From IMG/VR virus record IMGVR_UViG_3300018019_000008: a stretch of 64,000 nt of DNA; one strand, written 5' to 3'. The stretch is from an uncultured virus (IMG/VR IMGVR_UViG_3300018019_000008). Lineage: Duplodnaviria; Heunggongvirae; Uroviricota; Caudoviricetes. Of this stretch, positions 1 through 64,000 are shown one piece after another; the stretch's first letter is position 1; every line of letters starts with the position of its first letter. The position numbers and the translations under genes are program-made. A model generated the notes under the pieces. It ran no database searches and had not been told where the DNA came from. It saw only the letters and a program-made list of their open reading frames with translations.

Positions 1-832
1 ACTTTATATCGAAATCAAGATAAATTTTATATCCTAAACTTCCAGCATAAAGACAAAATCCAAAATCTTCAGAATGAACGCCGCCCCAACTACTTCGATG
101 AATTGGATAAAATTCTAACCGTCTATCTTGAATTACTTTCTGACTAAGAGCTAATGCACCACCACTTGTACAACTGCATTCGAATATTCGTTTTCCATCA
201 GCTAAAAGAGCATCATATTTATACATAACGGCAACCCATCCTTTTTTCTTTCCAGCTTCTAAATTCAAATTGCTTTTTGGATGCAATGATTTTGGCATGT
301 TAACGTCCCATTTACTTGCTACATATGTTCCTTCGGGAAAATCTCTGACGTATGTTCCGCCGCAAATATCCAATTTGTTATCTAAAAACATTTGAATGAA
401 ATCTCTACGTTCTGGGATGCAATCGTCATCAAGAAATATAGCTAACTTCGCGCCATAAGTTCTTGCTCGCGTTAAAAGTATCTCTCTGACATGAGCAATA
501 TTGTCATAAGCGTGTTCGGGAGCAGAAGCGGCATCTTTCCTAAACCAAAGACGAATTACTTCATGTGGTAATTTAAAGTTGGAAACCCAGCGTAAAGTAT
601 TATCTGTGCTATTGTTTTCGCAGAATACGACCAATTCGGGTAGTGGGTTCAATTTATAGATTGCTTTCTCAAAAACAGACCAGCAACGTTGTGACGTGTT
701 GTACACGGGAATTAAAAGCACTACACCTTTAGCAATCTTACCCGTGAATGGCGTATCTTCTTTAATCCAAATACCCGTATCAAATGAGAGAGAAAATCCA
801 TCAATTGTTACCATTGGTTTGTTCAAGTCCAA
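1..832 (-). CDS. GT2-family glycosyltransferase (partial, runs off the left edge)
   Basis: Not in the ORF track. Manual translation from TTG 832 (GGTGA upstream) or ATG 814 gives VVLLIPVYN...VFCENNSTDNT...AIFLDDD, which are GT-A motifs. Confidence 0.75.
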   Translation of the reverse strand, partial: MDLNKPMVTIDGFSLSFDTGIWIKEDTPFTGKIAKGVVLLIPVYNTSQRCWSVFEKAIYKLNPLPELVVFCENNSTDNTLRWVSNFKLPHEVIRLWFRKDAASAPEHAYDNIAHVREILLTRARTYGAKLAIFLDDDCIPERRDFIQMFLDNKLDICGGTYVRDFPEGTYVASKWDVNMPKSLHPKSNLNLEAGKKKGWVAVMYKYDALLADGKRIFECSCTSGGALALSQKVIQDRRLEFYPIHRSSWGGVHSEDFGFCLYAGSLGYKIYLDFDIK

Positions 833-837
833 TCTTA

Positions 838-1278
838 TCACCTAAAAATGGAAACCCCTAACCACTCGAACGCCTTATCGTTAATCTCTGCCATACCTTG
901 ACCCGTCCAAACGTTATGATGTACTGAGTTATGAAGTTCTTCTGGAATATAAATAACATATTCTTTATTTATATGATGACCAACAGCCCCCTTAAAATAA
1001 TAATTTAATTCAACCCAACCTAAATCTCTTTTTCGCTTATTTTTTCTCTTTTTCCACAAAGTTCGCCCCTTTGGAGAATGATACCAATTTTTCCAAGATA
1101 ATGCACGTAGTTCCCGATGGGTTTGGCAATATTTTCTATCAGATATTCTAACTTGTTCTCTATGGGTTTTAACGTATTCTTTATGTGATTCTGGATGATT
1201 AAGTCTCCATTGTTTATTATACCTTTTTTTATATTCTTGTTCTTGTTCAGGGTTTTTATATGGCATAAAATACACCAT
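838..1278 (-). CDS. HNH-type endonuclease
   Basis: Basic N-terminus followed by VGHHINKEYVIYIPEELHNSVHH. Confidence 0.65.
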   Translation of the reverse strand: MVYFMPYKNPEQEQEYKKRYNKQWRLNHPESHKEYVKTHREQVRISDRKYCQTHRELRALSWKNWYHSPKGRTLWKKRKNKRKRDLGWVELNYYFKGAVGHHINKEYVIYIPEELHNSVHHNVWTGQGMAEINDKAFEWLGVSIFR

Positions 1279-1282
1279 CTAT

Positions 1283-1414
1283 TTAATTAAGACAAAATAC
1301 GTGACCGCAACTTTTACACATGAATTGTTGTTTTTTTCCTTTTACAGTTATTCTCACTCCATGCTTTCTAAGGTCACTATTACTACATCTAGGACACTTT
1401 TTGGTTTCACTCAT
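1283..1414 (-). CDS. Small zinc-ribbon protein (43 aa, resembles the InsA-type ribbon)
   Basis: Manual translation MSETKKCPRCSNSDLRKHGVRITVKGKKQQFMCKSCGHVFCLN, with a GTGA RBS and a promoter motif at ~1447-1463. Confidence 0.7.
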   Translation of the reverse strand: MSETKKCPRCSNSDLRKHGVRITVKGKKQQFMCKSCGHVFCLN

Positions 1415-1457
1415 TTTAATCACTAACTAACTAATATGATAAACCACTATATAAGTC

Positions 1458-1775
1458 TTATGGTTCTATGTCTATTACTTTACGTTGCCATTGGCTTCTG
1501 TTCCAGAGTCGTTCGTTAAAATAACCTATTGAAAAACAAATAACCTCTACTATTACTGCTAAAACACCAGAACTTATAGCATTGTTTAATAATGTCATTG
1601 ATACAGATGATTTTGAGATATATGTTAAAAAAGCATCAAAAAGAACAAAATCTAAGATAAACTCTATTACGTGAGATGAGAAACCTTTGATAAGTGTACG
1701 AAGACGACTTTCACAAACTTTATGTTTATGATGGCATTCGGACATTAGGTTGTCTCCGCTCTCTCGCTTGTTCAA
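1458..1775 (-). CDS. Small membrane protein, DUF2061-like
   Basis: ESRLRTLIKG...two hydrophobic segments...YFNERLW pattern. Confidence 0.5.
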   Translation of the reverse strand: MNKRESGDNLMSECHHKHKVCESRLRTLIKGFSSHVIEFILDFVLFDAFLTYISKSSVSMTLLNNAISSGVLAVIVEVICFSIGYFNERLWNRSQWQRKVIDIEP

Positions 1776-2097
1776 CTGACAATCGTTTTAGCATGGCATT
1801 GACTTCGTTATCGCTCTTAATCTTGGATTTGCATCTGATAACTTCCGCGCCTACTTTGAATTTTTGCCACGGATGGTCTTTGCATATCCAATATCTACCG
1901 TATCCTTCTCGAACTTTTGGCTTGTAATCTTGTTTACATCGTAAGCATCTACGCATTCCTTCTTTTTTCGCCGTCAAAATATAAGGCTTCGATTCTGATG
2001 TTTTGCAGTTTGGACAACCTGTCATTCCTAAGAGTGATTTTAGATGTCTTACCCTTAACAGCCTATGACAACCCTTCTCTGGGCAATTAGGATTCAT
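1726..2097 (-). CDS. Cys-rich zinc-finger protein
   Basis: Multiple CxxC and CxxH pairs. Confidence 0.55.
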   Translation of the reverse strand: MNPNCPEKGCHRLLRVRHLKSLLGMTGCPNCKTSESKPYILTAKKEGMRRCLRCKQDYKPKVREGYGRYWICKDHPWQKFKVGAEVIRCKSKIKSDNEVNAMLKRLSVEQARERRQPNVRMPS

Positions 2098-3185
2098 TAA
2101 TCTTTTTCGCCCCCGTAAAGGTCTAATTTAAATGAAGATAATGGTTTTTTTGCAACAACTGGTTTATCTTCTATTTTTGGTTCTTCCTCAGTTTTATTAA
2201 GTTGATTTGAACTAAGTTGTATTCGCATTTCTCTATATTCAATAAGACCCGCTTTGATAACGTTCTTTACTTGTCTTTCTCTTTCATTCATTTGAGAATT
2301 GCCTGTTTTGACTTCAACAATAATTATGCGTTTTAATTCTCCCTCAGATAATCCGTCAAAAATAATGAAGTCTAAAGGAGAGCCTATGAATCGTGCATCT
2401 TTGGGATTAAAAGTAAAATCGGGTAAATATGGAGCTAATTGTTCTGTCATATGCCCACGAATTACATTTTGGCTTCTTGAGATTGCATCTTTGCGAATTC
2501 TTTCTTCTTCGCTTTTCTCCCATTCTTTTAATGCATTATCAGACTTATCTTTAAGGTTTATTTCAATCTGTTTTTTACATTCTTCTAATTGGCAATTATA
2601 TGCATTTTTATCGTTTTCTTCTTGTGTGGCAAATTGTTCCCTCAAAGATTCTACCTGAGAATCATATGTTTTTCTATCGCTTTCTTCTGCTAAATTAAAT
2701 TTTTGTTTTAGAGATTCCACTTGTAAATCAAATTGACTTTTACCTTCTTTTATTTGAGTTTCGTATGCAGTCTTATAATTATCTATTTGAGTCTGATATT
2801 GTTCTTGTAAAGAAGCCAATTCTGTTTGTTTCCATTCTTCAAATTCTCTCTTAGCTTCTGCCTGAGTATTTATTTTTAGATTTGTGATTTCTGTTTGTTC
2901 GTTCTTTAATTCTACATCTTCTTTTTCTATAGTTAATTTTAAAACCCCAATTTCTTCAATATCTTTATTTAATTCTTCCGTTTCAGTCGCCAATTGTTTA
3001 TCCTCATTCTCTATGTTTAGTTTTAATTTTTGATTTTCGAGTTTTTGTTTATTTAATTTTCTGTTGAAATATATAGCAGTACCTAAAATTCCAACAACTG
3101 CAACTACACCAATAATTATTTCAGACATTTTACTTCGTCTCCCTATTTTTGGCTGTAAGAGTTCCTTCTGTTTTTCCATTACCAT
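2097..3185 (-). CDS. Membrane-anchored coiled-coil protein with a C-terminal Holliday-junction-resolvase-related (PD-(D/E)xK) endonuclease domain
   Basis: TM helix, long coiled coil, then EQLAPYLPDF...DARFIGSPLDFIIFDG...VEVKTG. The real start is probably ATG 3128. Confidence 0.8.
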   Translation of the reverse strand: MVMEKQKELLQPKIGRRSKMSEIIIGVVAVVGILGTAIYFNRKLNKQKLENQKLKLNIENEDKQLATETEELNKDIEEIGVLKLTIEKEDVELKNEQTEITNLKINTQAEAKREFEEWKQTELASLQEQYQTQIDNYKTAYETQIKEGKSQFDLQVESLKQKFNLAEESDRKTYDSQVESLREQFATQEENDKNAYNCQLEECKKQIEINLKDKSDNALKEWEKSEEERIRKDAISRSQNVIRGHMTEQLAPYLPDFTFNPKDARFIGSPLDFIIFDGLSEGELKRIIIVEVKTGNSQMNERERQVKNVIKAGLIEYREMRIQLSSNQLNKTEEEPKIEDKPVVAKKPLSSFKLDLYGGEKD

Positions 3186-3402
3186 TCTTAATAGTACAGT
3201 AAAGGCATTCCTCTATAATGAAAAGTTTTCCATCAATATGTTGAGCATACTTCATGCGTTTATGTCGTCCACAAGTGAGACATGGTTCTTCGCTGTTTAC
3301 AACGATGATTCTGCCATCCATCCTTCGAACCTTTTCTTTTTCCTCGTCACTTACGCTTTCAAGAGGAATCCTTAAACAACTTCTAATTTGTTTCTTTATC
3401 AT
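3130..3402 (-). CDS. Hypothetical Zn-ribbon protein
   Basis: CLTC and CLYC pairs. Confidence 0.5.
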   Translation of the reverse strand: MIKKQIRSCLRIPLESVSDEEKEKVRRMDGRIIVVNSEEPCLTCGRHKRMKYAQHIDGKLFIIEECLYCTIKNGNGKTEGTLTAKNRETK

Positions 3403-3436
3403 CTTGCTAACCTTTACCTACTAACTATCCTTCGCC

Positions 3437-4069
3437 CTATATAAACATTGTGGTAGAAACTCCATGCTCACCACTTAGGTCCTTATGAGGGCAAACCCCT
3501 TTATTATGTGCCCTTCCAAGATTACAACTATAACAAAGAACTTGGTATCCTTCGGGAAATCCATTCCTTATCAACCATTTATATATTCCACTACCACTCA
3601 ATCCTAATTGTTTTCTTTGTTTATTTCCACCACCATTTATGTGGTCAATGGTAAGAAATCTGATTTCAGTCTCACCACAACAGGCACATTTAGGTGTTCC
3701 ATTAGAATAATGAGTAAATACTTCTATTTTAATCTGAGGATTCCTCTTTTGATGACATCGTTTAACCGCATCTCGACATTGTTGAGGGTGGTTTTTTTGC
3801 CATTCTTTCATATATAGTGCTAATTTTTCTTTATTATTTTCACGCCATTTTCTAGAACTTTCTAAACCCTTAGAACTTTTACACCATTCTCTTCTTCTTT
3901 TATCATATTTTTCTTTCCGTTGAACGTCAGTATTAAGTCGTTTACGAGTATTTTTACCCCATTCTTTGCGTTTTTCTTTAAAATGTTCCTCATTTTTATG
4001 TTTTTTATAATAATTTTTTGCCCATTTTCTATTATATTCCTTTGCTTTTATTGGGTCTCTATATGGCAT
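3437..4069 (-). CDS. HNH endonuclease (subfamily A)
   Basis: CACCGE...FLTIDHINGGG...YQVLCYSCN; own promoter at 4108-4124. Confidence 0.85.
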   Translation of the reverse strand: MPYRDPIKAKEYNRKWAKNYYKKHKNEEHFKEKRKEWGKNTRKRLNTDVQRKEKYDKRRREWCKSSKGLESSRKWRENNKEKLALYMKEWQKNHPQQCRDAVKRCHQKRNPQIKIEVFTHYSNGTPKCACCGETEIRFLTIDHINGGGNKQRKQLGLSGSGIYKWLIRNGFPEGYQVLCYSCNLGRAHNKGVCPHKDLSGEHGVSTTMFI

Positions 4070-4126
4070 TATTATTACCCTCTTTAAATAACAATATGTA
4101 TAATCTGGTATTTAAAGGTTATGGTT

Positions 4127-4534
4127 TTACCATATAGGTTTGTTTTTTCTAGTAGCTGGAAATAAAGAACGTCCATTCGCCGCGCCCAAAGGAGTTATGA
4201 AATGAACTATATACGTTTCGTCATATCCTTTAAATTGCACATCTTTATTCCAATCAATATGATACCGTCTTAGAATTTGAATAATTGCACTCTCTGTAAG
4301 TTCGTGAATATACGTTCCTAAATCATAAGCATGTTGTGGACAAATCTCAATTCGTTCTAACGGATAAAAGATTCCTTCCTCAGATGGATAAACTGGTCTT
4401 ATATGGTCTTTACATTTGTTTCTAGAACGACAATGGCGGCAAACATCCCATTTATATTCGGAACAGCTATGAAGACATGAAAATTGAAATCCGAGAATGT
4501 TGTAGTTAGTTCGTGGTCTTCGGTCACTCAACAT
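4127..4534 (-). CDS. Hypothetical Cys/His-rich protein
   Basis: ORF in a tight operon; Cys pairs and an HExxE motif. Confidence 0.45.
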   Translation of the reverse strand: MLSDRRPRTNYNILGFQFSCLHSCSEYKWDVCRHCRSRNKCKDHIRPVYPSEEGIFYPLERIEICPQHAYDLGTYIHELTESAIIQILRRYHIDWNKDVQFKGYDETYIVHFITPLGAANGRSLFPATRKNKPIW

Positions 4535-4844
4535 AGATACCTTCAGCTTGCAATTCTCTAACTACATCTTCCCGTCTATATGGAAGACAGATTCTATGAT
4601 AGTAAAAAGCCCAATCGTACATCACATGAAGTTTAGCTACACGCTGAAGTAAATCTCGCCTCTCTTTATCTGGATAATCTCGCGGGTTAAAATGGTCCAA
4701 AATAGCAAGAAGAAAATGTCGATTAACCCAATGCGTTCGACCATTATGACCCTCATATGAACCATCTATCCATTTATGAACTTCTGGATAGGCTTCGCCG
4801 AATACTTCTAAATCTACAATTTTGTGAAGTTGTGGTGCTGGCAT
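4524..4844 (-). CDS. Hypothetical His-rich, possibly metal-binding protein
   Basis: EVHKWID...H...H pattern; promoter motif at ~4877-4893. Confidence 0.5.
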   Translation of the reverse strand: MPAPQLHKIVDLEVFGEAYPEVHKWIDGSYEGHNGRTHWVNRHFLLAILDHFNPRDYPDKERRDLLQRVAKLHVMYDWAFYYHRICLPYRREDVVRELQAEGIYVE

Positions 4845-4895
4845 ATATTTTTCACTATAATCCTATAGTGGTTTAACTATATAAACTTTGCGGTA

Positions 4896-5486
4896 TTATG
4901 GATGGGGTCGCCGTGAGAATTCTGAAGCGTGAGGGTGAAGGCGAGGTTTAAAAGCAAGAGAATGACCAATAATAATTCCGCTTGGCTTAAAGTTCCTAAC
5001 CATATAGTCTAAGTCATAGATTCCTTTTCCTTCCTCTACAACTCTGTCACACAAGCAGTATTTTATGGTTTTCGTCTTTTTGAAAAGTCGGCAAACACAA
5101 AGAACGTCCCCAACTTTGTTCGTGTAAACGTAAGAAGCCGCATCTTCAATAGCGCGAATATTATCGTTCCATTGAAGTATTCTCTCGTCTGAATCGAGAA
5201 CGAACACCCAATCTCCCTCTGCTATATTGGCTATAGACAAAGTTCTTGAGGCGGCTTCGTCCACAGGGGGCAATTTATGATATTCGACTTTTTCCTTCGC
5301 TGTAAGTGCAAACTGCTCTATAACTTCTTTGGTGTTATCTATTGAATAATCAGTTTGACCGTAACCCCAACGTCCGTCATAACAATGGATTTCATCTACT
5401 TTGCCGTCTAAATCTTGAAGACTTGGTAATAAAATATCACCACAATTATAGACCATCATCACAGCTACTATTTTCATATCTATCAC
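4896..5486 (-). CDS. GT-A fold glycosyltransferase
   Basis: VMMVYN, YDG...SIDNT, WVFVLDSDE (DxD motif). Confidence 0.75.
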   Translation of the reverse strand: MIDMKIVAVMMVYNCGDILLPSLQDLDGKVDEIHCYDGRWGYGQTDYSIDNTKEVIEQFALTAKEKVEYHKLPPVDEAASRTLSIANIAEGDWVFVLDSDERILQWNDNIRAIEDAASYVYTNKVGDVLCVCRLFKKTKTIKYCLCDRVVEEGKGIYDLDYMVRNFKPSGIIIGHSLAFKPRLHPHASEFSRRPHP

Positions 5487-7252
5487 AACTGGTTAAATGG
5501 TGGATGTGGACCCATTCGATACTCATTGGGGCTGTACGGAATTTCATATTCTGCATTTATAGGAATATGTTTTTTACTATTTAAGAGAGCTAATCCCTGA
5601 TTTGATTGCCAGAACCAATAACTTGTACCTGTCCTATGTTCTATAATTACAGGTGTGCCATCTTCTCTCTTAAAGGCTTTACCGTCTTTATATATAGGAT
5701 AACGCGGATTTCCACCTATTAATACATGGGTATAATTCCATTCGTCACCTACTTCTCTGGATGGATACTTGAAAAAGTAAATCAAAATATTCAGATATAC
5801 TTGGTCACATGGAGCTTGTCCAACAGTAAAACCTAATTTACTATCAGCATATTTCTTCATCATATCACGCTCAAGACTCAACAAATCCATTATTGTTTTA
5901 CTTGGTCCTATTATCATACCGCCATTTATTAATCGGTTATGGGATATAGACCAATATTCGTCTCTAACGAACTGTCTGCTGTTGAAATCGTCCCATTTAT
6001 CTAAAATGTTAGCTGGCTGTTCTTTAACGTAACACAATTCTTTTCTACCCATTTCTAATAGTGGCTGTATGCTACCCCAAAATATTATGTCATTGGAATC
6101 CACTATCATAATGGTATCATAATTCTTCCATCTATCATTTTCTTTAAGATATTCGAAATAGACTCTGATTCTATCGTTAAATATTGGTTGTTCCAGTTGT
6201 TGACATTGGAGAACCGTAACATTCTTTTGTTTCATTAGTTCGTCTGTGAGATATTTTTTATTAGGGTCAGATGCGTGACCGTAATTTATGCTTCCATAAT
6301 CGGCTATCAATACTTCCCCGTCATAGCATCCGTTACTTCTTAATAACGGCAACCATCGGTTTAGTATTACACCGTTCATTCCTGTAGTCATTATTAAAGT
6401 TCTCTCTTTCCAAGTGCTAAGTTTATTATCCATCTCATCATACTCAGCATTTAATGTTACCCCACCATTAATTATCATAGACTTACCTTTTGGTGTTAAC
6501 CAAAACCATGAACCTGTACTTACTCGGTGTTCTATCATTATTGGTTTACCGTCTTCTGAGAACGCTTTACCATCCTTGATTATTGGTCGCCCATGTGTCC
6601 TTAAATAATTCCATTCTCTACCTACTTCTAAAGAAGGTTGATACTTATTATAATAAATAAAAATGTTTAAGAAAACTTGGTCACATATCGGTGGATTCTT
6701 GAATTTCTCATTCATATCCATTTCCCAATTAAGTAAATCTAATACACAACGAGTAGGACCAACCACCATCCCACCATTAATAATAATTTCATCGGCTATA
6801 CTATCATAATCCCTAAGAATGTTTGGAACTATGAACCCTTGCCATGTTTTTAGTTTATAAGCATCAGGCTCTTTGACATAACAAAGAGTTTTCTCTCCTT
6901 GCTCTAACAATGGCTGTATAGAGCCATGAAAAACTACATCATTACCGTCAGTAAACATAACTACATCATACTTTTTGTAGTTATCATCTTTAAGAAGATA
7001 CTCCCTATAAGCTCTCATCCTATCTAAATACCAATCACCTAATTTTGGCTCGGTAGGATAAACAATTGCCCCTTGATTAATTAGTTCTTTTACTCTCATA
7101 GAATTGTCTGGGTCTAACTCTCCAAACTGTGATACACGACCATAATCTACTATTGTAACATCGCCTAAATATTCTCCTTTTTCTCGCAAAGTCTTTAACC
7201 ACCGTTCAGATATTACTCTGTTGATTCCAGTAGTCATAATAAGAGTTTTCAT
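5483..7252 (-). CDS. Glycosyltransferase-like protein with two tandem GT-A-like domains
   Basis: Both halves contain TLIMTTG.N...DYG, DxxD, INGGM..G, CDQV.LN and EWNY. Confidence 0.7.
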   Translation of the reverse strand: MKTLIMTTGINRVISERWLKTLREKGEYLGDVTIVDYGRVSQFGELDPDNSMRVKELINQGAIVYPTEPKLGDWYLDRMRAYREYLLKDDNYKKYDVVMFTDGNDVVFHGSIQPLLEQGEKTLCYVKEPDAYKLKTWQGFIVPNILRDYDSIADEIIINGGMVVGPTRCVLDLLNWEMDMNEKFKNPPICDQVFLNIFIYYNKYQPSLEVGREWNYLRTHGRPIIKDGKAFSEDGKPIMIEHRVSTGSWFWLTPKGKSMIINGGVTLNAEYDEMDNKLSTWKERTLIMTTGMNGVILNRWLPLLRSNGCYDGEVLIADYGSINYGHASDPNKKYLTDELMKQKNVTVLQCQQLEQPIFNDRIRVYFEYLKENDRWKNYDTIMIVDSNDIIFWGSIQPLLEMGRKELCYVKEQPANILDKWDDFNSRQFVRDEYWSISHNRLINGGMIIGPSKTIMDLLSLERDMMKKYADSKLGFTVGQAPCDQVYLNILIYFFKYPSREVGDEWNYTHVLIGGNPRYPIYKDGKAFKREDGTPVIIEHRTGTSYWFWQSNQGLALLNSKKHIPINAEYEIPYSPNEYRMGPHPPFNQL

Positions 7253-7897
7253 TTAAATCTTAGCCCTCTTAATAAATAGTTCTATATTACTTGAAAATAT
7301 CAAAGGAGCAAAGGCTTTAACTCTCTCTATACTCCAATTCCACCACTTAATCCTAAGCAACTCATCTATTGTAGATTGATTAAATCTATACCTAATTAAT
7401 CGTGCTGGATTACCAGCTACTATTGCATAAGGTGGAACATCTTTAGTAACTACTGATTCTGTACCTATTACAGCACCATCACCGATAGTAACACCTGAAA
7501 GAATAACAGAATTTTCTCCTATCCACACATCATTACCTATATGAACACTTGCATCATACTTCCCTGTTTTATAACAAGTTGTTCTTAATGCTGGTTGTTC
7601 TATATAGTTAGAATCTTTCTCTTCTAAAGTAAAATGCTCTGAAAGTAAACCATTAACTTCATGTGGACTCATAGTAGAAGTCCATTTATAGTTATGCTCT
7701 CCACCTAAGAAAACTTTAACGTTAGTTAATGTAGAAAACTTTCCTATATATAATCTAGCCGTATCCGAACAAACTAACTTTCCTTCCTCATAACGATATG
7801 ATGTAGGTTGTGCTATCTGTAAACCGTTAATAGCAGAATATTTTTCCATTATTACGTATTTAACAAAATCTCCTAAATAACTAATGTCACTATTCAT
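7253..7897 (-). CDS. Hexapeptide-repeat O-acetyltransferase (CatB/Vat-like)
   Basis: IGNDVWIG...[34 protein letters not shown]...WWNW. Confidence 0.9.
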
Positions 7898-7898
7898 T

Positions 7899-8165
7899 CT
7901 AAACCTTTCTCCACTCTAATATTAAGGAATCTGTTATCGAAGTCATCTCATGAAAGACATTTGGCAAAGTTTTCGTCTCAAAAACGGCTGAATGACGTTC
8001 ATCATTCCATTCAATAGTACCCTTCAGTAATATGTTGAATTGTGTTGAATCATGCATATGACCGCCTCGATGTGCCCCAGCTTTACTATAAATAAGAAGA
8101 TATTCTTGTCCATTGAGATTGAATGATTCCACAAATCCTCTTCTATCCGCTTGTTCAAGTTTCAT
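7899..8165 (-). CDS. Cupin-fold sugar-nucleotide isomerase/epimerase-like protein
   Basis: DRRG, RGGHMH and a distal His. Confidence 0.7.
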
Positions 8166-8168
8166 GTT

Positions 8169-9089
8169 TTAGCATCCATACTTTTTATATCTCGCAATAG
8201 TTTCGGCTATTCCTTCGTCAAAAGAATACTTTGGCTTCCATCCGAGAGCCATTAGTTTGTCATAGTTAACTGCTTGCTCTTGTATCTCTTTCATTGGTCT
8301 GTCTCTTACTTTGTAAATCGGTTCTAAGTTAAACAACTTGGCTATTTTCTTTACAGTTTCTTCTTGAGTTAGAACATCTGGTGTGCCTATGTTGAATATG
8401 CCATTAGGTTGTTTCATCACTAACTCTATTGCCGAAACAAAGTCCGCCACATAGAGATAATTTCTTATCATCTTTTCCTGTCCTACGAAGATTACAGGTC
8501 TAATACCATGCAAGCAATCTTTTATCGTATTGGGGATTATTCTACTTGACAGGTCGTAACCGTAAATATTGCTTGGTCTTGTTATTCGAAGATTAATGCC
8601 AAAGATATTCTCATAGGCTCTTGCTATTGTGTCTTCAGCTACTTTACTTGCTTCATAGATACCATTTACTGAACCGAGTGGGTCTTTTTCTGTAACATAA
8701 AGTTTAGACCATTCATAAACTTTGTCTGTAGTTTGAACAATAATGTGAATATCTTTTTCTGTTCTTCTACACGCTTCTAATACTGATGCCGCGCCTACTA
8801 CATTGACTTTGATAGCTGTCAATGGGTCTTTAATTACTGATTTAAGGACTGCTTGAGCGGCTAAATGGTAAACTTCTTCTATCAAATAGTCTGATAAGAC
8901 TCTTTGAACCAAATCTGTATCTAATATGTCTCCTTTAACAAGAATAGCACCTTTCAGAGCTTCACCCAACCATTTAGAAGAGATATTATCTCTTACCAAA
9001 ACAACTACTCTATTATCTCCTGTCAAATCTTTAACTAAATGGCTACCAAGAAATCCTGTACCGCCTGTAACCATAATATTTTTACCCAT
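8169..9089 (-). CDS. NAD-dependent nucleotide-sugar epimerase/dehydratase (extended SDR)
   Basis: VTGGTGFLG, HLAAQA, TTDKVY, YEASK, NIYG. Confidence 0.9.
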   Translation of the reverse strand: MGKNIMVTGGTGFLGSHLVKDLTGDNRVVVLVRDNISSKWLGEALKGAILVKGDILDTDLVQRVLSDYLIEEVYHLAAQAVLKSVIKDPLTAIKVNVVGAASVLEACRRTEKDIHIIVQTTDKVYEWSKLYVTEKDPLGSVNGIYEASKVAEDTIARAYENIFGINLRITRPSNIYGYDLSSRIIPNTIKDCLHGIRPVIFVGQEKMIRNYLYVADFVSAIELVMKQPNGIFNIGTPDVLTQEETVKKIAKLFNLEPIYKVRDRPMKEIQEQAVNYDKLMALGWKPKYSFDEGIAETIARYKKYGC

Positions 9090-9135
9090 ATGTCATCACA
9101 ATATGTTATTCTTACACAGAACTGGTATTTAAATG

Positions 9136-10350
9136 TTACGGATGATTACGAGCCTGAAGTCTATCTGCAACATAAAGACCACTTGAATGAGGAATGTCCT
9201 TATAAGTTACCGTGGAAGGAGACGTCCCAATTTTCTCGAAAATGTAAAGTATAGTCTTAACTAAGTCTTCTTCATTAAAAAGCTCCAAACCCCGTTTATG
9301 ACCTAGTTCAGCCATCTCAGAATAAAACTTTTTGTCAGTTTTTAATCTATTGATTAATTCAGTCTGTAACGCATAATCTTGGGGCGAAGTGTGAAGTTCG
9401 GGGAACAAATCGTACACGGCTTCGGTTGAGCCTACGCATGGAATATATGTTACCGCGCATTCCATAGCGAACCTTGACCATCCTTGATAGCCAGTATTAT
9501 CGTCTAAACCTATCGAGCAATATCTCCAAAGCAAATCGGTATAAGCCTCATAATCTATACGAGGATATACCGAACTATTAGGCGGAAGTTTTATACTCAT
9601 ACGGAACCGCTTTACTTGTTCTTCATTAAGAGAACCATTAAAAATCGAAACTGACCAATTATTAGGTCTTATAATATTTTCCAGTATTCCAGAAACAGAT
9701 GAATTCTTTATAGAATGAAGCATCATAGCTATTGTATTTTGTTCATGGTTCTCCGAGTATTTTTGCAATCTGTATCTACAGAGTTGAGGGAGAAGCACCT
9801 TGAATACTGGCTTAGTTGTGTATCGTGTATAATCTGAAAATGGTCTTGCTCTAACTACAATATGCGCGTCTGGAATCTCTAATATTCCTGTTTCTTTAAA
9901 GAACTTCTCTGGCGGGTCACTTGTAGGCGGTGGACAATCGTTTACGTCCCACCAAACATGCTTAGGGTCAAACAACCACATGAATTCATCGTCATATTGA
10001 GCAATCATTTTTGCACTCGGTTTCATAAGTGCTTTAGCTAATATCGGCAAAGTCCACCAATTAATTCCTGTAGGTTCACACCTTGTTCTACGTCTTGTTG
10101 CATAAGCAAAAATATAGTCTGCATCCCTTATAGGTTGCCAAAATGGGTCGTCTTTAAAATTATTGTGTATTTTTAACTGTACTGGCATAGAACTTACAAA
10201 AGACACATCTATTCCATATTTCGCGCCATACTTTTTAAAAGCTACATACCATTGAAAGTAATCCGCATTATCGATATGAGCTACAATGCAAAGTTTTTTT
10301 ACAGGTGTTCCCATTGTGTTTCGCCTAATCCCTTCATATTTTGGGTGCAA
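9136..10350 (-). CDS. Probable GT-B fold glycosyltransferase
   Basis: C-terminal GWSRFAMECAVTYIPCVGS...FYSEMAELG pattern and cluster context. Confidence 0.55.
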   Translation of the reverse strand: MHPKYEGIRRNTMGTPVKKLCIVAHIDNADYFQWYVAFKKYGAKYGIDVSFVSSMPVQLKIHNNFKDDPFWQPIRDADYIFAYATRRRTRCEPTGINWWTLPILAKALMKPSAKMIAQYDDEFMWLFDPKHVWWDVNDCPPPTSDPPEKFFKETGILEIPDAHIVVRARPFSDYTRYTTKPVFKVLLPQLCRYRLQKYSENHEQNTIAMMLHSIKNSSVSGILENIIRPNNWSVSIFNGSLNEEQVKRFRMSIKLPPNSSVYPRIDYEAYTDLLWRYCSIGLDDNTGYQGWSRFAMECAVTYIPCVGSTEAVYDLFPELHTSPQDYALQTELINRLKTDKKFYSEMAELGHKRGLELFNEEDLVKTILYIFEKIGTSPSTVTYKDIPHSSGLYVADRLQARNHP

Positions 10351-11216
10351 ATTATGAATATGTTGAAATTAATGAGCATCTGAGCAAGCGGTTCGGCATA
10401 AATCCAATCGCTTTCCCAATAGTGAATCCATTGTGTATTTGGAAGCACGGGCAAACCGCTCAGTATTCTCGATTTGAATAGAATTGGGTCCTCGCGGGAC
10501 GTATTATCTGGGGCTTGTTCCATTATCAATTCGTCATACTCTACGCCATGTTTCTTGAGCCATTCTTCAGTTATCTTCCTATACTTTTCTATTCTGCAAG
10601 TAATAATCCAGTTTATCTTATAATGGGGAATCAAATATGGTTCGGCGTTAATCATCCAGTTAATGTAAGCTACTTCGTCATTGTCGTCAACAGGACAATT
10701 CTTGCACAATACGCCGTCCATGTCAACTGCTAAAGCAATATTCCAAAGCGGCGCATGAAGCATATTCCATTCGAACCTGTGCGGTGGCATATCTATGATT
10801 TTATAGTAACGGTCAACGTAAAGGTCAACATGGAACATAACATAAAGTGGTGCCTTTATTATTTCAAGGTCTGAATATTTGGCTTTAAGTTTCGCATAGT
10901 TCTTAAACATCGTGCCATCTGGGGGCGGCGTAGAAGCTGTATCGTCAACAAGAAGAATCCGCTTATATGAATCTGGATTTGGGGGAACAAAATTCTGATT
11001 GGTTGATTTTCTGTCGTGTATCCAGCATTTCTTTTCATCAAGAAACATATCAACAGTCGAAAGCGGTTTATCGTACTTTGTAGCAATTATACCCGCAATA
11101 GCAACTCCGCTTCTCGGAATAGCCACTACGACATCAAAATCGTTTTTCATAGTTCGGCACCAAGCAATCGTATCGGCAAGCATCATATTGAAGTTGATAT
11201 AAACCATTTTATCCAC
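10299..11216 (-). CDS. Phosphoribosyltransferase-HAD phosphatase fusion
   Basis: VVAIPRSG and ILLVDDTAS (PRT loop), then AVDMDGVLC and ITCR (HAD motifs). Confidence 0.8.
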   Translation of the reverse strand: MDKMVYINFNMMLADTIAWCRTMKNDFDVVVAIPRSGVAIAGIIATKYDKPLSTVDMFLDEKKCWIHDRKSTNQNFVPPNPDSYKRILLVDDTASTPPPDGTMFKNYAKLKAKYSDLEIIKAPLYVMFHVDLYVDRYYKIIDMPPHRFEWNMLHAPLWNIALAVDMDGVLCKNCPVDDNDEVAYINWMINAEPYLIPHYKINWIITCRIEKYRKITEEWLKKHGVEYDELIMEQAPDNTSREDPILFKSRILSGLPVLPNTQWIHYWESDWIYAEPLAQMLINFNIFIICTQNMKGLGETQWEHL

Positions 11217-14200
11217 TCATCAATCCAAATACTTCTTCACCGTAGAGAGAACTGCCTGTTGTTCTTATCATATTGCCAGACCGTAGTTTTGTAAAGGCTT
11301 TTCTAAAAGCCATATCATCGTCACATTTAACATAGTTTCTCAGTTCTTTTTCGCTCATATTGTGATTCTTGAATGCTTCAAGCATTTGGTTCATAAGGCT
11401 TGCTTGATTTGTAGCTATGCCAGTTTCTTGTTGGGAAACATCGCCGCCTAATGTATCTTTAAGGAATACATCGAATAACCGCTTAACAGCATCAACATCG
11501 GCTACTTCAGCTTCGGGTTTTAGAAGTGCTCTTGCTCGTGCAAGCGTTAACCGTTTCAAAGCCTCAAACTGTCTAAACGAGAAGGGAAGAACTTTATTGT
11601 CACTTGTATAAGTTTTCCTTACGGCAACAAAATAATTCTTCAAAGATTCTACTGCTTCTTTTGATAATGTTGGCTTAATTCTTTTAGCGTAACCAATATA
11701 TTTTCTTAAAACTTTTCGGTCTATCGGAGATTTTCTTACGCAAGTCTCCATTATGTGAGTTACAACCTTCATATCTGTCTCTTCATCTGGAATGTCAAGA
11801 ACTTTAAAAATAAGGTCAAATCTACTGAATAGACTTGGCGGAAACTTTGGAAGATTTTCAAAAACTGATTTGTGTACGTCATATCGTCCCAAACTCGGAT
11901 TTGCCGCCGCTATAACAGCCGTCCGTGCCTTCATTTGAATATGGTAACCAGCTTTGTCGATTGAGACCGTTTGTTGCTCCATCGCTTCATGAATATTAAC
12001 TCGGTCTTCATCCTTCATCTTGTCTATTTCATCTATCGCGGCTACTCCTTCATCTGCTAAAACTAAAACACCAGCAGAGATTTCCCATTCGCCGCTATCA
12101 GTATCTCTATGAAGCGCGGCAGTTAAACCAGCCGCCGTAGTTCCTCTACCCATTGCATACATTCCACGGGGAGAAAGCTCTACAGCCGAACGCAAAAGTT
12201 GACTTTTCGCCGTATTATGTACTACAATCCCATTAGCCACAAATTGATGGTATTTAGGCTCATGTATATCATACACTTTTGTATAACCAAATGGTCTAAT
12301 AACTTTTATGTGCTCCCATAGTTTATTATGAAACTTTCTTAATGGTAATATGGAAAGTAATTTTTCAAGTTTTTCTTTCTTCTTTAATGAGTTAAACCCA
12401 ATATATTTTGCATAACGAATTATTGAGTTGCTTTGACGAATTTTTAACCACTTTGTTCCGTCTGTATCTTTATCAATAATTGAGTAGATTCCAAATCGCA
12501 ATAAAAGAAGTTGAATATCACGCATAAATTGAACATCTTTATTATCCCCTTGTTTCAAAAATACACCATTTTTTCCTCTACCTTTATTTAATACATGTCC
12601 ATCACCATCAAAAAGCCAAGAGAGAGCAACTGATACCACATCATTGGATGATTTAAATAATGTATCAATCTCTTCATTAAATTTTAATGAAGCATCCTTA
12701 CTATTTAGTTCTAAATAAGATATTGGTTTTGGAATGTGAGTTTTACATCCCAAACGACCACCAAATTTAGATGTCATTCTATGGTATGTACGTGCATATC
12801 TTCCAAATTCTTTCATTAAATTTTCTTGAATTTGAGGAATTAAATCCCGTTCTTCGTTATTCACAACAAATCCAATTCTATATTTACTTTTATAACCATC
12901 AGCCATTCTATAACCAAATAATGCGGCAAGTGATTTAGATATTGGAGAAGTTTTTATATAACAAGGTATTTTTGTGACAACTCGTATTTCATCTCCTATA
13001 TTTAGTTCATCCATACGTTTCCATTGACTGTTAAATCCATCCTTTTTTTGCAAAGTTTGATTGTATGTTCCAATAAGTCTTCGTCCGCTTTCAGTAATCA
13101 TTTCATAAACTTGTTGATTATCATAAATATGAAACTCATTTGCATTACCAAATCTTCCATTACCTTTGGCAGAAAAAACCGAAATATCAATCTTCTCTAA
13201 ATGATTTTTACCAAGAGTTTCTATTTGAGGCATTATCCCATTATATAATGCAACCCTACTATCCCCAGAAATACAGGCTGGGTCGCCGACCATTAAAATA
13301 TGAATGTTGCCTCTAATCGTAATATCTTCTTTCACTTCTTCGGGAGAGCCAAAGATTGCTAAAAGAACAGCTTCCTTTTCATTTTCATGACCGCAAAGTG
13401 AGGGGGCGAGAGAATTAATCATCTTCGTATAAACATCTGGGTCAGCCGCTATTTCTTTAAATTGAACCTCTTCTTCGGGTGTAAAAACAATTGATTCTGG
13501 GTCTTTGCGTCTTTTAATGACATCCAAAACTTCTACGTAAATCACATTGAATTTGGTTTTCTGGAACTTTTGTGAGGCTGACATTGCGTTAACAACACAA
13601 ATAGCTTCTATATCATCTCCACAATTAACAAAATTCATAATGTGTTTTTTGAATGTGATACAACGCATAGGTCTTGGAATTTTATTAGATGCAATATCTT
13701 CATATGATTCTTGAATAGTAAACTCTTGACTGTCTTCCAACTTACTCAATTGCGGTATTGGTTCCCATGTAGTTCTATCATCGCATTTATCGCATTTCGG
13801 CATGGGTTTAGTCAAAAGCCACGGATTTTCCTGAATTATAGGTGGGGATTCTGTCCCGCACATAATACACTTAAAAACACATTCTACATACATGGGATGA
13901 ATCGGGGCTGTTTTGTTAACGAGACCATGAACCTTAATGATTTTTCCAATATCCTTCGCGCCAATATCATGAACCAAAGTTAATGGTAACGTTCCAGTTA
14001 TACTTACAATAAGAGGGTCAATTTGAAAATTAACGTATTCCGTAACGGCAAGTTCGAGAGCCGCCAATCCCCAATTTGAGGCATGTTCAATCAAATCTTG
14101 AGCGATTACTGATTGAAAAGCAGTCAAATCATTTAAGTTAATAAGAATGTTCTTTGTTTTACCAGAAATAAAGTCATCAATAGGTTTTTTACCTTGTGGC

Positions 14201-14271
14201 GTATCAAAAAACTTTGTCAATGAACCTTTCAAGTTTTCTTTCTCATTTGTATATGATGGCATATTAATCAC
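11209..14271 (-). CDS. mcm: MCM replicative helicase with intein
   Basis: Zn finger, RGNIHILMVGDP|intein|TAKSQLL, IDEIDKM, AAANP, SRFDL. Confidence 0.95.
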   Translation of the reverse strand: MINMPSYTNEKENLKGSLTKFFDTPQGKKPIDDFISGKTKNILINLNDLTAFQSVIAQDLIEHASNWGLAALELAVTEYVNFQIDPLIVSITGTLPLTLVHDIGAKDIGKIIKVHGLVNKTAPIHPMYVECVFKCIMCGTESPPIIQENPWLLTKPMPKCDKCDDRTTWEPIPQLSKLEDSQEFTIQESYEDIASNKIPRPMRCITFKKHIMNFVNCGDDIEAICVVNAMSASQKFQKTKFNVIYVEVLDVIKRRKDPESIVFTPEEEVQFKEIAADPDVYTKMINSLAPSLCGHENEKEAVLLAIFGSPEEVKEDITIRGNIHILMVGDPACISGDSRVALYNGIMPQIETLGKNHLEKIDISVFSAKGNGRFGNANEFHIYDNQQVYEMITESGRRLIGTYNQTLQKKDGFNSQWKRMDELNIGDEIRVVTKIPCYIKTSPISKSLAALFGYRMADGYKSKYRIGFVVNNEERDLIPQIQENLMKEFGRYARTYHRMTSKFGGRLGCKTHIPKPISYLELNSKDASLKFNEEIDTLFKSSNDVVSVALSWLFDGDGHVLNKGRGKNGVFLKQGDNKDVQFMRDIQLLLLRFGIYSIIDKDTDGTKWLKIRQSNSIIRYAKYIGFNSLKKKEKLEKLLSILPLRKFHNKLWEHIKVIRPFGYTKVYDIHEPKYHQFVANGIVVHNTAKSQLLRSAVELSPRGMYAMGRGTTAAGLTAALHRDTDSGEWEISAGVLVLADEGVAAIDEIDKMKDEDRVNIHEAMEQQTVSIDKAGYHIQMKARTAVIAAANPSLGRYDVHKSVFENLPKFPPSLFSRFDLIFKVLDIPDEETDMKVVTHIMETCVRKSPIDRKVLRKYIGYAKRIKPTLSKEAVESLKNYFVAVRKTYTSDNKVLPFSFRQFEALKRLTLARARALLKPEAEVADVDAVKRLFDVFLKDTLGGDVSQQETGIATNQASLMNQMLEAFKNHNMSEKELRNYVKCDDDMAFRKAFTKLRSGNMIRTTGSSLYGEEVFGLMSG
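12214..13275 (-). mobile_element. Intein (354 aa) with LAGLIDADG endonuclease, inserted in the MCM Walker A motif
   Basis: Starts CISGDS, ends FVANGIVVHN before Thr; contains LFGYRMADG and LSWLFDGDG. Confidence 0.93.
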
Positions 14272-14291
14272 TAAAGGTTATCTTTAAACTA

Positions 14292-14308
14292 CTATATAAA
14301 CCTTATGG
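14292..14308 (-). promoter_or_regulatory. Archaeal BRE-TATA promoter of mcm
   Basis: CCATAAGGTTTATATAG on the minus strand, matching the motif repeated before many genes. Confidence 0.8.
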
Positions 14309-14312
14309 GGCG

Positions 14313-14328
14313 TTAATCAGATGATTAA
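14313..14328. promoter_or_regulatory. Palindromic operator-like site
   Basis: TTAATCAGATGATTAA, just upstream of the mcm BRE. Confidence 0.7.
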
Positions 14329-15281
14329 TTATCGTCAGTTTCGTCCAATATCGTCAGCGTCTCTAATGCGGCTAATCTTCGAGACAACGGACGCGAAAGA
14401 GTTACTAAGCGAGCGGCTGGAAACGCATAAGATTCTTCGATAACTGTCTTTAATGGTTCCATAGAAAAGGGATTTGATTGTTCGATTGCAATATTAAGCG
14501 GGCTACTATTAAATTCTTCTGGATTATTTATCAAAAAGGAAGCTGGATATAAATGGTGAGCAATCCAACCTGTAAATAGCGAAGGATAAGATTCAAACTC
14601 GAAATCCGTTCTTATCGGAAGTGCCAATAGTCCAATAGAAAATGAATAAGAACGCTCTATAGGAACAGATAACCGTATTGTGGAGAATTTATCACCCTTT
14701 GGTATTGTTATCTGTAGCGATGCAAATTCTATATCAAAATTTGCTTCAGTAAAGCAACTTAATTCTTCTGTCTCTATAATTTCTTGGTAAAGTGATGATA
14801 CTACAAGTGGGTCAACAATCATTTCTAAACAACTATCTTCACTCGCCTTTAGGTCAAGTTCGTACACATTAAACACGTAAAAGTGGTCTATATATTCCAC
14901 ACGAACTTCAGGATACTCTATTTCTATTGGATGCCCGCCACCTATAGTTATTGTAATTGCCTTCAAAATAACGTCAATTGCATAAGGAAGTGAGATATTT
15001 TCTTTTTCCAACAATACACCTAAATCGTATATTGGATAAGCATATCTTTGCAATAAAACGTCAATAGAATATGGCTTTCTAACACCAAGTTTTTCCAATA
15101 AAACATCTAATTGGGTTGGAGCGGTTATGTTGAGACGCTTGAACAAAACACTAAATTGGTCAGTTTCGCGGTTGCCCAACTTTGCAAATATTGAATCTAT
15201 AGTGTCTGTTTTCGTGATATTAAGTCGTTTAATTAAAACATCTATCTGTTCTGTCTTGGTTATTACAGTTTTCTTTTCAAT
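14325..15281 (-). CDS. Repeat-containing probable virion protein; frame extends upstream of the ORF-track start (15179) to ATT 15281
   Basis: About 15-aa repeats (VL[FLI]K[KR]L[NG]IT.T[DE].I) shared with 50902..54264. Confidence 0.6.
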   Translation of the reverse strand: MEKKTVITKTEQIDVLIKRLNITKTDTIDSIFAKLGNRETDQFSVLFKRLNITAPTQLDVLLEKLGVRKPYSIDVLLQRYAYPIYDLGVLLEKENISLPYAIDVILKAITITIGGGHPIEIEYPEVRVEYIDHFYVFNVYELDLKASEDSCLEMIVDPLVVSSLYQEIIETEELSCFTEANFDIEFASLQITIPKGDKFSTIRLSVPIERSYSFSIGLLALPIRTDFEFESYPSLFTGWIAHHLYPASFLINNPEEFNSSPLNIAIEQSNPFSMEPLKTVIEESYAFPAARLVTLSRPLSRRLAALETLTILDETDDN

Positions 15282-15352
15282 AAATCATGCTTCTCTTTTA
15301 TATAACAGAACAACTTGTTAATAAATCTTTCGGTTCGATTTAACACAAAAAG

Positions 15353-16072
15353 TTATAAATCACTATGTAATATAAACTCGCCGTTCTCTCGTATGAACAT
15401 AAGCTGTTTAACGTTCTTATTATCAATGGTTGTCTGATAGCCTATTATGTACGTTAACAAATGGTTTGAGTCTTCGGACACTTTTATCTGCCACGGATGT
15501 TCTTTTTGGCATTTTACACAGAATCGATAAACTTCATTGGACGGCAGTAAATTAGATGGTCGCCCACCTATCTGTAAACGTGTTTTACAATCAGGACAGA
15601 ACAATGAATTATAAGTTTTACATTTCGGGCATTGCGCGACTTCTTTAGGTTTTCCATCAAGCTCGTCTATGACCGTATCTCCATGTATCGGAAGACCAGA
15701 ATCACCGATTGTACCTTCTGGGTATCCCTTCATGGCTTGCCAAACATACCCGCAATTTTCGCATATGTAGAAGGAAAAGAAATTAATAAAATTTCTTCTA
15801 ATGTTAATAAGACGCTGACCCTTTTCCAGCTTCAATATGAAAAACGGCAGATTTTCAGCCTGACGAACAACTATTGCTTTAGCTAAATCGTTAACTTTTG
15901 ATGTTAAATCGGCAGAAAGTGGAAAAAGCCCAAATTTTTGAAGTTTATCTTGGTCGATGTCTTTGAAGAAATTCTCTTTACCAGTTTCTATGTCAAATTG
16001 TGGAAGGCAAGTACCATCATCATAAAATGCTATCCAAAAGAAAACTAGCGGATGAAGCTGTTCATACGGCAT
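15353..16072 (-). CDS. Hypothetical protein with an inserted Zn-binding region
   Basis: Four CxxC pairs; own promoter at ~16103-16120. Confidence 0.55.
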   Translation of the reverse strand: MPYEQLHPLVFFWIAFYDDGTCLPQFDIETGKENFFKDIDQDKLQKFGLFPLSADLTSKVNDLAKAIVVRQAENLPFFILKLEKGQRLINIRRNFINFFSFYICENCGYVWQAMKGYPEGTIGDSGLPIHGDTVIDELDGKPKEVAQCPKCKTYNSLFCPDCKTRLQIGGRPSNLLPSNEVYRFCVKCQKEHPWQIKVSEDSNHLLTYIIGYQTTIDNKNVKQLMFIRENGEFILHSDL

Positions 16073-16186
16073 ATCATATCACAGATAACAAAGAGGGAAA
16101 CTACTATTTAAATGTTATGGAAAAAAAGAGTGTCGCCCATTTGATTGGGACTTAACTGTGAGATGTGATTCCCGACAGGCATATTT

Positions 16187-16855
16187 TTAGCTTTCATCAT
16201 ATTGCCATGTGAGAGTTTTCGATGCTTGAGTGCCCTGAGTTGCTGTGGTATCTACCTTCACCTGAAGGACTATTTCATAGCATGTTGCTGGTGAGCTTAA
16301 TGTGTAAGGTCCAGAATCTATTAACGCTGGCAATACGCTTGTATCTGCATTTAAGTCTGCTACACCGTCTCCCGCCGCTTGGAAGTATGGATGACCCTTA
16401 GTTGAGTCGTTGATTGGGTCTCCACCTATACCAATTGCCGCACCCGCTCCGAGTGCTGTTGCTTGTGCATAGTTAGCCGCTGGACAACCTTGAGGTACAC
16501 TAGCCTTAGAACCGTTCTTTGCTCCACGAGACATTTGACCGTTAGTTCCGAAAGTCCACGAACCAGTAATGTCGCCGTTTGAATAGTGCTTTATGTTCGA
16601 TATAATTTCTGCACCTGAACCACCAGTTGTAAAAAGTACATCTACACTCTTCCAAAAGCTATAGTTAGTTGGTCCGCCTTTATATCCAGCAGTTGCATTT
16701 GCGGGTATGATAACTGGATAAGTAGTCTGTGGGGGATTAGCTGTAGTCTGGTCAATAGTAAATAATCGTATTGCATTGTTCAATATGTTTGTGGCTACTC
16801 CCGCGCCTGAGCCTGTTACTTCCTGAATTGTTGCTGTTGCAACCATATTAATCAT
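16187..16855 (-). CDS. Probable virion structural protein (Gly/Ala/Thr-rich, beta-rich)
   Basis: Composition; shares its promoter and palindrome architecture with the capsid gene. Confidence 0.55.
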   Translation of the reverse strand: MINMVATATIQEVTGSGAGVATNILNNAIRLFTIDQTTANPPQTTYPVIIPANATAGYKGGPTNYSFWKSVDVLFTTGGSGAEIISNIKHYSNGDITGSWTFGTNGQMSRGAKNGSKASVPQGCPAANYAQATALGAGAAIGIGGDPINDSTKGHPYFQAAGDGVADLNADTSVLPALIDSGPYTLSSPATCYEIVLQVKVDTTATQGTQASKTLTWQYDES

Positions 16856-16863
16856 CTGATTAA
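16848..16863. promoter_or_regulatory. Palindromic operator-like site
   Basis: TTAATCATCTGATTAA, about 17 bp downstream of the TATA of the promoter at 16879-16895. Confidence 0.7.
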
Positions 16864-16917
16864 TTATATGCTAAACTAGTATTTAAATCTTATGGGTTAG
16901 AAAATGTAAAAAGGGGT

Positions 16918-17301
16918 TTATGCTATGAATTTATAGATATAGTATCCTTCTATGTTGATTTTGCCCGCTGGGATAACATCGGTTTCCGCTGGCTTGCTTG
17001 GAACAGGAAAAACTAACTTTACATTTATTGGTCGTTGAGGATAAATCCACGCAGAAGAAAGCAATATTTGAACACGCGGGTCTGAAAAAGACATGCTTGT
17101 TATGCCATAGTCGTATGGTGAAGGGTTCTTAATCCAAACTTCAGCCGTTGCACTTTCGCCAGCTTTAGCACAGTTAGGAATGACTTTTATAGTGCCATCT
17201 ACGAGCGTCATTTTTACAGAGTTATTCCATCCGATAGTTGAAATTTGTTGGGTACATGCGGGGTCCGCATAAATTTTTAATGGACTAATGGGCGTACTCA
17301 T
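16918..17301 (-). CDS. Ig-like beta-sandwich protein
   Basis: IYADPACTQQISTIGW...GESATAEVWIKNP pattern. Confidence 0.45.
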   Translation of the reverse strand: MSTPISPLKIYADPACTQQISTIGWNNSVKMTLVDGTIKVIPNCAKAGESATAEVWIKNPSPYDYGITSMSFSDPRVQILLSSAWIYPQRPINVKLVFPVPSKPAETDVIPAGKINIEGYYIYKFIA

Positions 17302-19907
17302 TCATTTGCACCAGCTTTTTTCTCAATTTCACCTAACGTGTTATCAAGAAGTTTCTTTTTCTTTTCTCGAAGTTCGTCATCGGCTTTCTTTTTCTCTGGG
17401 TCTTCCTTTATGGTAATGTCTGTTTTGATTGGTTCTGCCTTAACTGTAATTTCTAGTTTTTGGGTTGGTTGTGCGGATTCGATTTCTTCCTCTTCACTTT
17501 CACCAACTTCTTTGTGCTCTACAACGTCATCGGGGTCTTTTACACCTACTCGTTTAGAAACCTCTGCTTCTAATTTTCTGCAATCGCGTTCGTAAACCTC
17601 TGGGTTTAATCCGAGATTTGTTGCAACTTCGTCTTCTAAGTCTGTAGCCATTTTCTCAGCTTTTTCGAACGACATATGTAACTCAAATTCTGCTATCCAT
17701 TGGAAGATTTCGTGAGCGATTATTGGCTTATAATATTTTGATGGAACAACTTCATCAATGTAAATCTTAGAGAGGTCTTTGTTATATCTTGCAATATCTC
17801 CCGATTCGCCTGAAAGTTGTGTAATCACTATTTGAATTGGGCTAAATTCATTTGAACCAGCCGATGCAGTTGAGGCAAATGGATTAGCAATCATAAAATT
17901 ACTACCAGTTTGTTGTGGAGATGCTGGAACTGACTCTTCTACTGCCAAAGTTTCTGCTATTCTATTGGTTATCAAAGATTCCTGTATGTTTTTTGCCTCT
18001 TTTGGTTTTCTTGTAGTTCCTCTTGGGTTATTTCCTTTTTTTCCAGTTTTACTTGTACTATTTTGAATTTTTTTCTGTTGCTTATCTGAGCTTGGTGGGT
18101 TTGGTGGTCCCATTGTCTTTGGTTGCTGTGTCGTATTTGGTTGACCGTTTCCATTGCCGCCGTTTCCATTTGGCGGTGGTGTTGTTGTGCCATGATTCTT
18201 TAAATTCTCAAGTTGAGCTTTTGTTGTTGCGTCTGCTAAATCCTTTTGTTGTTTCTTTTGGTCATTTAATTCTTTCATGAATTCCTGTTGAGTTGGAAGG
18301 TCAACTTCCCATCCTCTTGTAGCTATAATATCGCGCTCAACTTCCAATTTTGTTTGTGGCATTACGGGGTTAGCCGCGTTAAGTATAGCTATGTCAAGAT
18401 TCAAACGGTCTGCTGGATTAAGCAAATCTTCTGTCTTAACCCGAAGTTTAGGAATCCATTGTGGGTCCATATAGCCGCCTTGTTTAGTTATTTTTGCTCC
18501 ATGAGTTGTCCAAATCTGAAGACGCACAAGTTGTGTTCTTATTTGGTTCATAAGTTCTTCTTTCATTCTCAAATGGGTAAAGTAAGGATATTCTGTTACG
18601 TTTCTTGCTTCACGAGTATCTAAGCCCATAACTGATGGGTTAACGTGCATTATACCAGCGATTATTCTCAAGAAATAGTTTATGGCATTCTGAGCTTCGA
18701 AAACATTTCCACCAGCTTCTTTTAAGTCAAAGCCCGCTGGAACTGGAATTGTTGACCAGTTTTTCTCGGATGCATCTTTAATTTGTGAAAGTAAGTTTCT
18801 AATATGTATCGCGCCCCACGGACGTTGTGGGCTTCCACAGATAATGAAGTATTTCTTATTACCCGCTCGGTAGATTCCTTCACCAACTGCATTCATTATT
18901 TTTTCAAGTAATTGAGCAGTCTTTAAAGCTGGAAGAATTATACTTGGACCTTTTTCTAACCAAGTTCTACGCGACATTGAAAGTGTAAACATCTGCCACG
19001 GAAGGAAATAAGCAGATGGTTTTCCTTGAGTCGATGATTTGGCACCGCCGCCAGCCATTGTTGAAGTTACTAAATCTTGGGTTGTTAATTGCATAGCTGG
19101 ACCTTGAGTTACGTTTTTCTGAGCGGCTGATGTCATTCCCGCTTGTGCGCCAGCAACGTTAGGTTGGTCAAGAACCCAATAATCGGCTTCCCAAGTGTTG
19201 TTTCGTCTGTAAAGTTTAAGACGTGTTGGTGAGTCAAGAATTATTTTTAGTCTGGCAACACCCCCAAGAGTTTTCCAATCAGGGTCTTTTATATCATAAG
19301 AACTATAATCTGTTTTTGCTAATTTACCACTTTCTTGAGACATCATTGAAGTAGTTAATGGTTTTGCGTATTTATCAAAAAGATTGCCAGATTCTCCCGA
19401 ATAAACTATTTCGGCGGCGGCAAATCCTTCAGTAAGGGCGTTATCAACCATAATATCCAACAGATGGTTTAAACCAACTGTGTAAGCATCTTGATAAACG
19501 CTGTCCATCCAATCTCTTATTTCTTGTTGGAGGTTTACCTGTTTCTCATCGTTAATGTCATTAATCATAACATCAAAACCGCTTCCCATAATGAGGTCTT
19601 TGATGTATTCTACGCAAGCGGCTATTGGACCAAATCTTTCCCGTAATCGGCGGCATTCAGCCAAATCGTCCACTTTATCGCCCAGAGGTTTAAAAAGTTG
19701 CCCCTGTTCAACTTTAAATGCGCTATCTCCTGACTCGCTGATTACCACGAATCCATCGTGAAAAGTTTCTTCTAAAATTTCTTCTTTGCTTTTACCTGTA
19801 CGTTCTGACTCCGAAAGAACATAATTGCTAAGGTCTTTAGGAGCAAAATATTGTGGATGTCGTTTAGGCTTTCTTGGAGTCTTTACTCTTGTACTCAATA
19901 TTATCAC
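17298..19907 (-). CDS. Portal protein with a long C-terminal extension
   Basis: Portal-like pattern (ACVEYIKDLIMGSGF, DNALTEGFAAAEIV, GPSIILPA, IAGIMHVNPSVMG) followed by a low-complexity Q/N/P/K region. Confidence 0.7.
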   Translation of the reverse strand: MIILSTRVKTPRKPKRHPQYFAPKDLSNYVLSESERTGKSKEEILEETFHDGFVVISESGDSAFKVEQGQLFKPLGDKVDDLAECRRLRERFGPIAACVEYIKDLIMGSGFDVMINDINDEKQVNLQQEIRDWMDSVYQDAYTVGLNHLLDIMVDNALTEGFAAAEIVYSGESGNLFDKYAKPLTTSMMSQESGKLAKTDYSSYDIKDPDWKTLGGVARLKIILDSPTRLKLYRRNNTWEADYWVLDQPNVAGAQAGMTSAAQKNVTQGPAMQLTTQDLVTSTMAGGGAKSSTQGKPSAYFLPWQMFTLSMSRRTWLEKGPSIILPALKTAQLLEKIMNAVGEGIYRAGNKKYFIICGSPQRPWGAIHIRNLLSQIKDASEKNWSTIPVPAGFDLKEAGGNVFEAQNAINYFLRIIAGIMHVNPSVMGLDTREARNVTEYPYFTHLRMKEELMNQIRTQLVRLQIWTTHGAKITKQGGYMDPQWIPKLRVKTEDLLNPADRLNLDIAILNAANPVMPQTKLEVERDIIATRGWEVDLPTQQEFMKELNDQKKQQKDLADATTKAQLENLKNHGTTTPPPNGNGGNGNGQPNTTQQPKTMGPPNPPSSDKQQKKIQNSTSKTGKKGNNPRGTTRKPKEAKNIQESLITNRIAETLAVEESVPASPQQTGSNFMIANPFASTASAGSNEFSPIQIVITQLSGESGDIARYNKDLSKIYIDEVVPSKYYKPIIAHEIFQWIAEFELHMSFEKAEKMATDLEDEVATNLGLNPEVYERDCRKLEAEVSKRVGVKDPDDVVEHKEVGESEEEEIESAQPTQKLEITVKAEPIKTDITIKEDPEKKKADDELREKKKKLLDNTLGEIEKKAGANE

Positions 19908-20006
19908 GTCTAATAGATATACAACAACCTACTATTTAAATGTTATGGCAAATGTAATACAAGGTCAATAATTGGTCAAAAACAGAGTAAAAATAGGGTA
20001 AAAAGA

Positions 20007-20504
20007 CTAGATTTTTAAGGGTTTTGGTTGCAATGCTTTTACGACATCTTGCCAAGTTGCATATGAATATCGTCCATATGGGTCTGGAAGAGTTATCTTT
20101 CTTGGAAGGTCATATAGCTCTATCATTTCTTGCTTATCATTTAGGAATGTGAGTGGCAATCTACCTTCTTGAATCCAAAGGATAGTCTGATACGCGCAAC
20201 AAAGATTCCAAATTCCAGCAATCAAATGATTTTCATCATTCATGCCAACAACAACCTGAGCGGCATGGCGTATTCCAGAATCTAAAAATGAACTAACGTT
20301 AATGCCTTTTTCCCAATTTCTCGGACCGTACTTTTCACAACCTCTCTGGTAATGGATTGCTAAAGCTCTGATTACATCCCACGGAAGCAAATCAAATCTG
20401 CCTTTATTTGGTATAACGTCTCTAACCGCACCTGTTCCAAAACTTCGGCGGTCACCAGAATCTTTAATTAAATAACTGTTGGTTTCTGGCATATATACCA
20501 TCAC
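20007..20504 (-). CDS. dATP/dGTP diphosphohydrolase-domain protein (DUF5664-like)
   Basis: DSG.RRSFGTGAVRD...KGRFDLLP...G..KYG.RNWEKG...RH...ENHL. Confidence 0.85.
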   Translation of the reverse strand: MMVYMPETNSYLIKDSGDRRSFGTGAVRDVIPNKGRFDLLPWDVIRALAIHYQRGCEKYGPRNWEKGINVSSFLDSGIRHAAQVVVGMNDENHLIAGIWNLCCAYQTILWIQEGRLPLTFLNDKQEMIELYDLPRKITLPDPYGRYSYATWQDVVKALQPKPLKI

Positions 20505-20574
20505 ATTGAGGGCATTTTACTTTTGGCTTCAAAATACCCTTATATCTGGGGTGAATCTTACATTTTTCAGACAT
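20464..20574 (-). CDS. Small Zn-binding peptide (36 aa)
   Basis: Manual translation MSEKCKIHPRYKGILKPKVKCPQCDGIYARNQQLFN (CxxH and CxxC). Confidence 0.45.
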   Translation of the reverse strand: MSEKCKIHPRYKGILKPKVKCPQCDGIYARNQQLFN

Positions 20575-20712
20575 ATTACTCATCCATCTCTTCTATTCGT
20601 CTTCCCCTATTTAAACGTTGCGGTTCGCTGTGTTCATACTGATTCTTTATATTTTCGAACGTATTTGCCCAAGTTTTCTGAGGCATTTCTTTCCTTTTAG
20701 GTCTATTTTTCC

Positions 20713-21246
20713 TCATATTTTTGTTGATTTTTCCACATCCTTATGCGGACATATTCCACCATTTCGTTCTTTTCCTAATTGGCAATCAGCACATAATACT
20801 TGAAGTCCTAAATTATCTGGAAATCCATGAAGTTTAAGCCAATAATAAAATCGCCAACCACCAGATATTTTAAGTTCTTTTCGCTGTTTTGCGCCGTCAT
20901 TATTAATATGGTCTATTGTAAGAAAATAAAGTTCTGGTTCGCCACAACAAGCACATTTCATAGTTCCGCTACTATAATGAGAAATAGTTTCAATAACTAA
21001 CTCTTTACGCCATTTCTTGGACTTTTTTCTTAATTCTTCTTTGTTATTTTTTCTATAGTTCTTTGAACGAAGATGTTGTTTATCTAATGTTTTACCATAA
21101 TGAAAACGATTTATTTCATTTTGGCAATCTTTACAATATGGTCTTACTCTTGGATTTACTCTCGGTCTAATTGTTCCACTTTTGGGTGATTTATGAAATT
21201 CAGATATATCTTTTATTTTATGACATTTTGCACATTCTTTCATCAC
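20713..21246 (-). CDS. HNH endonuclease (subfamily A) with N-terminal Zn finger
   Basis: CACCGE...FLTIDHINNDG...LQVLCADC; promoter at ~21279-21295. Confidence 0.85.
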   Translation of the reverse strand: MMKECAKCHKIKDISEFHKSPKSGTIRPRVNPRVRPYCKDCQNEINRFHYGKTLDKQHLRSKNYRKNNKEELRKKSKKWRKELVIETISHYSSGTMKCACCGEPELYFLTIDHINNDGAKQRKELKISGGWRFYYWLKLHGFPDNLGLQVLCADCQLGKERNGGICPHKDVEKSTKI

Positions 21247-21301
21247 GGAGTTTCACCACTATATAATCCGTGATTCAAATATATAAATCTTTCGGTTAAC
21301 T

Positions 21302-22468
21302 TTAACATTTTTTAATTTCCTTCCTTTTTTGATAAATAGGACATCCTGATTTCGAACAAATATTCAAGGCTTCTAAAGTAGTACATCTATATGGTTTCCA
21401 TTTTCCATTTTTCTCAATTTCAGGAACCTTATTTTTAAAAAACCACTCAACTTGGTCTCGACAAGTTTTCTCGTTAAAATCATGGAATTCTTTAAACAAG
21501 TTAACCATATCTTCTATAGTTTTATAACCAGCCCAATATCCTTCAAGCAATAATGCTAATCTCAATTGATGGCTTGCCTCACCACAATCCATCGCTTTCT
21601 GAAAACAATACCTGATTTTTCCAACAAACCCATGTTCCAATTCCCAATTTTCGGCGTTATTAGCTTGCTGTTCTTGTCTCGCCAATTCCGCTTCTACAGC
21701 CTTCTTTTTGTTATCTGCTATCACATCTCGCGCTTTGGCGACAGCACTAATCAAATTATCAGATTTCAATCCGCTGGTTCGATAATAGTCTATTCCTCTA
21801 AGTTTATCCTCTATAATTATACCGTGCTCAATCGACTTTATAAGAATACATTCTTCACCAGTTTCTTGATGCTTTGAAGTAGGAATTCTACAAAATCGTT
21901 TTACATCGCCGAGCACGGAAGTATCCATAAACTTGTAACCGTGCTTTTTGGTCTGAGCCTTTATGAATGGAAGCTGAAGTTGAAGATAGACTTCTTTAAT
22001 AAGGTCTTCATCTTCGGTGCCAAGAGCATATACTTTATCGAGAAAAATGTGAATGTGAAAACCGCGTCTGGTTTTTACTACCATTGGGACAATTTTTCTA
22101 AGTTCCTTGATGTAGTATAAAAAGTTTTCTACTTCTTTATAAAGACGCACTTTACGCTCTTCAAGTTTCTGCTCTGACCATTTTGCCATTTCTTTCTTTT
22201 TGCCAAAGTCAAAATCAAAAAAGATTTTCTCTATACCCAGAACTTTTTGGTATCTCTCAAATGGATTAACCGTAATGAATGCTGGAAATTTATTTTTCTC
22301 TGCAAACTCTATACATTCAAAGATGTCGTTCGGGTTATTGGTAAAATACCTTTTTCTTTCTTCGCACGGCGGATTACCTAATTCTCGTCCAAAATTACCG
22401 AAAAACTCTAAGAGAAATTCTTCTTTACTGATGTGGTCTTTGTCCATTTTTTGCCCACGTTTTTTCAA
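21302..22468 (-). CDS. Archaeo-eukaryotic primase, PriS catalytic domain fused to a PriL-like Fe-S domain
   Basis: FFDFD, TRRGFHIH, D..RFCRIP; C-terminal Cys at YCF and YRC...C...C. Confidence 0.8.
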   Translation of the reverse strand: MKKRGQKMDKDHISKEEFLLEFFGNFGRELGNPPCEERKRYFTNNPNDIFECIEFAEKNKFPAFITVNPFERYQKVLGIEKIFFDFDFGKKKEMAKWSEQKLEERKVRLYKEVENFLYYIKELRKIVPMVVKTRRGFHIHIFLDKVYALGTEDEDLIKEVYLQLQLPFIKAQTKKHGYKFMDTSVLGDVKRFCRIPTSKHQETGEECILIKSIEHGIIIEDKLRGIDYYRTSGLKSDNLISAVAKARDVIADNKKKAVEAELARQEQQANNAENWELEHGFVGKIRYCFQKAMDCGEASHQLRLALLLEGYWAGYKTIEDMVNLFKEFHDFNEKTCRDQVEWFFKNKVPEIEKNGKWKPYRCTTLEALNICSKSGCPIYQKRKEIKKC

Positions 22469-22919
22469 TGAAAATGAAATAGTCTTCCCAATTACTAAAG
22501 ACTTCTGTTGAAAGACCTGTCAACCAACTTGGCAATTCATTTGGTTTAAGACTTCTTTCAGTAATTACATAGATAGGCTTTTTGAGATAATATGCAAGAG
22601 TCGCTTCGCCGTAGCTTCCGCAAATTTCTGAGCTAAATTTAGGAATCCAAACAGTTAAGAAATCTGCAATTCCTACCATTTTCAGGTCTGTATTTATCAT
22701 ATAAGAACTAACAATAGTACGTGTTGTTCCAATGTCGCCTCTTTGGTTCGCGTCAAAAATCTCTTGTCTAACTTCATCAGTATTTCCTTCTATATTGAAG
22801 GGGTTCAAAGATTCTATTCCAAACTCTTTGAATTTAACCGTAACCATTTCTCTCCATTCTCGACATACACCGTTGTTTTTGAGGGAAATTGGACCAGTTA
22901 AATAGGTTTTAGGTTCCAT
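22425..22919 (-). CDS. Nucleoside 2-deoxyribosyltransferase-like protein
   Basis: YLTGPI, LNP, DLKMV..ADF, GSYGE..LAY...KPIY. Confidence 0.75.
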   Translation of the reverse strand: MEPKTYLTGPISLKNNGVCREWREMVTVKFKEFGIESLNPFNIEGNTDEVRQEIFDANQRGDIGTTRTIVSSYMINTDLKMVGIADFLTVWIPKFSSEICGSYGEATLAYYLKKPIYVITERSLKPNELPSWLTGLSTEVFSNWEDYFIFIEKTWAKNGQRPHQ

Positions 22920-23337
22920 TTTTACTCATCTCCAATATTTTTTTCGCTAATGTTATATCTTGTTCCTTTAATCTTCTTAATGTTTCTTCGAGCACACTTA
23001 TAAACTTTGCTCGTGGTTCGCCTCTAAGTTGTTCAGCAACCATAGCAACTCTTTTTGGGCTTGCATAAACTAATGCTCTAATAGCATCTGCAATTTGATG
23101 ACAACCAAAACAAAGTTCGCTCGTGTTCTCAAGAGCTAAGAGAGGATTCTCTTGAACCGTTTTTGGCTGATAAGCATACCACCAATGATGAAGTGCAGTT
23201 ACTTTAATCTCACCTAATGCAACGCTTTTTCCGCAAGCATCACATTTATGTTTTCTGGGGTCAAATGGTAAAGTGACAATTACGCCGCCACCATGAGCAG
23301 TTTCATAACGTATTTTATAACCTTTCTTTTCAGACAT
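22909..23337 (-). CDS. HNH-like Zn-binding protein
   Basis: CDAC...LHHW...LCFGCH. The start is probably ATG 23337, coupled to the upstream ORF, rather than 23505. Confidence 0.55.
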   Translation of the reverse strand: MSEKKGYKIRYETAHGGGVIVTLPFDPRKHKCDACGKSVALGEIKVTALHHWWYAYQPKTVQENPLLALENTSELCFGCHQIADAIRALVYASPKRVAMVAEQLRGEPRAKFISVLEETLRRLKEQDITLAKKILEMSKNGT

Positions 23338-23587
23338 CTCTTTTCCTACCTGTTTTTTGCTCCCAAAGTTCGAATCCATAAGTTGCGATATAGGTTCTAT
23401 CTTCTTCGCTGAGGGTTCTGAGCCATTTTCGGCGTGTTTTGAGCCAATCAGGTTCGGGTTCTTGTTGGGGTTGATTATTTGACTCATATTGTTCTTCCTC
23501 ATCAACTATATGCTTTTTCTCAGGTTGCTCTATTATTTTTGATGGTTCTTCTACTGGTTTAACAAGTGGTTTCGGCATCGCTCTCAT
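23330..23587 (-). CDS. Hypothetical protein
   Basis: Fills the gap between two HNH-like genes with short overlaps. Confidence 0.45.
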   Translation of the reverse strand: MRAMPKPLVKPVEEPSKIIEQPEKKHIVDEEEQYESNNQPQQEPEPDWLKTRRKWLRTLSEEDRTYIATYGFELWEQKTGRKRDV

Positions 23588-24041
23588 CCTTTAATTCCTT
23601 TTGTTTATGAGGACAAATTCCATTATTTATTTGTCTTCCTTGATTACAATTATGACACATTACTTGATAACCTTCTGGATAACCTTGTTTTATTAACCAA
23701 GCATAAAAATCTGCACCAATAAGACCTATTTGTTTTCTTTCTTCTGCTCCATTATTATTAATATGGTCTATACCTAAAAATTCAATTATTGTTTCGCCAC
23801 AACAGACACATTTAGGAACAATATTATCTCTACTATAATAAGTTAAAACTTTTAATTTATTTTTTTGATGATATTTTCTTCTGGCTTTTTTAGTCTTATC
23901 TTTATTATTTATTTGCCAATTACTTCTATATTCCTTATAGAAATCATTACAACACTTTTTAGAACAGAATTTTTGACGACCTTTTTGATGTTTACTCTCT
24001 TGAAATTCTTTACCACAGTTTGGATTTGCACATTTTAACAC
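23559..24041 (-). CDS. HNH endonuclease (subfamily A)
   Basis: CVCCGE...IDHINNNG...YQVMCHNCN; promoter at ~24078-24094. Confidence 0.85.
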   Translation of the reverse strand: MLKCANPNCGKEFQESKHQKGRQKFCSKKCCNDFYKEYRSNWQINNKDKTKKARRKYHQKNKLKVLTYYSRDNIVPKCVCCGETIIEFLGIDHINNNGAEERKQIGLIGADFYAWLIKQGYPEGYQVMCHNCNQGRQINNGICPHKQKELKDESDAETTC

Positions 24042-24088
24042 TTTTTATTTCACCATTATAATATAATTAATGTTCTAATATATAAATG

Positions 24089-24481
24089 TTATGGTTTATC
24101 TATGTCGTCAGACTTATCTTTTGTGTCACAATACATATTTTCCCAACATTCACCATGAAAATAAAGATGCTTGCTACGATGATGTTTCGAAACTACAAAT
24201 TGAGTCCATACAATAAGTTCTAAAGAAACTTGAGATTTACAAATAGGACATTTGAATATAGACTTCTGAGTTGTCTCTTGAAATTCTAAATCATCTGGGT
24301 AAGTAATTGACGCACCACAACTCGGACATTTGGCAGTCCCCATAACAACGATTTCTCTTCCGAATCCTTTGCCGCCAAGTTCGAAAATACAATGAGCGGC
24401 ACAACATTTAAGTGCGCCGTCCTTGAACATTCCTCTACCCCGAAGGATAGATTCAATATGTGGTGTATAGAAAAAACCCAT
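24089..24481 (-). CDS. Zn-finger protein
   Basis: CPSC, CPIC and HxxC motifs. Confidence 0.55.
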   Translation of the reverse strand: MGFFYTPHIESILRGRGMFKDGALKCCAAHCIFELGGKGFGREIVVMGTAKCPSCGASITYPDDLEFQETTQKSIFKCPICKSQVSLELIVWTQFVVSKHHRSKHLYFHGECWENMYCDTKDKSDDIDKP

Positions 24482-24483
24482 TT

Positions 24484-25437
24484 CTATTCAGCTTCTTCAG
24501 TTGTCTTTTTGCCTCTTGGGTCTTTTAATGCTTCTGATTGTTTCTTTTCATAGTCTTCGGTCTTTTCTAAGAGTTTCTTGCCCGCTTCTGTCTCTGGAAT
24601 GTCTTCTATTCCTTTGTTTGTTATCATGTATGGTCGTTCAGCTAAAGGCTTCCAATCTGAATCAGTTAACCGTGCAACGCGAGTAATTCCTATTCCACGT
24701 CTTAGAAACATAACGTAGCTGGCTTGGTGTTCTATTGATGCGCCGCCGACTGCTCTGAAATTTGCCCATTCTGGCAAAAATGAGTTAGCATTTGGAGATT
24801 CATATATCTGTGTCGTGAATATCAAAGCGCATTCGAAAACTTTAGCGATTTCTGTTCCTGTAATCATTAGTTCTCTGATTGGGGGCTGTTTATTTTGAAG
24901 TTCTTGTCTGCCAGCGAATTCAATTCCACGGAATAGTTTAGTTACTGAGTCAATGATAATCAATCCAATTTTACCGCAGTCTGTAGGAGATGGTAACTGT
25001 CCCATAGTCATCAAAAGTTCAACCCAATTCTGTGGTTGGAAAAGTTTGATTTTCTGGAAGACAATTTTATAGTCTAATTCTCGTGCATCACAGATTTCTT
25101 TTATTCTGGACCATCTGAATGAACCTTCGCAATCTACATATACTACTATATCGGGGCAAAGAACACATGCTGTAAAGCAAGTTTCGGTTTTTCCAGAACC
25201 ATATTCGCCATAAAGAAGAATTGATGCACCAACTTCGATTCCGCCGCCCAGCATTTCATCAATGATAGTTCCAGTTTTAATTTTAGTTTGAGTTTGTTCT
25301 CTCTCCAATGCTTTGAATGGGTCAACGGGTGTTATTGTTGCGCCTTTTTTGGATTTGTAGAAATCGATGATTCTCTTTGTTTTTAGGTCGGCGAATTCGC
25401 CAACAATGTCAGCAATATTCTTTATTGATTCTGGCAT
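24484..25437 (-). CDS. radA: RadA/Rad51-family recombinase
   Basis: IKTG..IDEMLGGGIE, GEYGSGKT, YVDCEGSF, IIIDS, FRGIEFAGRQEL. Confidence 0.88.
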   Translation of the reverse strand: MPESIKNIADIVGEFADLKTKRIIDFYKSKKGATITPVDPFKALEREQTQTKIKTGTIIDEMLGGGIEVGASILLYGEYGSGKTETCFTACVLCPDIVVYVDCEGSFRWSRIKEICDARELDYKIVFQKIKLFQPQNWVELLMTMGQLPSPTDCGKIGLIIIDSVTKLFRGIEFAGRQELQNKQPPIRELMITGTEIAKVFECALIFTTQIYESPNANSFLPEWANFRAVGGASIEHQASYVMFLRRGIGITRVARLTDSDWKPLAERPYMITNKGIEDIPETEAGKKLLEKTEDYEKKQSEALKDPRGKKTTEEAE

Positions 25438-25748
25438 TAAGTTGACACTCCGCTAATTTTTCCCATAAATCTATCAATTACTTCTCTCTCATGGTCCCAA
25501 TTTTCTTGGAAAAGAATTCCCATTTTTTGTTGAACCTTCCAACTGAATTCGCCTGTACCTACCCATGTACCGCCTTGATTACGTTTCTTTTCTTTCCATT
25601 GCCAGAGGTACACCATAACTTTGTCGTGCCCGAAAGCATTAACAAGAGCGACAGCACACCACCATTTGCTTGTTTTATAGATGTTTTCATATTCCTTTAC
25701 GTTGAGGTTTTCATCAACTGGAAGAGTTTCTTTTTGGTTTTCAGTCAT
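25437..25748 (-). CDS. Hypothetical protein, possibly a PC4-like ssDNA binder
   Basis: Trp-rich beta pattern plus a C-terminal helix; coupled to radA. Confidence 0.35.
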   Translation of the reverse strand: MTENQKETLPVDENLNVKEYENIYKTSKWWCAVALVNAFGHDKVMVYLWQWKEKKRNQGGTWVGTGEFSWKVQQKMGILFQENWDHEREVIDRFMGKISGVST

Positions 25749-25754
25749 TTTTTA

Positions 25755-26237
25755 TCAACTCGTATATTTTGAAGATTGTTCTGTTGCGATTTTTTTCTTC
25801 ATCGCTTCTTGTGCCGCCGCAACTTGCGACATACAATTGAGGACATATTTTGTTCCATTTATCCTCATATAGAGGTCCTGATGAATCTCTGATAACATAC
25901 CATAGCAATCGTAACCAGTAACTTGTAAATTATCGAGAAATACTCCTAAGATTCCTCTTGCCAAAATGAGGCGTTTATTAACATTATCTTTTACTTCTGG
26001 TCCAGTATTGCATTCGTGTGCTAAAAACACGGCTAATATTTGAAGGGAATGATTAAGAGCCTTGTATTCAGGACTCATATCTTGTGGTCCGTCCCAAACT
26101 TTTTGATTGTCTGGAACAGTTATATTTGAAATTTCTTTAAAAAGATTTTGAACATCTATGTCCAAATGAAGTATTTCATTCTTTTTCTCTACCACTTTCT
26201 GCTCTTCTTTATTTGGTTCTTCGGTCAAATTAGACAC
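25755..26237 (-). CDS. Hypothetical protein
   Basis: 160-aa ORF in an operon. Confidence 0.55.
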   Translation of the reverse strand: MSNLTEEPNKEEQKVVEKKNEILHLDIDVQNLFKEISNITVPDNQKVWDGPQDMSPEYKALNHSLQILAVFLAHECNTGPEVKDNVNKRLILARGILGVFLDNLQVTGYDCYGMLSEIHQDLYMRINGTKYVLNCMSQVAAAQEAMKKKIATEQSSKYTS

Positions 26238-26565
26238 ATCCTCTGTTCATATATTCTTCGGTTGCAGAAACAATGAAAGCTCTAATTGGGTGTCCCTCTA
26301 TAATTATCCTATAGATTGGAGTAACTTTGTCAATAAGCGTTAATATTGCTAAGAGCTTAGATTCAGTAATCGGACAATTCTCATCACGAGAAAATCCGCT
26401 AAATTCTAAGCGAACTTGACCAGTAATCGCTTTGCAAGTATCTTGATTTGTGGTTATCCAGATGTATAATGTCATCGGAAGAGTAGAAATCAGAATACCA
26501 GATTCAGAAGCATAATCGTGAATAGCACGAAACACCGTTTGCAAGTTCTCAAGTTTCTTTCCCAT
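26230..26565 (-). CDS. Hypothetical protein
   Basis: First gene after the promoter motif at ~26598-26614. Confidence 0.55.
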   Translation of the reverse strand: MGKKLENLQTVFRAIHDYASESGILISTLPMTLYIWITTNQDTCKAITGQVRLEFSGFSRDENCPITESKLLAILTLIDKVTPIYRIIIEGHPIRAFIVSATEEYMNRGCV

Positions 26566-26614
26566 TACATTTCACTACAAAGAAGATTGCTGTTCTACTA
26601 TTTAAACCTTGCGG

Positions 26615-26926
26615 TTACCACTTAATTTTGTCAAATCCCATATAAGACCCTATCGCATTGTGGATGTAAATAACACCGTAAAATTGGGCATTAGGGTTAC
26701 GATTCAAAAAGATTTCGACTTCTATTGGATTATTTAGTTCTATGATTTTAAGAATATTCGGAGAAGCAGTCATACTACTAGAAATTTTATCCCAAACAAT
26801 GCTTTCATTCCAAAAAATTTTAATATATTTCCATTGATTGATTCCTGTTCCAAAAGGGTATTTATGGAGCGTTTCAATAAGGATTTCTCGGCTGGTAAAT
26901 TCGGCTTCGGGCATATTTTTAATCAC
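26615..26926 (-). CDS. Hypothetical protein
   Basis: GGTGA RBS lies inside the palindrome at 26919-26934. Confidence 0.5.
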   Translation of the reverse strand: MIKNMPEAEFTSREILIETLHKYPFGTGINQWKYIKIFWNESIVWDKISSSMTASPNILKIIELNNPIEVEIFLNRNPNAQFYGVIYIHNAIGSYMGFDKIKW

Positions 26927-26934
26927 CTGATTAA
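26919..26934. promoter_or_regulatory. Palindromic operator-like site
   Basis: TTAATCACCTGATTAA at a gene junction. Confidence 0.6.
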
Positions 26935-27245
26935 TATTGGTTAAAAACCATTACGGGAATTTCTTTCCATCCTAATTCCCGCAACGCCTTTATTCTATGT
27001 ACACCCTCAACAAGTCTATAAGTGCCATCACCATTAGAAATAACCCACAATCGCTCTTTTAAACCGTTATTTTTTATATTTTCTTTTAATTCCTCACAAT
27101 TAACATTTAAAACAAATTGATTGGTTATTTTTTCTATCGAAACCATTTCCTCATGCCATTTATAAGATGAGGGATTAGTCTGGGACATTAAAGCCGCCGC
27201 CCTCTTGAGTATTTGGTGTTCCACCTGAAGTTTCTGAGCCAGCAC
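26931..27245 (-). CDS. ParB/Srx-like N-terminal domain protein
   Basis: LKENIKNNGL...YRLVEGVHRIKALRELG..EIPV. Confidence 0.8.
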   Translation of the reverse strand: MLAQKLQVEHQILKRAAALMSQTNPSSYKWHEEMVSIEKITNQFVLNVNCEELKENIKNNGLKERLWVISNGDGTYRLVEGVHRIKALRELGWKEIPVMVFNQY

Positions 27246-27873
27246 CTTCCACTACAAAAACCTCTCCACCGCTTACAGTAGGAAGTGGGGCACCTAATGT
27301 TCTTCGCACTAATACCATTCCAGTAATTATCATCCGTGTTAATCTTTTTGGTCCACGGTCAGGCTCGGATTCTCGCGCCATTACATGAGTAAAATGAACA
27401 ATTCCAGAAGTTGAATCTCCCGTAAAAGTTAAAAGAGCATCAACTATGTTATCGGCAATATCAGCCGCCGTTCTTACTTGAGGAATAGCTTCGTTTTCAT
27501 CATCCACATCTTCGAATAATTGCCAAGTTTTTTCTCCCCAAACATGTGCGGTAAACGGATACATTACGAACATACCTCGTTGGTTACCAGCCATTTGACG
27601 ACCATAGATTTTTTCTGTATCATCTTCATTGCCAACTCTAAGAGTTACAACTGGATAATTGTCTATCAAATAGGGTATTGGAGTTTTCCAGTTAGGAAGA
27701 ACATGAACAGGTACAGGTTGTAAAAGTGCATCTGCACTACCGATAATTGCTTGTATTGCCTGTATAACTAACGTTATTCTACCCTGTTTATTAGGCTGTT
27801 TTGTAAGTTGAACGTCCAATCCCGCTGTGCTTCTATGTTTGTATGGCGGTGATGAAGATGATGTTCTCGGCAT
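27175..27873 (-). CDS. Probable tail terminator/head completion protein
   Basis: Position after the adaptor; YPVVTLRV...FTAHVW...ADIADNIVDAL pattern. Confidence 0.45.
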   Translation of the reverse strand: MPRTSSSSPPYKHRSTAGLDVQLTKQPNKQGRITLVIQAIQAIIGSADALLQPVPVHVLPNWKTPIPYLIDNYPVVTLRVGNEDDTEKIYGRQMAGNQRGMFVMYPFTAHVWGEKTWQLFEDVDDENEAIPQVRTAADIADNIVDALLTFTGDSTSGIVHFTHVMARESEPDRGPKRLTRMIITGMVLVRRTLGAPLPTVSGGEVFVVEGAGSETSGGTPNTQEGGGFNVPD

Positions 27874-27875
27874 GG

Positions 27876-29996
27876 TTAACCCTCTGCACCAAATCCAGTA
27901 GATGCTCTGAATCCTATTTCAGCTATGAACATTTCGACTTCTCTTTCAAGACGAGCTTTAGTAAATTCCAAAGTTTCCTTGTCTGGTCCCGTATTAAGTT
28001 CATCGGAACTTTGTGTAAATGCTGTTGCTCTTTGTCTGATACCTATGAGATATTCGAGTAGAAGTATGCCAGCCATCTTTGCTGAACCAATGCTTATGTT
28101 TTCGGGTACTTCTTGTTTGAACGGGTCAAATGAATATGTTACTTCGAATTCGTCAGCAATCGCGGCAATTTCACTTCTTGACCAGCATATATAGCCTTTA
28201 GGTGCAGTAAAGAATATTCCATCGTTCCAGTTATAGTTGTCAATCCAGAATGTGCACGGTCTGTCAACTTCTATAGTGAAATATTGAACAGGAACGAAAA
28301 CCCAATTTACACCACCCGCGTAGAGATTCATAAGCATAAATTTCAGAGAAACAGTTTGCCAAGTATATGGTATAGCTGGATTCAAGTTTAGTGTTTGATT
28401 GAAATTGTTGTTTCCACAATAGAATTGTTGATAAATAGTTCGTCCGATAACATCATACATCCTGAAAGTAAATGATGCGTCTGGGTCACTTGTTTTCATC
28501 CACATTGAGAAGTAATCCCACGGATATTGCATCTTCGATAAGTTTCTTGTTGCTGGAAAGATGATTACGCCGCCAGTTTCGTTTGTTACTGTGCATTTAA
28601 GGCTTGCTCTACCAGCCATAAAATCGCTTGTATCTTGAACGAGCGTAGTTGTTGGCGGACTACCAACGCGAGAGGTTGGTTCAGCTAAAGTATTAGAGGC
28701 AGATGCGCCAGTAGCATAAGCCCAATTTATTGTGATTCCCGCTGGAAAATTCACCGTTGCAGTATAAGTTAATTGGTTTACTGAATTAATTATTGCCATT
28801 GTTGAGATTATACATGTCTTATCAACATTATCATATGATACTATTGTTCCCATAGCACCAAGACCAAATGAGGCAATTCGATATTGCGGTGTAGCATTTG
28901 CAACATTAGGATTTTCTGAAAACCCGTAAAGTATAGTAGTACCTATATCTGCATCTGTAAATGAAATTGAATTAGTGAAAGTTAATTGAATCTGACGCGG
29001 AAGGTCGTCAGTAGTCCATTGTTTTCCATTTATTGAGCTTTCTTGGCTCACAACTGTAATGTCTTCTGTCAAATCATCACAATTTTTCGGGAATGGATAT
29101 TTTAACCGTCTCTTATTTGAATAAATAGCGAAAACTTTTTCTACTCGGTCAGTCGGGTCATAGAAATCAAAGAATTCGTACTCATCTTCCCACGGTCCTA
29201 ATTGTCTGAATTGTTCGTTAAAATGAAAAACGTGGTATTCCTTTCTGATTGTGTAAGGAAGACCCATATGATGACGAATTCTTTGGTCAGAGAGTTTGAT
29301 ATAGCCATATATGAGGTTAGAAACATCAATTGCGCCTTTGCCACTACCCATCATTTTTTGAACTATAGTTGAATTCATTCCTGTAACCGAATATACCTGT
29401 TGTTCGGTGCAATAATAACCTAATGATGTTGTTGAAATCATCTGGTTTTCTTGTCTGGTTTGTGGTGAAGCCGCTGGAAGACCCCATACTTCAAACAGAC
29501 CAACTTGTGATGTAATTAAAGTCCAAGTATTACCGCCGTCAGTAGAAGTACCGAAAGATTGGTCAAAAGAAACTGGTGCATATCCCCATGTAACATAATC
29601 GCTTCCATCACCTGTCGCACTCAGAACAATAACATATAACGTATCTGGCGATAAAACAATTGGAAATGGAAGAATTATTATTTGCCATACTGGTGTACCA
29701 CTTGAAAATAATGAAGGGTCAACTGCTATAGTTTCCAAAGGAATTCCAGTAGGAAGTTCAGTAACGGGGTCTGCAACGAAAATGTTGATATAGAGTAAAG
29801 ATGGACTACCAACTTTGGCAAGATATAATTTAAGTAAAAGAATGCTATGGCTGTCGGCACAATTGAAAATTTGCATAGCTTCATTCATACCCCAAATGGA
29901 TTGTACAGCAAAACCAGAAGTGTTATTAAAATACTCAAATCTATGAGAAGTACGTGGATTTTCATTTGGATTTAGATTATTGTTTGGACTTGCCAT
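27876..29996 (-). CDS. Head-tail adaptor-like protein with added beta-sandwich domains
   Basis: Directly downstream of the capsid gene; YCTEQQV and C-terminal VTYSF...VPENISIGSAKMA motifs. Confidence 0.5.
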   Translation of the reverse strand: MASPNNNLNPNENPRTSHRFEYFNNTSGFAVQSIWGMNEAMQIFNCADSHSILLLKLYLAKVGSPSLLYINIFVADPVTELPTGIPLETIAVDPSLFSSGTPVWQIIILPFPIVLSPDTLYVIVLSATGDGSDYVTWGYAPVSFDQSFGTSTDGGNTWTLITSQVGLFEVWGLPAASPQTRQENQMISTTSLGYYCTEQQVYSVTGMNSTIVQKMMGSGKGAIDVSNLIYGYIKLSDQRIRHHMGLPYTIRKEYHVFHFNEQFRQLGPWEDEYEFFDFYDPTDRVEKVFAIYSNKRRLKYPFPKNCDDLTEDITVVSQESSINGKQWTTDDLPRQIQLTFTNSISFTDADIGTTILYGFSENPNVANATPQYRIASFGLGAMGTIVSYDNVDKTCIISTMAIINSVNQLTYTATVNFPAGITINWAYATGASASNTLAEPTSRVGSPPTTTLVQDTSDFMAGRASLKCTVTNETGGVIIFPATRNLSKMQYPWDYFSMWMKTSDPDASFTFRMYDVIGRTIYQQFYCGNNNFNQTLNLNPAIPYTWQTVSLKFMLMNLYAGGVNWVFVPVQYFTIEVDRPCTFWIDNYNWNDGIFFTAPKGYICWSRSEIAAIADEFEVTYSFDPFKQEVPENISIGSAKMAGILLLEYLIGIRQRATAFTQSSDELNTGPDKETLEFTKARLEREVEMFIAEIGFRASTGFGAEG

Positions 29997-30116
29997 TTCA
30001 ACACTTCCTTTACGATGCCCGCTTATTCAGCCCGCACCCTAATGATTAATATGAATATAAATGTCCTTTATAAATGTTTCGGCTAAAAAATACATTTATT
30101 GTTTAAAATTTAAATT

Positions 30117-30132
30117 AAAAAAGAAAAAGGGG
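30117..30132 (-). terminator. Oligo-T terminator after the capsid gene
   Basis: CCCCTTTTTCTTTTTT on the minus strand; similar C-run/T-run motifs at ~16907, 36613 and 37515. Confidence 0.55.
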
Positions 30133-30160
30133 TGAAGTTTATTCTGCCTTTTCGGTTAGC

Positions 30161-31120
30161 TTATGGAGTAGATGAGATAGTCATCTTGCAAACGCCCGTA
30201 CTCTGAACGAGAACTGGCTTTACTCGAACGCTTGATACGTAGTAGGTGTATGCCCATTGTGTCCAGTAGAAGTTTCTGGTCTGTAGTCTTCGTTTCCATG
30301 CAAGCAATGTAACTGGTCCACGACCAGTATCGTTCGGGAACACGATGTATGAGTAGCTGTCAACGCCTTGATTAGTGTCTGACGGAGTTCCACCAATTCC
30401 AGTACCCGCGAGTAATGGAGTCTTTAGAACACGGCAACCAGCAAACTGTCCGATTTCGCCTTCCATCATCCTTCCTAAGTCGTAAAGTGTGTACCGTTTG
30501 CTGTCAAGGAACTGTGTGCTATTAAGCAATGCGGCGCAAGTATCAGGTGAAGCGATGAAGAACGGTGGATTTGCTGAGTCAACGACCCAATTTGCGTTTT
30601 CCATCTTTGCAAGAGCTTTTGTTATGTCAGTATAAGTCGAACCAGCGGATACGGTGTATTGAACACCAGCACCAGATTCGTAAAGGTCAGCTATGGATGC
30701 GTCTATGTATTCCATGATAGCCAAGCCCATGTTTCTCAAGTGGATACGAACCCACTCGATTTGTGGGAAGTCTTCAAGCAATATGTCTGACAAGTTAGTT
30801 GCGGCAAAGATTGGGTCCGTAACGCTGACGTACCAGTTACTTATCATTTTAGTTGTTGCGACCATACCGATTGACGGATTGACTAAGTTGGCTTCTGTGA
30901 TTGTACTAGCGTACATGTGAGTTAAGAACAAGCCACGAATGGTATTGCCTGTACTGCCAATCAAGGAAAAGTCCTCAAGAGGTAGAGATAGGAAGACCAA
31001 AGGTCGTCTTGGCAACTCGAACACTTCGCTGTAAATCAGGAATGGAGTAGCACCTAAGCCAGCAACGACAGCAGAGGCAGTTAAAGTTTCTTCAATTGTT
31101 ATTTCTTCCATTTTAATCAT
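30161..31120 (-). CDS. Major capsid protein (HK97-fold, inferred)
   Basis: 319 aa downstream of protease and scaffold; AIMEYIDASI, FIASP...ALL, GEIGQFAGCRV. Confidence 0.8.
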   Translation of the reverse strand: MIKMEEITIEETLTASAVVAGLGATPFLIYSEVFELPRRPLVFLSLPLEDFSLIGSTGNTIRGLFLTHMYASTITEANLVNPSIGMVATTKMISNWYVSVTDPIFAATNLSDILLEDFPQIEWVRIHLRNMGLAIMEYIDASIADLYESGAGVQYTVSAGSTYTDITKALAKMENANWVVDSANPPFFIASPDTCAALLNSTQFLDSKRYTLYDLGRMMEGEIGQFAGCRVLKTPLLAGTGIGGTPSDTNQGVDSYSYIVFPNDTGRGPVTLLAWKRRLQTRNFYWTQWAYTYYVSSVRVKPVLVQSTGVCKMTISSTP

Positions 31121-31128
31121 CTGATTAA
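31113..31128. promoter_or_regulatory. Palindromic operator-like site over the predicted capsid transcription start
   Basis: TTAATCATCTGATTAA, about 18 bp downstream of TTTAAATA (31146-31153). Confidence 0.7.
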
Positions 31129-31246
31129 TAGTATCACACTTCTGGTATTTAAATCTATTGTTTCAAAAAGTGTTATATAACAAGAATGTTGTACAACAAA
31201 ACTGTTATAAAAACTAAAAAAGAAAAAAGTTGGGGATAGAATTTTT

Positions 31247-31687
31247 TTATTCTATACTATTTTCGTCTTGAACGCCAGCGGGTGGTTGTTTGTGTTCTGG
31301 GAACCATATTCCACCAGTTTCTTGGTCCATAAAGATTTTTTCTTGCTTGTACATATGGATAACGTCCATTGCTTCTTTGTTGGCAGGAATTTTGTCTTCG
31401 AGCAGAATTGCAAAGTGTGGGAATTCGCCTTCATCTATAGGTTCAACTTTCTCAGTAAATCCCTCATTTGAGCATGAGCGATAAACACCTGTTGGAAGAA
31501 CCATAAATTTCACGGCTTTGCTACTATGGCAAGCACCGCACGGCATATCTTGTGCTCTGAATAGCCATTTTTGTCGATGGAGTTTTCCAGTATTTGGCTT
31601 GTCTGATGGTTCACGAACTAACTGATACCAAACAACTTGGTCTAAGTGTTGATGCATTGGGCTTATTGGATATTTAGTTTCGGTCAT
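31247..31687 (-). CDS. Hypothetical protein in the head module
   Basis: ORF between scaffold and capsid, with GGAG upstream. Confidence 0.55.
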   Translation of the reverse strand: MTETKYPISPMHQHLDQVVWYQLVREPSDKPNTGKLHRQKWLFRAQDMPCGACHSSKAVKFMVLPTGVYRSCSNEGFTEKVEPIDEGEFPHFAILLEDKIPANKEAMDVIHMYKQEKIFMDQETGGIWFPEHKQPPAGVQDENSIE

Positions 31688-31702
31688 TTTTCATTTCTCC
31701 TT

Positions 31703-32587
31703 TTAAACTACGCTCTGTGGGGGCTGTCCTTGCTTTCGTGCCTCAATTTCTGCTTGAGCACGTTTGTTCAACATCATTTCCTTGAATGGCTTAGTTTCAA
31801 CGCCATTTTCTGGTCCGCCTTGCATTGTATCATATTTTGCTTTGACTAATGATGCCCATTTCTGTAGAAGTGATGTTAATGCGGCTTTCGCTTCAGCGGC
31901 TTGTTGCTTATCTGGACCGTTCTCTACATCGTGTAGGTAACGAACCATAGCTTCATAGCTTGCGAATTTCTTATGCATTAAATCAGTTGGCTCACTACCC
32001 GCGCCTTGCTGTTGCGGATTAAGTGGAGCACTTCCAGCGGGAGTTTCGGGCTTTGGTACTGCTTTTCCTGTTTTTGCGGCTTCAATTGCGGCGGCTTCGT
32101 CTGCTTTTCTTTTGGCTTCAGCTTCTTCCAGACGCTTTTTCTCTGATTCTTGGTATTGTTTGAATTGCTCTTCGCCGACCTTAATTTGCTTTTCAAGAGT
32201 ATTCATTGTGAATTCCATTGCGGCGATTCCTTCAGGAGTGCTAAGTTTCGATTCGATTTCCTTAACACGTTCAGGGTCTTTCAAAAGAGCGTTAGCTTTT
32301 TCAACAACGCCTTTCCGTTTCTTGTCAAGTTCTTTCTCGGCAATGAACCCTAACTTGTTCTTTAGGTCTTCCGCCTCTTCCGCTGATTTCTTAGCGGTTT
32401 CTTCTTGAGCCTTCATATCAGCTTCGGCTTTTGCTAATTTAGCTTCGGTCTCTTTCTTTGCTTGTTCGGCTTCAGCTAATTGCTTTGCAAGAATTTCAGT
32501 CTGTTTATTATCAACAGTTACCGTAATTTCTTGTGGCTTTTGTGCTGGTGTTTCATTCGGTTTTGGAGTTTCGGTCATATTTTTCAA
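31703..32587 (-). CDS. Probable scaffolding protein
   Basis: Long charged coiled coil upstream of the capsid gene; promoter at 32615-32631. Confidence 0.65.
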   Translation of the reverse strand: MKNMTETPKPNETPAQKPQEITVTVDNKQTEILAKQLAEAEQAKKETEAKLAKAEADMKAQEETAKKSAEEAEDLKNKLGFIAEKELDKKRKGVVEKANALLKDPERVKEIESKLSTPEGIAAMEFTMNTLEKQIKVGEEQFKQYQESEKKRLEEAEAKRKADEAAAIEAAKTGKAVPKPETPAGSAPLNPQQQGAGSEPTDLMHKKFASYEAMVRYLHDVENGPDKQQAAEAKAALTSLLQKWASLVKAKYDTMQGGPENGVETKPFKEMMLNKRAQAEIEARKQGQPPQSVV

Positions 32588-32694
32588 CCTTTAGATAATA
32601 ACATAGTGAATCTACTATTTAAAGGTTATGGAAAGTGTAATACAAAATTCTAGTTGTATTACCATAAGACTTATATATCTGTTTATCATTATAG

Positions 32695-32710
32695 TTAATC
32701 AGGTGATTAA
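32695..32710. promoter_or_regulatory. Palindromic operator-like site
   Basis: TTAATCAGGTGATTAA, about 18 bp downstream of the TATA of the plus-strand promoter at 32662-32678. Confidence 0.7.
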
Positions 32711-32713
32711 AAA

Positions 32714-32833
32714 ATGGGATTTGGCGACCCTCTTCACGTTCCAATATGTCCAAATTGTAAAACATCAAAGAATATAGTCTGGAATGCTAAAGGTCAATTC
32801 AGATGTAAAAAATGCGGGTGGAAACTTGAATAA
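32714..32833 (+). CDS. Small zinc-ribbon protein (39 aa)
   Basis: Manual translation MGFGDPLHVPICPNCKTSKNIVWNAKGQFRCKKCGWKLE, with a GGTGA RBS. Confidence 0.7.
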   Translation: MGFGDPLHVPICPNCKTSKNIVWNAKGQFRCKKCGWKLE

Positions 32834-33200
32834 AAATACATCTATCCGTCTAGGTGACACTCTTGATGAATTAATCGACCAATACGCCGCATTTATGAAT
32901 ATAGACCGTTCAAAAGTTATCAGAACAGTATTAATGGAAGGTCTTTTTCAAAAAACTAAAGCGGCTCAATTTCAACATTTTGAAGATTGGTTAGCCAAGA
33001 GAGAAATATTTGAACTAATGAAAGAATGTGAGAAATGTGGAAAAAAAGAAAATTTAGGATTCTATCACATAGACGGTAACATAGACAATAATGCATCAAG
33101 CAACATAGTTACTCTATGCGTCCCATGCCTAAACGCTTTTCAAAATTGGAAGCTAAAACAAAATATAAAAGAGAAGTTTATTGAATGGTTTTTTGCTTAA
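32826..33200 (+). CDS. Ribbon-helix-helix regulator fused to an HNH-like Zn domain
   Basis: TSIRLGDTLDELIDQYA..MNIDRSKVIR (RHH) then CEKC...HIDGN..NN...N...LC..C. The start is probably TTG 32826 after GGTGG. Confidence 0.7.
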   Translation: MNKNTSIRLGDTLDELIDQYAAFMNIDRSKVIRTVLMEGLFQKTKAAQFQHFEDWLAKREIFELMKECEKCGKKENLGFYHIDGNIDNNASSNIVTLCVPCLNAFQNWKLKQNIKEKFIEWFFA

Positions 33201-33628
33201 ACACCATCTTTGCCTTTGTCAGTCTGTTGTGGAACACCTGTTGAACTTGGAACGCCTTTTGGTTTTCCACTACCATCGAATTTTGCATCTATGCCAGCGT
33301 CTTCTATGCCATCTTCAGGACCGCTACTGTCAATTTGCTGTGGAACGCCTTTTGACATTCCCATCAGAGGACCAGTAACGACATCAGAACTTTTTGGCGG
33401 AACAACTTCATCTTGTGGACCAGCGGTGCTTTCTGTGCCAATCATTACGTCTTTGCTGTCATCTCCCGCGAGTCTCCTTGCGTTTGCTGGATTAACAATG
33501 TCCATTTCGCCAGCCATTATCTTGGCTTTTTCAGCCATATCAATAGCCATCACATCTACCTTCTTTCCACCAGTTTTTGCTTCGTTTATTTCTTTAACTA
33601 CGTCACTCATACTTACATTCACCCCCAT
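33197..33628 (-). CDS. Low-complexity acidic head-associated protein
   Basis: Immediately follows the protease gene; GVPQQ occurs twice. Confidence 0.5.
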   Translation of the reverse strand: MGVNVSMSDVVKEINEAKTGGKKVDVMAIDMAEKAKIMAGEMDIVNPANARRLAGDDSKDVMIGTESTAGPQDEVVPPKSSDVVTGPLMGMSKGVPQQIDSSGPEDGIEDAGIDAKFDGSGKPKGVPSSTGVPQQTDKGKDGV

Positions 33629-34270
33629 TTAAAGTGATATATGAATGGTAATTGGAACTTGTGGTTGTCTTTCTACAACCCATGAGAAACTTTCTTCAAC
33701 ATCTTGTGGACCAGTTTCTACTTGAGCCGCATCTTGTCCTCTCGGAGTATTAGGCGAAAGCAATTGAACATGGTTTACGCGCATACCGAATATTTTTCGG
33801 ATAACTCGTCCAGCCGCGTCAACGAATTTTTGACATAATCCTCGTCCGCCGATGCTGACTCCCCATCCTTTCTTAACTTCATTGATTAGATTTGGAAAGT
33901 TTGGGTTATCTATTAGATGTGCTCGGAACTTGATTTTTCTTGCTACTTTATCAATCCATGTTTCGGTAATTTCTCCAACTTGACAATCTGCATAGTTTCG
34001 GTGCATATTGGCAGTTAATAGCCCTGTATTTACGTTAACTTTTGTGGTTGTTCCATAGAAAATTGGAACGCCTTTAGCCGTCTCAGCTATATCTTCCATT
34101 TCTTCAATGGTATAAAGATTGTCGTTGTTAGAAAGACCTTCAGCAAGAAGTGTACCTGTAATCATAGCGACACCTATTGCACTTTCCTCTATATCAATTA
34201 CGAATGGTGAAGTAAATTCGAAACTCATTGATTCTTCAATCATTGTACTCATTCTAACATCCACTCCCAT
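33629..34270 (-). CDS. Prohead (maturation) protease
   Basis: ITG...EGLSNNDNLYT, NMH, VGEI, GWGVSIGG (putative catalytic Ser). Confidence 0.7.
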   Translation of the reverse strand: MGVDVRMSTMIEESMSFEFTSPFVIDIEESAIGVAMITGTLLAEGLSNNDNLYTIEEMEDIAETAKGVPIFYGTTTKVNVNTGLLTANMHRNYADCQVGEITETWIDKVARKIKFRAHLIDNPNFPNLINEVKKGWGVSIGGRGLCQKFVDAAGRVIRKIFGMRVNHVQLLSPNTPRGQDAAQVETGPQDVEESFSWVVERQPQVPITIHISL

Positions 34271-34623
34271 ATTTCTGGTTTTATTGTGTTAACGTCAATT
34301 TTTTCTGTTTTAAGAAGTTCGTTTTCTATTTCTTCTGTGATTAAAGTTTCCTCGAAATCGAGATAGTCAACGCCAACGTTAATATCTGTCACCAGATATG
34401 ATTCGCTGACAGTATAGCCGTGGCTTTTTATCCACGCTTTAGCTTGAGCAAGAGTATATTGTTTTCTTGGAAATAAAACACTTTGAATTTCAGAACCACC
34501 AGCTTTCTTGAAACCTATAATAGCCTTAATTCCTTTACCGAGAGTCTTCACTCTCATCCGAATGAATTGGCTCGGACTTGCTATTCTAATCCGAACATAG
34601 TTTGCTGTTACATCAACTGGCAT
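34249..34623 (-). CDS. Head-module protein
   Basis: RIRIASPSQF...QSVLFP...AQAKAWIKSH; overlaps the protease start. Confidence 0.55.
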   Translation of the reverse strand: MPVDVTANYVRIRIASPSQFIRMRVKTLGKGIKAIIGFKKAGGSEIQSVLFPRKQYTLAQAKAWIKSHGYTVSESYLVTDINVGVDYLDFEETLITEEIENELLKTEKIDVNTIKPEIWEWMLE

Positions 34624-34643
34624 TATAGGTCACCGTGATTTGT

Positions 34644-34877
34644 TTAACTTTTATTACCGTCATCGGTTCCAGCTAAACGCTTTACGTTTGAAACATTAGG
34701 AACTATAACGGTTGATAACTTTCGTTTATCTCGTTGGTTCTCTAAGTCCATTTCGTGGTCAATTGCGTCAAGTGTTGCATGTGTTGGATTTGCCTTCGTT
34801 GCTTCGCCGACATCGGATTTGCTGATTATTTCAACCTTTTTTCCGTTTACTGCATTTTCTCCGTCTTTTGCGCTCAT
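34644..34877 (-). CDS. Small head-associated protein
   Basis: Shares an RLAG(T)DD motif with 33197..33628. Confidence 0.5.
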   Translation of the reverse strand: MSAKDGENAVNGKKVEIISKSDVGEATKANPTHATLDAIDHEMDLENQRDKRKLSTVIVPNVSNVKRLAGTDDGNKS

Positions 34878-35276
34878 CTATTGCATCCCCATTTCTTTTA
34901 GATACCAATCGATTACGGCATCCCTTTTCTCAACAGGAAGCTCTTCTGTTTCATTAACTTCAATCCCATATTTCTTTGCTCGTCTTTTTAAACAACCCAT
35001 AATTCTAGCTTTGATAGCTGGTGAAAACTTTGAATTCTTCAACCGCGCTAACCCATTACGAACGTGAGCCGCATCGTGAGCGGGAAAAGACCTATCGGGA
35101 CCACAGAACGCACTAGCTGAAAGACCTTTACGTTCTGCATAAGAAAGTTTTGCCTCTTCAATTGTAACGGCTTCGCCTTCGAAAATAGAATACCATTCCT
35201 CGTTTTCATTCATTATGGTCACTTTAAGAATAGAAAGGTAAAGGAAGTATTTAAGTCTATCTCTTATTAAGAACAA
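34878..35276 (-). CDS. DUF6582-like protein, paralog 1 (true start probably ~35213)
   Basis: LSASAFCGPDRSFPAHDAAHVRNGLARL. Confidence 0.6.
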   Translation of the reverse strand: MFLIRDRLKYFLYLSILKVTIMNENEEWYSIFEGEAVTIEEAKLSYAERKGLSASAFCGPDRSFPAHDAAHVRNGLARLKNSKFSPAIKARIMGCLKRRAKKYGIEVNETEELPVEKRDAVIDWYLKEMGMQ

Positions 35277-35311
35277 AAAATGTTAAATATTAAAGGGGGA
35301 AATTAGATTTT

Positions 35312-36199
35312 TTATCTCGTCATTCCAGATGATTCGCTATTGCTACTCGAAGAGCTAGAACTTGGTTTACTTGATTCACTTGATGAGCTTGGCTTACTCG
35401 AACTTGATGGTTCAGAACTTGAACTAGACGAACTTAGTTTAGAGCTTTTGCTTGATTCAGAAGACTCAGACGATTCACTTGAGCTACTTGGTTTACTCGA
35501 TGAACTTGAGGAACTTGAGCCAGACATCTTTGATGGAACGCTACTTGCGGCTGGATTTCCTTTTCTCGGTATAACAACTGCTGGGACATTTCTCATTCCC
35601 ATCCGTCTAAATGCTACGGTTCTAGCGTGACCATCGTGAATTTCATATGTGCCGTCAGGATTCTCATATAGAACAATTGGCGGGATTGTTTCTCCACGTT
35701 TCTTCATCTTGAGGAAATCTTTGGCTCTTTTGTATAGCCTATCGTGTTTTGCACCATCGAATTTTTCGCTAAAATGAAGCATGTTTGGGTCAACGTGAAC
35801 TAACTTTGCGTTCATTCCAGCTTCTTCCAGATACCATTCTATCACGGCATCATTAGGAGCAATAACTTTGGCTTTGCTTTCAGAAACATTGTATTCTTGG
35901 AAAAGCCATTCAAGTGCTTTATCTTCCTTCTCTTCAGGAAGTTCACTTTCGTTAATTTCTACGCCGAATTTCTTTGCCCGTCTTCGTAAGCATCCCATAA
36001 TCCTTGCCTTAATTGCGGCATTCTTGACAAAATGTAACCTTGCAAGAGCATTTCTAACGTGTGCGGCATCGTGGGCTGGATAACTTCTATCGGGTCCGCA
36101 AAACGCACTAGCGGGTAAGTTCTGTCGTTTGGCATAAGTTAGCTTTGCCTCTTCGATTTCATACCCTTCATATTCAACTAATACTTCGAAATCTTCCAT
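35312..36199 (-). CDS. DUF6582-like protein, paralog 2, fused to a ParB-like domain and a Ser-rich tail
   Basis: LPASAFCGPDRSYPAHDAAHVRNALARL; PPIVL...YEIHDGHAR; poly-Ser C-terminus. Confidence 0.7.
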   Translation of the reverse strand: MEDFEVLVEYEGYEIEEAKLTYAKRQNLPASAFCGPDRSYPAHDAAHVRNALARLHFVKNAAIKARIMGCLRRRAKKFGVEINESELPEEKEDKALEWLFQEYNVSESKAKVIAPNDAVIEWYLEEAGMNAKLVHVDPNMLHFSEKFDGAKHDRLYKRAKDFLKMKKRGETIPPIVLYENPDGTYEIHDGHARTVAFRRMGMRNVPAVVIPRKGNPAASSVPSKMSGSSSSSSSSKPSSSSESSESSESSKSSKLSSSSSSSEPSSSSKPSSSSESSKPSSSSSSSNSESSGMTR

Positions 36200-36296
36200 A
36201 GATGAATCACTTTACAGAAATAGAAAGTGACATCTGCTATTTAAATCTTATCCTGTACACTAACAAAAAACGTTAAAAAAAAGAATGAAAAAATGT

Positions 36297-36611
36297 TTAA
36301 TTAACTTTTAGTGTTCCAAATTTTCCAATGTTTAGTTGGATTTCGCCTTTGAAACTGGTTACATAACCATTACCAACTTCGATATTGTCACCGATGTTTA
36401 CTTGGTCAATCTGTCCATTCCACAATATTAGCTTTATACTACCTGTCTCGTCTGCAATTACAGCATCAGCCACCCTATAAATCTCATCATTAAAGCGTGA
36501 TTTGGTTTCCCTAACGCCGCTTTTTTCTACTATCTTTGCTTGAATAGTAACCCGTTTCGCACCGTTTTGAAGTTCTTTTATTTGCATACATTCACCACCA
36601 TTTTTAATCAT
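36297..36611 (-). CDS. ssb: Single-OB-fold ssDNA-binding protein
   Basis: VADAVIADETGSIKLILW...GYVTSFKGEIQLNIGKFG. Confidence 0.88.
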   Translation of the reverse strand: MIKNGGECMQIKELQNGAKRVTIQAKIVEKSGVRETKSRFNDEIYRVADAVIADETGSIKLILWNGQIDQVNIGDNIEVGNGYVTSFKGEIQLNIGKFGTLKVN

Positions 36612-36634
36612 TAAAAAAAGAAAAGGGGGAAAAT

Positions 36635-37273
36635 CTATTTCTTCAATGGAGCTTTCGGTATTTCGAAATGACTGTTTTTTCCAGCAGAAACGTACTGCCC
36701 GCCAAGACCGCGAACTGTTGTGGCAACTTTAGCAAAAATTTCTGAACCCAAAAACTTACTAGGTCTGACTATTACGAACATTGCTGATTCATCTGTATTT
36801 ATGAGGACGTACTCAGCTAATGGTTCGAATGCGGCGATAATTTCTTTTACTCTCGGTGGTACTTCTGTTGCGGGTGGTCCTTGAGTTGCTTGAGTAGGTG
36901 ATGTAGTTGGTGTTATAGTTGATGCGGCTATAGGTTTTGCTGGTTCCTTTACTGGTGTAGATATTTGTGTTGGTTGTGGTGCGGGTTTAAATTCAGCTTT
37001 TGGTTGTGCCGCCTTTGAAAAAATGTCATTAAGCGTTTTTAGCTCTGTCAATACGGCTTCAAGTTTTCCGTAAATAAGTGTTAATGCAATATCTGGCTTG
37101 AGCAAAAGTATTTCTTTGTCTCCAACCTTAACTAAAGTAACAGGATTATTTTTAGGGGCTTGTGCCATTTTTTGCTGTTCCTTTTCACTTGGATAATCTT
37201 CTTGACTAACAAAACTCATTTTTTGTTTTGGGGGTTGTTCTGCTGTATTTTCATTTTCTGTCATATATTTCAA
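36635..37273 (-). CDS. Hypothetical protein with a Pro/Thr linker and a compact C-terminal domain
   Basis: Own promoter at ~37301-37317; co-transcribed with ssb. Confidence 0.6.
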   Translation of the reverse strand: MKYMTENENTAEQPPKQKMSFVSQEDYPSEKEQQKMAQAPKNNPVTLVKVGDKEILLLKPDIALTLIYGKLEAVLTELKTLNDIFSKAAQPKAEFKPAPQPTQISTPVKEPAKPIAASTITPTTSPTQATQGPPATEVPPRVKEIIAAFEPLAEYVLINTDESAMFVIVRPSKFLGSEIFAKVATTVRGLGGQYVSAGKNSHFEIPKAPLKK

Positions 37274-37317
37274 CCTTTACTTCTTAATGTGTAAAGCGAA
37301 GTATATAAACATTGCGG

Positions 37318-37491
37318 TTATTGAATTTGTGTGGCAATATATATGCAAGCGCATCCTAATCCAGCACGGAAACATCTTACAAATTGGAACCAAAAGAACG
37401 GCTGAGTAGGCTGAACAATAATGCTACCAATTCCATCGGCGATAAGAGCTACACCTATCCCGTAAAGAATATATTTCAATATGATGTTCAT
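37318..37491 (-). CDS. Small membrane protein (57 aa)
   Basis: Manual translation MNIILKYILYGIGVALIADGIGSIIVQPTQPFFWFQFVRCFRAGLGCACIYIATQIQ; GGTAGTGA upstream. Confidence 0.55.
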   Translation of the reverse strand: MNIILKYILYGIGVALIADGIGSIIVQPTQPFFWFQFVRCFRAGLGCACIYIATQIQ

Positions 37492-37544
37492 GTCATCACT
37501 ACCTCTAGTAAATCAAAGAAAAAGGGGGAAGTATTTAACTTCTT

Positions 37545-37802
37545 TTAACTAGCGGGTGCTGAGACTGCTGGTACTGAATTACCAAGCATTTTAACAATGA
37601 CTGCTAATACGCCGCCTAAAAGTGCCGCGCCAAGTATAGCTAATGATGCACCGTTTACTGGTGTTCCAGCACCAACGGCTTCAAGATATGCTATAACGGG
37701 TGGCAATTCTGCCGCAACGAAAAGCAGTATTGTTTGCTGAGTGTTTGTTAGACCAGTTACAGCCGCTTTTAATTTAGCTTTCAAACCCATACATTTCACC
37801 AT
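37545..37802 (-). CDS. Holin-like two-TM protein
   Basis: Basic N-terminus and two hydrophobic helices; own promoter at ~37829-37845. Confidence 0.5.
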   Translation of the reverse strand: MVKCMGLKAKLKAAVTGLTNTQQTILLFVAAELPPVIAYLEAVGAGTPVNGASLAILGAALLGGVLAVIVKMLGNSVPAVSAPAS

Positions 37803-37839
37803 ATTTACTTTATTTTATATACAATCTACTATATAAATC

Positions 37840-38784
37840 TTATGGTTGTTGTTCATCTTCTTTTTTAGGGTTCATATAATAGAATCGTCCTTTTCTATGA
37901 AGGACCCACGGAAAAAAATTACTAATTTTTGCGGCACTATTTCCTATTGGACATGGACTAGGAACTGGTGCTGGCGGTGGGATTGGACTTGGTGGAGAAA
38001 CAGGAGTAGGTGCTGGCTGACCAGTTATTGCCGCTACGTCCGCGAGTAATGCTGGAATGTTTAACGGGTCTGTTGCTGGATTAACCCATGAATCTATGTT
38101 GTCGATTACTGCATAGGCTTCATCAAAGTATTTATCCCAGAATGCCCAAGTCATCTGTTGCCGTTTACCCCATGTAATGCATATAGGACCTGTATCATTA
38201 TAGGCAACAATGTAAACGCAATGTCCACCAACTATTTGAGTATTAGTTGTTGAGACATCCCAAATTTGCCCAGCATTGAATTGGTCCATAGCACTTTGAG
38301 GAACTTGTAAACCTGTATATGCACCATAAAGAAGCATAACCGCATACATCAATTCATTATGATTGGCTATATTAATTTCAGTATAAGCGGCAATAGCGTA
38401 AGTTTTCCCAGCGACAACCCATCCCTTTTCCCAAGCATTGAGAGATGTCAACATGTCTAATCCGTTGTCGCAACCTTGTGGGTAACAGCCTTCTTCTTTG
38501 TAATATTCGGTTACAATGTCAGAATCGGTTATGTCGATAAGAATACCTTGTTGTTCATCTTCAAGTCTAAGAGTACAATGTCCTCGTCCAGCGATAACAC
38601 AACATCCAAGTGTATCATTGTCGTACATATTATTGTCAACCATATTAGTGAATGCGGAGTCAACATCAAAAGATGGTGCTACTGATGGTAAGTTTGCAGA
38701 TACAAGATATTTTCCAAATTGTAAAGTCCGTTTATCTATCCTCTTTGGTTTCTTTCCAAACTTATATTGAACCATACTAATCAT
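37840..38784 (-). CDS. Papain-like cysteine peptidase
   Basis: NDTLGCCVIAG (Cys), GGHCVYIVAY (His), ITWG; Pro-rich C-terminal linker. Confidence 0.75.
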   Translation of the reverse strand: MISMVQYKFGKKPKRIDKRTLQFGKYLVSANLPSVAPSFDVDSAFTNMVDNNMYDNDTLGCCVIAGRGHCTLRLEDEQQGILIDITDSDIVTEYYKEEGCYPQGCDNGLDMLTSLNAWEKGWVVAGKTYAIAAYTEINIANHNELMYAVMLLYGAYTGLQVPQSAMDQFNAGQIWDVSTTNTQIVGGHCVYIVAYNDTGPICITWGKRQQMTWAFWDKYFDEAYAVIDNIDSWVNPATDPLNIPALLADVAAITGQPAPTPVSPPSPIPPPAPVPSPCPIGNSAAKISNFFPWVLHRKGRFYYMNPKKEDEQQP

Positions 38785-38898
38785 CTCAACAACAAAAAGA
38801 TGAGAAAGACCTATATAAATTTATCCTTAGAGTTTAACATTATATGTAAAATTAAATAGAAAGATTTATATAATCGTTCCTTACTATGGATTACATAA

Positions 38899-39372
38899 GT
38901 GATTAGAATGGTTCACTATAAAGATTTGGAAAAACGAAAACAATATATGAAAAATTATTATATAAAAAATAAGGAACATCTTAAACAACTTGGAAAAGAT
39001 TGGAGAAAAAAACATAAAAGCGAAAATCTTAAAAGAATTAAAAAGTGGAGAGAGCAAAACAAAGAACAAACCAAAATAAATAATGCAAAATCAGCATATA
39101 AACGAATTAGAGAAACAAGAATTGAAATATTAAATCTACTTGGAAATAAATGCTCAATTTGTGGTTATTCCGACCCCAGAGCGTTACAGATTGACCATGT
39201 TAACGGCGGCGGACGCAAAGAACTGAGAAAATTCAGTAATTACTTTATACATTTAAAATTTGTTCTAACTCAAATTAAAGCTGGGTCTAAAGATTATCAG
39301 TTATTATGCGCTAATCATAATGCGATAAAACGATATGAGAATGAACGCCCTATTTCTCGGTTTGAATCTTAA
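38899..39372 (+). CDS. HNH endonuclease (subfamily B)
   Basis: CSICG...ALQIDHVNGGG...KDYQLLCANHN. Confidence 0.85.
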   Translation: MIRMVHYKDLEKRKQYMKNYYIKNKEHLKQLGKDWRKKHKSENLKRIKKWREQNKEQTKINNAKSAYKRIRETRIEILNLLGNKCSICGYSDPRALQIDHVNGGGRKELRKFSNYFIHLKFVLTQIKAGSKDYQLLCANHNAIKRYENERPISRFES

Positions 39373-39640
39373 ACTCTTCCCATTTAGAAATGATTAATTG
39401 AGCATAGTTTAAATAATCGAGTGAACCTCTCATTGTGATAAAAAATTTTAGGGCTACTTCTTTTCGAAGAGTTTTAATATCTTTTTGTGGATTATCAAGA
39501 ATCATTTTACAAACTTCAAGAATACGAACAAATCTACCTTCTATTGTTTTATTATCGGAAATAATGAGAAGAGATGATGGTTCTCGGCTACACATAAAAA
39601 AGCCTTTAAACCATTGTTCAAATTGTTCAGATTCTCTCAT
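39350..39640 (-). CDS. Small helical, possibly HTH protein
   Basis: Coupled to the upstream gene; LRKEVALKFFITMRGSLDYL. Confidence 0.4.
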   Translation of the reverse strand: MRESEQFEQWFKGFFMCSREPSSLLIISDNKTIEGRFVRILEVCKMILDNPQKDIKTLRKEVALKFFITMRGSLDYLNYAQLIISKWEEFKIQTEK

Positions 39641-40584
39641 TAAAGCAACTCACGAAACAATTCAATTACTTGCGCTTTTTGTTCCTCAAGATTTGTGGTA
39701 TTCATTCTTCGCGTTTTCTCAAAGACATTGGTTCCAGCACAAACATCACCGACTACCCAGATTTCATGTGGTTTTAATATTTTCAAAACTTGAGCAAAGT
39801 TTCTCCAATATTGAAAAAGCCGTTTATTTGCTATTGATTGGTGAACTTCCCAAGTCTGTCCATTATATACGTATTTTTCTGGGGAAATTGATGATACTTC
39901 ACCCACATGAAAATCTGCTATAACTGCCACTAGAAACTTCGCGTCTTTACACATCACTTTGAAATAATTTTCAATGTCAACATGACCATCGCCTTCTTCA
40001 ACATATTTCTTAGAATCAATATCATCAGCTTCATAGATTATGTTCTCATTGTGATTATAGACAAACGGTTTATAAAGCCACTTCTGAACTCGAATTCGTC
40101 CTTCCTTTGTTACTATGATGAAATATGCGCCAATGTCAGTCTGCCAATGTGGAAAGTTTGCATTAGCTTTCGGATACTCTTGGAATGTAGTCCAGCATGG
40201 AACATTTACGATTCTAAATGGGTCATCATCGATAGAACCTCTTGCCGTGTGACCGTGAGCCGTAACCATCATTGCGATGTTATGTGGAAGTTTACCGCTA
40301 TACATATCAATCATAAACTTCTCAGCATCCCTTTGGCTAATAGCATATGGATTAAGTGCACCTAATCGTCTGGTATGGGTTACAAATGCGGTTTTGCCAT
40401 TATGTAAATTTTCAAGACTCCACCATGCTTTATGTTCGGCTTCGAACCCCATAAGCCTAAGTTTCAATACTATATCTTGCATTAACAAAGTGTCAAATGA
40501 AGCATGTACTGTTGTACCGTCCCAAAGTTTAATAATCGGAGACCATTTTTTATTATTTATCTTCTTTTTTTCTAAACCTGACAT
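39640..40584 (-). CDS. Calcineurin-like metallophosphoesterase with permuted motif order
   Basis: GTTVH, VTH and AHGH precede IADFHVG and VVGD. Confidence 0.6.
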   Translation of the reverse strand: MSGLEKKKINNKKWSPIIKLWDGTTVHASFDTLLMQDIVLKLRLMGFEAEHKAWWSLENLHNGKTAFVTHTRRLGALNPYAISQRDAEKFMIDMYSGKLPHNIAMMVTAHGHTARGSIDDDPFRIVNVPCWTTFQEYPKANANFPHWQTDIGAYFIIVTKEGRIRVQKWLYKPFVYNHNENIIYEADDIDSKKYVEEGDGHVDIENYFKVMCKDAKFLVAVIADFHVGEVSSISPEKYVYNGQTWEVHQSIANKRLFQYWRNFAQVLKILKPHEIWVVGDVCAGTNVFEKTRRMNTTNLEEQKAQVIELFRELL

Positions 40585-40639
40585 ATTTAAATCACTATTT
40601 ATACTTATGAGCGCGCACTATTTAAATGTTACGTTTTTA

Positions 40640-41434
40640 TTATACTATTTTTGTGTTGAGTTTTTTCTGGTTTTCAGGTTTCAGAACAACATCAACACCA
40701 GATTTTGATGGTGTTGCTGGGGGCGATGTTACTGGCGGTGCTACTTTTTGTGGAACTTTGTATGATTCTAAGAAATTAACAACAGTTATCTTAGGGAAAT
40801 ATTTTGTGACATCTGTGAAAATTCCTCGTTTCGCTTGTTGAATTCCATCCATGTTCACCGCTTCAGAGGGCACGTCAATAAGAACAGTTTCTTTACTTTG
40901 AGCCATTCTGAACTTATTTATATCAAGTGTTGGAAATCTTCGATGAATCAATGATTTTATTTTGTCGGAATCTTTTTTTATAACTGATTTTATAGTTACT
41001 TCATAGACCAGAGTTTTTCCAGCAAGAAACTGATTTGAATCTAATGTAACTCGACCAGAAGCTACAGAACGAACTATAGCTGTTCTTCCGCCATACGAAA
41101 TACGCATTTCAACGACAGGTCTTATTCCTTGCTTTGTTAAAGCAGATAATGGAACTACCTTAACTTTCTCAGGGTCCCGTTCTCCAAATGCATCTTTGGG
41201 CGCAACCTCAATTAGAGATGTCTCATTAAGTTTCATATTCAAGAATGCATCATCAATAGGCTTCAAGAACCATCCCTCACCTATAATGTTGAGTATAGGA
41301 ACATAGTTTGCCCCATTTCTCTTGATTTTTGCTGTTTCAGCAACTTGTTCAATTGAAGTATCAAATACTTTATCTTCTTCTTTTATCTTCGCCATATAGT
41401 CGAAGGTTACGAAATCTCCTTTTTTAAATACCAT
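40640..41434 (-). CDS. Archaeal long-type FKBP peptidyl-prolyl isomerase (SlyD-like)
   Basis: KKGDFV.FDY...VFDTS, AFGERDP, VTLDSN..LAGKTL.YEV. Confidence 0.88.
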   Translation of the reverse strand: MVFKKGDFVTFDYMAKIKEEDKVFDTSIEQVAETAKIKRNGANYVPILNIIGEGWFLKPIDDAFLNMKLNETSLIEVAPKDAFGERDPEKVKVVPLSALTKQGIRPVVEMRISYGGRTAIVRSVASGRVTLDSNQFLAGKTLVYEVTIKSVIKKDSDKIKSLIHRRFPTLDINKFRMAQSKETVLIDVPSEAVNMDGIQQAKRGIFTDVTKYFPKITVVNFLESYKVPQKVAPPVTSPPATPSKSGVDVVLKPENQKKLNTKIV

Positions 41435-41505
41435 ATTTTATCAACCTTATTTGATAATATATTGTACAATCGTCCTATATAAACCTTGCGTAGGAACCAA
41501 CATGC

Positions 41506-41784
41506 TCATTTGAATAGGTCGCTTACTGGTTCAAGTTCGGATATTGGTATTTCAATAACGTTTGGTGGTTTATACTTTATGGTTTCGTGGTAGTTCTGGC
41601 ATTCAACATAGAAAACTACTTTACATTTGGTACATTTGAACTTTCCATACCATTCGCCCGCCGAACAAGCGATTTGCTCAAGAAATTTATCTTTTAATTT
41701 TTTACTATATGCTCCACATTTAGGGCATCGATTTTCAACATAAATATCTAATCCAATAGATTTACAAATTTTTTCTTTATCCAT
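41506..41784 (-). CDS. Zn-ribbon protein
   Basis: CPKC and CTKC pairs. Confidence 0.55.
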   Translation of the reverse strand: MDKEKICKSIGLDIYVENRCPKCGAYSKKLKDKFLEQIACSAGEWYGKFKCTKCKVVFYVECQNYHETIKYKPPNVIEIPISELEPVSDLFK

Positions 41785-41948
41785 ATATTATCACTTTTAA
41801 TTATGGATAACTTTGTTGTGGTCTTAGTTACCGCAACCGCCATACCCATTTGGCTACCAATTGGTTAATAATATCTTTAACACCGTCCCTTATAAAGATT
41901 ACGGTTCATATGAAAAAACGTTCATGAAGAGGATGAAGTTAGTGTTAT

Positions 41949-41964
41949 TTAATCAGGTGATTAA
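41949..41964. promoter_or_regulatory. Palindromic operator-like site between divergent promoters
   Basis: TTAATCAGGTGATTAA, just upstream of the plus-strand promoter at 41969-41984. Confidence 0.7.
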
Positions 41965-42009
41965 TGGTCCATAACATTTATAAGCAAGTAGTTGTTACTC
42001 TATTACCAT

Positions 42010-42180
42010 ACAAACTATTCGGTGGCAATTAGACAAAAGTTGTAGATAAGAAGTAAGGCAAACGATTGTACGCTGAAAGAGCATCGTGCCCGAAACGAGT
42101 TAAAGCAACTATTGACGGAAATTCCAAAACGAATTTTACGGAATCCCCGTGCCTCTAAAATCAAACCCACCCGAATACTT
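42010..42180 (+). ncRNA. Candidate structured non-coding RNA
   Basis: Follows a consensus promoter with no good ORF; the ends are complementary and there are internal hairpins. Confidence 0.35.
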
Positions 42181-42369
42181 AATTTTAGACTAGAGACTAT
42201 TAAAATCAATAAATAATAATTAAGGAGAGGGGTAACACAGGGGAGAACCAATAGAAGTAGTAATAAAGACCATAGACATAAGCCCCCGCCCCCGCGCCCC
42301 CCCGACACACACCGACACACCATACCGTAACCTTTATATATGCGTAATACACTTGGTATGTAGTGTGAT

Positions 42370-42855
42370 ATGTATATGGAAAGACCAAATAAAATAGAAT
42401 GGTATCTTCAAATAGCAAAAGATATAGCTCTAAGAAGTCCTTGCATTAGTAGGCGTAGGTTCGGGGCAATACTTGTCAAAGATGATGCAATTATTTCAAC
42501 TGGTTACGCTGGAACTGTTCGTGGTGCAATAAATTGTGGAATAGATTGTAAATGCTTAAAAGACTTATATAACGAAAAACGAAATAAAAGTTACGAGCAT
42601 TGTCCAAGCATTCATGCGGAGCAAAACACCATAATAAATGGGGCAAGAACAGGTGTTTCAATTTTAGGTTCTACTCTATATCTTTCAGAAACAAACGATA
42701 ATGGAGACAGACCATGCTATTTATGTCGTAGGTTTCTAATAAATTCTGGAATAGAAGACTGTTATTATAAAAAAGATAACGTAGTTTATCATGAGTTCGC
42801 AAAAGATTGGATAAAATTAGAAGATGAATGGATTAATAATCAACTGAACCAATAA
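42370..42855 (+). CDS. dCMP deaminase family protein
   Basis: RSPC..R.FGA, STGY.G, HAEQN, PCYLC; promoter at 42325-42340. Confidence 0.9.
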   Translation: MYMERPNKIEWYLQIAKDIALRSPCISRRRFGAILVKDDAIISTGYAGTVRGAINCGIDCKCLKDLYNEKRNKSYEHCPSIHAEQNTIINGARTGVSILGSTLYLSETNDNGDRPCYLCRRFLINSGIEDCYYKKDNVVYHEFAKDWIKLEDEWINNQLNQ

Positions 42856-42923
42856 TTTATTGTTATACGAAACCATAAGACTTATATAGCACAACACTTA
42901 TTATAAATTATGAGGAATGATTC

Positions 42924-43469
42924 ATGTTCAAAAACAAATCCGATAAGAAAGCATATTGCGACAAATATTATCAAAACAATAAAGAAGAATTGAGAAAACA
43001 ACACCAACTTTATTACCAGACTCATAAAGAGAAATATAGAGCTGGATATAGAAAATGGGCTAAGAACAATCCAAACAAAGTTAAAGATAGAGCTAAGAAA
43101 TATAGAGACAAGAACAAAGACAAAATCAATAAGAGAAGAAGAGAAAACTATTACAAATATATCGAGAACCAAAAAAAATATAGAACCAACTTAAAGCTAA
43201 AAGTTTTTATTCATTATTGTAACGGTCAACCTTATTGTCAATGCCCAAAATGCAATGAGACTAATGTAAAGTTCTTAACTCTTGACCATATCAACGGCGG
43301 TGGGAACGAGCAACGAAGAAAACTTGGTAGTAGTACAGCAATCTATAAATGGATTATAGAAAATAATTTTCCAGAAGGGTACCAAGTGTTATGTGCTAAT
43401 TGTAATTTTGGCAAACGAATGTATGGAGTATGCCCACATAATGACTCTAATACAAAAATTGAGAAATGA
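42924..43469 (+). CDS. HNH endonuclease (subfamily A)
   Basis: FLTLDHINGGG...FPEGYQVLCANCN; promoter at 42873-42889. Confidence 0.85.
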   Translation: MFKNKSDKKAYCDKYYQNNKEELRKQHQLYYQTHKEKYRAGYRKWAKNNPNKVKDRAKKYRDKNKDKINKRRRENYYKYIENQKKYRTNLKLKVFIHYCNGQPYCQCPKCNETNVKFLTLDHINGGGNEQRRKLGSSTAIYKWIIENNFPEGYQVLCANCNFGKRMYGVCPHNDSNTKIEK

Positions 43470-43517
43470 TTCCGTAAGACTTAAATAGGTTGTTGTGTTT
43501 ATATCTAAGTTACAGAC

Positions 43518-45347
43518 GTGGTTATCATGCCTAAAAAATCTGATAAGCCCCTGAATCTTTCCGAAAACGCGAGATTCATCCTAAAGCAAAGATATTTGCA
43601 ACGTGACGAAAACAGGGAAATCATCGAAACCCCAAATCAAATGTTCAAGCGAGTTGCAAAAGCAATTGCCGAAGTTGAATACACTTACGGCAAAGACAAA
43701 GTATTTGTAAAACAAATGGAAAAAGATTTCCTCAATATCATGCTTAAAATGGAATTCCTTCCAAATTCCCCGACACTTATGAATGCGGGAACGAATTTAG
43801 GACAACTTTCGGCGTGTTTTGTTTTGCCCATTGATGACGATATTGATGCTATTTTTAATGCAATTCATTATAGTGCCAAAATTCATCAAAGTGGAGGTGG
43901 TACAGGTTATTCATTCTCACGGTTAAGACCTAAAGAAGATGTTGTAAAATCTACTGGTGGCATAGCGTCAGGTCCTCTCTCATTCATGAACGTCTTTAAT
44001 GCCGCAACGGAAACTATAAAACAAGGCGGAAAGAGACGTGGAGCTATGATGGGAATTATGCGTGTGGACCATCCAGACATAATGGACTTTATCATGGCAA
44101 AGGAAACCGAAGGGGTTTTACGCAATTTCAATTTATCGGTTGGAATAACTGACAAATTTATGCGAGCGGTTGAGAAAGACGGTGATTTCGAGTTTGTTAA
44201 TCCCAGAACTAAAAAGGCAGTAAAGTCCATAAAGGCAAGAGCAATATGGAATCTTCTCTGTCTAATGAGTTGGAAAAACGGCGAGCCAGCAGTTATTTTC
44301 TTAGATACAATCAATAGAGATAACCCAACACCAGAAATTGGTGAAATAGAAGCTACTAATCCATGCGGCGAAACTCCACTTTTACCCTATGAATCTTGTA
44401 ATCTTGGTTCTATGAATCTTAGCAAGTTTATCCATAAAAATGGACGTGTTGGATTTGATTTTGAGAAGTTCGAGAAGACAGTTGCAATTGCTGTTAGGTT
44501 TTTAGATGATGTTGTAGATGCCAATAAATATCCTCTTCCAGCAATCCGTGAGGCTACATTAGCTAATCGTAAAATCGGTCTCGGCGTTATGGGATGGGCT
44601 GACCTCTTAATGTTCATGGGAATAAAATATGACAGCGATGAAGCCATAGAACTTGCAGAGAAAATTATGTCGTCCATGCTCTCAACCGCTATGCGAACTT
44701 CAATTGCATTAGGCAAGGAAAAAGGAAACTTTCCTAATTTCGAAAAAAGCATTTATTTTTGGAAAGCTGTAGGAGACAATATTAGCAATTTCTATAAAAA
44801 AGATGATAACCCACCGAAAGAGCCAATTTTCAATTTACGAAATGCTACACTTACAACAATCGCTCCAACTGGAACAATAAGCCTAATTGCTAATGCATCG
44901 TCAGGTATAGAGCCAATATTTGCTGTAGTTCAACGGCGAAACGTGGAAGAAACTTTAGGAAAAAATCTTGTAGAAGTTAATCCATCAGTTAAACGTTCGC
45001 TTGAACTTAAAGGTCTCTGGACCCCAGATATTGAGAAATCACTTGTTGATACCCAATGCAAAAACTGTGTTGTTCTACCGAAAGAAATGAAAGAAGTTTT
45101 GAGAACATCAGCCGAAATTTCTCCTATGTGGCATTTGAAAATGCAAGCGGCATTCCAAAAGTACACAAATAATGCAGTATCTAAAACCATTAACCTACCT
45201 AATAATGCAAAAATCGAAGACATAGAAGCAATCTATATTCAAGCATGGCATTTTGGAATAAAAGGTACAACCGTATATCGAGACAACAGCCGACAATACC
45301 AACTTCTAGTTAAAGAAGACGGCAGTTGTCCAACCTGTCCTACTTAA
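43518..45347 (+). CDS. nrdJ: Class II (adenosylcobalamin-dependent) ribonucleotide reductase
   Basis: FLPNSPTLMNAG, LSACFV, TNPCGE, CNLGS, TIAPTGTIS, C-terminal CPTC; no R2 subunit gene in the window. Confidence 0.92.
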   Translation: MVIMPKKSDKPLNLSENARFILKQRYLQRDENREIIETPNQMFKRVAKAIAEVEYTYGKDKVFVKQMEKDFLNIMLKMEFLPNSPTLMNAGTNLGQLSACFVLPIDDDIDAIFNAIHYSAKIHQSGGGTGYSFSRLRPKEDVVKSTGGIASGPLSFMNVFNAATETIKQGGKRRGAMMGIMRVDHPDIMDFIMAKETEGVLRNFNLSVGITDKFMRAVEKDGDFEFVNPRTKKAVKSIKARAIWNLLCLMSWKNGEPAVIFLDTINRDNPTPEIGEIEATNPCGETPLLPYESCNLGSMNLSKFIHKNGRVGFDFEKFEKTVAIAVRFLDDVVDANKYPLPAIREATLANRKIGLGVMGWADLLMFMGIKYDSDEAIELAEKIMSSMLSTAMRTSIALGKEKGNFPNFEKSIYFWKAVGDNISNFYKKDDNPPKEPIFNLRNATLTTIAPTGTISLIANASSGIEPIFAVVQRRNVEETLGKNLVEVNPSVKRSLELKGLWTPDIEKSLVDTQCKNCVVLPKEMKEVLRTSAEISPMWHLKMQAAFQKYTNNAVSKTINLPNNAKIEDIEAIYIQAWHFGIKGTTVYRDNSRQYQLLVKEDGSCPTCPT

Positions 45348-45466
45348 TTATCAGCTATAAAAATATGGCAACACTTTGGATTCTCACATTTCCATATGTT
45401 CTTATAAACATTCTTTACGTTCGAACACCCACAATACTTGCATTTGGGGTCCGTTTCATACAGCAC
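45344..45466 (-). CDS. Small zinc-ribbon protein (40 aa)
   Basis: Manual translation from GTG: MLYETDPKCKYCGCSNVKNVYKNIWKCENPKCCHIFIADN. Confidence 0.45.
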   Translation of the reverse strand: MLYETDPKCKYCGCSNVKNVYKNIWKCENPKCCHIFIADN

Positions 45467-45470
45467 CCGC

Positions 45471-45752
45471 CTATAGAATATGAATTCCCATCAAACTTAA
45501 ATAATAAAGAATAGTAACTATGACTCCGAATGTTCCTACGCCAGCCGTGAGATATTTCCAAACTTTCTTTTCGCCTTGTTTTATACCGTTTGCCTCAGCT
45601 TTTTTCTTCTCTAAACTATTTAGTCTTTCAACACATTGACCAAGTTCGTTATTCATTACACCGACATGTTCTTTAATGTACTTAACGTCAACCTTCATCT
45701 CAGCCATTTGTGCAACTAGCTTTATCAATTCCGCATTCTCGCTGTCGTTCAA
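45471..45752 (-). CDS. Coiled-coil protein with a C-terminal TM helix
   Basis: Heptad pattern then a hydrophobic helix; promoter at ~45787-45803. Confidence 0.6.
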   Translation of the reverse strand: MNDSENAELIKLVAQMAEMKVDVKYIKEHVGVMNNELGQCVERLNSLEKKKAEANGIKQGEKKVWKYLTAGVGTFGVIVTILYYLSLMGIHIL

Positions 45753-45828
45753 GATTCAACACCAAATGATTTGAAAGGTAAAACTAGTATTTAAAGGTAT
45801 CGGTGTTAACTAACAAATTTTGATGGGT

Positions 45829-48800
45829 TTAATACAAAAATCGGTCCATCATGCATATTCCGATAATATCTCGGTCCCAATCTAGACCCAAAGGTTCGAG
45901 AATTTGGATGAAGGTGTTCTTTAAGAATTCATTGTATTTGGTAACATCTATCTCAGATGGTTTGGCTAATTTTGTTGGCTTTACCTTTAGTTTATCTGTG
46001 GTTTTGACGAAAGAAATCTCTGACCCTTCACCTATATCATAACCAGCCGCTTTAAGCTGTTTAGCCGCCTTAATATGTTGCGGGTCGCCGTCATACTCGT
46101 CAATATCTTTAGAAGCTGTTACGTGAAATGCTAAGTTCTCCATATCCTCAAAGTTTCGTGTTTTTATTTTGGTATAAGTATCCTTCACTAGTTTTAATAT
46201 GGCTTTTTTTACTGGCTTTATATCTTCATCATTATGAACCTGAGCCAATAGTTTCTTAGTCTCATCAAACGGAGTCCTAATTATATGAGGCGTATGCTTC
46301 TTCTTACCAGTTAAACCTTTAACGTCAACAGTACCATCTTTTAGAACACCAAAGTAATTTTTTTTACGTCCGCTGAGGCAAGCGTATCTATACTCTTTAT
46401 CTAGTTCAAAGTCAATATCGAACTTTTCCTTAGCCCAAATTAGTAATTCTTCCAATATTTCTGGGGCTGGGTCCTTAATGAATATGGAGTCCGTATCACC
46501 GTAAATAACATTCAAGCCTAATTCTTGACCATGTTTTATAGTCTGAGTGATTATCCATCGTCCAATTCCTGTCACATACTCAGGTACAGGGGGACAATAT
46601 AGAACAAAAGTCTCGTCTCCGAAGACCCCGTATGACGCATTACAGATAACTTTAATGCTCTGCTCTGAAACAGAATACCATGTTCTAAAAGGATTAGTCT
46701 TGTCTTTTGCTTGTTGCTTATACCATTTGACTCTTAAATCCTTTAGTGTTCCAATCAATTGACCTTCGATAGCCCTGTTTTTCTTGCATATCCAATGTTG
46801 CATCCCAGCGACCTTGTTAGAATAACACTCATACATAGTGAGCAATTCTATGACAATTGGCACAAAGTAACTGTAATTCTTTCCAATCCACTCTTCTAAG
46901 AGTGATATAAAGATTTCTTCCTTCGAAGTCTCTTCTGCCACTAATGTGGTGTATTTCAAAAGTTCGTTCATCAGGATTTCCACATCGTTCGCATTGTGCA
47001 CCTTTAGATTTAATAAATCGTTGGCGAAGTTCTTTTCGTTTTCTATTTTGCCATTCTCTTGAATATTTTTTTCTTGATTCTCTACGAATTGGGTCGGTTT
47101 TAAGTTTGTTTCTATATTTAAGGCTGTCTTTCTTTCGTTGAAGTTTGAATGAAGAAGTTTCCATAGATTTGTGATAATTTTCTCGTTGCCGTTTATTGAT
47201 GGTGGATTTGTTTTTACTTCTGTAGTCTCTCTGGTATTCTCGGTTTCGTTTTCTATATTCTTCATCAGTTTCATTAGGTTTTCTTGCTGGCATTGGATAT
47301 TCAACTCTTTATTCTGTAATATAGAATGTAACATCACCCATATAAATCTTTTGGTATCATTACTCATTTTTTGTATAAATTGACCATGCGGACAATTGAC
47401 TGTTGAATACCCTAAGTTCCAATTCTTCATTATGCTTGGATATAAGCTGGCGAAGTCTCCAACTTTAACGTTGAAATGGACACCAGCTACAGGATTCACA
47501 ACTATTGCGCCTTTATACTTTTTGCCTTTAACAAGTGCGGTAGTGGTTGTTGTTCCCTTCATAGCAATAATGTCTTCAGAGCGCGGAATAAGATAGCCCC
47601 GTTTTACATGTTCATAATAAATGAAACTACGAATCCATTGAGAAATGGGTTTTCTACTAACCATTTCAATAGGCATATAGCCTAATCGAGCCAACACAAG
47701 AATTAGGTTCATTACCACGTTATCGCTGTAAGTTGTCAATTCTATTGTAAGGTTGGCATCGCCTAAACAGTAAGTAATAAGCTCTTCATAGGTCATCTCA
47801 CCAACCCATTCATGTTCGCCCTTGATTTTTCCCTTTTTGATTAATGCTTTAGAAACTTCGTCAAGATTAACGTTCTTATATTTCTGTTGGAACGCATAAT
47901 TTTGCATTGACCTAATCTGGAAAAACTTGTACAAATCAATATGAATGGCATCTTTCCAGTAGGCAATTTTCTCCTTTGGTTTTATAGTTATCGGAATCTC
48001 ACTTATTGAAACCCCTAATCTAAGTGCTCGGTTCATTAAATAGGGAAGGTCAAAGTCATCGCCGTTGAAAGTAACGATGAATGGATATTGGCTACCAAAG
48101 GCGAATACTGCCCTTAAAAGTTCTGCCTCATCAGAGAACCAAGTAATAATGGCATCTGTAGGACAAGAAAATTGCTTACCTTCTTGTATTAATACAAAAG
48201 CATATTTTTCGCCTCTATTGGTTTCAAAACAAACACAAATTACTGGTAAGTTAGCACTACGCGGACTTGGAACTTTCATCCCTTCATTCCATACTTCAAT
48301 GTCTATGGAAACACGCTTAAATTCTGGTGCGGGATACTCAAGAAGCCGAGCTAATTGTTCACAGATAACTTTATTATATGGTTCTGGCTTGGCTAATTCT
48401 ACTAAATTCTCAACTCGTTTTTCAGCCGCCGCTTCAAGGTTCAAAATGAGCGTTCCACTTTCTCGAACGTAAGGCATACCCATCTTGATGTTGTTATCGT
48501 AGACATATTGCATAGCGGGCTTTATATGATTTTCCCAAGCAATAACTTCGGTTTCCTTTTTATTGAAATCGCTAATTCTATTTGGACCATCAACCGTAAC
48601 TTTCCAAACTATTACTTTTTGGTCATTTAGAGCATCATAAAGTTCTACTTGTTCTTGTTTGATGATACCAGCAAAATTCTGTCTTTCCTTTGTGTAGAAG
48701 TAAGGCTTATATTCTCCATCAAAATAATATTCCAGTTTTTCCGTATCATTATTATAAAGAGAAAGAATGACACATTTTAGGTTATAATCATAATTAGCAC

Positions 48801-48831
48801 TTACTATGTACAACATGAGAACATACCCCAT
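45829..48831 (-). CDS. polB: Family B DNA polymerase (B1-like) with a ~184-aa in-frame insertion
   Basis: SIDIEV, TFNGDDFD, YCLGD, DFASLYPS, KVICNASYGVFG, IYGDTDS, KKNY. Confidence 0.93.
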   Translation of the reverse strand: MGYVLMLYIVSANYDYNLKCVILSLYNNDTEKLEYYFDGEYKPYFYTKERQNFAGIIKQEQVELYDALNDQKVIVWKVTVDGPNRISDFNKKETEVIAWENHIKPAMQYVYDNNIKMGMPYVRESGTLILNLEAAAEKRVENLVELAKPEPYNKVICEQLARLLEYPAPEFKRVSIDIEVWNEGMKVPSPRSANLPVICVCFETNRGEKYAFVLIQEGKQFSCPTDAIITWFSDEAELLRAVFAFGSQYPFIVTFNGDDFDLPYLMNRALRLGVSISEIPITIKPKEKIAYWKDAIHIDLYKFFQIRSMQNYAFQQKYKNVNLDEVSKALIKKGKIKGEHEWVGEMTYEELITYCLGDANLTIELTTYSDNVVMNLILVLARLGYMPIEMVSRKPISQWIRSFIYYEHVKRGYLIPRSEDIIAMKGTTTTTALVKGKKYKGAIVVNPVAGVHFNVKVGDFASLYPSIMKNWNLGYSTVNCPHGQFIQKMSNDTKRFIWVMLHSILQNKELNIQCQQENLMKLMKNIENETENTRETTEVKTNPPSINGNEKIITNLWKLLHSNFNERKTALNIETNLKPTQFVENQEKNIQENGKIENEKNFANDLLNLKVHNANDVEILMNELLKYTTLVAEETSKEEIFISLLEEWIGKNYSYFVPIVIELLTMYECYSNKVAGMQHWICKKNRAIEGQLIGTLKDLRVKWYKQQAKDKTNPFRTWYSVSEQSIKVICNASYGVFGDETFVLYCPPVPEYVTGIGRWIITQTIKHGQELGLNVIYGDTDSIFIKDPAPEILEELLIWAKEKFDIDFELDKEYRYACLSGRKKNYFGVLKDGTVDVKGLTGKKKHTPHIIRTPFDETKKLLAQVHNDEDIKPVKKAILKLVKDTYTKIKTRNFEDMENLAFHVTASKDIDEYDGDPQHIKAAKQLKAAGYDIGEGSEISFVKTTDKLKVKPTKLAKPSEIDVTKYNEFLKNTFIQILEPLGLDWDRDIIGICMMDRFLY
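46829..47293 (-). CDS. HNH endonuclease nested within polB in an alternative frame
   Basis: Basic N-terminus, CERCG, EIHHI, LQLLCANCH; internal promoter motif at 47339-47354. Confidence 0.85.
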   Translation of the reverse strand: MPARKPNETDEEYRKRNREYQRDYRSKNKSTINKRQRENYHKSMETSSFKLQRKKDSLKYRNKLKTDPIRRESRKKYSREWQNRKRKELRQRFIKSKGAQCERCGNPDERTFEIHHISGRRDFEGRNLYITLRRVDWKELQLLCANCHRIAHYV

Positions 48832-49255
48832 TATGTTTTCTACATCCCCATTGGCAATTCCAACAAAGGACCCTAAACCCTTCTGGAAAATTGTTTTTTC
48901 TTAACCAAATATAAAAAATCCAACCACCAATCAAATGCCCTAATACTTTTTTTCGGTGTTGATTTCCGCCACCGTTAATGTGGTCAATAGTAAGGAAATC
49001 AAGTTCTCTTTCGCCGCAACAAGCGCATTTAGGCGGATTACCACCATAATGAGATAAAACTTGAATAATAAGTTTTTGACGATATTTTTTTGAGTGGTTT
49101 CTTTGTATTATTTTATTTTTTTCTGGGTTTTTCTTTTTCCAATCCTTATTTTTGGCATTCATTTCTTTTTTATGAGCTTGATAATAATTTTTAGCATATT
49201 CTGGATGTTTTTCATACCAATTTTTTTGAGATAATTTCCCCTTTTCTGTCGTCAT
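48794..49255 (-). CDS. HNH endonuclease (subfamily A), overlapping the polB start
   Basis: CACCGE...FLTIDHINGGG...FPEGFRVLCWNC; promoter at 49292-49308. Confidence 0.85.
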   Translation of the reverse strand: MTTEKGKLSQKNWYEKHPEYAKNYYQAHKKEMNAKNKDWKKKNPEKNKIIQRNHSKKYRQKLIIQVLSHYGGNPPKCACCGERELDFLTIDHINGGGNQHRKKVLGHLIGGWIFYIWLRKNNFPEGFRVLCWNCQWGCRKHNGVCSHVVHSKC

Positions 49256-49308
49256 AGTTTTAATACCTTATAGGTATATAACGCATTTCAAGTATTTAAG
49301 TCTTATGG

Positions 49309-49716
49309 TTATAGAAAAATTATAGATTTTCGTTTACCTAAACTCTGTGGTAACCAAACAAAGTCGCCCTCAGTAATTTTCTCTTCGTTAGCGTTTCCAA
49401 CCTTTACACATTTTCTAACGTCTGAAGAATTTAAGTGAGAAAAGCCTACTGCTTCATAAAATGGAATAGCTTCTGTTACCGACCAAACAACGATAGGCAT
49501 TTTTTCTTGTTCTGCAACTATTTTTAAAGCCTCAAATAATAGTCGCGCATATCCACATCGTCTATATGGTTCTTCTGTGCCAACAGCCGAAATCATTATT
49601 TGAGTAGCATCGAATGTGAATTCAAGTCTGGATGCTTCAAAGTTATCCACTAATGCTATTACAGTTTCATCTTTTAAGTTAAAGATAATAGATATGTTTT
49701 CTCTTACTTTTTGCAT
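49309..49716 (-). CDS. GNAT acetyltransferase
   Basis: YRRCGYARLLF and AIPFYEAVGF. Confidence 0.8.
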   Translation of the reverse strand: MQKVRENISIIFNLKDETVIALVDNFEASRLEFTFDATQIMISAVGTEEPYRRCGYARLLFEALKIVAEQEKMPIVVWSVTEAIPFYEAVGFSHLNSSDVRKCVKVGNANEEKITEGDFVWLPQSLGKRKSIIFL

Positions 49717-49759
49717 AAAGAGCTATTAGTCTTCGTCCTATTTAAACCTTACGAACTAA

Positions 49760-49775
49760 TTAATCAGTTGATTAA
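49760..49775. promoter_or_regulatory. Palindromic operator-like site
   Basis: TTAATCAGTTGATTAA, just upstream of the minus-strand promoter at 49738-49753. Confidence 0.7.
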
Positions 49776-49930
49776 AATATCGCTAAAACGACCCTGAACG
49801 CACACGTCAGTTCAAAAAAAGCATGGAAAAAAGTCCATCAAAAAAACGAACTGAGGTCATCCTAAAAACGACTTCTAAAATCGTAACCTTTAAATACTAC
49901 GCTATCAATTGTTATGGGTAGTGTAAAAAT

Positions 49931-50398
49931 ATGAATGTCAGTCTTAGAATAGCAGATACCGATTTAGGCACCGTAGCGAACGTTATATTCAGACCTCAGA
50001 AACGATTCAGAATGAAACTGTTTCCGCTCCCGCCAGACGAGTGGGTTGGACCACAAAAATGTACCGATTGCGGCGGCAAACCTGAGTTTCTTTTAGAAGA
50101 CATGAAACCTATTTGTAAAAAATGCATAGGTATCATAATGAAAGAAGTAATAATCAGCACCAAAAAAGAATCTCATGAAGAGCCGAGCATCCCAATTACT
50201 ATGGATGCAATTGCTAACTCGCGGTTTGAGTGGTCAACTGATAATGAAAAATGGTATTCCGTTAAGGGCAAAAACATTAAGACTGACCGAACAGACGTAT
50301 TCATACGGGACCTGAAGAAAAGCATTATTGAGAAACGTCCGTTAGCTCTTGAAGCAGATTACGAGAAAGAGACAAAAACACTAACTATTACTCTTTAA
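49931..50398 (+). CDS. Hypothetical Zn-finger protein
   Basis: CTDC and CKKC; promoter at 49882-49897. Confidence 0.6.
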   Translation: MNVSLRIADTDLGTVANVIFRPQKRFRMKLFPLPPDEWVGPQKCTDCGGKPEFLLEDMKPICKKCIGIIMKEVIISTKKESHEEPSIPITMDAIANSRFEWSTDNEKWYSVKGKNIKTDRTDVFIRDLKKSIIEKRPLALEADYEKETKTLTITL

Positions 50399-50902
50399 AT
50401 GCAGAGCTTGTATTGGCAAAACTTCGACTTTTTTACCAGTTTTCTCAAGTTTTTTCCACATGTATTTACATTCGCACATATTCATGTCAACGGGCGGGAA
50501 TCCTATTCTCCAATCATAAAGGTCTCTTAGTTCATGAGTCCGCCATATACTTGTTCCGAACGCCGCATGGTCTTGTTTAGTATTTGAGTAATAAAGAGCT
50601 ACAGCCCCCACATTCTGGGATTTTTCGAGAATTTCTATAGCTTGTTCTATATATTGTGGCGGCAATATAGTATCGACATCGAGACAAAGAACATATTTTG
50701 TAGAAACAAATTCTAAGCCAAATCGTCTAGCAAACCAAAATGTAGTATTTTGCTGAAAAAGGGATGAAACTTTAAGTGATTCTCCGCCCCCTTTGTTGAT
50801 AACTATCGTTAAATACTTCGAGAGAATTTCTTTGTTTCCTTCTGCAAACTTTTCTACGATTTCTAGTTTTTCAAAAACAGGAATAACAATTGTTAAGTCC
50901 AT
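50381..50902 (-). CDS. GT2-family glycosyltransferase
   Basis: LTIVIPVF, ARRFGL, YVLCLDVD; coupled to the tail gene. Confidence 0.75.
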   Translation of the reverse strand: MDLTIVIPVFEKLEIVEKFAEGNKEILSKYLTIVINKGGGESLKVSSLFQQNTTFWFARRFGLEFVSTKYVLCLDVDTILPPQYIEQAIEILEKSQNVGAVALYYSNTKQDHAAFGTSIWRTHELRDLYDWRIGFPPVDMNMCECKYMWKKLEKTGKKVEVLPIQALHLKSNS

Positions 50903-53900
50903 TACGAATCTGGTCCTTTAAAGATTGCTTTTATTGTTCCACTTCCCAAAGCTGTAACCATAGTAAAAGGATTGGTTGGGTCTGAGAAGGTAATTTGTGA
51001 TGGGTTATCTGTCCACCATGTAACAAATGTGTCTTCGCATGTATTGGGATACACAAATTGAAGAGTCTTTCCCTCTATTTGGCTATAATGCCCATTATAA
51101 GGTAAAGTAACAAAAAGTGACCACGGATATTCTGTACCGAGCCACATTCCGCCTAAATCAATGCTACCAGTTGTTTGATTAAGAGATGTAAAGTAAATTG
51201 CTGGGTCAACTGGTTCAATATATTCTGGAATGATAGAAGCTGGACCCCAGATAAGTATAGCCGCTCTGCTTTCTCGGTCAAAAGTATGTACATCATAAGT
51301 ATCTTCTTCTTGTACTAGACATGCATCACCGCTTATATTCCAAGCGTAAAATCCTTGACTATTTGTTGGAAGGAAGAAATAAAATACGTGAACTCCATAA
51401 TTCACAACAACAGGATTTGGCAAACAACCACTATTTTCCGAAGGAAGAGGTATAGAAGTCGGTTTTTCATCCATATAGAGAATTCCCATATGGTCAAATT
51501 CTCCGCCGTGACTACCACCAGCATCAACACCCCAACTATCAACGAGACTTAAAACTGCAAAGTCTGTATAAGATACTTCGCTGTTATTAGCTTGAATATA
51601 GAGAGTGTATTTCCACGGCTTTATCCAATTCATTGGGTCGAATTCCGCATCAAATTCTGAGACCCAAACATTTCCTACAATGTTATGAATATAATCTTCC
51701 AAATTCACTTTAACGTGATTTTGCAAAGTTATTTCCATAAGATGTTTCTCGTCATTGCTCATTCTGCCGTCATACTCAATGTCCAAAACGCACTCGTTCC
51801 AAAGATAGCTATCAACTTCGGCTGGTTGATTAACCCACTTTGGAATCATAGGTGGATGAGTATCGTCTCTATCAAAATTTAATATGTGAACTAATTTATG
51901 ATTGTCTAATGTTATGGCATTATTGGCAAACGGATTAGAAGAATAGTTTGGTTCATTGGCAGAAGAACCAGCATAAGAGTTTACATCAATTGTGGCTGTT
52001 ACCGTCCACCATCTAACGTATCTACCATCTTGCTCGATGTATTCATATGTATATTCTTTTTCCGTAATCCATCCGCTAAGGTACCATTGATATTTAGGCG
52101 GTTGAGATTGGCTTGGATGACCTGTTTCTGCTTGTGTGTGATGTGAATCTACATAGTTATATTGCAAATAGAAATTAGTGTAATAGTTAGAACCAGCAGT
52201 CGAAGCGTAACCATAAATCGACTCGAAAACATCTTTTTCTGCATCCGATAATCTAAATGTAGCATTGATTCGTTTAGGTTGAAGAACATATGAACCAGCA
52301 TCCAAATATTCTGATTCAGCCAATGGAGTTGGTCTAATAGCTGGGTCGCATTTTTGAGCTTCCTTCCAAGTTAATGGAGAAACCCATAAATCTCCACTTG
52401 GATTATTAATGTGCAATGTTGCTGTTGCATAAGCTGGTGGCGGAGCTTGACGTACTAAAACACAATCCATACCTTCGGTTTTTGATATGTTCTTCTTCTT
52501 GAAATCTGTGTTTATAAAATCAAATGATGAACCTCTTCCTGTAAACCTTACGCTTAATGAGGGAGATTTTGTTAGTCCACTAAAGATTAGTTTTGTACTT
52601 AAACTATAAGTTGGTTTTATGGCAAGTCTCTTATATAAATTGCTAATTCCATAAAATGACCATTGGTGCACTTGCCAAAGACGAACATCCATACTATAAA
52701 GTGCTCCAAGTTTAGGTATATTCCACAACCGCACGTCCATACCGTAAGTTTGCGTTACGCCAAGTTCCTTGAACAAAACACTAAGCGAATCTGTTTTTGT
52801 TATTCCGAGCTTCTTGAATAGAACACCAATAGTGTCTATCTTGGTAACTCCGAGCTTCTTAAATAAAACGCTAATCGAGTCGGTGTCGCTTATATTAAGT
52901 TTTTTAAGCAAAACGCTGGTTGAGTCGGTTTTCTTTATGGCAAGTTCCTTGAACAAAACACTAAGCGAATCTGTTTTTGTTATTCCGAGCTTCTTGAATA
53001 GAACACCAATAGTGTCTATCTTGGTAACTCCGAGCTTCTTAAATAAGGTGTTAATTGAATCAGTCTCAGTTATATCCAACTTCTTTAATTGAGCACTCAT
53101 AACATCAGTTTTAGTTTTAAGTTTCTTTAATACAACACTTATTGTATCTGTTGGATAATGTGTTATTGATGTTGTTAAACCAACAAACCTAACATTGTAA
53201 GGGTTTGAACTTTGATTACCATATAAGAGCATAATTGTGCCATTATAAGGATAATAACAAGAAGAAAAGCCATTATTGCTTGTCAAAGCTGTTTCACTTG
53301 TTATCCATGCTGTTACTGAACCCCATGCACTTGAGCTATATTCCCTATAGTAAAGATAGTTTGCTGTCGGAGCATCGCCCCAAAAGACAAATAAATTACC
53401 GTTTGCGGCTGCTGTTATCGTAGGGTCATAACCAGCAACAGCACTACTTTGAATAGTATATTCTGCACCAAAAGAATTACCAGAGTATGTATATTTAATA
53501 TATTGTAAATTGTTAGAAGTATTAATCCAAGCTATGCTTACGTTATCTCCAACAGCAATAGAACTAACACGGTTATTTGAATTCACATCCGTAGAAGAAG
53601 TAACTGTTGCGTTCCAACCCGAACCTGTATAGCTTTCCAAAGAGATTAAATTTGAGCCATAAGACCAAATACAAGCCATTTTTCCTGATGTTAAAGGTAT
53701 AACAGCAACGTAATAACTAGCTTGTGCTGATGAAGATAATTGATATGGAAATCCTGATGGTGGACTACCCCATGTTCCAGTACTACCAAGATTACCACTT
53801 TTAATTACATAAGGCGTAAAACTTGTACCACTATTAGCGGAATCTTCATAACTTATCAAAACGTACCCGTTAGAATCAACACAAATACTCGGATAGCCAC

Positions 53901-54264
53901 AATAATTATTTGTCGTTGAAACTGTCTGTTCACCAGCATTCCATGTTATTGTACCGTTACTATTAGGAGTACCACTTCTATAATAAAGGGCAACGTGAAC
54001 AGACCACACATAATAAAAGTATGTGCCATCGAACCATATGGAGAAATAGTTTCCATTGGTAGAAGCTCTTATTACCCCAGAAGCAGTTGCTCCAAGTGTC
54101 CACGTTGTACCATCAGGACTTGTATAATAAAGTATGTTAGTTCCGTTACTAAAGAATACCCAATATAAACCATTAGCATAAAAGCATTTACGTTGATGAG
54201 GAAGAGAAGTTGATTGACTAGTTGCACTCGTAGTAACTGTTGAGGGTCCAATAGTTGTTGTCAT
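50902..54264 (-). CDS. Tail/baseplate-associated protein: propeller-like N-terminus, 15-aa repeats, C-terminal beta domains
   Basis: YTSPDGTTW Asp-box-like motif, S/T/N/G-rich region, repeat stalk, position in the tail module. Confidence 0.65.
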   Translation of the reverse strand: MTTTIGPSTVTTSATSQSTSLPHQRKCFYANGLYWVFFSNGTNILYYTSPDGTTWTLGATASGVIRASTNGNYFSIWFDGTYFYYVWSVHVALYYRSGTPNSNGTITWNAGEQTVSTTNNYCGYPSICVDSNGYVLISYEDSANSGTSFTPYVIKSGNLGSTGTWGSPPSGFPYQLSSSAQASYYVAVIPLTSGKMACIWSYGSNLISLESYTGSGWNATVTSSTDVNSNNRVSSIAVGDNVSIAWINTSNNLQYIKYTYSGNSFGAEYTIQSSAVAGYDPTITAAANGNLFVFWGDAPTANYLYYREYSSSAWGSVTAWITSETALTSNNGFSSCYYPYNGTIMLLYGNQSSNPYNVRFVGLTTSITHYPTDTISVVLKKLKTKTDVMSAQLKKLDITETDSINTLFKKLGVTKIDTIGVLFKKLGITKTDSLSVLFKELAIKKTDSTSVLLKKLNISDTDSISVLFKKLGVTKIDTIGVLFKKLGITKTDSLSVLFKELGVTQTYGMDVRLWNIPKLGALYSMDVRLWQVHQWSFYGISNLYKRLAIKPTYSLSTKLIFSGLTKSPSLSVRFTGRGSSFDFINTDFKKKNISKTEGMDCVLVRQAPPPAYATATLHINNPSGDLWVSPLTWKEAQKCDPAIRPTPLAESEYLDAGSYVLQPKRINATFRLSDAEKDVFESIYGYASTAGSNYYTNFYLQYNYVDSHHTQAETGHPSQSQPPKYQWYLSGWITEKEYTYEYIEQDGRYVRWWTVTATIDVNSYAGSSANEPNYSSNPFANNAITLDNHKLVHILNFDRDDTHPPMIPKWVNQPAEVDSYLWNECVLDIEYDGRMSNDEKHLMEITLQNHVKVNLEDYIHNIVGNVWVSEFDAEFDPMNWIKPWKYTLYIQANNSEVSYTDFAVLSLVDSWGVDAGGSHGGEFDHMGILYMDEKPTSIPLPSENSGCLPNPVVVNYGVHVFYFFLPTNSQGFYAWNISGDACLVQEEDTYDVHTFDRESRAAILIWGPASIIPEYIEPVDPAIYFTSLNQTTGSIDLGGMWLGTEYPWSLFVTLPYNGHYSQIEGKTLQFVYPNTCEDTFVTWWTDNPSQITFSDPTNPFTMVTALGSGTIKAIFKGPDS
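52761..53046. repeat. Exact 106-bp direct repeat (52761-52866 and 52941-53046) within a 45-bp-period array
   Basis: Identical sequence at 180-bp spacing. Confidence 0.9.
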
Positions 54265-54275
54265 TTCATATTCCC

Positions 54276-57200
54276 CTAAGTATTTCCATCGCTAAGTACG
54301 TTTCGCTGGCACTTTATATTGAAGAAGTGAGCTACACATCTGTAATATGGCGGATTATCTGGGGTTGGATGTGAGCCAGACGCTAAGATGTATATAGGTC
54401 GAACTGTTATACTGCTCAAATATTGTGAAGTGCCTTGTTGATTAGGTGTATTGAATGATGTGTAAACCGCGCTATAAACTGGTGGGTTATTTATGTCTGT
54501 GTTTGCTATAGTGAAAAGAACTTCTGGGAGTGCATTTCCATATTGGACACCGTTAAATTCTACTTGTATTGTAGCTTTGTAATGAGTGTTAGATAAAATA
54601 CCGCACATAAATTTAGCTTTACCGTTAGTAATCATAGTCGATACTGGAACATATAACGCCTCATTGTATCCCCCTTCACCATAAGGAGCACCAGTATAGT
54701 AATCTGACGCTTGAGCAGAAAAACAAGCATATACATAGAATTCTCCTTTTGCTACACAAACTATTCTAAAGAAGAACCCTGTTCCGTATCCAAGATAAGC
54801 ACTTTCGCCGTTAGCTGTATTTACTCCTGAAGATGGATTAGACATCATTCCAACATCAATATAATCTCCTATATTCCATATAGTACCACTACTGCCTGAC
54901 TTGCTATATGGCGGATTAGCTGGTTCATAAACTTCAAAGGTTGTAGTAAACTTTGGCTCTTGTGTTAATGGAATATCAGTTGCTTGTCCCTGTAAATTGT
55001 TTCCACCAGCATCGAAACATTTGTTACTATATCTTGCTTCTTGCCATACTATTCCTATGTTAGTTTTATCTCCACCCCAGATAGCGCAATTAGAAGTATC
55101 GGCTTTCCATCCAGCGTCATTACTTGGTGAATAACCACTTGGACCGTTTGTTTGTGGGAACCATTGTGGGTCACTTGAACCTTGACCTGTAGTTACTTCC
55201 TCGTTTTTCGCCGTTTTACTAAAGAGAGTTGATAATTTGTCTGGATTAACTTTATTCGATTGTGCTCCTTCAGCCGCCCAATCAGTTGCGATAACACCCA
55301 TTATTCCCAATGTCTTCAATTGCTTATAAACATCTTTCCAAACATTGCTGATGTCGAGATAAGGTGCCTGACAAGTTAATGTTATGTTTTCACCATTTTC
55401 ATCAACTTTTGCTTCGGTATTCCAAATTCTATATGCGCTTGTTAGGTTGTTTGGAATTGCATTAGGTACTAACCCAGACAGAACATCATTAAGTACAACG
55501 TCATCTCCAACATCGTAAATATTGGGGTTTGAAGAGTTAAAACCATGTTCATATGTGTCTCTTCCTATTTTACATGTTATTGCATTCTTTCTTTTCGGGC
55601 TTGCATCAATCTTCAATCTAACTTTAGCATATCTATCAGCGATTCTGCCACCAGCAACTTGTTTCTGGGTGAAAATATCTTCGAAGAATCCCTGAATTTC
55701 ATCCATAGCTTCTGAATCATTTGACCATATTGAGCTAGAATCTTCTTGATTCTTTCCTTCGCCACTTCCTATTACTTGAACTCTTTGATAAGTATCTCGT
55801 GAAGTTCGCTGGTATTTAACTGATTGCATATTTGTTCCTGTTACAAACGAGACAGAAGTGGACTTGTCGCTTCCTACTCTTGGACCCATATGGAAGTCTC
55901 CGATACAATTAAGAGGGTCATGAACTGATGGAGATTCTATCCACCATTCAAATGGCAAATAATCGTCATTTACCATCGTACCTATATCGAAAAGAATGTC
56001 CATTAATCTGTTTTTTGGAATGTTGGTTGGACCAATCATGAAAAGGTCACCTTGCGTATATCCCGAAGGATTTCCCGTTTGCTCGCTGTATGATATGAGA
56101 TTTAAGTCAATATCAGCATCAGCTAAATAGATATATGGACCCCCGCTATAAACAGGTCCAATGTATGCGTAACAAATCCCGTTACCAACTCCATCTCCGC
56201 CGTCAGGAGTATATAAAAGAATTACATCATTTTGTTTAGGAGCATAAACCCCGTTAGTTGCATCGACACGCCATTCATAAACGTAAAAAGGACTTTCATA
56301 TGTACCTATGTCAACATAATTGTTCTGTCCATCATCAATAAGTATTCCTATAAAATTTTGTGGAGCAAAAGAATTAGCATAAACTTGCAATCCTAAATCT
56401 GTATTAACAGTTGGACTATATGTTTGACTATAATCAATGTTAAAGTTTCCTTCTATGAAACTAGCGTATGCAGAAGAAACATACATATGGTCGATTGGAT
56501 TAGTAAATGTAGTTTCTGTAGGATAAGGAGAAGTAGGAATCCCACTACCATTAAACGGAATTATATTTCCAGTAGATATTGGAGTAATCGAATTATCTCC
56601 CTCAATAATTAACAATCCATATGTTCCTTGAATAAAGGAGACAGTAATAGTTTGAGAATAAGTGCCTGAAAGATTACTATATACCCCAACAATACCATTA
56701 CTGCTAATACCCCAGAAATATACAATCCAAGTTCCAGTATAAGAATTAAGGTCTATTTCAAACCATTCCTGAGTTAAACTTCCGTTTGCAAAGATAACTT
56801 TAACTAAATCGGTTGTATTTGTATCTTGCAAAGTTGAAGTATCTAGAATTAAACTAAAATTATTATAGAATTTTACGTTACCTTGCGAAGTTGTTAGTAT
56901 TGTTTCTCCCGCATTTACCTGAGCATAAGTAGCGGTATATTCCTCTGCCGTACCTGTTTCTGTGAATTCTATTTTATATTCCTTTGTTTTTTGTACTGCT
57001 GAAGGGTCTGTTACGTTATTTGGTAGTAATGCTTCATCCCATCTTACCCAATACTTTACGGGGTCCGTTCTATAGATGTAGGTTTGAGTAATTTCCCATC
57101 CATGATTATAATTATCGCTTTTAGATTCGCTGATTGATGTTCCCAATCCCGCCGCTGGGTCAGCATAGATTTTTACATTTGTCATATTTCGTGGGTGCCA

Positions 57201-60200
57201 GCTATGTAAAATATCTGGATAAATATTTTGAAGGTGACACATAGCTTGGTTAGCAGTAGTGTAAGAATGAACAAGCGGATTTTGTAGAGTAATTGTGTTT
57301 CCATTTACCGATTCTATAACATTGATTTCACAATTTGTTGGATTGCCATTCGGGTCGAAAGTATCCATGATTCCTATATTCATACTTGGTTGGAAGAAGG
57401 CATTTGGAGCACTCGAAAGAACTATTGTTGATGAGCCTTTAGATGCATTTGAAGCCAAAGTTATAGGTTGATATGTATTAACTAAAGTTATTTCTGGTCC
57501 AAGTCCAGCAGATATAACTCCTAAAGTGTATGTTTCTGATTGAGTATTTATATCCATTGCATCGAGAAAAGTAGCGTAAGTAGAACCACTTCCATATACT
57601 TGTAAATTCGGGTCATACTCAGCTTCAAAATCAACTGTATCTATAGTTCCAGCATTATTGAGGGAAGTAAATTGAGCGAGTAAAACTGGTGTGCCGCTGG
57701 TAATATTGTACAGTTGTACATATCCAGAACCAGCAGAAAGAGAAGCTATTAACCTAATTTGAATCCATGTACCATTAATAATAGGGAAATCAGTCCAACT
57801 TGTACCCCATTCTCCATTTAGAACAAGATTACCATTTTCCATAAGGAAAAATCTCATGTATTGTTGATTGGAATTTGCATATAAACTGGTTTCAACTCCA
57901 ACAACGGCGGCGCAAGATGTCATATTTGGATTTGGACGAGCGACAGATGAACTATTATAAAGTTTCAATAGATTAATCCAACCATAAGATAAAGTTCCAT
58001 TGAAGTTAAGTAAAACTTGCCCGATTTGGAATTGAGCATATGCTGGATTACCTGATGTTTCAATGCTTCCAACAATAGAAAACTTTACTTGTGCGCTCAT
58101 CCAATCATCGTAAGATGTCAAATATGAAGATATGTCAGTTGGTGCAAACAAGTTTGCCCAAGATGTGCTTGAAAATTGATTTCCAGAATCAGCAACTTGT
58201 ACCCAACTACCTGAGTGCGCTACCCATAAGAATGCTTGAACCCGTATATTTTGTATAGCACCGTTTCCGCCTATGTTATTTTGGATTCTTGCTGATACGT
58301 TAAAGTGACAAGGACTTGTAGGTACACATGCAGTACCATTCGTACTGAAAGCATTAGCTAAGTTATCAAATGTGCAATAGTCAGCAGAAGCCCATGTAGG
58401 AACTACAGTACCTAAAACATAAATATGGTTATCATCTTCATCACTACTTGTTCTAACATATGGTGCCGTACCAGCCGTAAGCCAATGGTTACTACCAGCC
58501 TGATTCCAAGTAGCCGCCATTACATTGCCATTTTTGCTCTGATTATGCGGTGGCGGAGCACGAACCCAAGCATCTACTTGAACAAAAGATGTGGGATTAA
58601 TATCTTCCTCAAAATACCATTTTTGACCGTTAGCAGTACATTGTATTTGTTGGCATCCAGTTCCTTGTATTTGTTGTGTAGTGTTTGTTGAGTCTTGAGC
58701 GTTTCCACCAAAAGTGCTCCAAGTATTGGCTGTACTTGATTGAGCAGTAAAATCATCAATCCATACTCCATAACCATCAAAAGATGCTGTGTCGATGAAG
58801 ATATTTACAACTTGTTTCGTATTGTTTGTCCAAGCATTTGCTTTAGCATCCTCAAAAATCCAACCAGTTTGAGTAGAAACTATAACAATGGGAGATAATG
58901 TATTGTCGCTATAGACTAAATAATACTGGAATCGTTTACCTTGAACTTGACCTCTATGCCAGAACCCTAAACTTGTACAATTATTATACACTACAGACGG
59001 ATTAAAGTTTGCTGATTGTGTAGCTGTACATTCTTCAGGAACATTAAAACTAGATTCTGTGCATGGCATATATAAGTCCCATATTCCGCTATGTGCATTA
59101 GTGCCATCATTATAAATTTCGGCATTAGAAAGAAGCCATCCCGTACTATCGCCAGTTTCAAAGCCGCCGTTAATAAATTGTTGTCCGCCACTTGTAAAAG
59201 CGTCCATATTATTGGAATAAATTTCTGCTAATCCCTCAAAAGCATAAGATATTGCCATATAACGATATGTAAATGTATCCCCAGCATTAGTAATTGGACA
59301 ACTCCAAATTAATTCACTTTGTTTCATAGTTCCAGCATTATAGATATAATATGTAAGGGTTGTACCACTTCTTATAACCTGAACCCAATATGTAGTACCT
59401 ATAGAAAGATTACTTATTCCATTAACAAACGTTCCAGCGAAATATGTTTCTGTACCATAACTACTGCCTTTATATCTAACTTCTGGGTATAATACCCCGC
59501 CTATGTTAATAATATCGAAAGTAGTGAAAGCACCAGCTTCTTGCTCTATTGTGTAAAAGTTTGCTATTTGATTAGCCAAACACCACGGTATAAATGCTGG
59601 CGCATTATGTGGAGATGTTGATGTAGAACAAGGTTGAGAAGTTCCTATATTAAAGGCAAAACTTTCATTAATAGTTCCGTTTATAGGACCAGTTTCAGTT
59701 GCGTTTATTCCTTGTCTGTAGAAATATGCAATTTTACTTGAATTATCGCTTTGATAAGAATAAAACGTAAGTTGGTCTTGTCCAGCATCTAAAGCAAGAT
59801 AAGGTGGGTTTGGTGTTGATGCCTCATAGAGAGTATAGCCATTAAAAAGTTCTAGTCCACCCGAAGTTGTAATATGATAAGCGGCTGGAAATGAATTAAT
59901 ATGCTCTCTGCTTTCAAGATAAACCCCCATACATGGGATTTCATTAAATTGTATATTAACCCAATCTGGATTATGACCAGAAGTTTTAGTAGGATTTGGG
60001 TAAATAGTTCCGCCACTTGCATATCCAACTTGGAGATAACAGTAACGAATGTAAGTAGAAAGAAGACCTAATTCTACGAATTTTATTCTCGCGTTATTTA
60101 CATCGCCAACATTCGTAAGAACATGTGAAAGGTCAATAGTATATATTCTCCAAGCTAATTTATTTATGTCATAAATACTTCCAAACGTGAGACTTGCAAG

Positions 60201-61226
60201 CGCATTACTTCTTCCAATCATCTCTCCCATATCAGACCAATCTCCATTAGAAGCAGTATATACAAGAACTTCGCAATCAGATTGAATGAATGGATTTAGA
60301 GTAAAGTCCCCCGCTGACCATATTACAAGAGTACAACTATTAACCGCTGTAGCATTATCTGGGGAAGCATATGGGGGCATAGGCTTACCATTTGGATTTT
60401 CCCAAAGAGGATTAACTGAGAAAGTAATGGAAGCATTAACGTTAATATTAGATTGAATATAACTTGTTGGTCTTGTTCCAAGAAGGATACTGTCATTTGC
60501 ATAAGGAGCGGTGCCTATTTCATCCCATCCGCTATTTTGCATAACTGCTCCAACTACTCCTTCATAACCGTGATATTCATCTGTAGGTTGACTTATTTCA
60601 AAAGGAGTCCCAGAATTTGACCAAATCATATCTCTTTTTCTTAAAACAGTAGTGTTTATATCGCCATATCCTTCTTGATTATCTGGACCTCGACCACCTT
60701 CTAAAGCTATGAAATTGGAAATGTCAATTCCCCATCCTTCTTTATTATAAGGATACATTGATTCAGCAGTAGTAGAAGTATCGCTTGGAACTTGTGGTAA
60801 ATCTGAACGCGGAGTCCAGAGTAAAAACTTCATCAACTCAACTGGATTAATATTTCCGAAAAATCCTTTGGTTTCTGGAAGTGGATTATTAAAGTTTTCT
60901 ACATACTTTCGCCAGAGCAAAAGTGTAAGGTCTCGTCCACCAAGATTAAGGAATCGTCCATCTTCATCCCAATCAATTTCTATATCTTCAACGAACCCTA
61001 CCCATTCTTGATTTCCATCACGCACAAATTGAATTAGGTCATTGAAAGTAACGTTAGGGTCATACTCAATTGTAGCTGTAAATTCTGGGGGAGAATCCAT
61101 TCTAACTTTCTTTTTAACATCAAATGTTGTCCACTTACGCGGGAGTCCCCAATTAGGACTTGGAGTCCCAACAATATTAGCTTGATGAGCTATATAAACT
61201 GTCCATGTTTTTCCAGATTCAGGCAT
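54276..61226 (-). CDS. Giant tail-tip/baseplate hub protein with adhesin-like insertions
   Basis: Hub-like N-terminus (WVGFVEDIE...GRDL) and C-terminal part (VSFVTGTNM...RVQVIGSGEG...YDVGDDV); follows the tape-measure-like gene. Confidence 0.7.
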   Translation of the reverse strand: MPESGKTWTVYIAHQANIVGTPSPNWGLPRKWTTFDVKKKVRMDSPPEFTATIEYDPNVTFNDLIQFVRDGNQEWVGFVEDIEIDWDEDGRFLNLGGRDLTLLLWRKYVENFNNPLPETKGFFGNINPVELMKFLLWTPRSDLPQVPSDTSTTAESMYPYNKEGWGIDISNFIALEGGRGPDNQEGYGDINTTVLRKRDMIWSNSGTPFEISQPTDEYHGYEGVVGAVMQNSGWDEIGTAPYANDSILLGTRPTSYIQSNINVNASITFSVNPLWENPNGKPMPPYASPDNATAVNSCTLVIWSAGDFTLNPFIQSDCEVLVYTASNGDWSDMGEMIGRSNALASLTFGSIYDINKLAWRIYTIDLSHVLTNVGDVNNARIKFVELGLLSTYIRYCYLQVGYASGGTIYPNPTKTSGHNPDWVNIQFNEIPCMGVYLESREHINSFPAAYHITTSGGLELFNGYTLYEASTPNPPYLALDAGQDQLTFYSYQSDNSSKIAYFYRQGINATETGPINGTINESFAFNIGTSQPCSTSTSPHNAPAFIPWCLANQIANFYTIEQEAGAFTTFDIINIGGVLYPEVRYKGSSYGTETYFAGTFVNGISNLSIGTTYWVQVIRSGTTLTYYIYNAGTMKQSELIWSCPITNAGDTFTYRYMAISYAFEGLAEIYSNNMDAFTSGGQQFINGGFETGDSTGWLLSNAEIYNDGTNAHSGIWDLYMPCTESSFNVPEECTATQSANFNPSVVYNNCTSLGFWHRGQVQGKRFQYYLVYSDNTLSPIVIVSTQTGWIFEDAKANAWTNNTKQVVNIFIDTASFDGYGVWIDDFTAQSSTANTWSTFGGNAQDSTNTTQQIQGTGCQQIQCTANGQKWYFEEDINPTSFVQVDAWVRAPPPHNQSKNGNVMAATWNQAGSNHWLTAGTAPYVRTSSDEDDNHIYVLGTVVPTWASADYCTFDNLANAFSTNGTACVPTSPCHFNVSARIQNNIGGNGAIQNIRVQAFLWVAHSGSWVQVADSGNQFSSTSWANLFAPTDISSYLTSYDDWMSAQVKFSIVGSIETSGNPAYAQFQIGQVLLNFNGTLSYGWINLLKLYNSSSVARPNPNMTSCAAVVGVETSLYANSNQQYMRFFLMENGNLVLNGEWGTSWTDFPIINGTWIQIRLIASLSAGSGYVQLYNITSGTPVLLAQFTSLNNAGTIDTVDFEAEYDPNLQVYGSGSTYATFLDAMDINTQSETYTLGVISAGLGPEITLVNTYQPITLASNASKGSSTIVLSSAPNAFFQPSMNIGIMDTFDPNGNPTNCEINVIESVNGNTITLQNPLVHSYTTANQAMCHLQNIYPDILHSWHPRNMTNVKIYADPAAGLGTSISESKSDNYNHGWEITQTYIYRTDPVKYWVRWDEALLPNNVTDPSAVQKTKEYKIEFTETGTAEEYTATYAQVNAGETILTTSQGNVKFYNNFSLILDTSTLQDTNTTDLVKVIFANGSLTQEWFEIDLNSYTGTWIVYFWGISSNGIVGVYSNLSGTYSQTITVSFIQGTYGLLIIEGDNSITPISTGNIIPFNGSGIPTSPYPTETTFTNPIDHMYVSSAYASFIEGNFNIDYSQTYSPTVNTDLGLQVYANSFAPQNFIGILIDDGQNNYVDIGTYESPFYVYEWRVDATNGVYAPKQNDVILLYTPDGGDGVGNGICYAYIGPVYSGGPYIYLADADIDLNLISYSEQTGNPSGYTQGDLFMIGPTNIPKNRLMDILFDIGTMVNDDYLPFEWWIESPSVHDPLNCIGDFHMGPRVGSDKSTSVSFVTGTNMQSVKYQRTSRDTYQRVQVIGSGEGKNQEDSSSIWSNDSEAMDEIQGFFEDIFTQKQVAGGRIADRYAKVRLKIDASPKRKNAITCKIGRDTYEHGFNSSNPNIYDVGDDVVLNDVLSGLVPNAIPNNLTSAYRIWNTEAKVDENGENITLTCQAPYLDISNVWKDVYKQLKTLGIMGVIATDWAAEGAQSNKVNPDKLSTLFSKTAKNEEVTTGQGSSDPQWFPQTNGPSGYSPSNDAGWKADTSNCAIWGGDKTNIGIVWQEARYSNKCFDAGGNNLQGQATDIPLTQEPKFTTTFEVYEPANPPYSKSGSSGTIWNIGDYIDVGMMSNPSSGVNTANGESAYLGYGTGFFFRIVCVAKGEFYVYACFSAQASDYYTGAPYGEGGYNEALYVPVSTMITNGKAKFMCGILSNTHYKATIQVEFNGVQYGNALPEVLFTIANTDINNPPVYSAVYTSFNTPNQQGTSQYLSSITVRPIYILASGSHPTPDNPPYYRCVAHFFNIKCQRNVLSDGNT

Positions 61227-61237
61227 TTTCTATTCTC

Positions 61238-61621
61238 CTACCTATATTTCTTTCTATATTCTTTATTTTCATATCGTTTTATCCAATTGCAGTTAGCACA
61301 AAGAAGTTGATAATCCTTACTACCAAGTTTAATTTGTTCAAGAATATAATAAAAATAAGTTGCACAACCATTCTTAAAATGGGTTCTTTCTTTATTTCCG
61401 CCGCCGTTAATATGGTCAATCTGTAATGCTCTCCAATCTGTCATTCCATCAGGAACAGCACAATTAAGATTAGAACACTTACTACCGAGTAGTTCAATAA
61501 TTTTCATTCTTATTTCATGAGTTCTTTCTCGCTGTTGTTTTGCTCGTTCTTCTCTATGATTTTTATTATATCTTTGCATATTGTTTAATCCATCATTTAT
61601 TTTTCTACTCATATTTATCAA
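61238..61621 (-). CDS. HNH endonuclease (subfamily B)
   Basis: RALQIDHINGGG...KDYQLLCANCNWIKRYEN; close paralog of 38899..39372. Confidence 0.85.
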   Translation of the reverse strand: MINMSRKINDGLNNMQRYNKNHREERAKQQRERTHEIRMKIIELLGSKCSNLNCAVPDGMTDWRALQIDHINGGGNKERTHFKNGCATYFYYILEQIKLGSKDYQLLCANCNWIKRYENKEYRKKYR

Positions 61622-61623
61622 CC

Positions 61624-62448
61624 TTAACGATTGTTCATTGCGATAGTCCTTGATTGCTTTTTCATAATGTCATTCATGTCATCCTTATCCATCTTTGTAT
61701 TCATTGTTTCAACGTTCATCGATGCATCTATAACTGTAGTTCCGCCCATTCCACCCGCCGCCGCTGGTGTACCTGTATGTGGATTATACACGACTTCGCC
61801 TTCATGAAGCATTGCTAAACCAGTATGAGGAACGCTCATAGTACCCATTTGATATGATGGTGCTCCACCGCCTAACACGCCAGAAGCCGCTAAACCAGCC
61901 GCCGCCGCGCCGCCAGCCAAACCACCTACCATTGCTAACCCCATTGTTGTGATGTTTTCCCATGTAAATAACAGAATAAGAGCCGCTACAATACCCATTA
62001 TTGCGGCGATAACTGCATCAGCCCACTTTGGAAAACTTTGAAGCGCATAAGACATAATCATGAATACAGCAAAAGCCGCACCTATTGAAATAGCTAAGGA
62101 TTGATATGACAAATCCATACCAAAAACAGTTACAGTATTTTGCATTTGCGCCATAGAGAGAGCTTTTGTTATTCCAGCAACCATAGACATAATACCCATT
62201 ATCTGCATGAAATTACCAGTTAATGAAAGCATTTTTCCGCCAGTACCGCCTATTTGTTGCCCTAAAACCGTAAACATAGTTCCAGCCATTAAAGCGGATT
62301 TACCCATTTCTATTTGTGCTAAAGCCATATTCTTTTGTTGTGTTATCATTCCATCTAACTGTTTCATCGCACTCATAAGTATAGCAGTTGTATAGTTTGT
62401 TGCTCTCAAAGTAAGCCAGACAGTTCTTAAATTAGTTGTTGCCGCCAT
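61624..62448 (-). CDS. Short tape-measure-like protein
   Basis: Ala/Gly/Met-rich hydrophobic helices and YQMG...GLAMLHEGEVV; downstream of the tail chaperone. Confidence 0.65.
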   Translation of the reverse strand: MAATTNLRTVWLTLRATNYTTAILMSAMKQLDGMITQQKNMALAQIEMGKSALMAGTMFTVLGQQIGGTGGKMLSLTGNFMQIMGIMSMVAGITKALSMAQMQNTVTVFGMDLSYQSLAISIGAAFAVFMIMSYALQSFPKWADAVIAAIMGIVAALILLFTWENITTMGLAMVGGLAGGAAAAGLAASGVLGGGAPSYQMGTMSVPHTGLAMLHEGEVVYNPHTGTPAAAGGMGGTTVIDASMNVETMNTKMDKDDMNDIMKKQSRTIAMNNR

Positions 62449-62454
62449 TTTTCA

Positions 62455-62901
62455 TTACTCCTGAGTATTTACTCCCATTTCGGTCAAGGCTTCATCGACA
62501 GCCATTTCAATATCTTCCGCATAAACCATATAAGCATCATCGAGGAAAGGGTCTCCCTCATAAAACATTCCGTTTCTCATTAAATGTCCATCATGAACAA
62601 GCATGGCATAATCGGATGTCGGTTTGCCACTTAATGGGTTAACAATGCTAGGGTCGCCCGCGTAAACTGAAGCGTTGAAAAAATCATTACCTGAACTTAT
62701 GGCACCGCCCTCAAGATTTATACTACTTGATAAAGCTCCTGTTTCTTTTGGGCAATAATCAATCGCCAAAGCCTTAACGTTTTCCATAATTTCTTGAAGC
62801 TCTTCTGCAACAAAAACTGGTAGCTCTTCATTTATATAAACTAGAGTATCCTCTACTTGTTGAGTAGTTCCGTCATCTGTTACTCCCATACTTATACACA
62901 T
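62455..62901 (-). CDS. HK97 gp10-like tail completion protein
   Basis: CPKETGALSSSI, YAMLVHDG, PFLDDA. Confidence 0.75.
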   Translation of the reverse strand: MCISMGVTDDGTTQQVEDTLVYINEELPVFVAEELQEIMENVKALAIDYCPKETGALSSSINLEGGAISSGNDFFNASVYAGDPSIVNPLSGKPTSDYAMLVHDGHLMRNGMFYEGDPFLDDAYMVYAEDIEMAVDEALTEMGVNTQE

Positions 62902-63082
62902 TTTTATCTTCTCCTACCACTTCGTATAGGTTGTGAATTGTATTTGTCTCTATCGTTTTTGGCTTTAATGTACTCTAATATTAAGAGCTTGTCTGCCATT
63001 GACGGACACCGACTATCTAACTCGCTGAAACTGCAATGAAGGAACTCACAGACTACCATTAGGTTGAATCCGTAGTTCGAGG

Positions 63083-63544
63083 CTAAAAATTTCCGACCAT
63101 GATTCCTAGTTTCCGATATGCATCAAATATGTATATCGTAAACATTTCTTGGAATACTAAGTCAGTATTTTCTCGCCAATATGCCGCATCATGCTTCGGT
63201 TTTGCAATTAGCTTTTCCATCATATCGAATGAATGATTCTTATACTTTTCCTGAAGAGCTTCTGGTATTTGAGTTGGGTCTTTATATGGTAGCAATTCAG
63301 TTGGAGTCATATCTTCCCACTCTTTAGCGGAAGGTCTTCGAATCCAACATAATGGCTCACCAGTATTAGGGTCTAACATTGGGTCAAGAATGTCATGGAA
63401 ACGTTTTATGTTTGCATCAAGCTCTTCAGCATTTTGTGTCATTTTCTGCTTTGCAAGTTCCATCTTTTTGATGTCTTCAGCTAATTGTTCGGGTGTCCTT
63501 TTATATCTTTCGATTATTGCTAATTTTCTTTGTTCGGATGCCAT
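63083..63544 (-). CDS. Tail assembly chaperone; a -1 frameshift product would extend to 62904
   Basis: Ends in the slippery sequence A AAT TTT TAG, and the -1 frame is open to 62904. Confidence 0.65.
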   Translation of the reverse strand: MASEQRKLAIIERYKRTPEQLAEDIKKMELAKQKMTQNAEELDANIKRFHDILDPMLDPNTGEPLCWIRRPSAKEWEDMTPTELLPYKDPTQIPEALQEKYKNHSFDMMEKLIAKPKHDAAYWRENTDLVFQEMFTIYIFDAYRKLGIMVGNF

Positions 63545-63547
63545 GAT

Positions 63548-63563
63548 TTAATCATCTGATTAA
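63548..63563. promoter_or_regulatory. Palindromic operator-like site over the predicted tail-operon transcription start
   Basis: TTAATCATCTGATTAA, about 17 bp downstream of the TATA of the promoter at 63579-63595. Confidence 0.7.
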
Positions 63564-63628
63564 TACTATGCTAATCGAGTATATAAGCCTTATGGTAACA
63601 CTTATTGTATTAAAATATATTAAAAATG

Positions 63629-64000
63629 TTAAGGACGAACTTTTTTTCTTTTTAAAAATCGATGATGCAATAACCCGTGGCATTTCGCACATAAAGTTAT
63701 GGTTTTCAAAGGTGAATAACTAATCTCATGACATAATAAATTTTTGGTTGAACCACAAACTTCACAATTAGGCTTCAATTTCTTAAAGCCATTTGCATCT
63801 TGTTGTTCATTAGCCAATATCTGTAATTTTTCTGATATATCTTTTGGAGTTTGAGAAATTATTTCAAGTTTTAATTTTGCATATTGTTCTTTTGAGAAGA
63901 AGTGTTTTCGGCATTTTTCTGAGCAAAATTGTTGTATTCCAGCCCTATAATTAGGATTTTGAATAAATTCCTTTTTACATTCTGGATTTTGACATATTAG
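63629..64000 (-). CDS. HNH-like Zn-finger protein (partial, begins beyond the right edge)
   Basis: The frame is open from 64000: CQNPECKKEF...FCSEKC...CEVCG...HEISY...LCAKCH. Confidence 0.7.
   Translation of the reverse strand, partial: LICQNPECKKEFIQNPNYRAGIQQFCSEKCRKHFFSKEQYAKLKLEIISQTPKDISEKLQILANEQQDANGFKKLKPNCEVCGSTKNLLCHEISYSPLKTITLCAKCHGLLHHRFLKRKKVRP

Follow-up and report, generated by a model that had tools for sequence, protein, structure and literature searches.

A palindrome in two fixed promoter geometries is a probable operator of a family of uncultured archaeal head-tailed viruses

To our knowledge, the temporal control of expression in archaeal head-tailed viruses is almost unstudied beyond a few halophile and Sulfolobales models, and the viruses considered here are known from metagenomes only. 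The closest described system is TrmBL1 of Pyrococcus furiosus. According to the available text of that study, its TGM palindrome represses when located downstream of the TATA box, by blocking the recruitment of RNA polymerase, and activates when located upstream, ahead of the BRE/TATA, and the regulon covers many promoters (PMC4706686). Among viruses, conserved sequences have been described around the early-gene promoters of Sulfolobales viruses, together with a predicted wHTH repressor, Aca8 (PMC11065993). As far as the accessible part of that report goes, the likeness to the system described below lies in a virus-specific sequence that is found at many promoters of one virus and differs between lineages, in inverted repeats that overlap the BRE in some of those viruses, and in a regulator gene that itself carries the motif; the difference is that those viruses, rudiviruses and others, infect thermoacidophiles, with the motif described around the core of early-gene promoters only (PMC11065993), whereas the viruses studied here are head-tailed and carry their motif in two geometries and letter for letter across distant relatives. 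A second example is the halovirus HF2, whose intergenic repeats of 58 and 29 bp contain promoters; in the available part of that report these are, as here, promoter-tied intergenic repeats of an archaeal tailed virus, conserved in sequence and position within the genus (PMC8707807). The difference is that the present repeat is a separate 16-bp dyad that lies beside or after an ordinary BRE/TATA.

The window, the whole stretch of 64,000 nt that was analysed, contains eight exact matches to TTAATCANNTGATTAA, a palindrome of 16 letters (TTAATCA-NN-TGATTAA) with 14 specified bases, at 14313, 16848, 26919, 31113, 32695, 41949, 49760 and 63548. All eight positions listed in the original prediction were recovered in this way, and none of 100 dinucleotide-preserving shuffles contained any exact match. 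Raising the tolerance to at most two mismatches added a single copy with one mismatch (9342..9357; no strand is assigned to this or any other copy), versus 1.6 expected by chance; it lies within an ORF, is consistent with chance and was left out of the system. Half-sites numbered 33 in the window, 17 of them isolated, versus around 23 expected in total; the isolated ones are thus not enriched, and the full palindrome therefore is the unit. By our own gene calls intergenic DNA makes up 6.4% of the window, and all eight copies lie within that fraction or share a few bases with a start or stop codon, in line with the intergenic or gene-boundary positions that had been claimed. The palindrome is present at seven of the roughly 30 promoters that can be recognized in the window, and the BRE/TATA consensus is also found at the ~23 promoters that lack it. 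The repeat itself does not contain the promoter, as it does in HF2; palindrome and BRE/TATA consensus are separate elements.

Basically two arrangements can be discerned. In the first, the motif starts 16, 17, 17 and 16 nt after the end of the TATA 8-mer at 16848, 31113, 32695 and 63548, respectively, in agreement with the 17-18 bp proposed before, and lies over the transcription start site as predicted from the distance that usually separates TATA and start in archaea. The copy at the promoter of the major capsid gene (31113..31128; TATA at 31146-31153, minus strand) is separated by 1 nt from the ATG at 31111. The copy of the tail operon (63548..63563; TATA at 63580-63587, minus strand) precedes a first gene at 63083-63544, and the operon was named on basis of a tail completion/Neck1 match for 62455-62901 and of a homologous tail operon in G042, a complete relative of 112,412 bp. 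The third copy (16848..16863; TATA at 16880-16887, minus strand) belongs to the gene at 16187-16846, which matched no known family and is surrounded by a cluster whose G042 counterpart includes lectin-like fibre genes. The fourth (32695..32710; TATA at 32670-32677, plus strand) precedes a plus-strand operon encoding a TFIIB-type zinc ribbon of 39 aa (32714-32833) and an RHH/HNH-like protein (32826-33200).

In the second arrangement the motif ends 12, 12 and 13 nt ahead of the TATA 8-mer at 14313, 41949 and 49760, respectively, and 4-6 nt ahead of a conserved CC[AG]TAA block, which agrees with the 5-7 bp to the BRE given previously. The first of these copies (14313..14328; TATA at 14293-14300, minus strand) serves the MCM gene (11209-14262), and the upstream gene (14325-15179) ends within its left arm, with the stop codon TAA. 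The copy at 49760..49775 lies between divergent promoters, upstream of that of the GNAT-HNH-PolB operon (TATA at 49739-49746, minus strand). The copy at 41949..41964 (TATA at 41977-41984, plus strand) belongs to a promoter that faces around 300 nt (about 42010-42330) in which no credible ORF, tRNA or Rfam match was found. For the eighth copy (26919..26934) no TATA box is in range; the stop of a ParB-like gene (26931-27245) falls within it, and 4 nt separate its end from the ATG of the gene at 26615-26914. The orthologous copy in the relative L120, where this extra gene is absent, sits 21 nt upstream of the TATA of the next promoter. The gene identities proposed earlier thus held for the capsid, the tail operon, MCM, GNAT, PolB and, with a weak match, the RHH protein; the 'structural' nature of the gene at 16187 is suggested by its neighbours only.

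Both geometries recur at the orthologous capsid, MCM and GNAT/PolB promoters of relatives, which bears out the positional conservation that had been named as a check. At the capsid promoter the motif is present in 16 of 36 non-redundant relatives, with capsid identities as low as around 40%, and in 15 of these 16 it follows the TATA; symmetric variants are found in six to seven more. At the MCM promoter the motif lies 12 nt upstream of the TATA in all three genomes with upstream DNA to hand (the window, G001 and G042); in the GNAT/PolB intergenic region it is present in two of three (the window and contig C78 of G001) and absent from G042. In total 76 non-redundant exact copies were obtained. 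For the inventory of geometries, 63 non-redundant copies with at most one mismatch, from the window and its relatives, were sorted by reading the table. In this set 24 copies start 12-18 nt after a TATA 8-mer and two more 3-5 nt after it, 21 end 8-27 nt ahead of one (modes 8 and 12), and 16 have no TATA in range, these being mostly members of arrays, with two in coding sequence. G042 contains 35 exact copies, two with one mismatch and one with two, and many of these are arrayed in ORF-poor DNA, for instance six within 1.3 kb at 37.7-39.0 kb. Bin G001 (1.3 Mb) holds 20 copies, and the contigs checked among those holding them were viral, whereas 40 genomes related to this bin contained only one. 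The motif thus appears to be virus-specific, and it is probable that a family of uncultured archaeal head-tailed viruses shares it as an operator.

Part of the relatives carry other versions of the dyad, and such symmetric variants recur within virus lineages. TTAAGCA..TGCTTAA was found in three copies in L152 and one in L126, TTAAGTA..TACTTAA in two copies in L156 and one in L139, and TTAAACAATTATTTAA four times, with no differences, in the complete virus G043. In a set of 200 non-redundant 16-mers of the form TTAA-N8-TTAA, all three inner pairs were complementary in 84, versus 39 expected, and 76 of these were of the TCA/TGA type.

Based on these sequence data we infer, with somewhat better than even confidence, that the palindrome is the family-wide operator of a two-fold symmetric, sequence-specific DNA-binding protein encoded by the viruses. 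Where the distance from the TATA to the palindrome is 12-18 nt, the latter covers about -9 to +12 relative to the predicted start; a dimer bound there would block the recruitment of RNA polymerase and therefore repress the capsid gene, the tail operon, the 16187 gene and the RHH operon, and in relatives the gene of the candidate regulator itself would likewise be repressed. Copies that end 8-13 nt ahead of the TATA, where they adjoin the BRE or lie slightly upstream of it, or that are arrayed further upstream, would act on the recruitment of TBP/TFB, and we lean towards activation by these sites. An early/late switch, in which structural genes are repressed and replication genes activated, is plausible by analogy with TrmBL1. 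Exceptions to the pattern at late genes are the capsid copy of L119, which lies upstream of the TATA, and G042, whose capsid promoter has no copy and in which only one of the 35 copies lies over a start site. The likeness to TrmBL1 consists in a palindromic site at many promoters (8 in the window, 35 in G042) and, as far as geometry goes, in two classes of sites (24 plus 2 downstream and 21 upstream among the 63 copies). The differences are that TrmBL1 is a cellular sugar regulator of the TrmB family with another motif, and that the copies in the viruses are nearly invariant and often arrayed; moreover, no TrmB-family domain was found among the 71 window proteins or the 131 G042 proteins scanned. 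The viral system may work like the TrmBL1/TGM type but is not a member of it.

The original prediction had put forward the RHH protein (32826..33200, plus strand) as the obvious binder. Ribbon-helix-helix autorepressors of the CopG/Arc/MetJ type are small proteins with an operator on their own promoter, and the window resembles this in having a small gene of putative RHH type with a dyad over its own start site. The viral protein differs in that it adds an HNH-like zinc finger and sits, with conserved synteny, in the head-assembly module, and given these two domains and this location a role in DNA packaging also fits. We consider it poorly supported as a binder, because its DNA-reading strand varies under a constant motif and because the site on its own promoter is rarely conserved: the predicted strands TSIRLG, VISVEMT, IPVRLS, VATRIS, VITRIT and TSVWIK all go with one and the same motif of the TCA type, the strands of L156 and L148 are alike although their motif types differ, and the RHH promoter carries the site in the window and, among 16 non-redundant relatives, in L119 and L120 only (in L130 and L131 it is on the promoter divergent from the RHH gene). 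The match to Pfam RHH_1 (E 0.0013, 19 bits) is under the cut-off of 20.5; NikR was matched with an E-value of 0.43, CopG ranked 42nd in a fold search, and the protein modelled as a monomer has helices and no N-terminal strand.

The best candidate is a highly conserved helical protein of around 100 aa that is encoded beside the tail operon in relatives. In G042 it has 111 aa and 75 homologues with 45-92% identity, and the capsid protein reaches only 45-48% identity on contigs of matching size (66,037 and 106,774 bp). The palindrome is present over the start site of the candidate's own promoter in G042 and in contig C123 of G001, and in G043 that virus's own palindrome variant occupies the same place. 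The model of the 111-aa protein (pLDDT 76.9) matched no known DNA-binding fold, and no gene for it is present within the window, so that it has no direct tie to the window virus. Of the 207 ORFs called in G042, 131 were scanned, and none of these had a recognizable transcription-factor domain (E <= 0.001-0.01). We can only tentatively suggest, as a possibility with the odds against it, a regulatory code, common to this whole family of archaeal tailed viruses, whose reader would be this new type of protein, far more conserved than the capsid; it would repress its own and late genes from sites over the start and activate replication genes and small-gene cassettes from sites and arrays upstream of the BRE, and the operator variants TCA, GCA, GTA and A[CT]A would co-evolve with it across lineages.

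Near-invariance and arrays are unusual for the regulon of an ordinary transcription factor, and origin- or partition-type sites fit them as well. The copies could thus be iterons, or sites of the parS/ParB or OB/KorB kind that mark an origin or serve partition or silencing, with a binder that serves mainly replication, segregation or packaging and affects promoters secondarily. parS sites are 16-bp and KorB sites 13-bp elements, and the palindrome appears to resemble both; near-perfect palindromes of ~13-16 bp do occur here at several genome positions. The 35 exact versus two one-mismatch copies of G042, the arrays of three to six copies in ORF-poor stretches and the copies adjoining MCM and PolB all agree with such a role, as do two window proteins with a ParB_N domain (26931-27245, E 1.5e-6; 35312-36199, E 0.008), the stop codon of the first being overlapped by the copy at 26919 in a placement that is kept in L120. 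Considering, however, the fixed TATA/BRE spacing of 47 of the 63 non-redundant copies, the conservation in place of the capsid-promoter copy, the absence of ParB_N matches among the 131 G042 proteins scanned, out of 207 ORFs, and the fact that the short ParB-like protein of the window stops after its N-domain, without a helix-turn-helix, we regard this explanation as unlikely.

The regulator could also be a transcription factor of the host whose site the viruses adopted, as there is a precedent in the host protein Sta1, which, according to the available text of that report, activates SIRV1 promoters (PMC1635249). The identity of all 14 specified bases across viruses with only ~42-86% capsid identity would suit this, and so would the lack of a recognizable viral transcription factor among the scanned proteins of G042. 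The single copy in the 40 genomes related to the virus-holding bin, which is the putative host, the lineage-specific symmetric variants and the site on the promoter of a very conserved small viral protein argue for a virus-encoded binder and make a host factor quite improbable.

The motif could further be an element acting at the RNA level, either an extended Shine-Dalgarno sequence, as considered from the start, or a hairpin in the 5'-leader that masks the ribosome-binding site. The right arm, (G/A)TGATTAA, precedes an ATG by 1-4 nt in five of the eight copies of the window; GGTGAT would match the archaeal anti-SD, ribosome-binding sites of the window virus usually have the context GTGATTAAnATG even where a left arm is lacking, and TATA-to-ATG distances are equal with and without the palindrome. 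The other three copies, however, lie upstream of promoters, and a short fixed distance to a start codon is not found at every copy. Relatives keep the palindrome after the capsid TATA and then have a separate GGAG (at a distance of 8-10 nt in, among others, L121-L123 and L125), and the Shine-Dalgarno explanation therefore fails in them. Furthermore, the predicted start, as judged from the TATA spacing, falls inside the palindrome, so that transcripts would lack the left arm, and the hairpin is weak (-2.6 to -4.1 kcal/mol). As a sole explanation the RNA-level element is largely refuted and has very little probability left; in the window virus the right arm of the operator would additionally have been recruited as Shine-Dalgarno sequence and spacer. 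Selfish or enzyme-target repeats (REP-like palindromes or targets of HNH homing endonucleases) might account for near-identical copies in a window with at least nine HNH-type genes and in G042 with many more, but given the orthologous positions at the capsid, MCM and GNAT/PolB promoters of diverged genomes, the fixed TATA spacing and the lack, by eye, of consistent HNH-gene adjacency in G042, these are the least credible of all.

With a single 16-bp word that is present in 8 to 35 copies per genome and keeps its place at the capsid, MCM and polymerase genes, expression classes may become predictable from sequence in these viruses. The palindrome narrows the search for the regulator to a short list of candidates, and the operator variants may provide a natural series for the study of protein-DNA co-evolution. 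In one lineage, the same stretch of DNA would serve both as a predicted operator and as a ribosome-binding site.

A search of the window with the exact pattern of the 16-bp palindrome, TTAATCANNTGATTAA, returned the eight claimed copies (at 14313, 16848, 26919, 31113, 32695, 41949, 49760 and 63548), versus none in 100 dinucleotide-preserving shuffles, which bears out the rarity by chance that was put forward in the original prediction. All eight are located in non-coding DNA or share a few bases with a start or stop codon, as had been described, and according to our own gene calls the non-coding share of the window is 6.4%. When up to two mismatches were allowed, one extra copy appeared (9342, one mismatch, within an ORF) against a chance expectation of 1.6. 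The half-sites alone were not enriched (33 in total, of which 17 isolated, versus around 23 expected) and the unit is therefore the 16-bp dyad.

Pfam and PHROG scans identified the source of the window as an archaeal-type head-tailed virus, with a family-B polymerase (PolB; 45829-48831), a ribonucleotide reductase, RadA, a primase, a tail module (54276-63544) and an HK97-type capsid protein (30161-31111) with PF25209 in its homologues. The MCM gene (11209-14262, minus strand) contains an intein with a LAGLIDADG domain, inserted inside the P-loop domain. An FKBP26-type peptidyl-prolyl isomerase/chaperone with IF and C-terminal domains is encoded at 40640-41434 (minus strand), and there are at least nine HNH-type endonuclease genes (838-1278, 3437-4069, 20713-21246, 23559-24041, 38899-39372, 42924-43469, 48794-49255, 61238-61621 and 63629-64000). 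The latter are paralogous, dispersed over the genome and lysine-rich at their N-termini, and a similar set is found in the complete related virus G042. The ESM Atlas was uninformative on a conserved zinc-finger protein of 198 aa (22909-23505).

The two promoter geometries that had been proposed were both recovered. In the class where the motif lies over the predicted start site, the gap between TATA box and motif is 16, 17, 17 and 16 nt at 16848, 31113, 32695 and 63548, respectively. In the upstream class, the gap between motif and TATA box is 12 nt at 14313 (MCM) and 41949, and 13 nt at 49760 (the GNAT-HNH-PolB operon). Copy 26919 has no TATA box within range; its orthologue in the relative L120 is also positioned at the end of the ParB-like gene, with the next TATA box 21 nt downstream, and the 103-aa gene that follows the copy in the window is missing there. 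The promoter after copy 41949 is canonical (TATA box at 41977-41984), and the ~300 nt behind it contained no convincing ORF, tRNA, Rfam family or direct repeats. The stretch 41785-42369 (585 nt), which lies at a switch in gene orientation and has an AT-rich tract and a C-rich run near 42280-42320, may represent a non-coding RNA or an origin.

For 30 of the 71 window genes there is a TATA 8-mer whose last base lies 20-60 nt upstream of the start codon, and in nearly all cases BRE letters resembling C[AG]TAA stand in front of it. At many genes GTGAT(T/A)A and then ATG follow ~24 nt past the TATA box; GTGATTAAnATG is the usual ribosome-binding context in this virus. The signals are uniform over ~30 promoters (e.g. 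1283, 14262 and 38908), reading CC[AG]TAA-N2-TTTA[AT]ATA, ~24 nt, GTGAT(T/A)A and ATG, a layout which implies leaders of only ~10-12 nt with the Shine-Dalgarno sequence at the extreme 5' end. At copies 16848, 26919, 31113, 32695 and 63548 the right arm of the palindrome is itself the GTGAT-type ribosome-binding element, 1-4 nt from the ATG, and the distance between TATA box and ATG is equal for window genes with or without a palindrome. The caveat that the motif could be an extended Shine-Dalgarno sequence was thus half right, because the right arm doubles as ribosome-binding site in the window genome, but it does not account for the three copies upstream of promoters. That the palindrome is merely such a sequence is contradicted by relatives that keep it after the capsid TATA box and have a separate GGAG 8-10 nt further on, as in the relative L122 (...TTAATCAGTTGATTAA-ctaaaaac-GGAG...ATG). 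The archaeal TATA box usually lies at about -30 to -23 from the start. Given this spacing, transcription would begin at motif positions 6-10, and therefore the left arm would stay untranscribed.

As a single query, the window capsid protein gave no match in GenBank phages or IMG/VR. With aligned capsid homologues (n = 45), 42 metagenome loci, two IMG/VR loci and two loci in one MAG were retrieved. Of the 36 non-redundant regions upstream of the capsid gene, 16 had the TCA-type palindrome (inner letters TCA/TGA; up to two mismatches), which followed the TATA box in 15 and preceded it in locus L119; six or seven had a symmetric variant at the same place and 13 had no palindrome. Over the window and its relatives, 63 non-redundant copies with at most one mismatch were assigned to geometry classes by reading the table by eye: 24 begin 12-18 nt and two begin 3-5 nt past a TATA box, 21 end 8-27 nt short of one, and 16 have no TATA box in range.

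G001, a 1.3-Mb MAG with viral contigs, contained 20 exact copies over nine contigs, versus none for the reversed control, and the copy-bearing contigs that were checked are viral. One of its contigs has the palindrome 12 nt upstream of the MCM TATA box and another has it between divergent PolB and GNAT promoters, both matching the window. A single copy was found in total in 40 genomes related to G001. These genomes and G001 itself are small (0.3-1.3 Mb), and if the binning reflects the host, the hosts of these ~100-kb viruses may be small-genome archaea. The IMG/VR virus G042 (112,412 bp, with terminal repeats) contained 35 exact copies, two with one mismatch and one with two. Its MCM promoter has the palindrome 12 nt upstream of the TATA box, its capsid promoter lacks it, one copy only (21349) lies over a start site, and many others are upstream of the promoters of small-gene cassettes or arrayed in ORF-poor DNA. 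Positional conservation among relatives was corroborated at the MCM, GNAT/PolB and capsid promoters. A raw palindrome search of IMG/VR yielded more than 118 matches among those listed, which were single and of a chance type. As to its further gene content, G042 has a match to ribosomal protein L16/L10e at 73704-74333 (L208:13704-14333; PF00252, E 8.6e-20) and encodes two DruA-domain proteins, a papain-like protease and a dual-specificity phosphatase.

Among 200 non-redundant 16-mers of the form TTAA-N8-TTAA (612 kb), 84 were fully complementary at the three inner positions, against 39 expected by permutation; these comprised 76 TCA/TGA, four GCA/TGC, three GTA/TAC and one ATA/TAT. Some variants recur within a lineage, with three in locus L152, two in locus L156 and four identical TTAAACAATTATTTAA copies in the complete related virus G043. 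Joint alteration of both arms would be expected if the binder were two-fold symmetric and its specificity differed between lineages.

The binder originally proposed was the RHH protein (32826-33200, plus strand), which is predicted to combine an RHH with an HNH-like zinc finger; its gene was conserved within the head-assembly module, on the opposite strand, at 20 loci. Apart from the window, the palindrome is present on the promoter of its gene only in L119 and L120 among 16 non-redundant relatives; moreover, the predicted N-terminal strand is strongly divergent among viruses with an identical motif and the HNH histidine is not invariant. The RHH protein is for these reasons a weak candidate, and it could equally well serve in packaging. 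When its RHH/HNH model was run in a fold search, nothing came up beyond weak HNH and DotN matches (best E 0.038). The RHH operon opens with a gene for a stand-alone zinc ribbon of 39 aa (32714-32833, plus strand; PF08271, TFIIB zinc-binding, E 2.2e-7, 30.7 bits with a curated cut-off of 29), without a tblastn match in the loci of relatives; as a free TFB-ribbon mimic it could disturb the recruitment of RNA polymerase.

The only copy that G042 has over a start site is at the promoter of a gene encoding 111 aa, divergent from the tail operon. This gene occurs with the same palindrome geometry in contig C123 of G001, and in G043 with that virus' own variant palindrome. The 111-aa protein has 75 homologues with 45-92% identity, and the capsid protein on size-matched contigs is only 45-48% identical. 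The palindrome on its own promoter in G042, contig C123 and G043, together with the high conservation, makes it the better, though unproven, candidate binder. Its model is helical (pLDDT 76.9); Foldseek returned nothing among known folds and VIA-align generic helical matches only (best Z 5.1). The window, which on its right side ends just past the tail-operon promoter, does not encode this protein. Among the 131 of 207 G042 ORFs that were scanned, Pfam detected no classical transcription-factor domain.

The alternative that survives best is that the palindromes are origin, partition or KorB-like sites: the copies are near-invariant, adjoin MCM and PolB and stand in arrays, and the window has genes with a ParB_N domain. 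Such arrays, with three to six exact palindromes 43-400 nt apart, occur in G042 at 37729-38956, 42498-42665, 44438-44705 and 45546-45845; no ORF in these stretches reaches 60 aa, and frequent AAAGA / TCTTT flanks extend the dyad. Binding by a host factor is less likely, and so are an element that acts at the RNA level, the palindrome being weak as an RNA hairpin (-2.6 to -4.1 kcal/mol), and a selfish repeat. A terminator was rejected, as the TCTTTT that follows some G042 copies has its T-run on the wrong side for an upstream gene in the same direction and no T-run accompanies the copies of the window, and so was an HNH target site, as the copies in G042 do not consistently adjoin HNH genes.

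The observation of the palindrome is confirmed and extends to a whole virus family, and on sequence grounds its reading as a predicted operator is well supported. The literature search on archaeal-virus palindromic motifs, which covered articles without their supplementary files, retrieved no description of it, and the papers listed in a search for its half-site were unrelated. It is established for TrmBL1 that one palindromic site acts by position (PMC4706686), Sulfolobales viruses have virus-specific regulatory sequences common to many promoters and a predicted wHTH repressor (PMC11065993), and halovirus HF2 has conserved intergenic repeats that carry promoters (PMC8707807). By analogy with TrmBL1, the proposed early/late direction of regulation, in which one dimeric factor would repress structural genes and activate replication-side promoters, is plausible, albeit not universal among the relatives. 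The palindrome system belongs to an already known kind of regulatory system.

What the first reader, a model, noticed from the sequence alone, without database searches (positions are those of the whole stretch)
46829..47385. HNH gene overprinted inside polB: a mobile insertion that seems neither intein nor intron and leaves the polymerase frame open
Seen: about 552 nt (~184 codons) separate STVNCPHG from ECYSNKVAGMQHWIC. From recall, B1-type polymerases have a contiguous CxHxEC...HWxC just after the DFASLYPS motif. The insert encodes a complete 154-aa HNH endonuclease in another frame on the same strand. It has its own consensus promoter (CCAAAAGATTTATATG, 47339-47354), and its TGA stop lands on the 3' junction. 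The polB frame has no stop across the insert, although its translation there looks like off-frame sequence. There are no intein termini, and I found no bulge-helix-bulge or group I core. Inference: stop codons have been purged so that the polymerase is made with a dispensable loop, letting a homing endonuclease sit in an essential gene by dual coding rather than by splicing or splitting. An alternative is restart at ATG 46836 (MYEC...), or RNA-level removal using the weak junction pairing AUUUAUAC/GUAUGAGU.
Basis: partly seen in the sequence, partly recalled or inferred. Interest (0 to 1): 0.9.

Follow-up and report, generated by a model that had tools for sequence, protein, structure and literature searches.

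The report
Hidden homing endonuclease inside viral polymerase
A selfish DNA-cutting enzyme gene sits out of frame inside the DNA polymerase gene of an archaeal-type virus, and the polymerase reading frame across it is kept free of stop codons, so the polymerase is probably made with an extra 184-residue loop; this trick was first described in 2025 for a bacterial-virus methylase.

Summary
The polB ORF (45829..48816/48831, minus strand) carries a 552-nt insert (46831..47382). Close homologues lack it. A 154-aa HNH gene (46829..47293) lies in it in another frame, and its TGA stop spans the 3' junction.

Comparison shows the stop-free polB frame is selected, not chance:
- Eight distinct relatives of this HNH are nested the same way, always with host frame = HNH frame +1.
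- They sit in five host gene families: polB, ERCC4, CobA/CobO/BtuR, DUF6899 and a methyltransferase.
- Free-standing relatives carry 6-12 stops in that frame.
- Codon-usage simulation gives P(0 stops) = 0.0015-0.035 per element.
- The host-frame peptide is no more conserved (25.7%) than the non-coding third frame (25.2%), against 39.7% for the HNH frame.
- A filled and an empty polB allele are 99% identical, and element and host similarities disagree, so the element is mobile.

No intein, group I/II or bulge-helix-bulge signal was found.

Best reading (0.7): a translated-through homing element. This architecture is already published as the ShiLan domain of actinophage methylases (PMC11855218). 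This is therefore a new variant: archaeal-virus setting, a replicative polymerase as host, several host gene families, and an internal TATA-like motif. No expression data were available.

The parts
45829..48816 (-). Family B DNA polymerase gene (PolB1-like) containing the insert. The ORF listing extends it to an upstream ATG at 48831.
   Evidence: PF00136 E=2.5e-38, PF03104; best solved relative is 1s5j, S. solfataricus PolB1, E=6e-170. Z 43.5, rmsd 2.7, 698 residues aligned. The start at MLYIVSA comes from homologues.
47383..48816 (-). polB part 1: exonuclease domain, N-terminal palm and motif A (DFASLYPS), ending ...NCPHG.
   Evidence: query 3-476 aligns with 1s5j residues 17-501.
46831..47382 (-). 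552-nt mobile insert, 184 codons, stop-free in the polB frame. The boundary is uncertain by about one codon.
   Evidence: for coordinates and stop counts per frame; absent from 10 of 17 aligned homologues. for the filled/empty allele pair.
47294..47382 (-). 5' leader of the insert (about 30 host-frame codons) upstream of the HNH start. It is stop-free only in the host frame.
   Evidence: 3 stops in each of the other two frames over these codons..
47339..47354 (-). BRE/TATA-like motif CCAAAAGATTTATATG, about 53 nt upstream of the HNH ATG. Putative internal archaeal promoter (inferred).
   Evidence: ACCAAAAGATTTATATGG is identical in L001, with close variants in L006 and L003. No tool here scores archaeal promoters.
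46829..47293 (-). HNH homing-endonuclease gene, 154 aa, frame +2 relative to polB. It has a K/R/E-rich N-terminal half and a C-terminal CxxC...HH...N...CxxCH core.
   Evidence: PF01844 E=4.5e-8. C101, C104, H115, H116, C144, N146, C147 and H148 are invariant in 8 relatives.
46829..46831 (-). HNH TGA stop codon spanning the 3' junction (T from the insert, GA from the host Glu codon).
   Evidence: The same arrangement occurs in L001, L004 and L006. In L003, L007 and L015 the HNH stop also lies where recognisable host sequence resumes; their exact junctions were not mapped.
45829..46830 (-). polB part 2: ECYSNKVAGMQHWIC, fingers (motif B KVICNASYG), motif C YGDTDS and thumb.
   Evidence: query 669-993 aligns with 1s5j residues 513-838.

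Best explanation
The 552-nt insert is a homing-type mobile element that consists almost entirely of an HNH endonuclease gene.

Proposed mechanism:
- The endonuclease is made from its own start codon, probably from a TATA-like promoter in the first 90 nt of the element (inferred).
- It cuts insert-free polB alleles near NCPH|EEC (inferred).
- Repair then copies the element in. The few changed host codons next to the insert (E to G, KT to YS) fit co-conversion and would protect the filled allele from re-cutting (inferred).

The element has no splicing machinery. Instead its length is a multiple of three, and the frame HNH+1 is kept free of stop codons. Ribosomes translating polB therefore read straight through and make a full-length polymerase with a 184-residue loop. 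The loop has an arbitrary sequence and sits in a short surface turn between motif A and the fingers.

Shown: selection acts on the HNH protein and, in the host frame, only against stop codons. Inferred: the polymerase tolerates the loop.

Only frame HNH+1 can be purged this way. A stop there needs T at HNH codon position 2, which occurs only in Leu, Ile, Met, Val and Phe codons, and synonymous choice can avoid the stop (inference from the genetic code). The architecture matches the ShiLan domain of actinophage methylases.
For: (1) Insert and HNH are as described.

(2) Unbiased search with the HNH frame in metagenomes (184 confirmed, best 80 kept):
- 7 of the 8 best loci (L001-L008) have frame +1 open over the whole HNH and running into a long host ORF.
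- Over all 80 loci, 10 are covered in +1 and 0 in +2.
- L160, from a Ca. Bathyarchaeota MAG contig, adds a further nested element.

(3) Host genes by Pfam: polB (L001, L004, L006), DUF6899 (L003), CobA_CobO_BtuR (L007), ERCC4 (L015) and Methyltransf_11 (L160).

(4) Simulation: 0 stops observed in all 7 elements tested.
- Under window codon usage, 2.5-5.9 stops are expected, with P(0) = 0.0015-0.035.
- Under within-gene synonymous shuffles, P(0) = 0.0055-0.78.

(5) Controls: six free-standing HNH-like ORFs in the same window have 6-12 stops in +1. The free-standing relative L005 (51% identical) has 11.

(6) Over 21 element pairs, amino-acid identity is 39.7% in the HNH frame, 25.7% in the host frame and 25.2% in the third frame.

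(7) Mobility:
- P0002 (filled) and P0005 (empty) are identical at 448 of 451 residues upstream and nearly identical downstream.
- Exon and insert identities disagree: P0002/L006 93% vs 33%, L006/P0020 61% vs 60%, P0019/P0020 89% vs 32%.

(8) Filled polB alleles stay under purifying selection. Exon 1 dN/dS is 0.12 for the window vs L006, and all columns invariant across 116 homologues are kept.

(9) The insert falls between residues 501 and 513 of solved PolB1 1s5j. In the AF2 model the core superposes on 1s5j (Z 43.5). The insert is helices of pLDDT 65-80 with disordered stretches at 534-546 and 564-596.

(10) No splicing machinery was detected:
- No Hint/intein Pfam hit in polB, although the MCM intein in the same window is detected.
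- No Rfam hit.
- BHB scores are not above controls.

(11) Published precedent: PMC11855218 (abstract, introduction, results and discussion read).
Against: - No transcript, protein or activity data exist.
- The within-gene shuffle is weak for some elements (P(0) = 0.78 for L015, 0.13 for L007, 0.10 for L004). The statistical case rests on the codon-usage null, on the free-standing controls and on recurrence.
- The elements are related, so their P values are not independent.
- For five insert-bearing homologues (P0002, P0017, P0019, P0020, P0034) and for the second-site insert in P0064, only the host-frame protein was available. Their HNH frames are inferred from shadow motifs.
- The protein search that found them covered only 550-1750 aa, so alleles split by a stop could not appear there.
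- 184 extra residues next to the polymerase active site might impair function.
- The AF2 insert geometry rests on about 6 sequences, and coordinates could not be inspected.
- Two further loci with +1 open (L024, L032) and two genome loci (L163 in +1, L179 in +2) are distant HNHs. I take them as chance open frames. L163 and L179 are GC-rich (0.59, 0.70). GC was not measured for L024 and L032.
Confidence: 0.7

Rival explanations
1. The insert is removed from the mRNA, either as an archaeal bulge-helix-bulge intron cut by the host splicing endonuclease or as an unrecognised self-splicing intron. On this reading the open frame is incidental or helps coupled translation.
For: Homing-endonuclease genes commonly live in introns, and archaeal BHB introns can carry them (established knowledge, recalled). 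Rfam covers only curated families. The best BHB-like candidates in L003 and L007 are matched or exceeded by only 10% and 6% of control pairs.
Against: - No Rfam match at E<=10 in window 45500-49500 or at E<=1 in six related loci.
- The best in-frame BHB-like scores are not above 200 control position pairs in any of 7 elements (fractions 0.06-1.0). Their positions are not at the junctions and differ between elements.
- In the window the unrestricted best candidates would excise 580 or 536 nt, which breaks the frame.
- Only about 90 nt lie outside the HNH ORF. By recall, a group I core needs roughly 200 nt or more.
- Splicing would not explain the purged stops, the multiple-of-three length or the fixed frame relation seen in 8 of 8 nested elements.
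Confidence: 0.12
2. The insert is translated and then removed from the protein, as a non-canonical intein carrying an out-of-frame endonuclease or by proteolysis and re-ligation.
For: The open host frame is what an intein needs. Inteins with out-of-frame endonucleases are reported: the dnaX intein (bioRxiv 10.64898/2026.09.14.751524; abstract and one discussion section read) and actinophage inteins (bioRxiv 10.1101/2025.01.02.630785; passages only). The invariant Cys669 lies one residue after the junction.
Against: - No Hint/Intein_splicing hit in polB, while the MCM intein in the same window is found by the same scan.
- The first insert residue is Q, E, A or Q and the last is Y, S, Y or L in the four polB elements, followed by E. 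By recall, canonical inteins have C/S/A first, N last, and C/S/T following.
- The HNH ORF runs to the last base, leaving no room for separate C-terminal splicing blocks.
- Host-frame conservation equals that of the non-coding frame (25.7% vs 25.2%), so there are no conserved splicing motifs.
Confidence: 0.05
3. The open polB frame is a by-product of composition. The purine-rich, T-poor coding strand of a K/R/E-rich gene simply has few stops.
For: AT skew reaches -0.48 on the plus strand over the insert, so the coding strand is T-poor. Within-gene synonymous shuffles give P(0) up to 0.78 for L015 and 0.066 for the window.
Against: - The third frame has 23 stops over the insert.
- Six free-standing HNH-like genes of the same genome have 6-12 stops in +1. 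L005 has 11.
- The codon-usage null gives P(0) = 0.003 for the window.
- Recurrence in 8 distinct elements and 5 host gene families, always continuous with the host frame on both sides.
Confidence: 0.03
4. The filled polB is made as two polypeptides (restart at ATG 46836, MYEC...), or it is a disabled allele in a defective genome.
For: Split polymerase genes next to free-standing endonuclease genes are known in T4-like phages (recalled). An ATG lies two codons before the junction in the window and in L001.
Against: - The Met is absent in L006 (..FTAYEC) and L004 (..LQGLEC).
- There is no stop to end an N-terminal fragment.
- Exon 1 dN/dS is 0.12 between two filled alleles.
- All columns invariant across 116 homologues, including D459/Y464 (motif A), K727/N731 (motif B) and D779-S782 of motif C, are kept.
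Confidence: 0.05

Closest known systems
ShiLan domain / hidden out-of-frame HNH insertions in actinobacteriophage DNA methylases (Arsenault, Gosselin & Gogarten 2025, Genes 16:178, PMC11855218; earlier PMC9957025, seen as a search listing only)
   Same: - An insertion in a host ORF that adds no stop codon in the host frame.
- An HNH gene in the third frame on the same strand.
- The HNH stop lies within the last bases of the insert (TAAC there, T|GA here).
- No intron or intein features are found computationally.
- Distribution among close alleles is disjunct.
- The in-frame product is predicted as a low-confidence helical or looped appendage.
   Different: - The setting here is an archaeal-type virus with MCM, archaeal-type primase and RadA.
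- The host gene is the replicative PolB, not a dispensable methylase.
- The same HNH clade occupies at least 5 host gene families and 2 polB sites.
- The HNH start lies about 90 nt into the insert behind a TATA-like motif, rather than a GTG at 18 nt with proposed leaderless translation.
- tblastn of this HNH against 50,697 phage records gave 12 hits, none to a mycobacteriophage, so there is no detectable close homology.
- Stop purging and the lack of host-frame amino-acid selection are quantified here.
Inteins, including those with out-of-frame homing endonucleases (cyanobacterial dnaX intein, bioRxiv 10.64898/2026.09.14.751524)
   Same: In-frame insertion at a conserved site of a replication gene, translated with the host. 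The endonuclease can be encoded in an overlapping frame. Selection is low on the host-frame peptide over the overlap.
   Different: No Hint splicing domain and no canonical terminal residues. Nothing suggests the insert can excise itself.
Free-standing homing endonuclease genes that split host genes in T4-like phages, such as mobE in nrdA or split gene 43 (recalled, no paper read)
   Same: An endonuclease gene with its own expression signals, inserted in an essential replication gene without an intron or intein.
   Different: Those insertions break the host gene into two ORFs and two polypeptides. Here the host ORF is continuous.
Rickettsia palindromic elements and other small repeats inserted in frame into protein-coding genes (recalled, no paper read)
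   Same: Selfish DNA tolerated inside ORFs because it is translated as an extra surface segment.
   Different: Those elements are short, non-coding repeats without an endonuclease gene. Here the insert is itself a gene read in another frame.
Group I introns and archaeal BHB introns carrying homing endonuclease genes
   Same: A homing endonuclease ORF inside a conserved gene, with allele-to-allele spread.
   Different: No ribozyme or BHB signal. Introns need neither a stop-free host frame nor a length that is a multiple of three.

Membership tests
ShiLan-type translated-through insertion with hidden out-of-frame HNH | Insertion inside a host ORF that is absent from close homologues | tested here: met
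   10 of 17 aligned polB homologues lack it. P0005 is 99% identical to P0002 apart from the insert.
ShiLan-type translated-through insertion with hidden out-of-frame HNH | No stop codon when read in the host frame | tested here: met
   0 stops in 184 codons; the same holds in 8 distinct nested relatives.
ShiLan-type translated-through insertion with hidden out-of-frame HNH | Complete HNH endonuclease ORF in another frame of the same strand, ending at the 3' end of the insert | tested here: met
   The frame offset of +2 matches the 'third frame' described in PMC11855218.
ShiLan-type translated-through insertion with hidden out-of-frame HNH | Sequence homology of the HNH to the ShiLan or Pacc40 HNH | tested here: not met
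   tblastn against the phage collection at E<=1e-3 gave 12 records, none an actinophage. The kind is defined by architecture, so this bears on ancestry only.
ShiLan-type translated-through insertion with hidden out-of-frame HNH | The insert stays in the mature mRNA and protein | not testable with these tools
This is untested for ShiLan as well.
Intein | Hint/splicing domain in the host frame | tested here: not met
   no intein family hit in polB; the MCM of the same window hits Intein_splicing and LAGLIDADG_3 and serves as a positive control.
Intein | Canonical terminal residues (C/S/A first, N last, C/S/T at +1; recalled) | tested here: not met
   first residues are Q, E, A, Q; last residues are Y, S, Y, L; the next residue is E.
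Group I / group II intron | Match to a ribozyme covariance model | tested here: not met
   no intron family at E<=10 (window) or E<=1 (6 loci). Sensitivity is limited to curated Rfam models.
Archaeal BHB intron | Bulge-helix-bulge motif formed by the two junctions, with an excision that preserves the frame | tested here: not met
   best scores are not above control position pairs in 7 of 7 elements. This was my own simple scanner, not a validated tool.
HNH endonuclease (PF01844) | Profile match plus conserved His/Asn/His and two CxxC pairs | tested here: met
   E=4.5e-8, 33.6 bits against a cut-off of 21.4. C101, C104, H115, H116, C144, N146, C147 and H148 are invariant.
HNH endonuclease (PF01844) | Site-specific cleavage of the empty allele (homing activity) | not testable with these tools
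   Inferred from the filled/empty alleles and from the host/element incongruence.
Family B DNA polymerase, archaeal PolB1-like | Exonuclease and polymerase domains with motifs A, B and C, and similarity to a solved PolB1 | tested here: met
   1s5j, E=6e-170; Z 43.5, rmsd 2.7, 698 aligned.
Host gene split by a free-standing endonuclease gene | Host gene divided into two separate ORFs | tested here: not met
   a single continuous ORF.

The most novel reading that the evidence does not exclude
The stop-free host frame is needed because the insert is removed during or after translation by a mechanism that uses neither a Hint domain nor a known ribozyme. That would be a new kind of excision, shared by this HNH element family across polB, ERCC4, CobO, DUF6899 and methyltransferase hosts. 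The evidence does not exclude this, because no RNA or protein data exist. It is disfavoured because the host-frame peptide shows no conservation above the non-coding frame.
Probability: 0.07. Interest if true: 0.92.

Novelty: new variant of a known kind. Interest (0 to 1): 0.62.

Why it matters
Homing endonucleases are thought to survive in essential genes only by riding on self-splicing introns or inteins, or by splitting the gene. A third solution, being translated through as a harmless loop while the endonuclease is read in an overlapping frame, has so far been proposed for a dispensable phage methylase (PMC11855218).

This locus and its relatives extend that proposal in four ways:
- The same strategy operates in archaeal-type viruses.
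- It operates in a replicative DNA polymerase next to motif A.
- One HNH clade uses it in at least five host gene families.
- The host frame is constrained only against stop codons, not for amino-acid sequence.

The filled and empty alleles (P0002 and P0005) and the compact 552-nt element give a clean system for testing the idea. The locus also shows how overprinted genes escape gene callers: only 2 HNH homologues were found as called proteins. It marks loop positions in PolB, XPF-type nucleases and other enzymes that may tolerate about 180 extra residues.

Tried and rejected
- Whole-genome search: no genome is held for this window.
- Viral-contig scans with single-sequence queries of the junction region and of the HNH found no relatives.
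- A viral-contig scan with the polB alignment gave 79 loci. The best is L081, 52% identical and insert-free on a 112-kb viral contig. None is close enough for nucleotide-level junction mapping.
- The HNH protein search found only P0121 and P0122. Nested genes are evidently not called by gene finders.
- Earlier scan notes: none exist for this window.
- The dS for polB exon 2 was saturated, so no dN/dS ratio was obtained.
- Model coordinates are not exposed. I could not measure whether the insert points away from the DNA-binding cleft.
- The restart-at-ATG idea was rejected because the Met is not conserved.
- The junction pairing AUUUAUAC/GUAUGAGU was not distinguishable from control pairs.
- Literature searches for an archaeal or polB case found none in the held library. 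The library lacks most subscription journals.
- I did not use the third homologue search (shorter lengths) to look for split polB alleles. Contig-truncated fragments could not be told apart from true splits without genomic context.
Full report
**What is there**

On the minus strand, one ORF (45829..48831, 1000 aa) encodes a family B DNA polymerase. Homologues begin at MLYIVSA, so the real start is probably 48816. Its nearest solved relative is Sulfolobus solfataricus PolB1:
- By sequence, 1s5j matches at E=6e-170, in two stretches: query 3-476 with chain 17-501, and query 669-993 with chain 513-838.
- An AlphaFold2 model built on 116 homologues (mean pLDDT 85.5) superposes on 1s5j with Z 43.5, rmsd 2.7 Å and 698 residues aligned.

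Between ...STVNCPHG and ECYSNKVAGMQHWIC lie exactly 184 codons (window 46831..47382). They contain 0 stops in the polB frame, 23 in the second frame and 4 in the third.

The third frame holds a 154-aa ORF (46829..47293) that matches Pfam HNH (PF01844, E=4.5e-8). Its TGA spans the 3' junction. The motif CCAAAAGATTTATATG is at 47339..47354, about 53 nt before the HNH ATG.

**Context**

The window has no tRNA genes. It encodes an MCM helicase with a LAGLIDADG intein, a primase small subunit, a RadA/Rad51 homologue, a dCMP deaminase, a resolvase-like nuclease and glycosyltransferases. No whole genome is held for it.

A 52%-identical, insert-free polB lies on a 112-kb IMG/VR viral contig (L081). 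More distant homologues are labelled Bathyarchaeota by their sources. I read the window as part of a large archaeal-type virus or virus-like element. This is an inference from gene content.

tblastn with the nested HNH finds at least seven further weak HNH-like regions in the window.

**Is the insert an insertion?**

Of the 120 best polB homologues listed, 113 are 594-905 aa long. Seven are 955 aa or longer, including the window's own protein.

I aligned 17 sequences:
- Ten read NCPH-xx-C...HW(I/V)C without a gap.
- Six, including the window, have a stop-free insert of 140-216 residues at the same site.
- P0064 has a similar insert at a different polB site. It carries the same host-frame shadow motifs (..DVEILM.., VPIVTELFT).

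P0002 (filled) and P0005 (empty) are identical at 448 of 451 residues upstream and nearly identical downstream. They differ only next to the insert: H-EE-CKT against H-G[insert]Y-E-CYS.

**Is the open frame selected?**

I searched JGI metagenome contigs with an alignment in the HNH frame, which does not depend on the state of the host frame. There were 184 confirmed matches, and the best 80 were kept.

- Of the eight best loci (L001-L008), seven have frame HNH+1 open across the whole HNH and running into a long ORF. Over all 80 loci, ten are covered in +1 and none in +2.
- L001/L002 and L007/L008 are near-duplicates.
- L024 and L032 are distant partial HNH matches. Their covering frames translate to Ala/Arg/Gly/Pro-rich strings, which I take as chance.
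- A scan of species-representative genomes added L160, on a contig of a Candidatus Bathyarchaeota MAG. It is nested in +1. The other 25 loci are distant, mostly bacterial, HNH genes. Two of them are covered by an open frame, both in GC-rich DNA: L163 in +1 (GC 0.59) and L179 in +2 (GC 0.70).

Pfam names the covering ORFs:

| Locus | Host gene family |
|---|---|
| L001, L004, L006 | DNA_pol_B |
| L003 | DUF6899 |
| L007 | CobA_CobO_BtuR |
| L015 | ERCC4, with the insert between GDYVFGDEI and IAIERK |
| L160 | Methyltransf_11 |

This gives eight distinct nested elements in five host gene families, always with host frame = HNH frame +1.

Controls:
- L005 is a free-standing relative, 51% identical. 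It has 11 stops in +1 over 101 codons.
- Six free-standing HNH-like ORFs of the window itself have 6-12 stops in +1.

Simulation (2000 replicates per element, 7 elements):

| Null model | Expected stops in +1 | P(0 stops) |
|---|---|---|
| Resampling synonymous codons from the window's codon usage | 2.5-5.9 | 0.0015-0.035 (0.003 for the window) |
| Permuting each gene's own codons (conservative, because the gene's codon choice is already purged) | 0.22-2.9 | 0.0055-0.78 (0.066 for the window) |

The elements are related, so these values are not independent. Recurrence across host genes together with the free-standing controls still makes chance an unlikely account.

**What does selection see?**

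I took codon alignments of the seven elements and scored 21 pairs in all three frames. Mean amino-acid identity was:
- 39.7% in the HNH frame
- 25.7% in the host frame
- 25.2% in the stop-riddled third frame

The host-frame peptide is therefore no better conserved than non-coding translation. It is constrained only to stay open.

The HNH zinc and catalytic residues are invariant in eight relatives (C101, C104, H115, H116, C144, N146, C147, H148).

Filled polB alleles remain under purifying selection. Exon 1 dN/dS is 0.12 between the window and L006. Exon 2 has dN 0.098 with dS saturated.

**Mobility**

Host and element similarities disagree:

| Pair | Exon identity | Insert identity (host frame) |
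|---|---|---|
| P0002 / L006 | 93% | 33% |
| L006 / P0020 | 61% | 60% |
| P0019 / P0020 | 89% | 32% |
| Window / L001 | 47% | 52% |

Together with the filled/empty pair, this indicates repeated horizontal movement into the same site. That fits homing. Cleavage itself was not tested.

**Is it spliced?**

- Pfam finds no Hint or intein domain in polB. The same library detects the MCM intein in this window.
- The terminal residues are not intein-like.
- Rfam gives no intron match in the window region at E<=10 or in six related loci at E<=1.
- My bulge-helix-bulge scanner finds nothing better than control position pairs in any of seven elements. Candidate positions are inconsistent or break the frame.
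- Only about 90 nt of the insert lie outside the HNH ORF.
- The proposed restart Met is absent in L006 and L004.

None of these alternatives explains the purged stops, the multiple-of-three length or the fixed frame relation.

**Where does the loop sit?**

The insert replaces an 11-residue segment of 1s5j, between chain residues 501 and 513. This lies in a Cys/His-rich turn after motif A.

In the model, the insert is a set of helices with pLDDT 65-80 and disordered stretches at 534-546 and 564-596.

In L015 the insert lies between the GD and ERK elements of the ERCC4 motif. From recall of Hef/XPF sequences, that position is a hairpin turn.

**Expression of the HNH**

ACCAAAAGATTTATATGG is identical in the window and L001, with close variants in L006 and L003. 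An ATA triplet 5-8 nt before the ATG is invariant in 7 of 7 elements.

This fits an internal archaeal BRE/TATA promoter. A second TATA-like stretch about 30 nt before the ATG could give a leaderless mRNA. Both readings are from sequence alone.

**Comparison with what is known**

A full-text search led to Arsenault, Gosselin & Gogarten 2025 (PMC11855218). I read its abstract, introduction, results and discussion.

Their ShiLan domain is a 202-aa, stop-free, in-frame insertion in an actinophage DNA methylase. It encodes an HNH in the third frame, with the stop inside the last four bases. It shows no intron or intein features, has a disjunct distribution, and forms a predicted hairpin-like appendage. 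The authors also propose that it is not spliced, and they call for RT-PCR. A second case, Pacc40, lies in another methylase.

The present element has the same architecture, so the kind is known.

It differs in these ways:
- The setting is an archaeal-type virus.
- The host gene is a replicative polymerase.
- One HNH clade sits in five host gene families and at two polB sites.
- There is a 90-nt leader with a TATA-like motif.
- There is no detectable homology to actinophage sequences: tblastn against 50,697 phage records gave 12 hits, none to an actinophage.

The quantitative evidence for stop purging without amino-acid selection is also new here.

Searches for an archaeal or polB example found none in the held library. 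That library lacks most subscription journals.

Inteins with out-of-frame endonucleases are a neighbouring phenomenon that does keep splicing domains:
- dnaX (bioRxiv 10.64898/2026.09.14.751524; abstract and one discussion section read).
- Actinophage inteins (bioRxiv 10.1101/2025.01.02.630785; passages only).

**Verdict**

The best explanation is a ShiLan-like, translated-through homing element. Confidence is 0.7 overall. It is about 0.9 that this is a mobile HNH element whose host frame is kept open by selection. It is lower for the claim that no excision occurs at all, because no RNA or protein data could be obtained.

Novelty: a new variant of a known kind. Interest: 0.62.

Noticed in passing
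window 11209..14262 (-): The MCM helicase gene carries a canonical intein with a LAGLIDADG endonuclease (Pfam MCM, Intein_splicing and LAGLIDADG_3). The same genome therefore hosts both a classical intein and the spliceless HNH insert.
   Followed up: partly
window 42924..43469 (+), 48794..49255 (-), 38908..39372 (+), 61238..61612 (-), 20713..21243 (-), 3437..4069 (-), and weak hits near 33024..33116 and 63662..63877: There are many free-standing HNH-like genes in 64 kb (tblastn with the nested HNH, E from 2.5e-6 to 0.78). Six of them have 6-12 stops in frame +1. Two were scanned with Pfam and gave no hit.
   Followed up: partly
window 48794..48831: The HNH-like ORF 48794..49255 ends inside the annotated start of polB. 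Homologues suggest polB really starts at 48816 (MLYIVSA), which leaves a short overlap.
   Followed up: partly
protein P0064 (no DNA available): A polB homologue carries a similar stop-free insert at a second site, after ..FLICAHRKT and before LIPN... It has the same host-frame shadow motifs (DVEILM, VPIVTELFT) as the HNH C-terminus.
   Followed up: partly
window 50902..54264 (-) and 54276..61226 (-): Two very large ORFs of 1120 and 2316 aa. The 2316-aa ORF has no Pfam match. The 1120-aa protein contains tandem copies of a ~10-residue unit (..KKLGITKTDS.. and similar), visible in its translation. They may be virion or fibre proteins.
   Followed up: no
phage records OQ221549-OQ221553 (hits H1-H4): The nested HNH aligns over 90% of its length (25.6% identity, E=7e-6) with 'hypothetical protein' regions of crAss-like Bacteroides phages. 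I did not check whether these are nested or free-standing.
   Followed up: no
L006:1-8474: This locus is syntenic with the window: glycosyltransferase, polB, then a class II-type ribonucleotide reductase on the opposite strand. Its polB carries a different HNH lineage at the same site, only 43% identical to the window's HNH.
   Followed up: partly
L015:496-3205: The ERCC4 gene carrying the nested HNH sits beside RadA/Rad51-like and AAA ATPase genes. This resembles the replication and repair module of the window.
   Followed up: no
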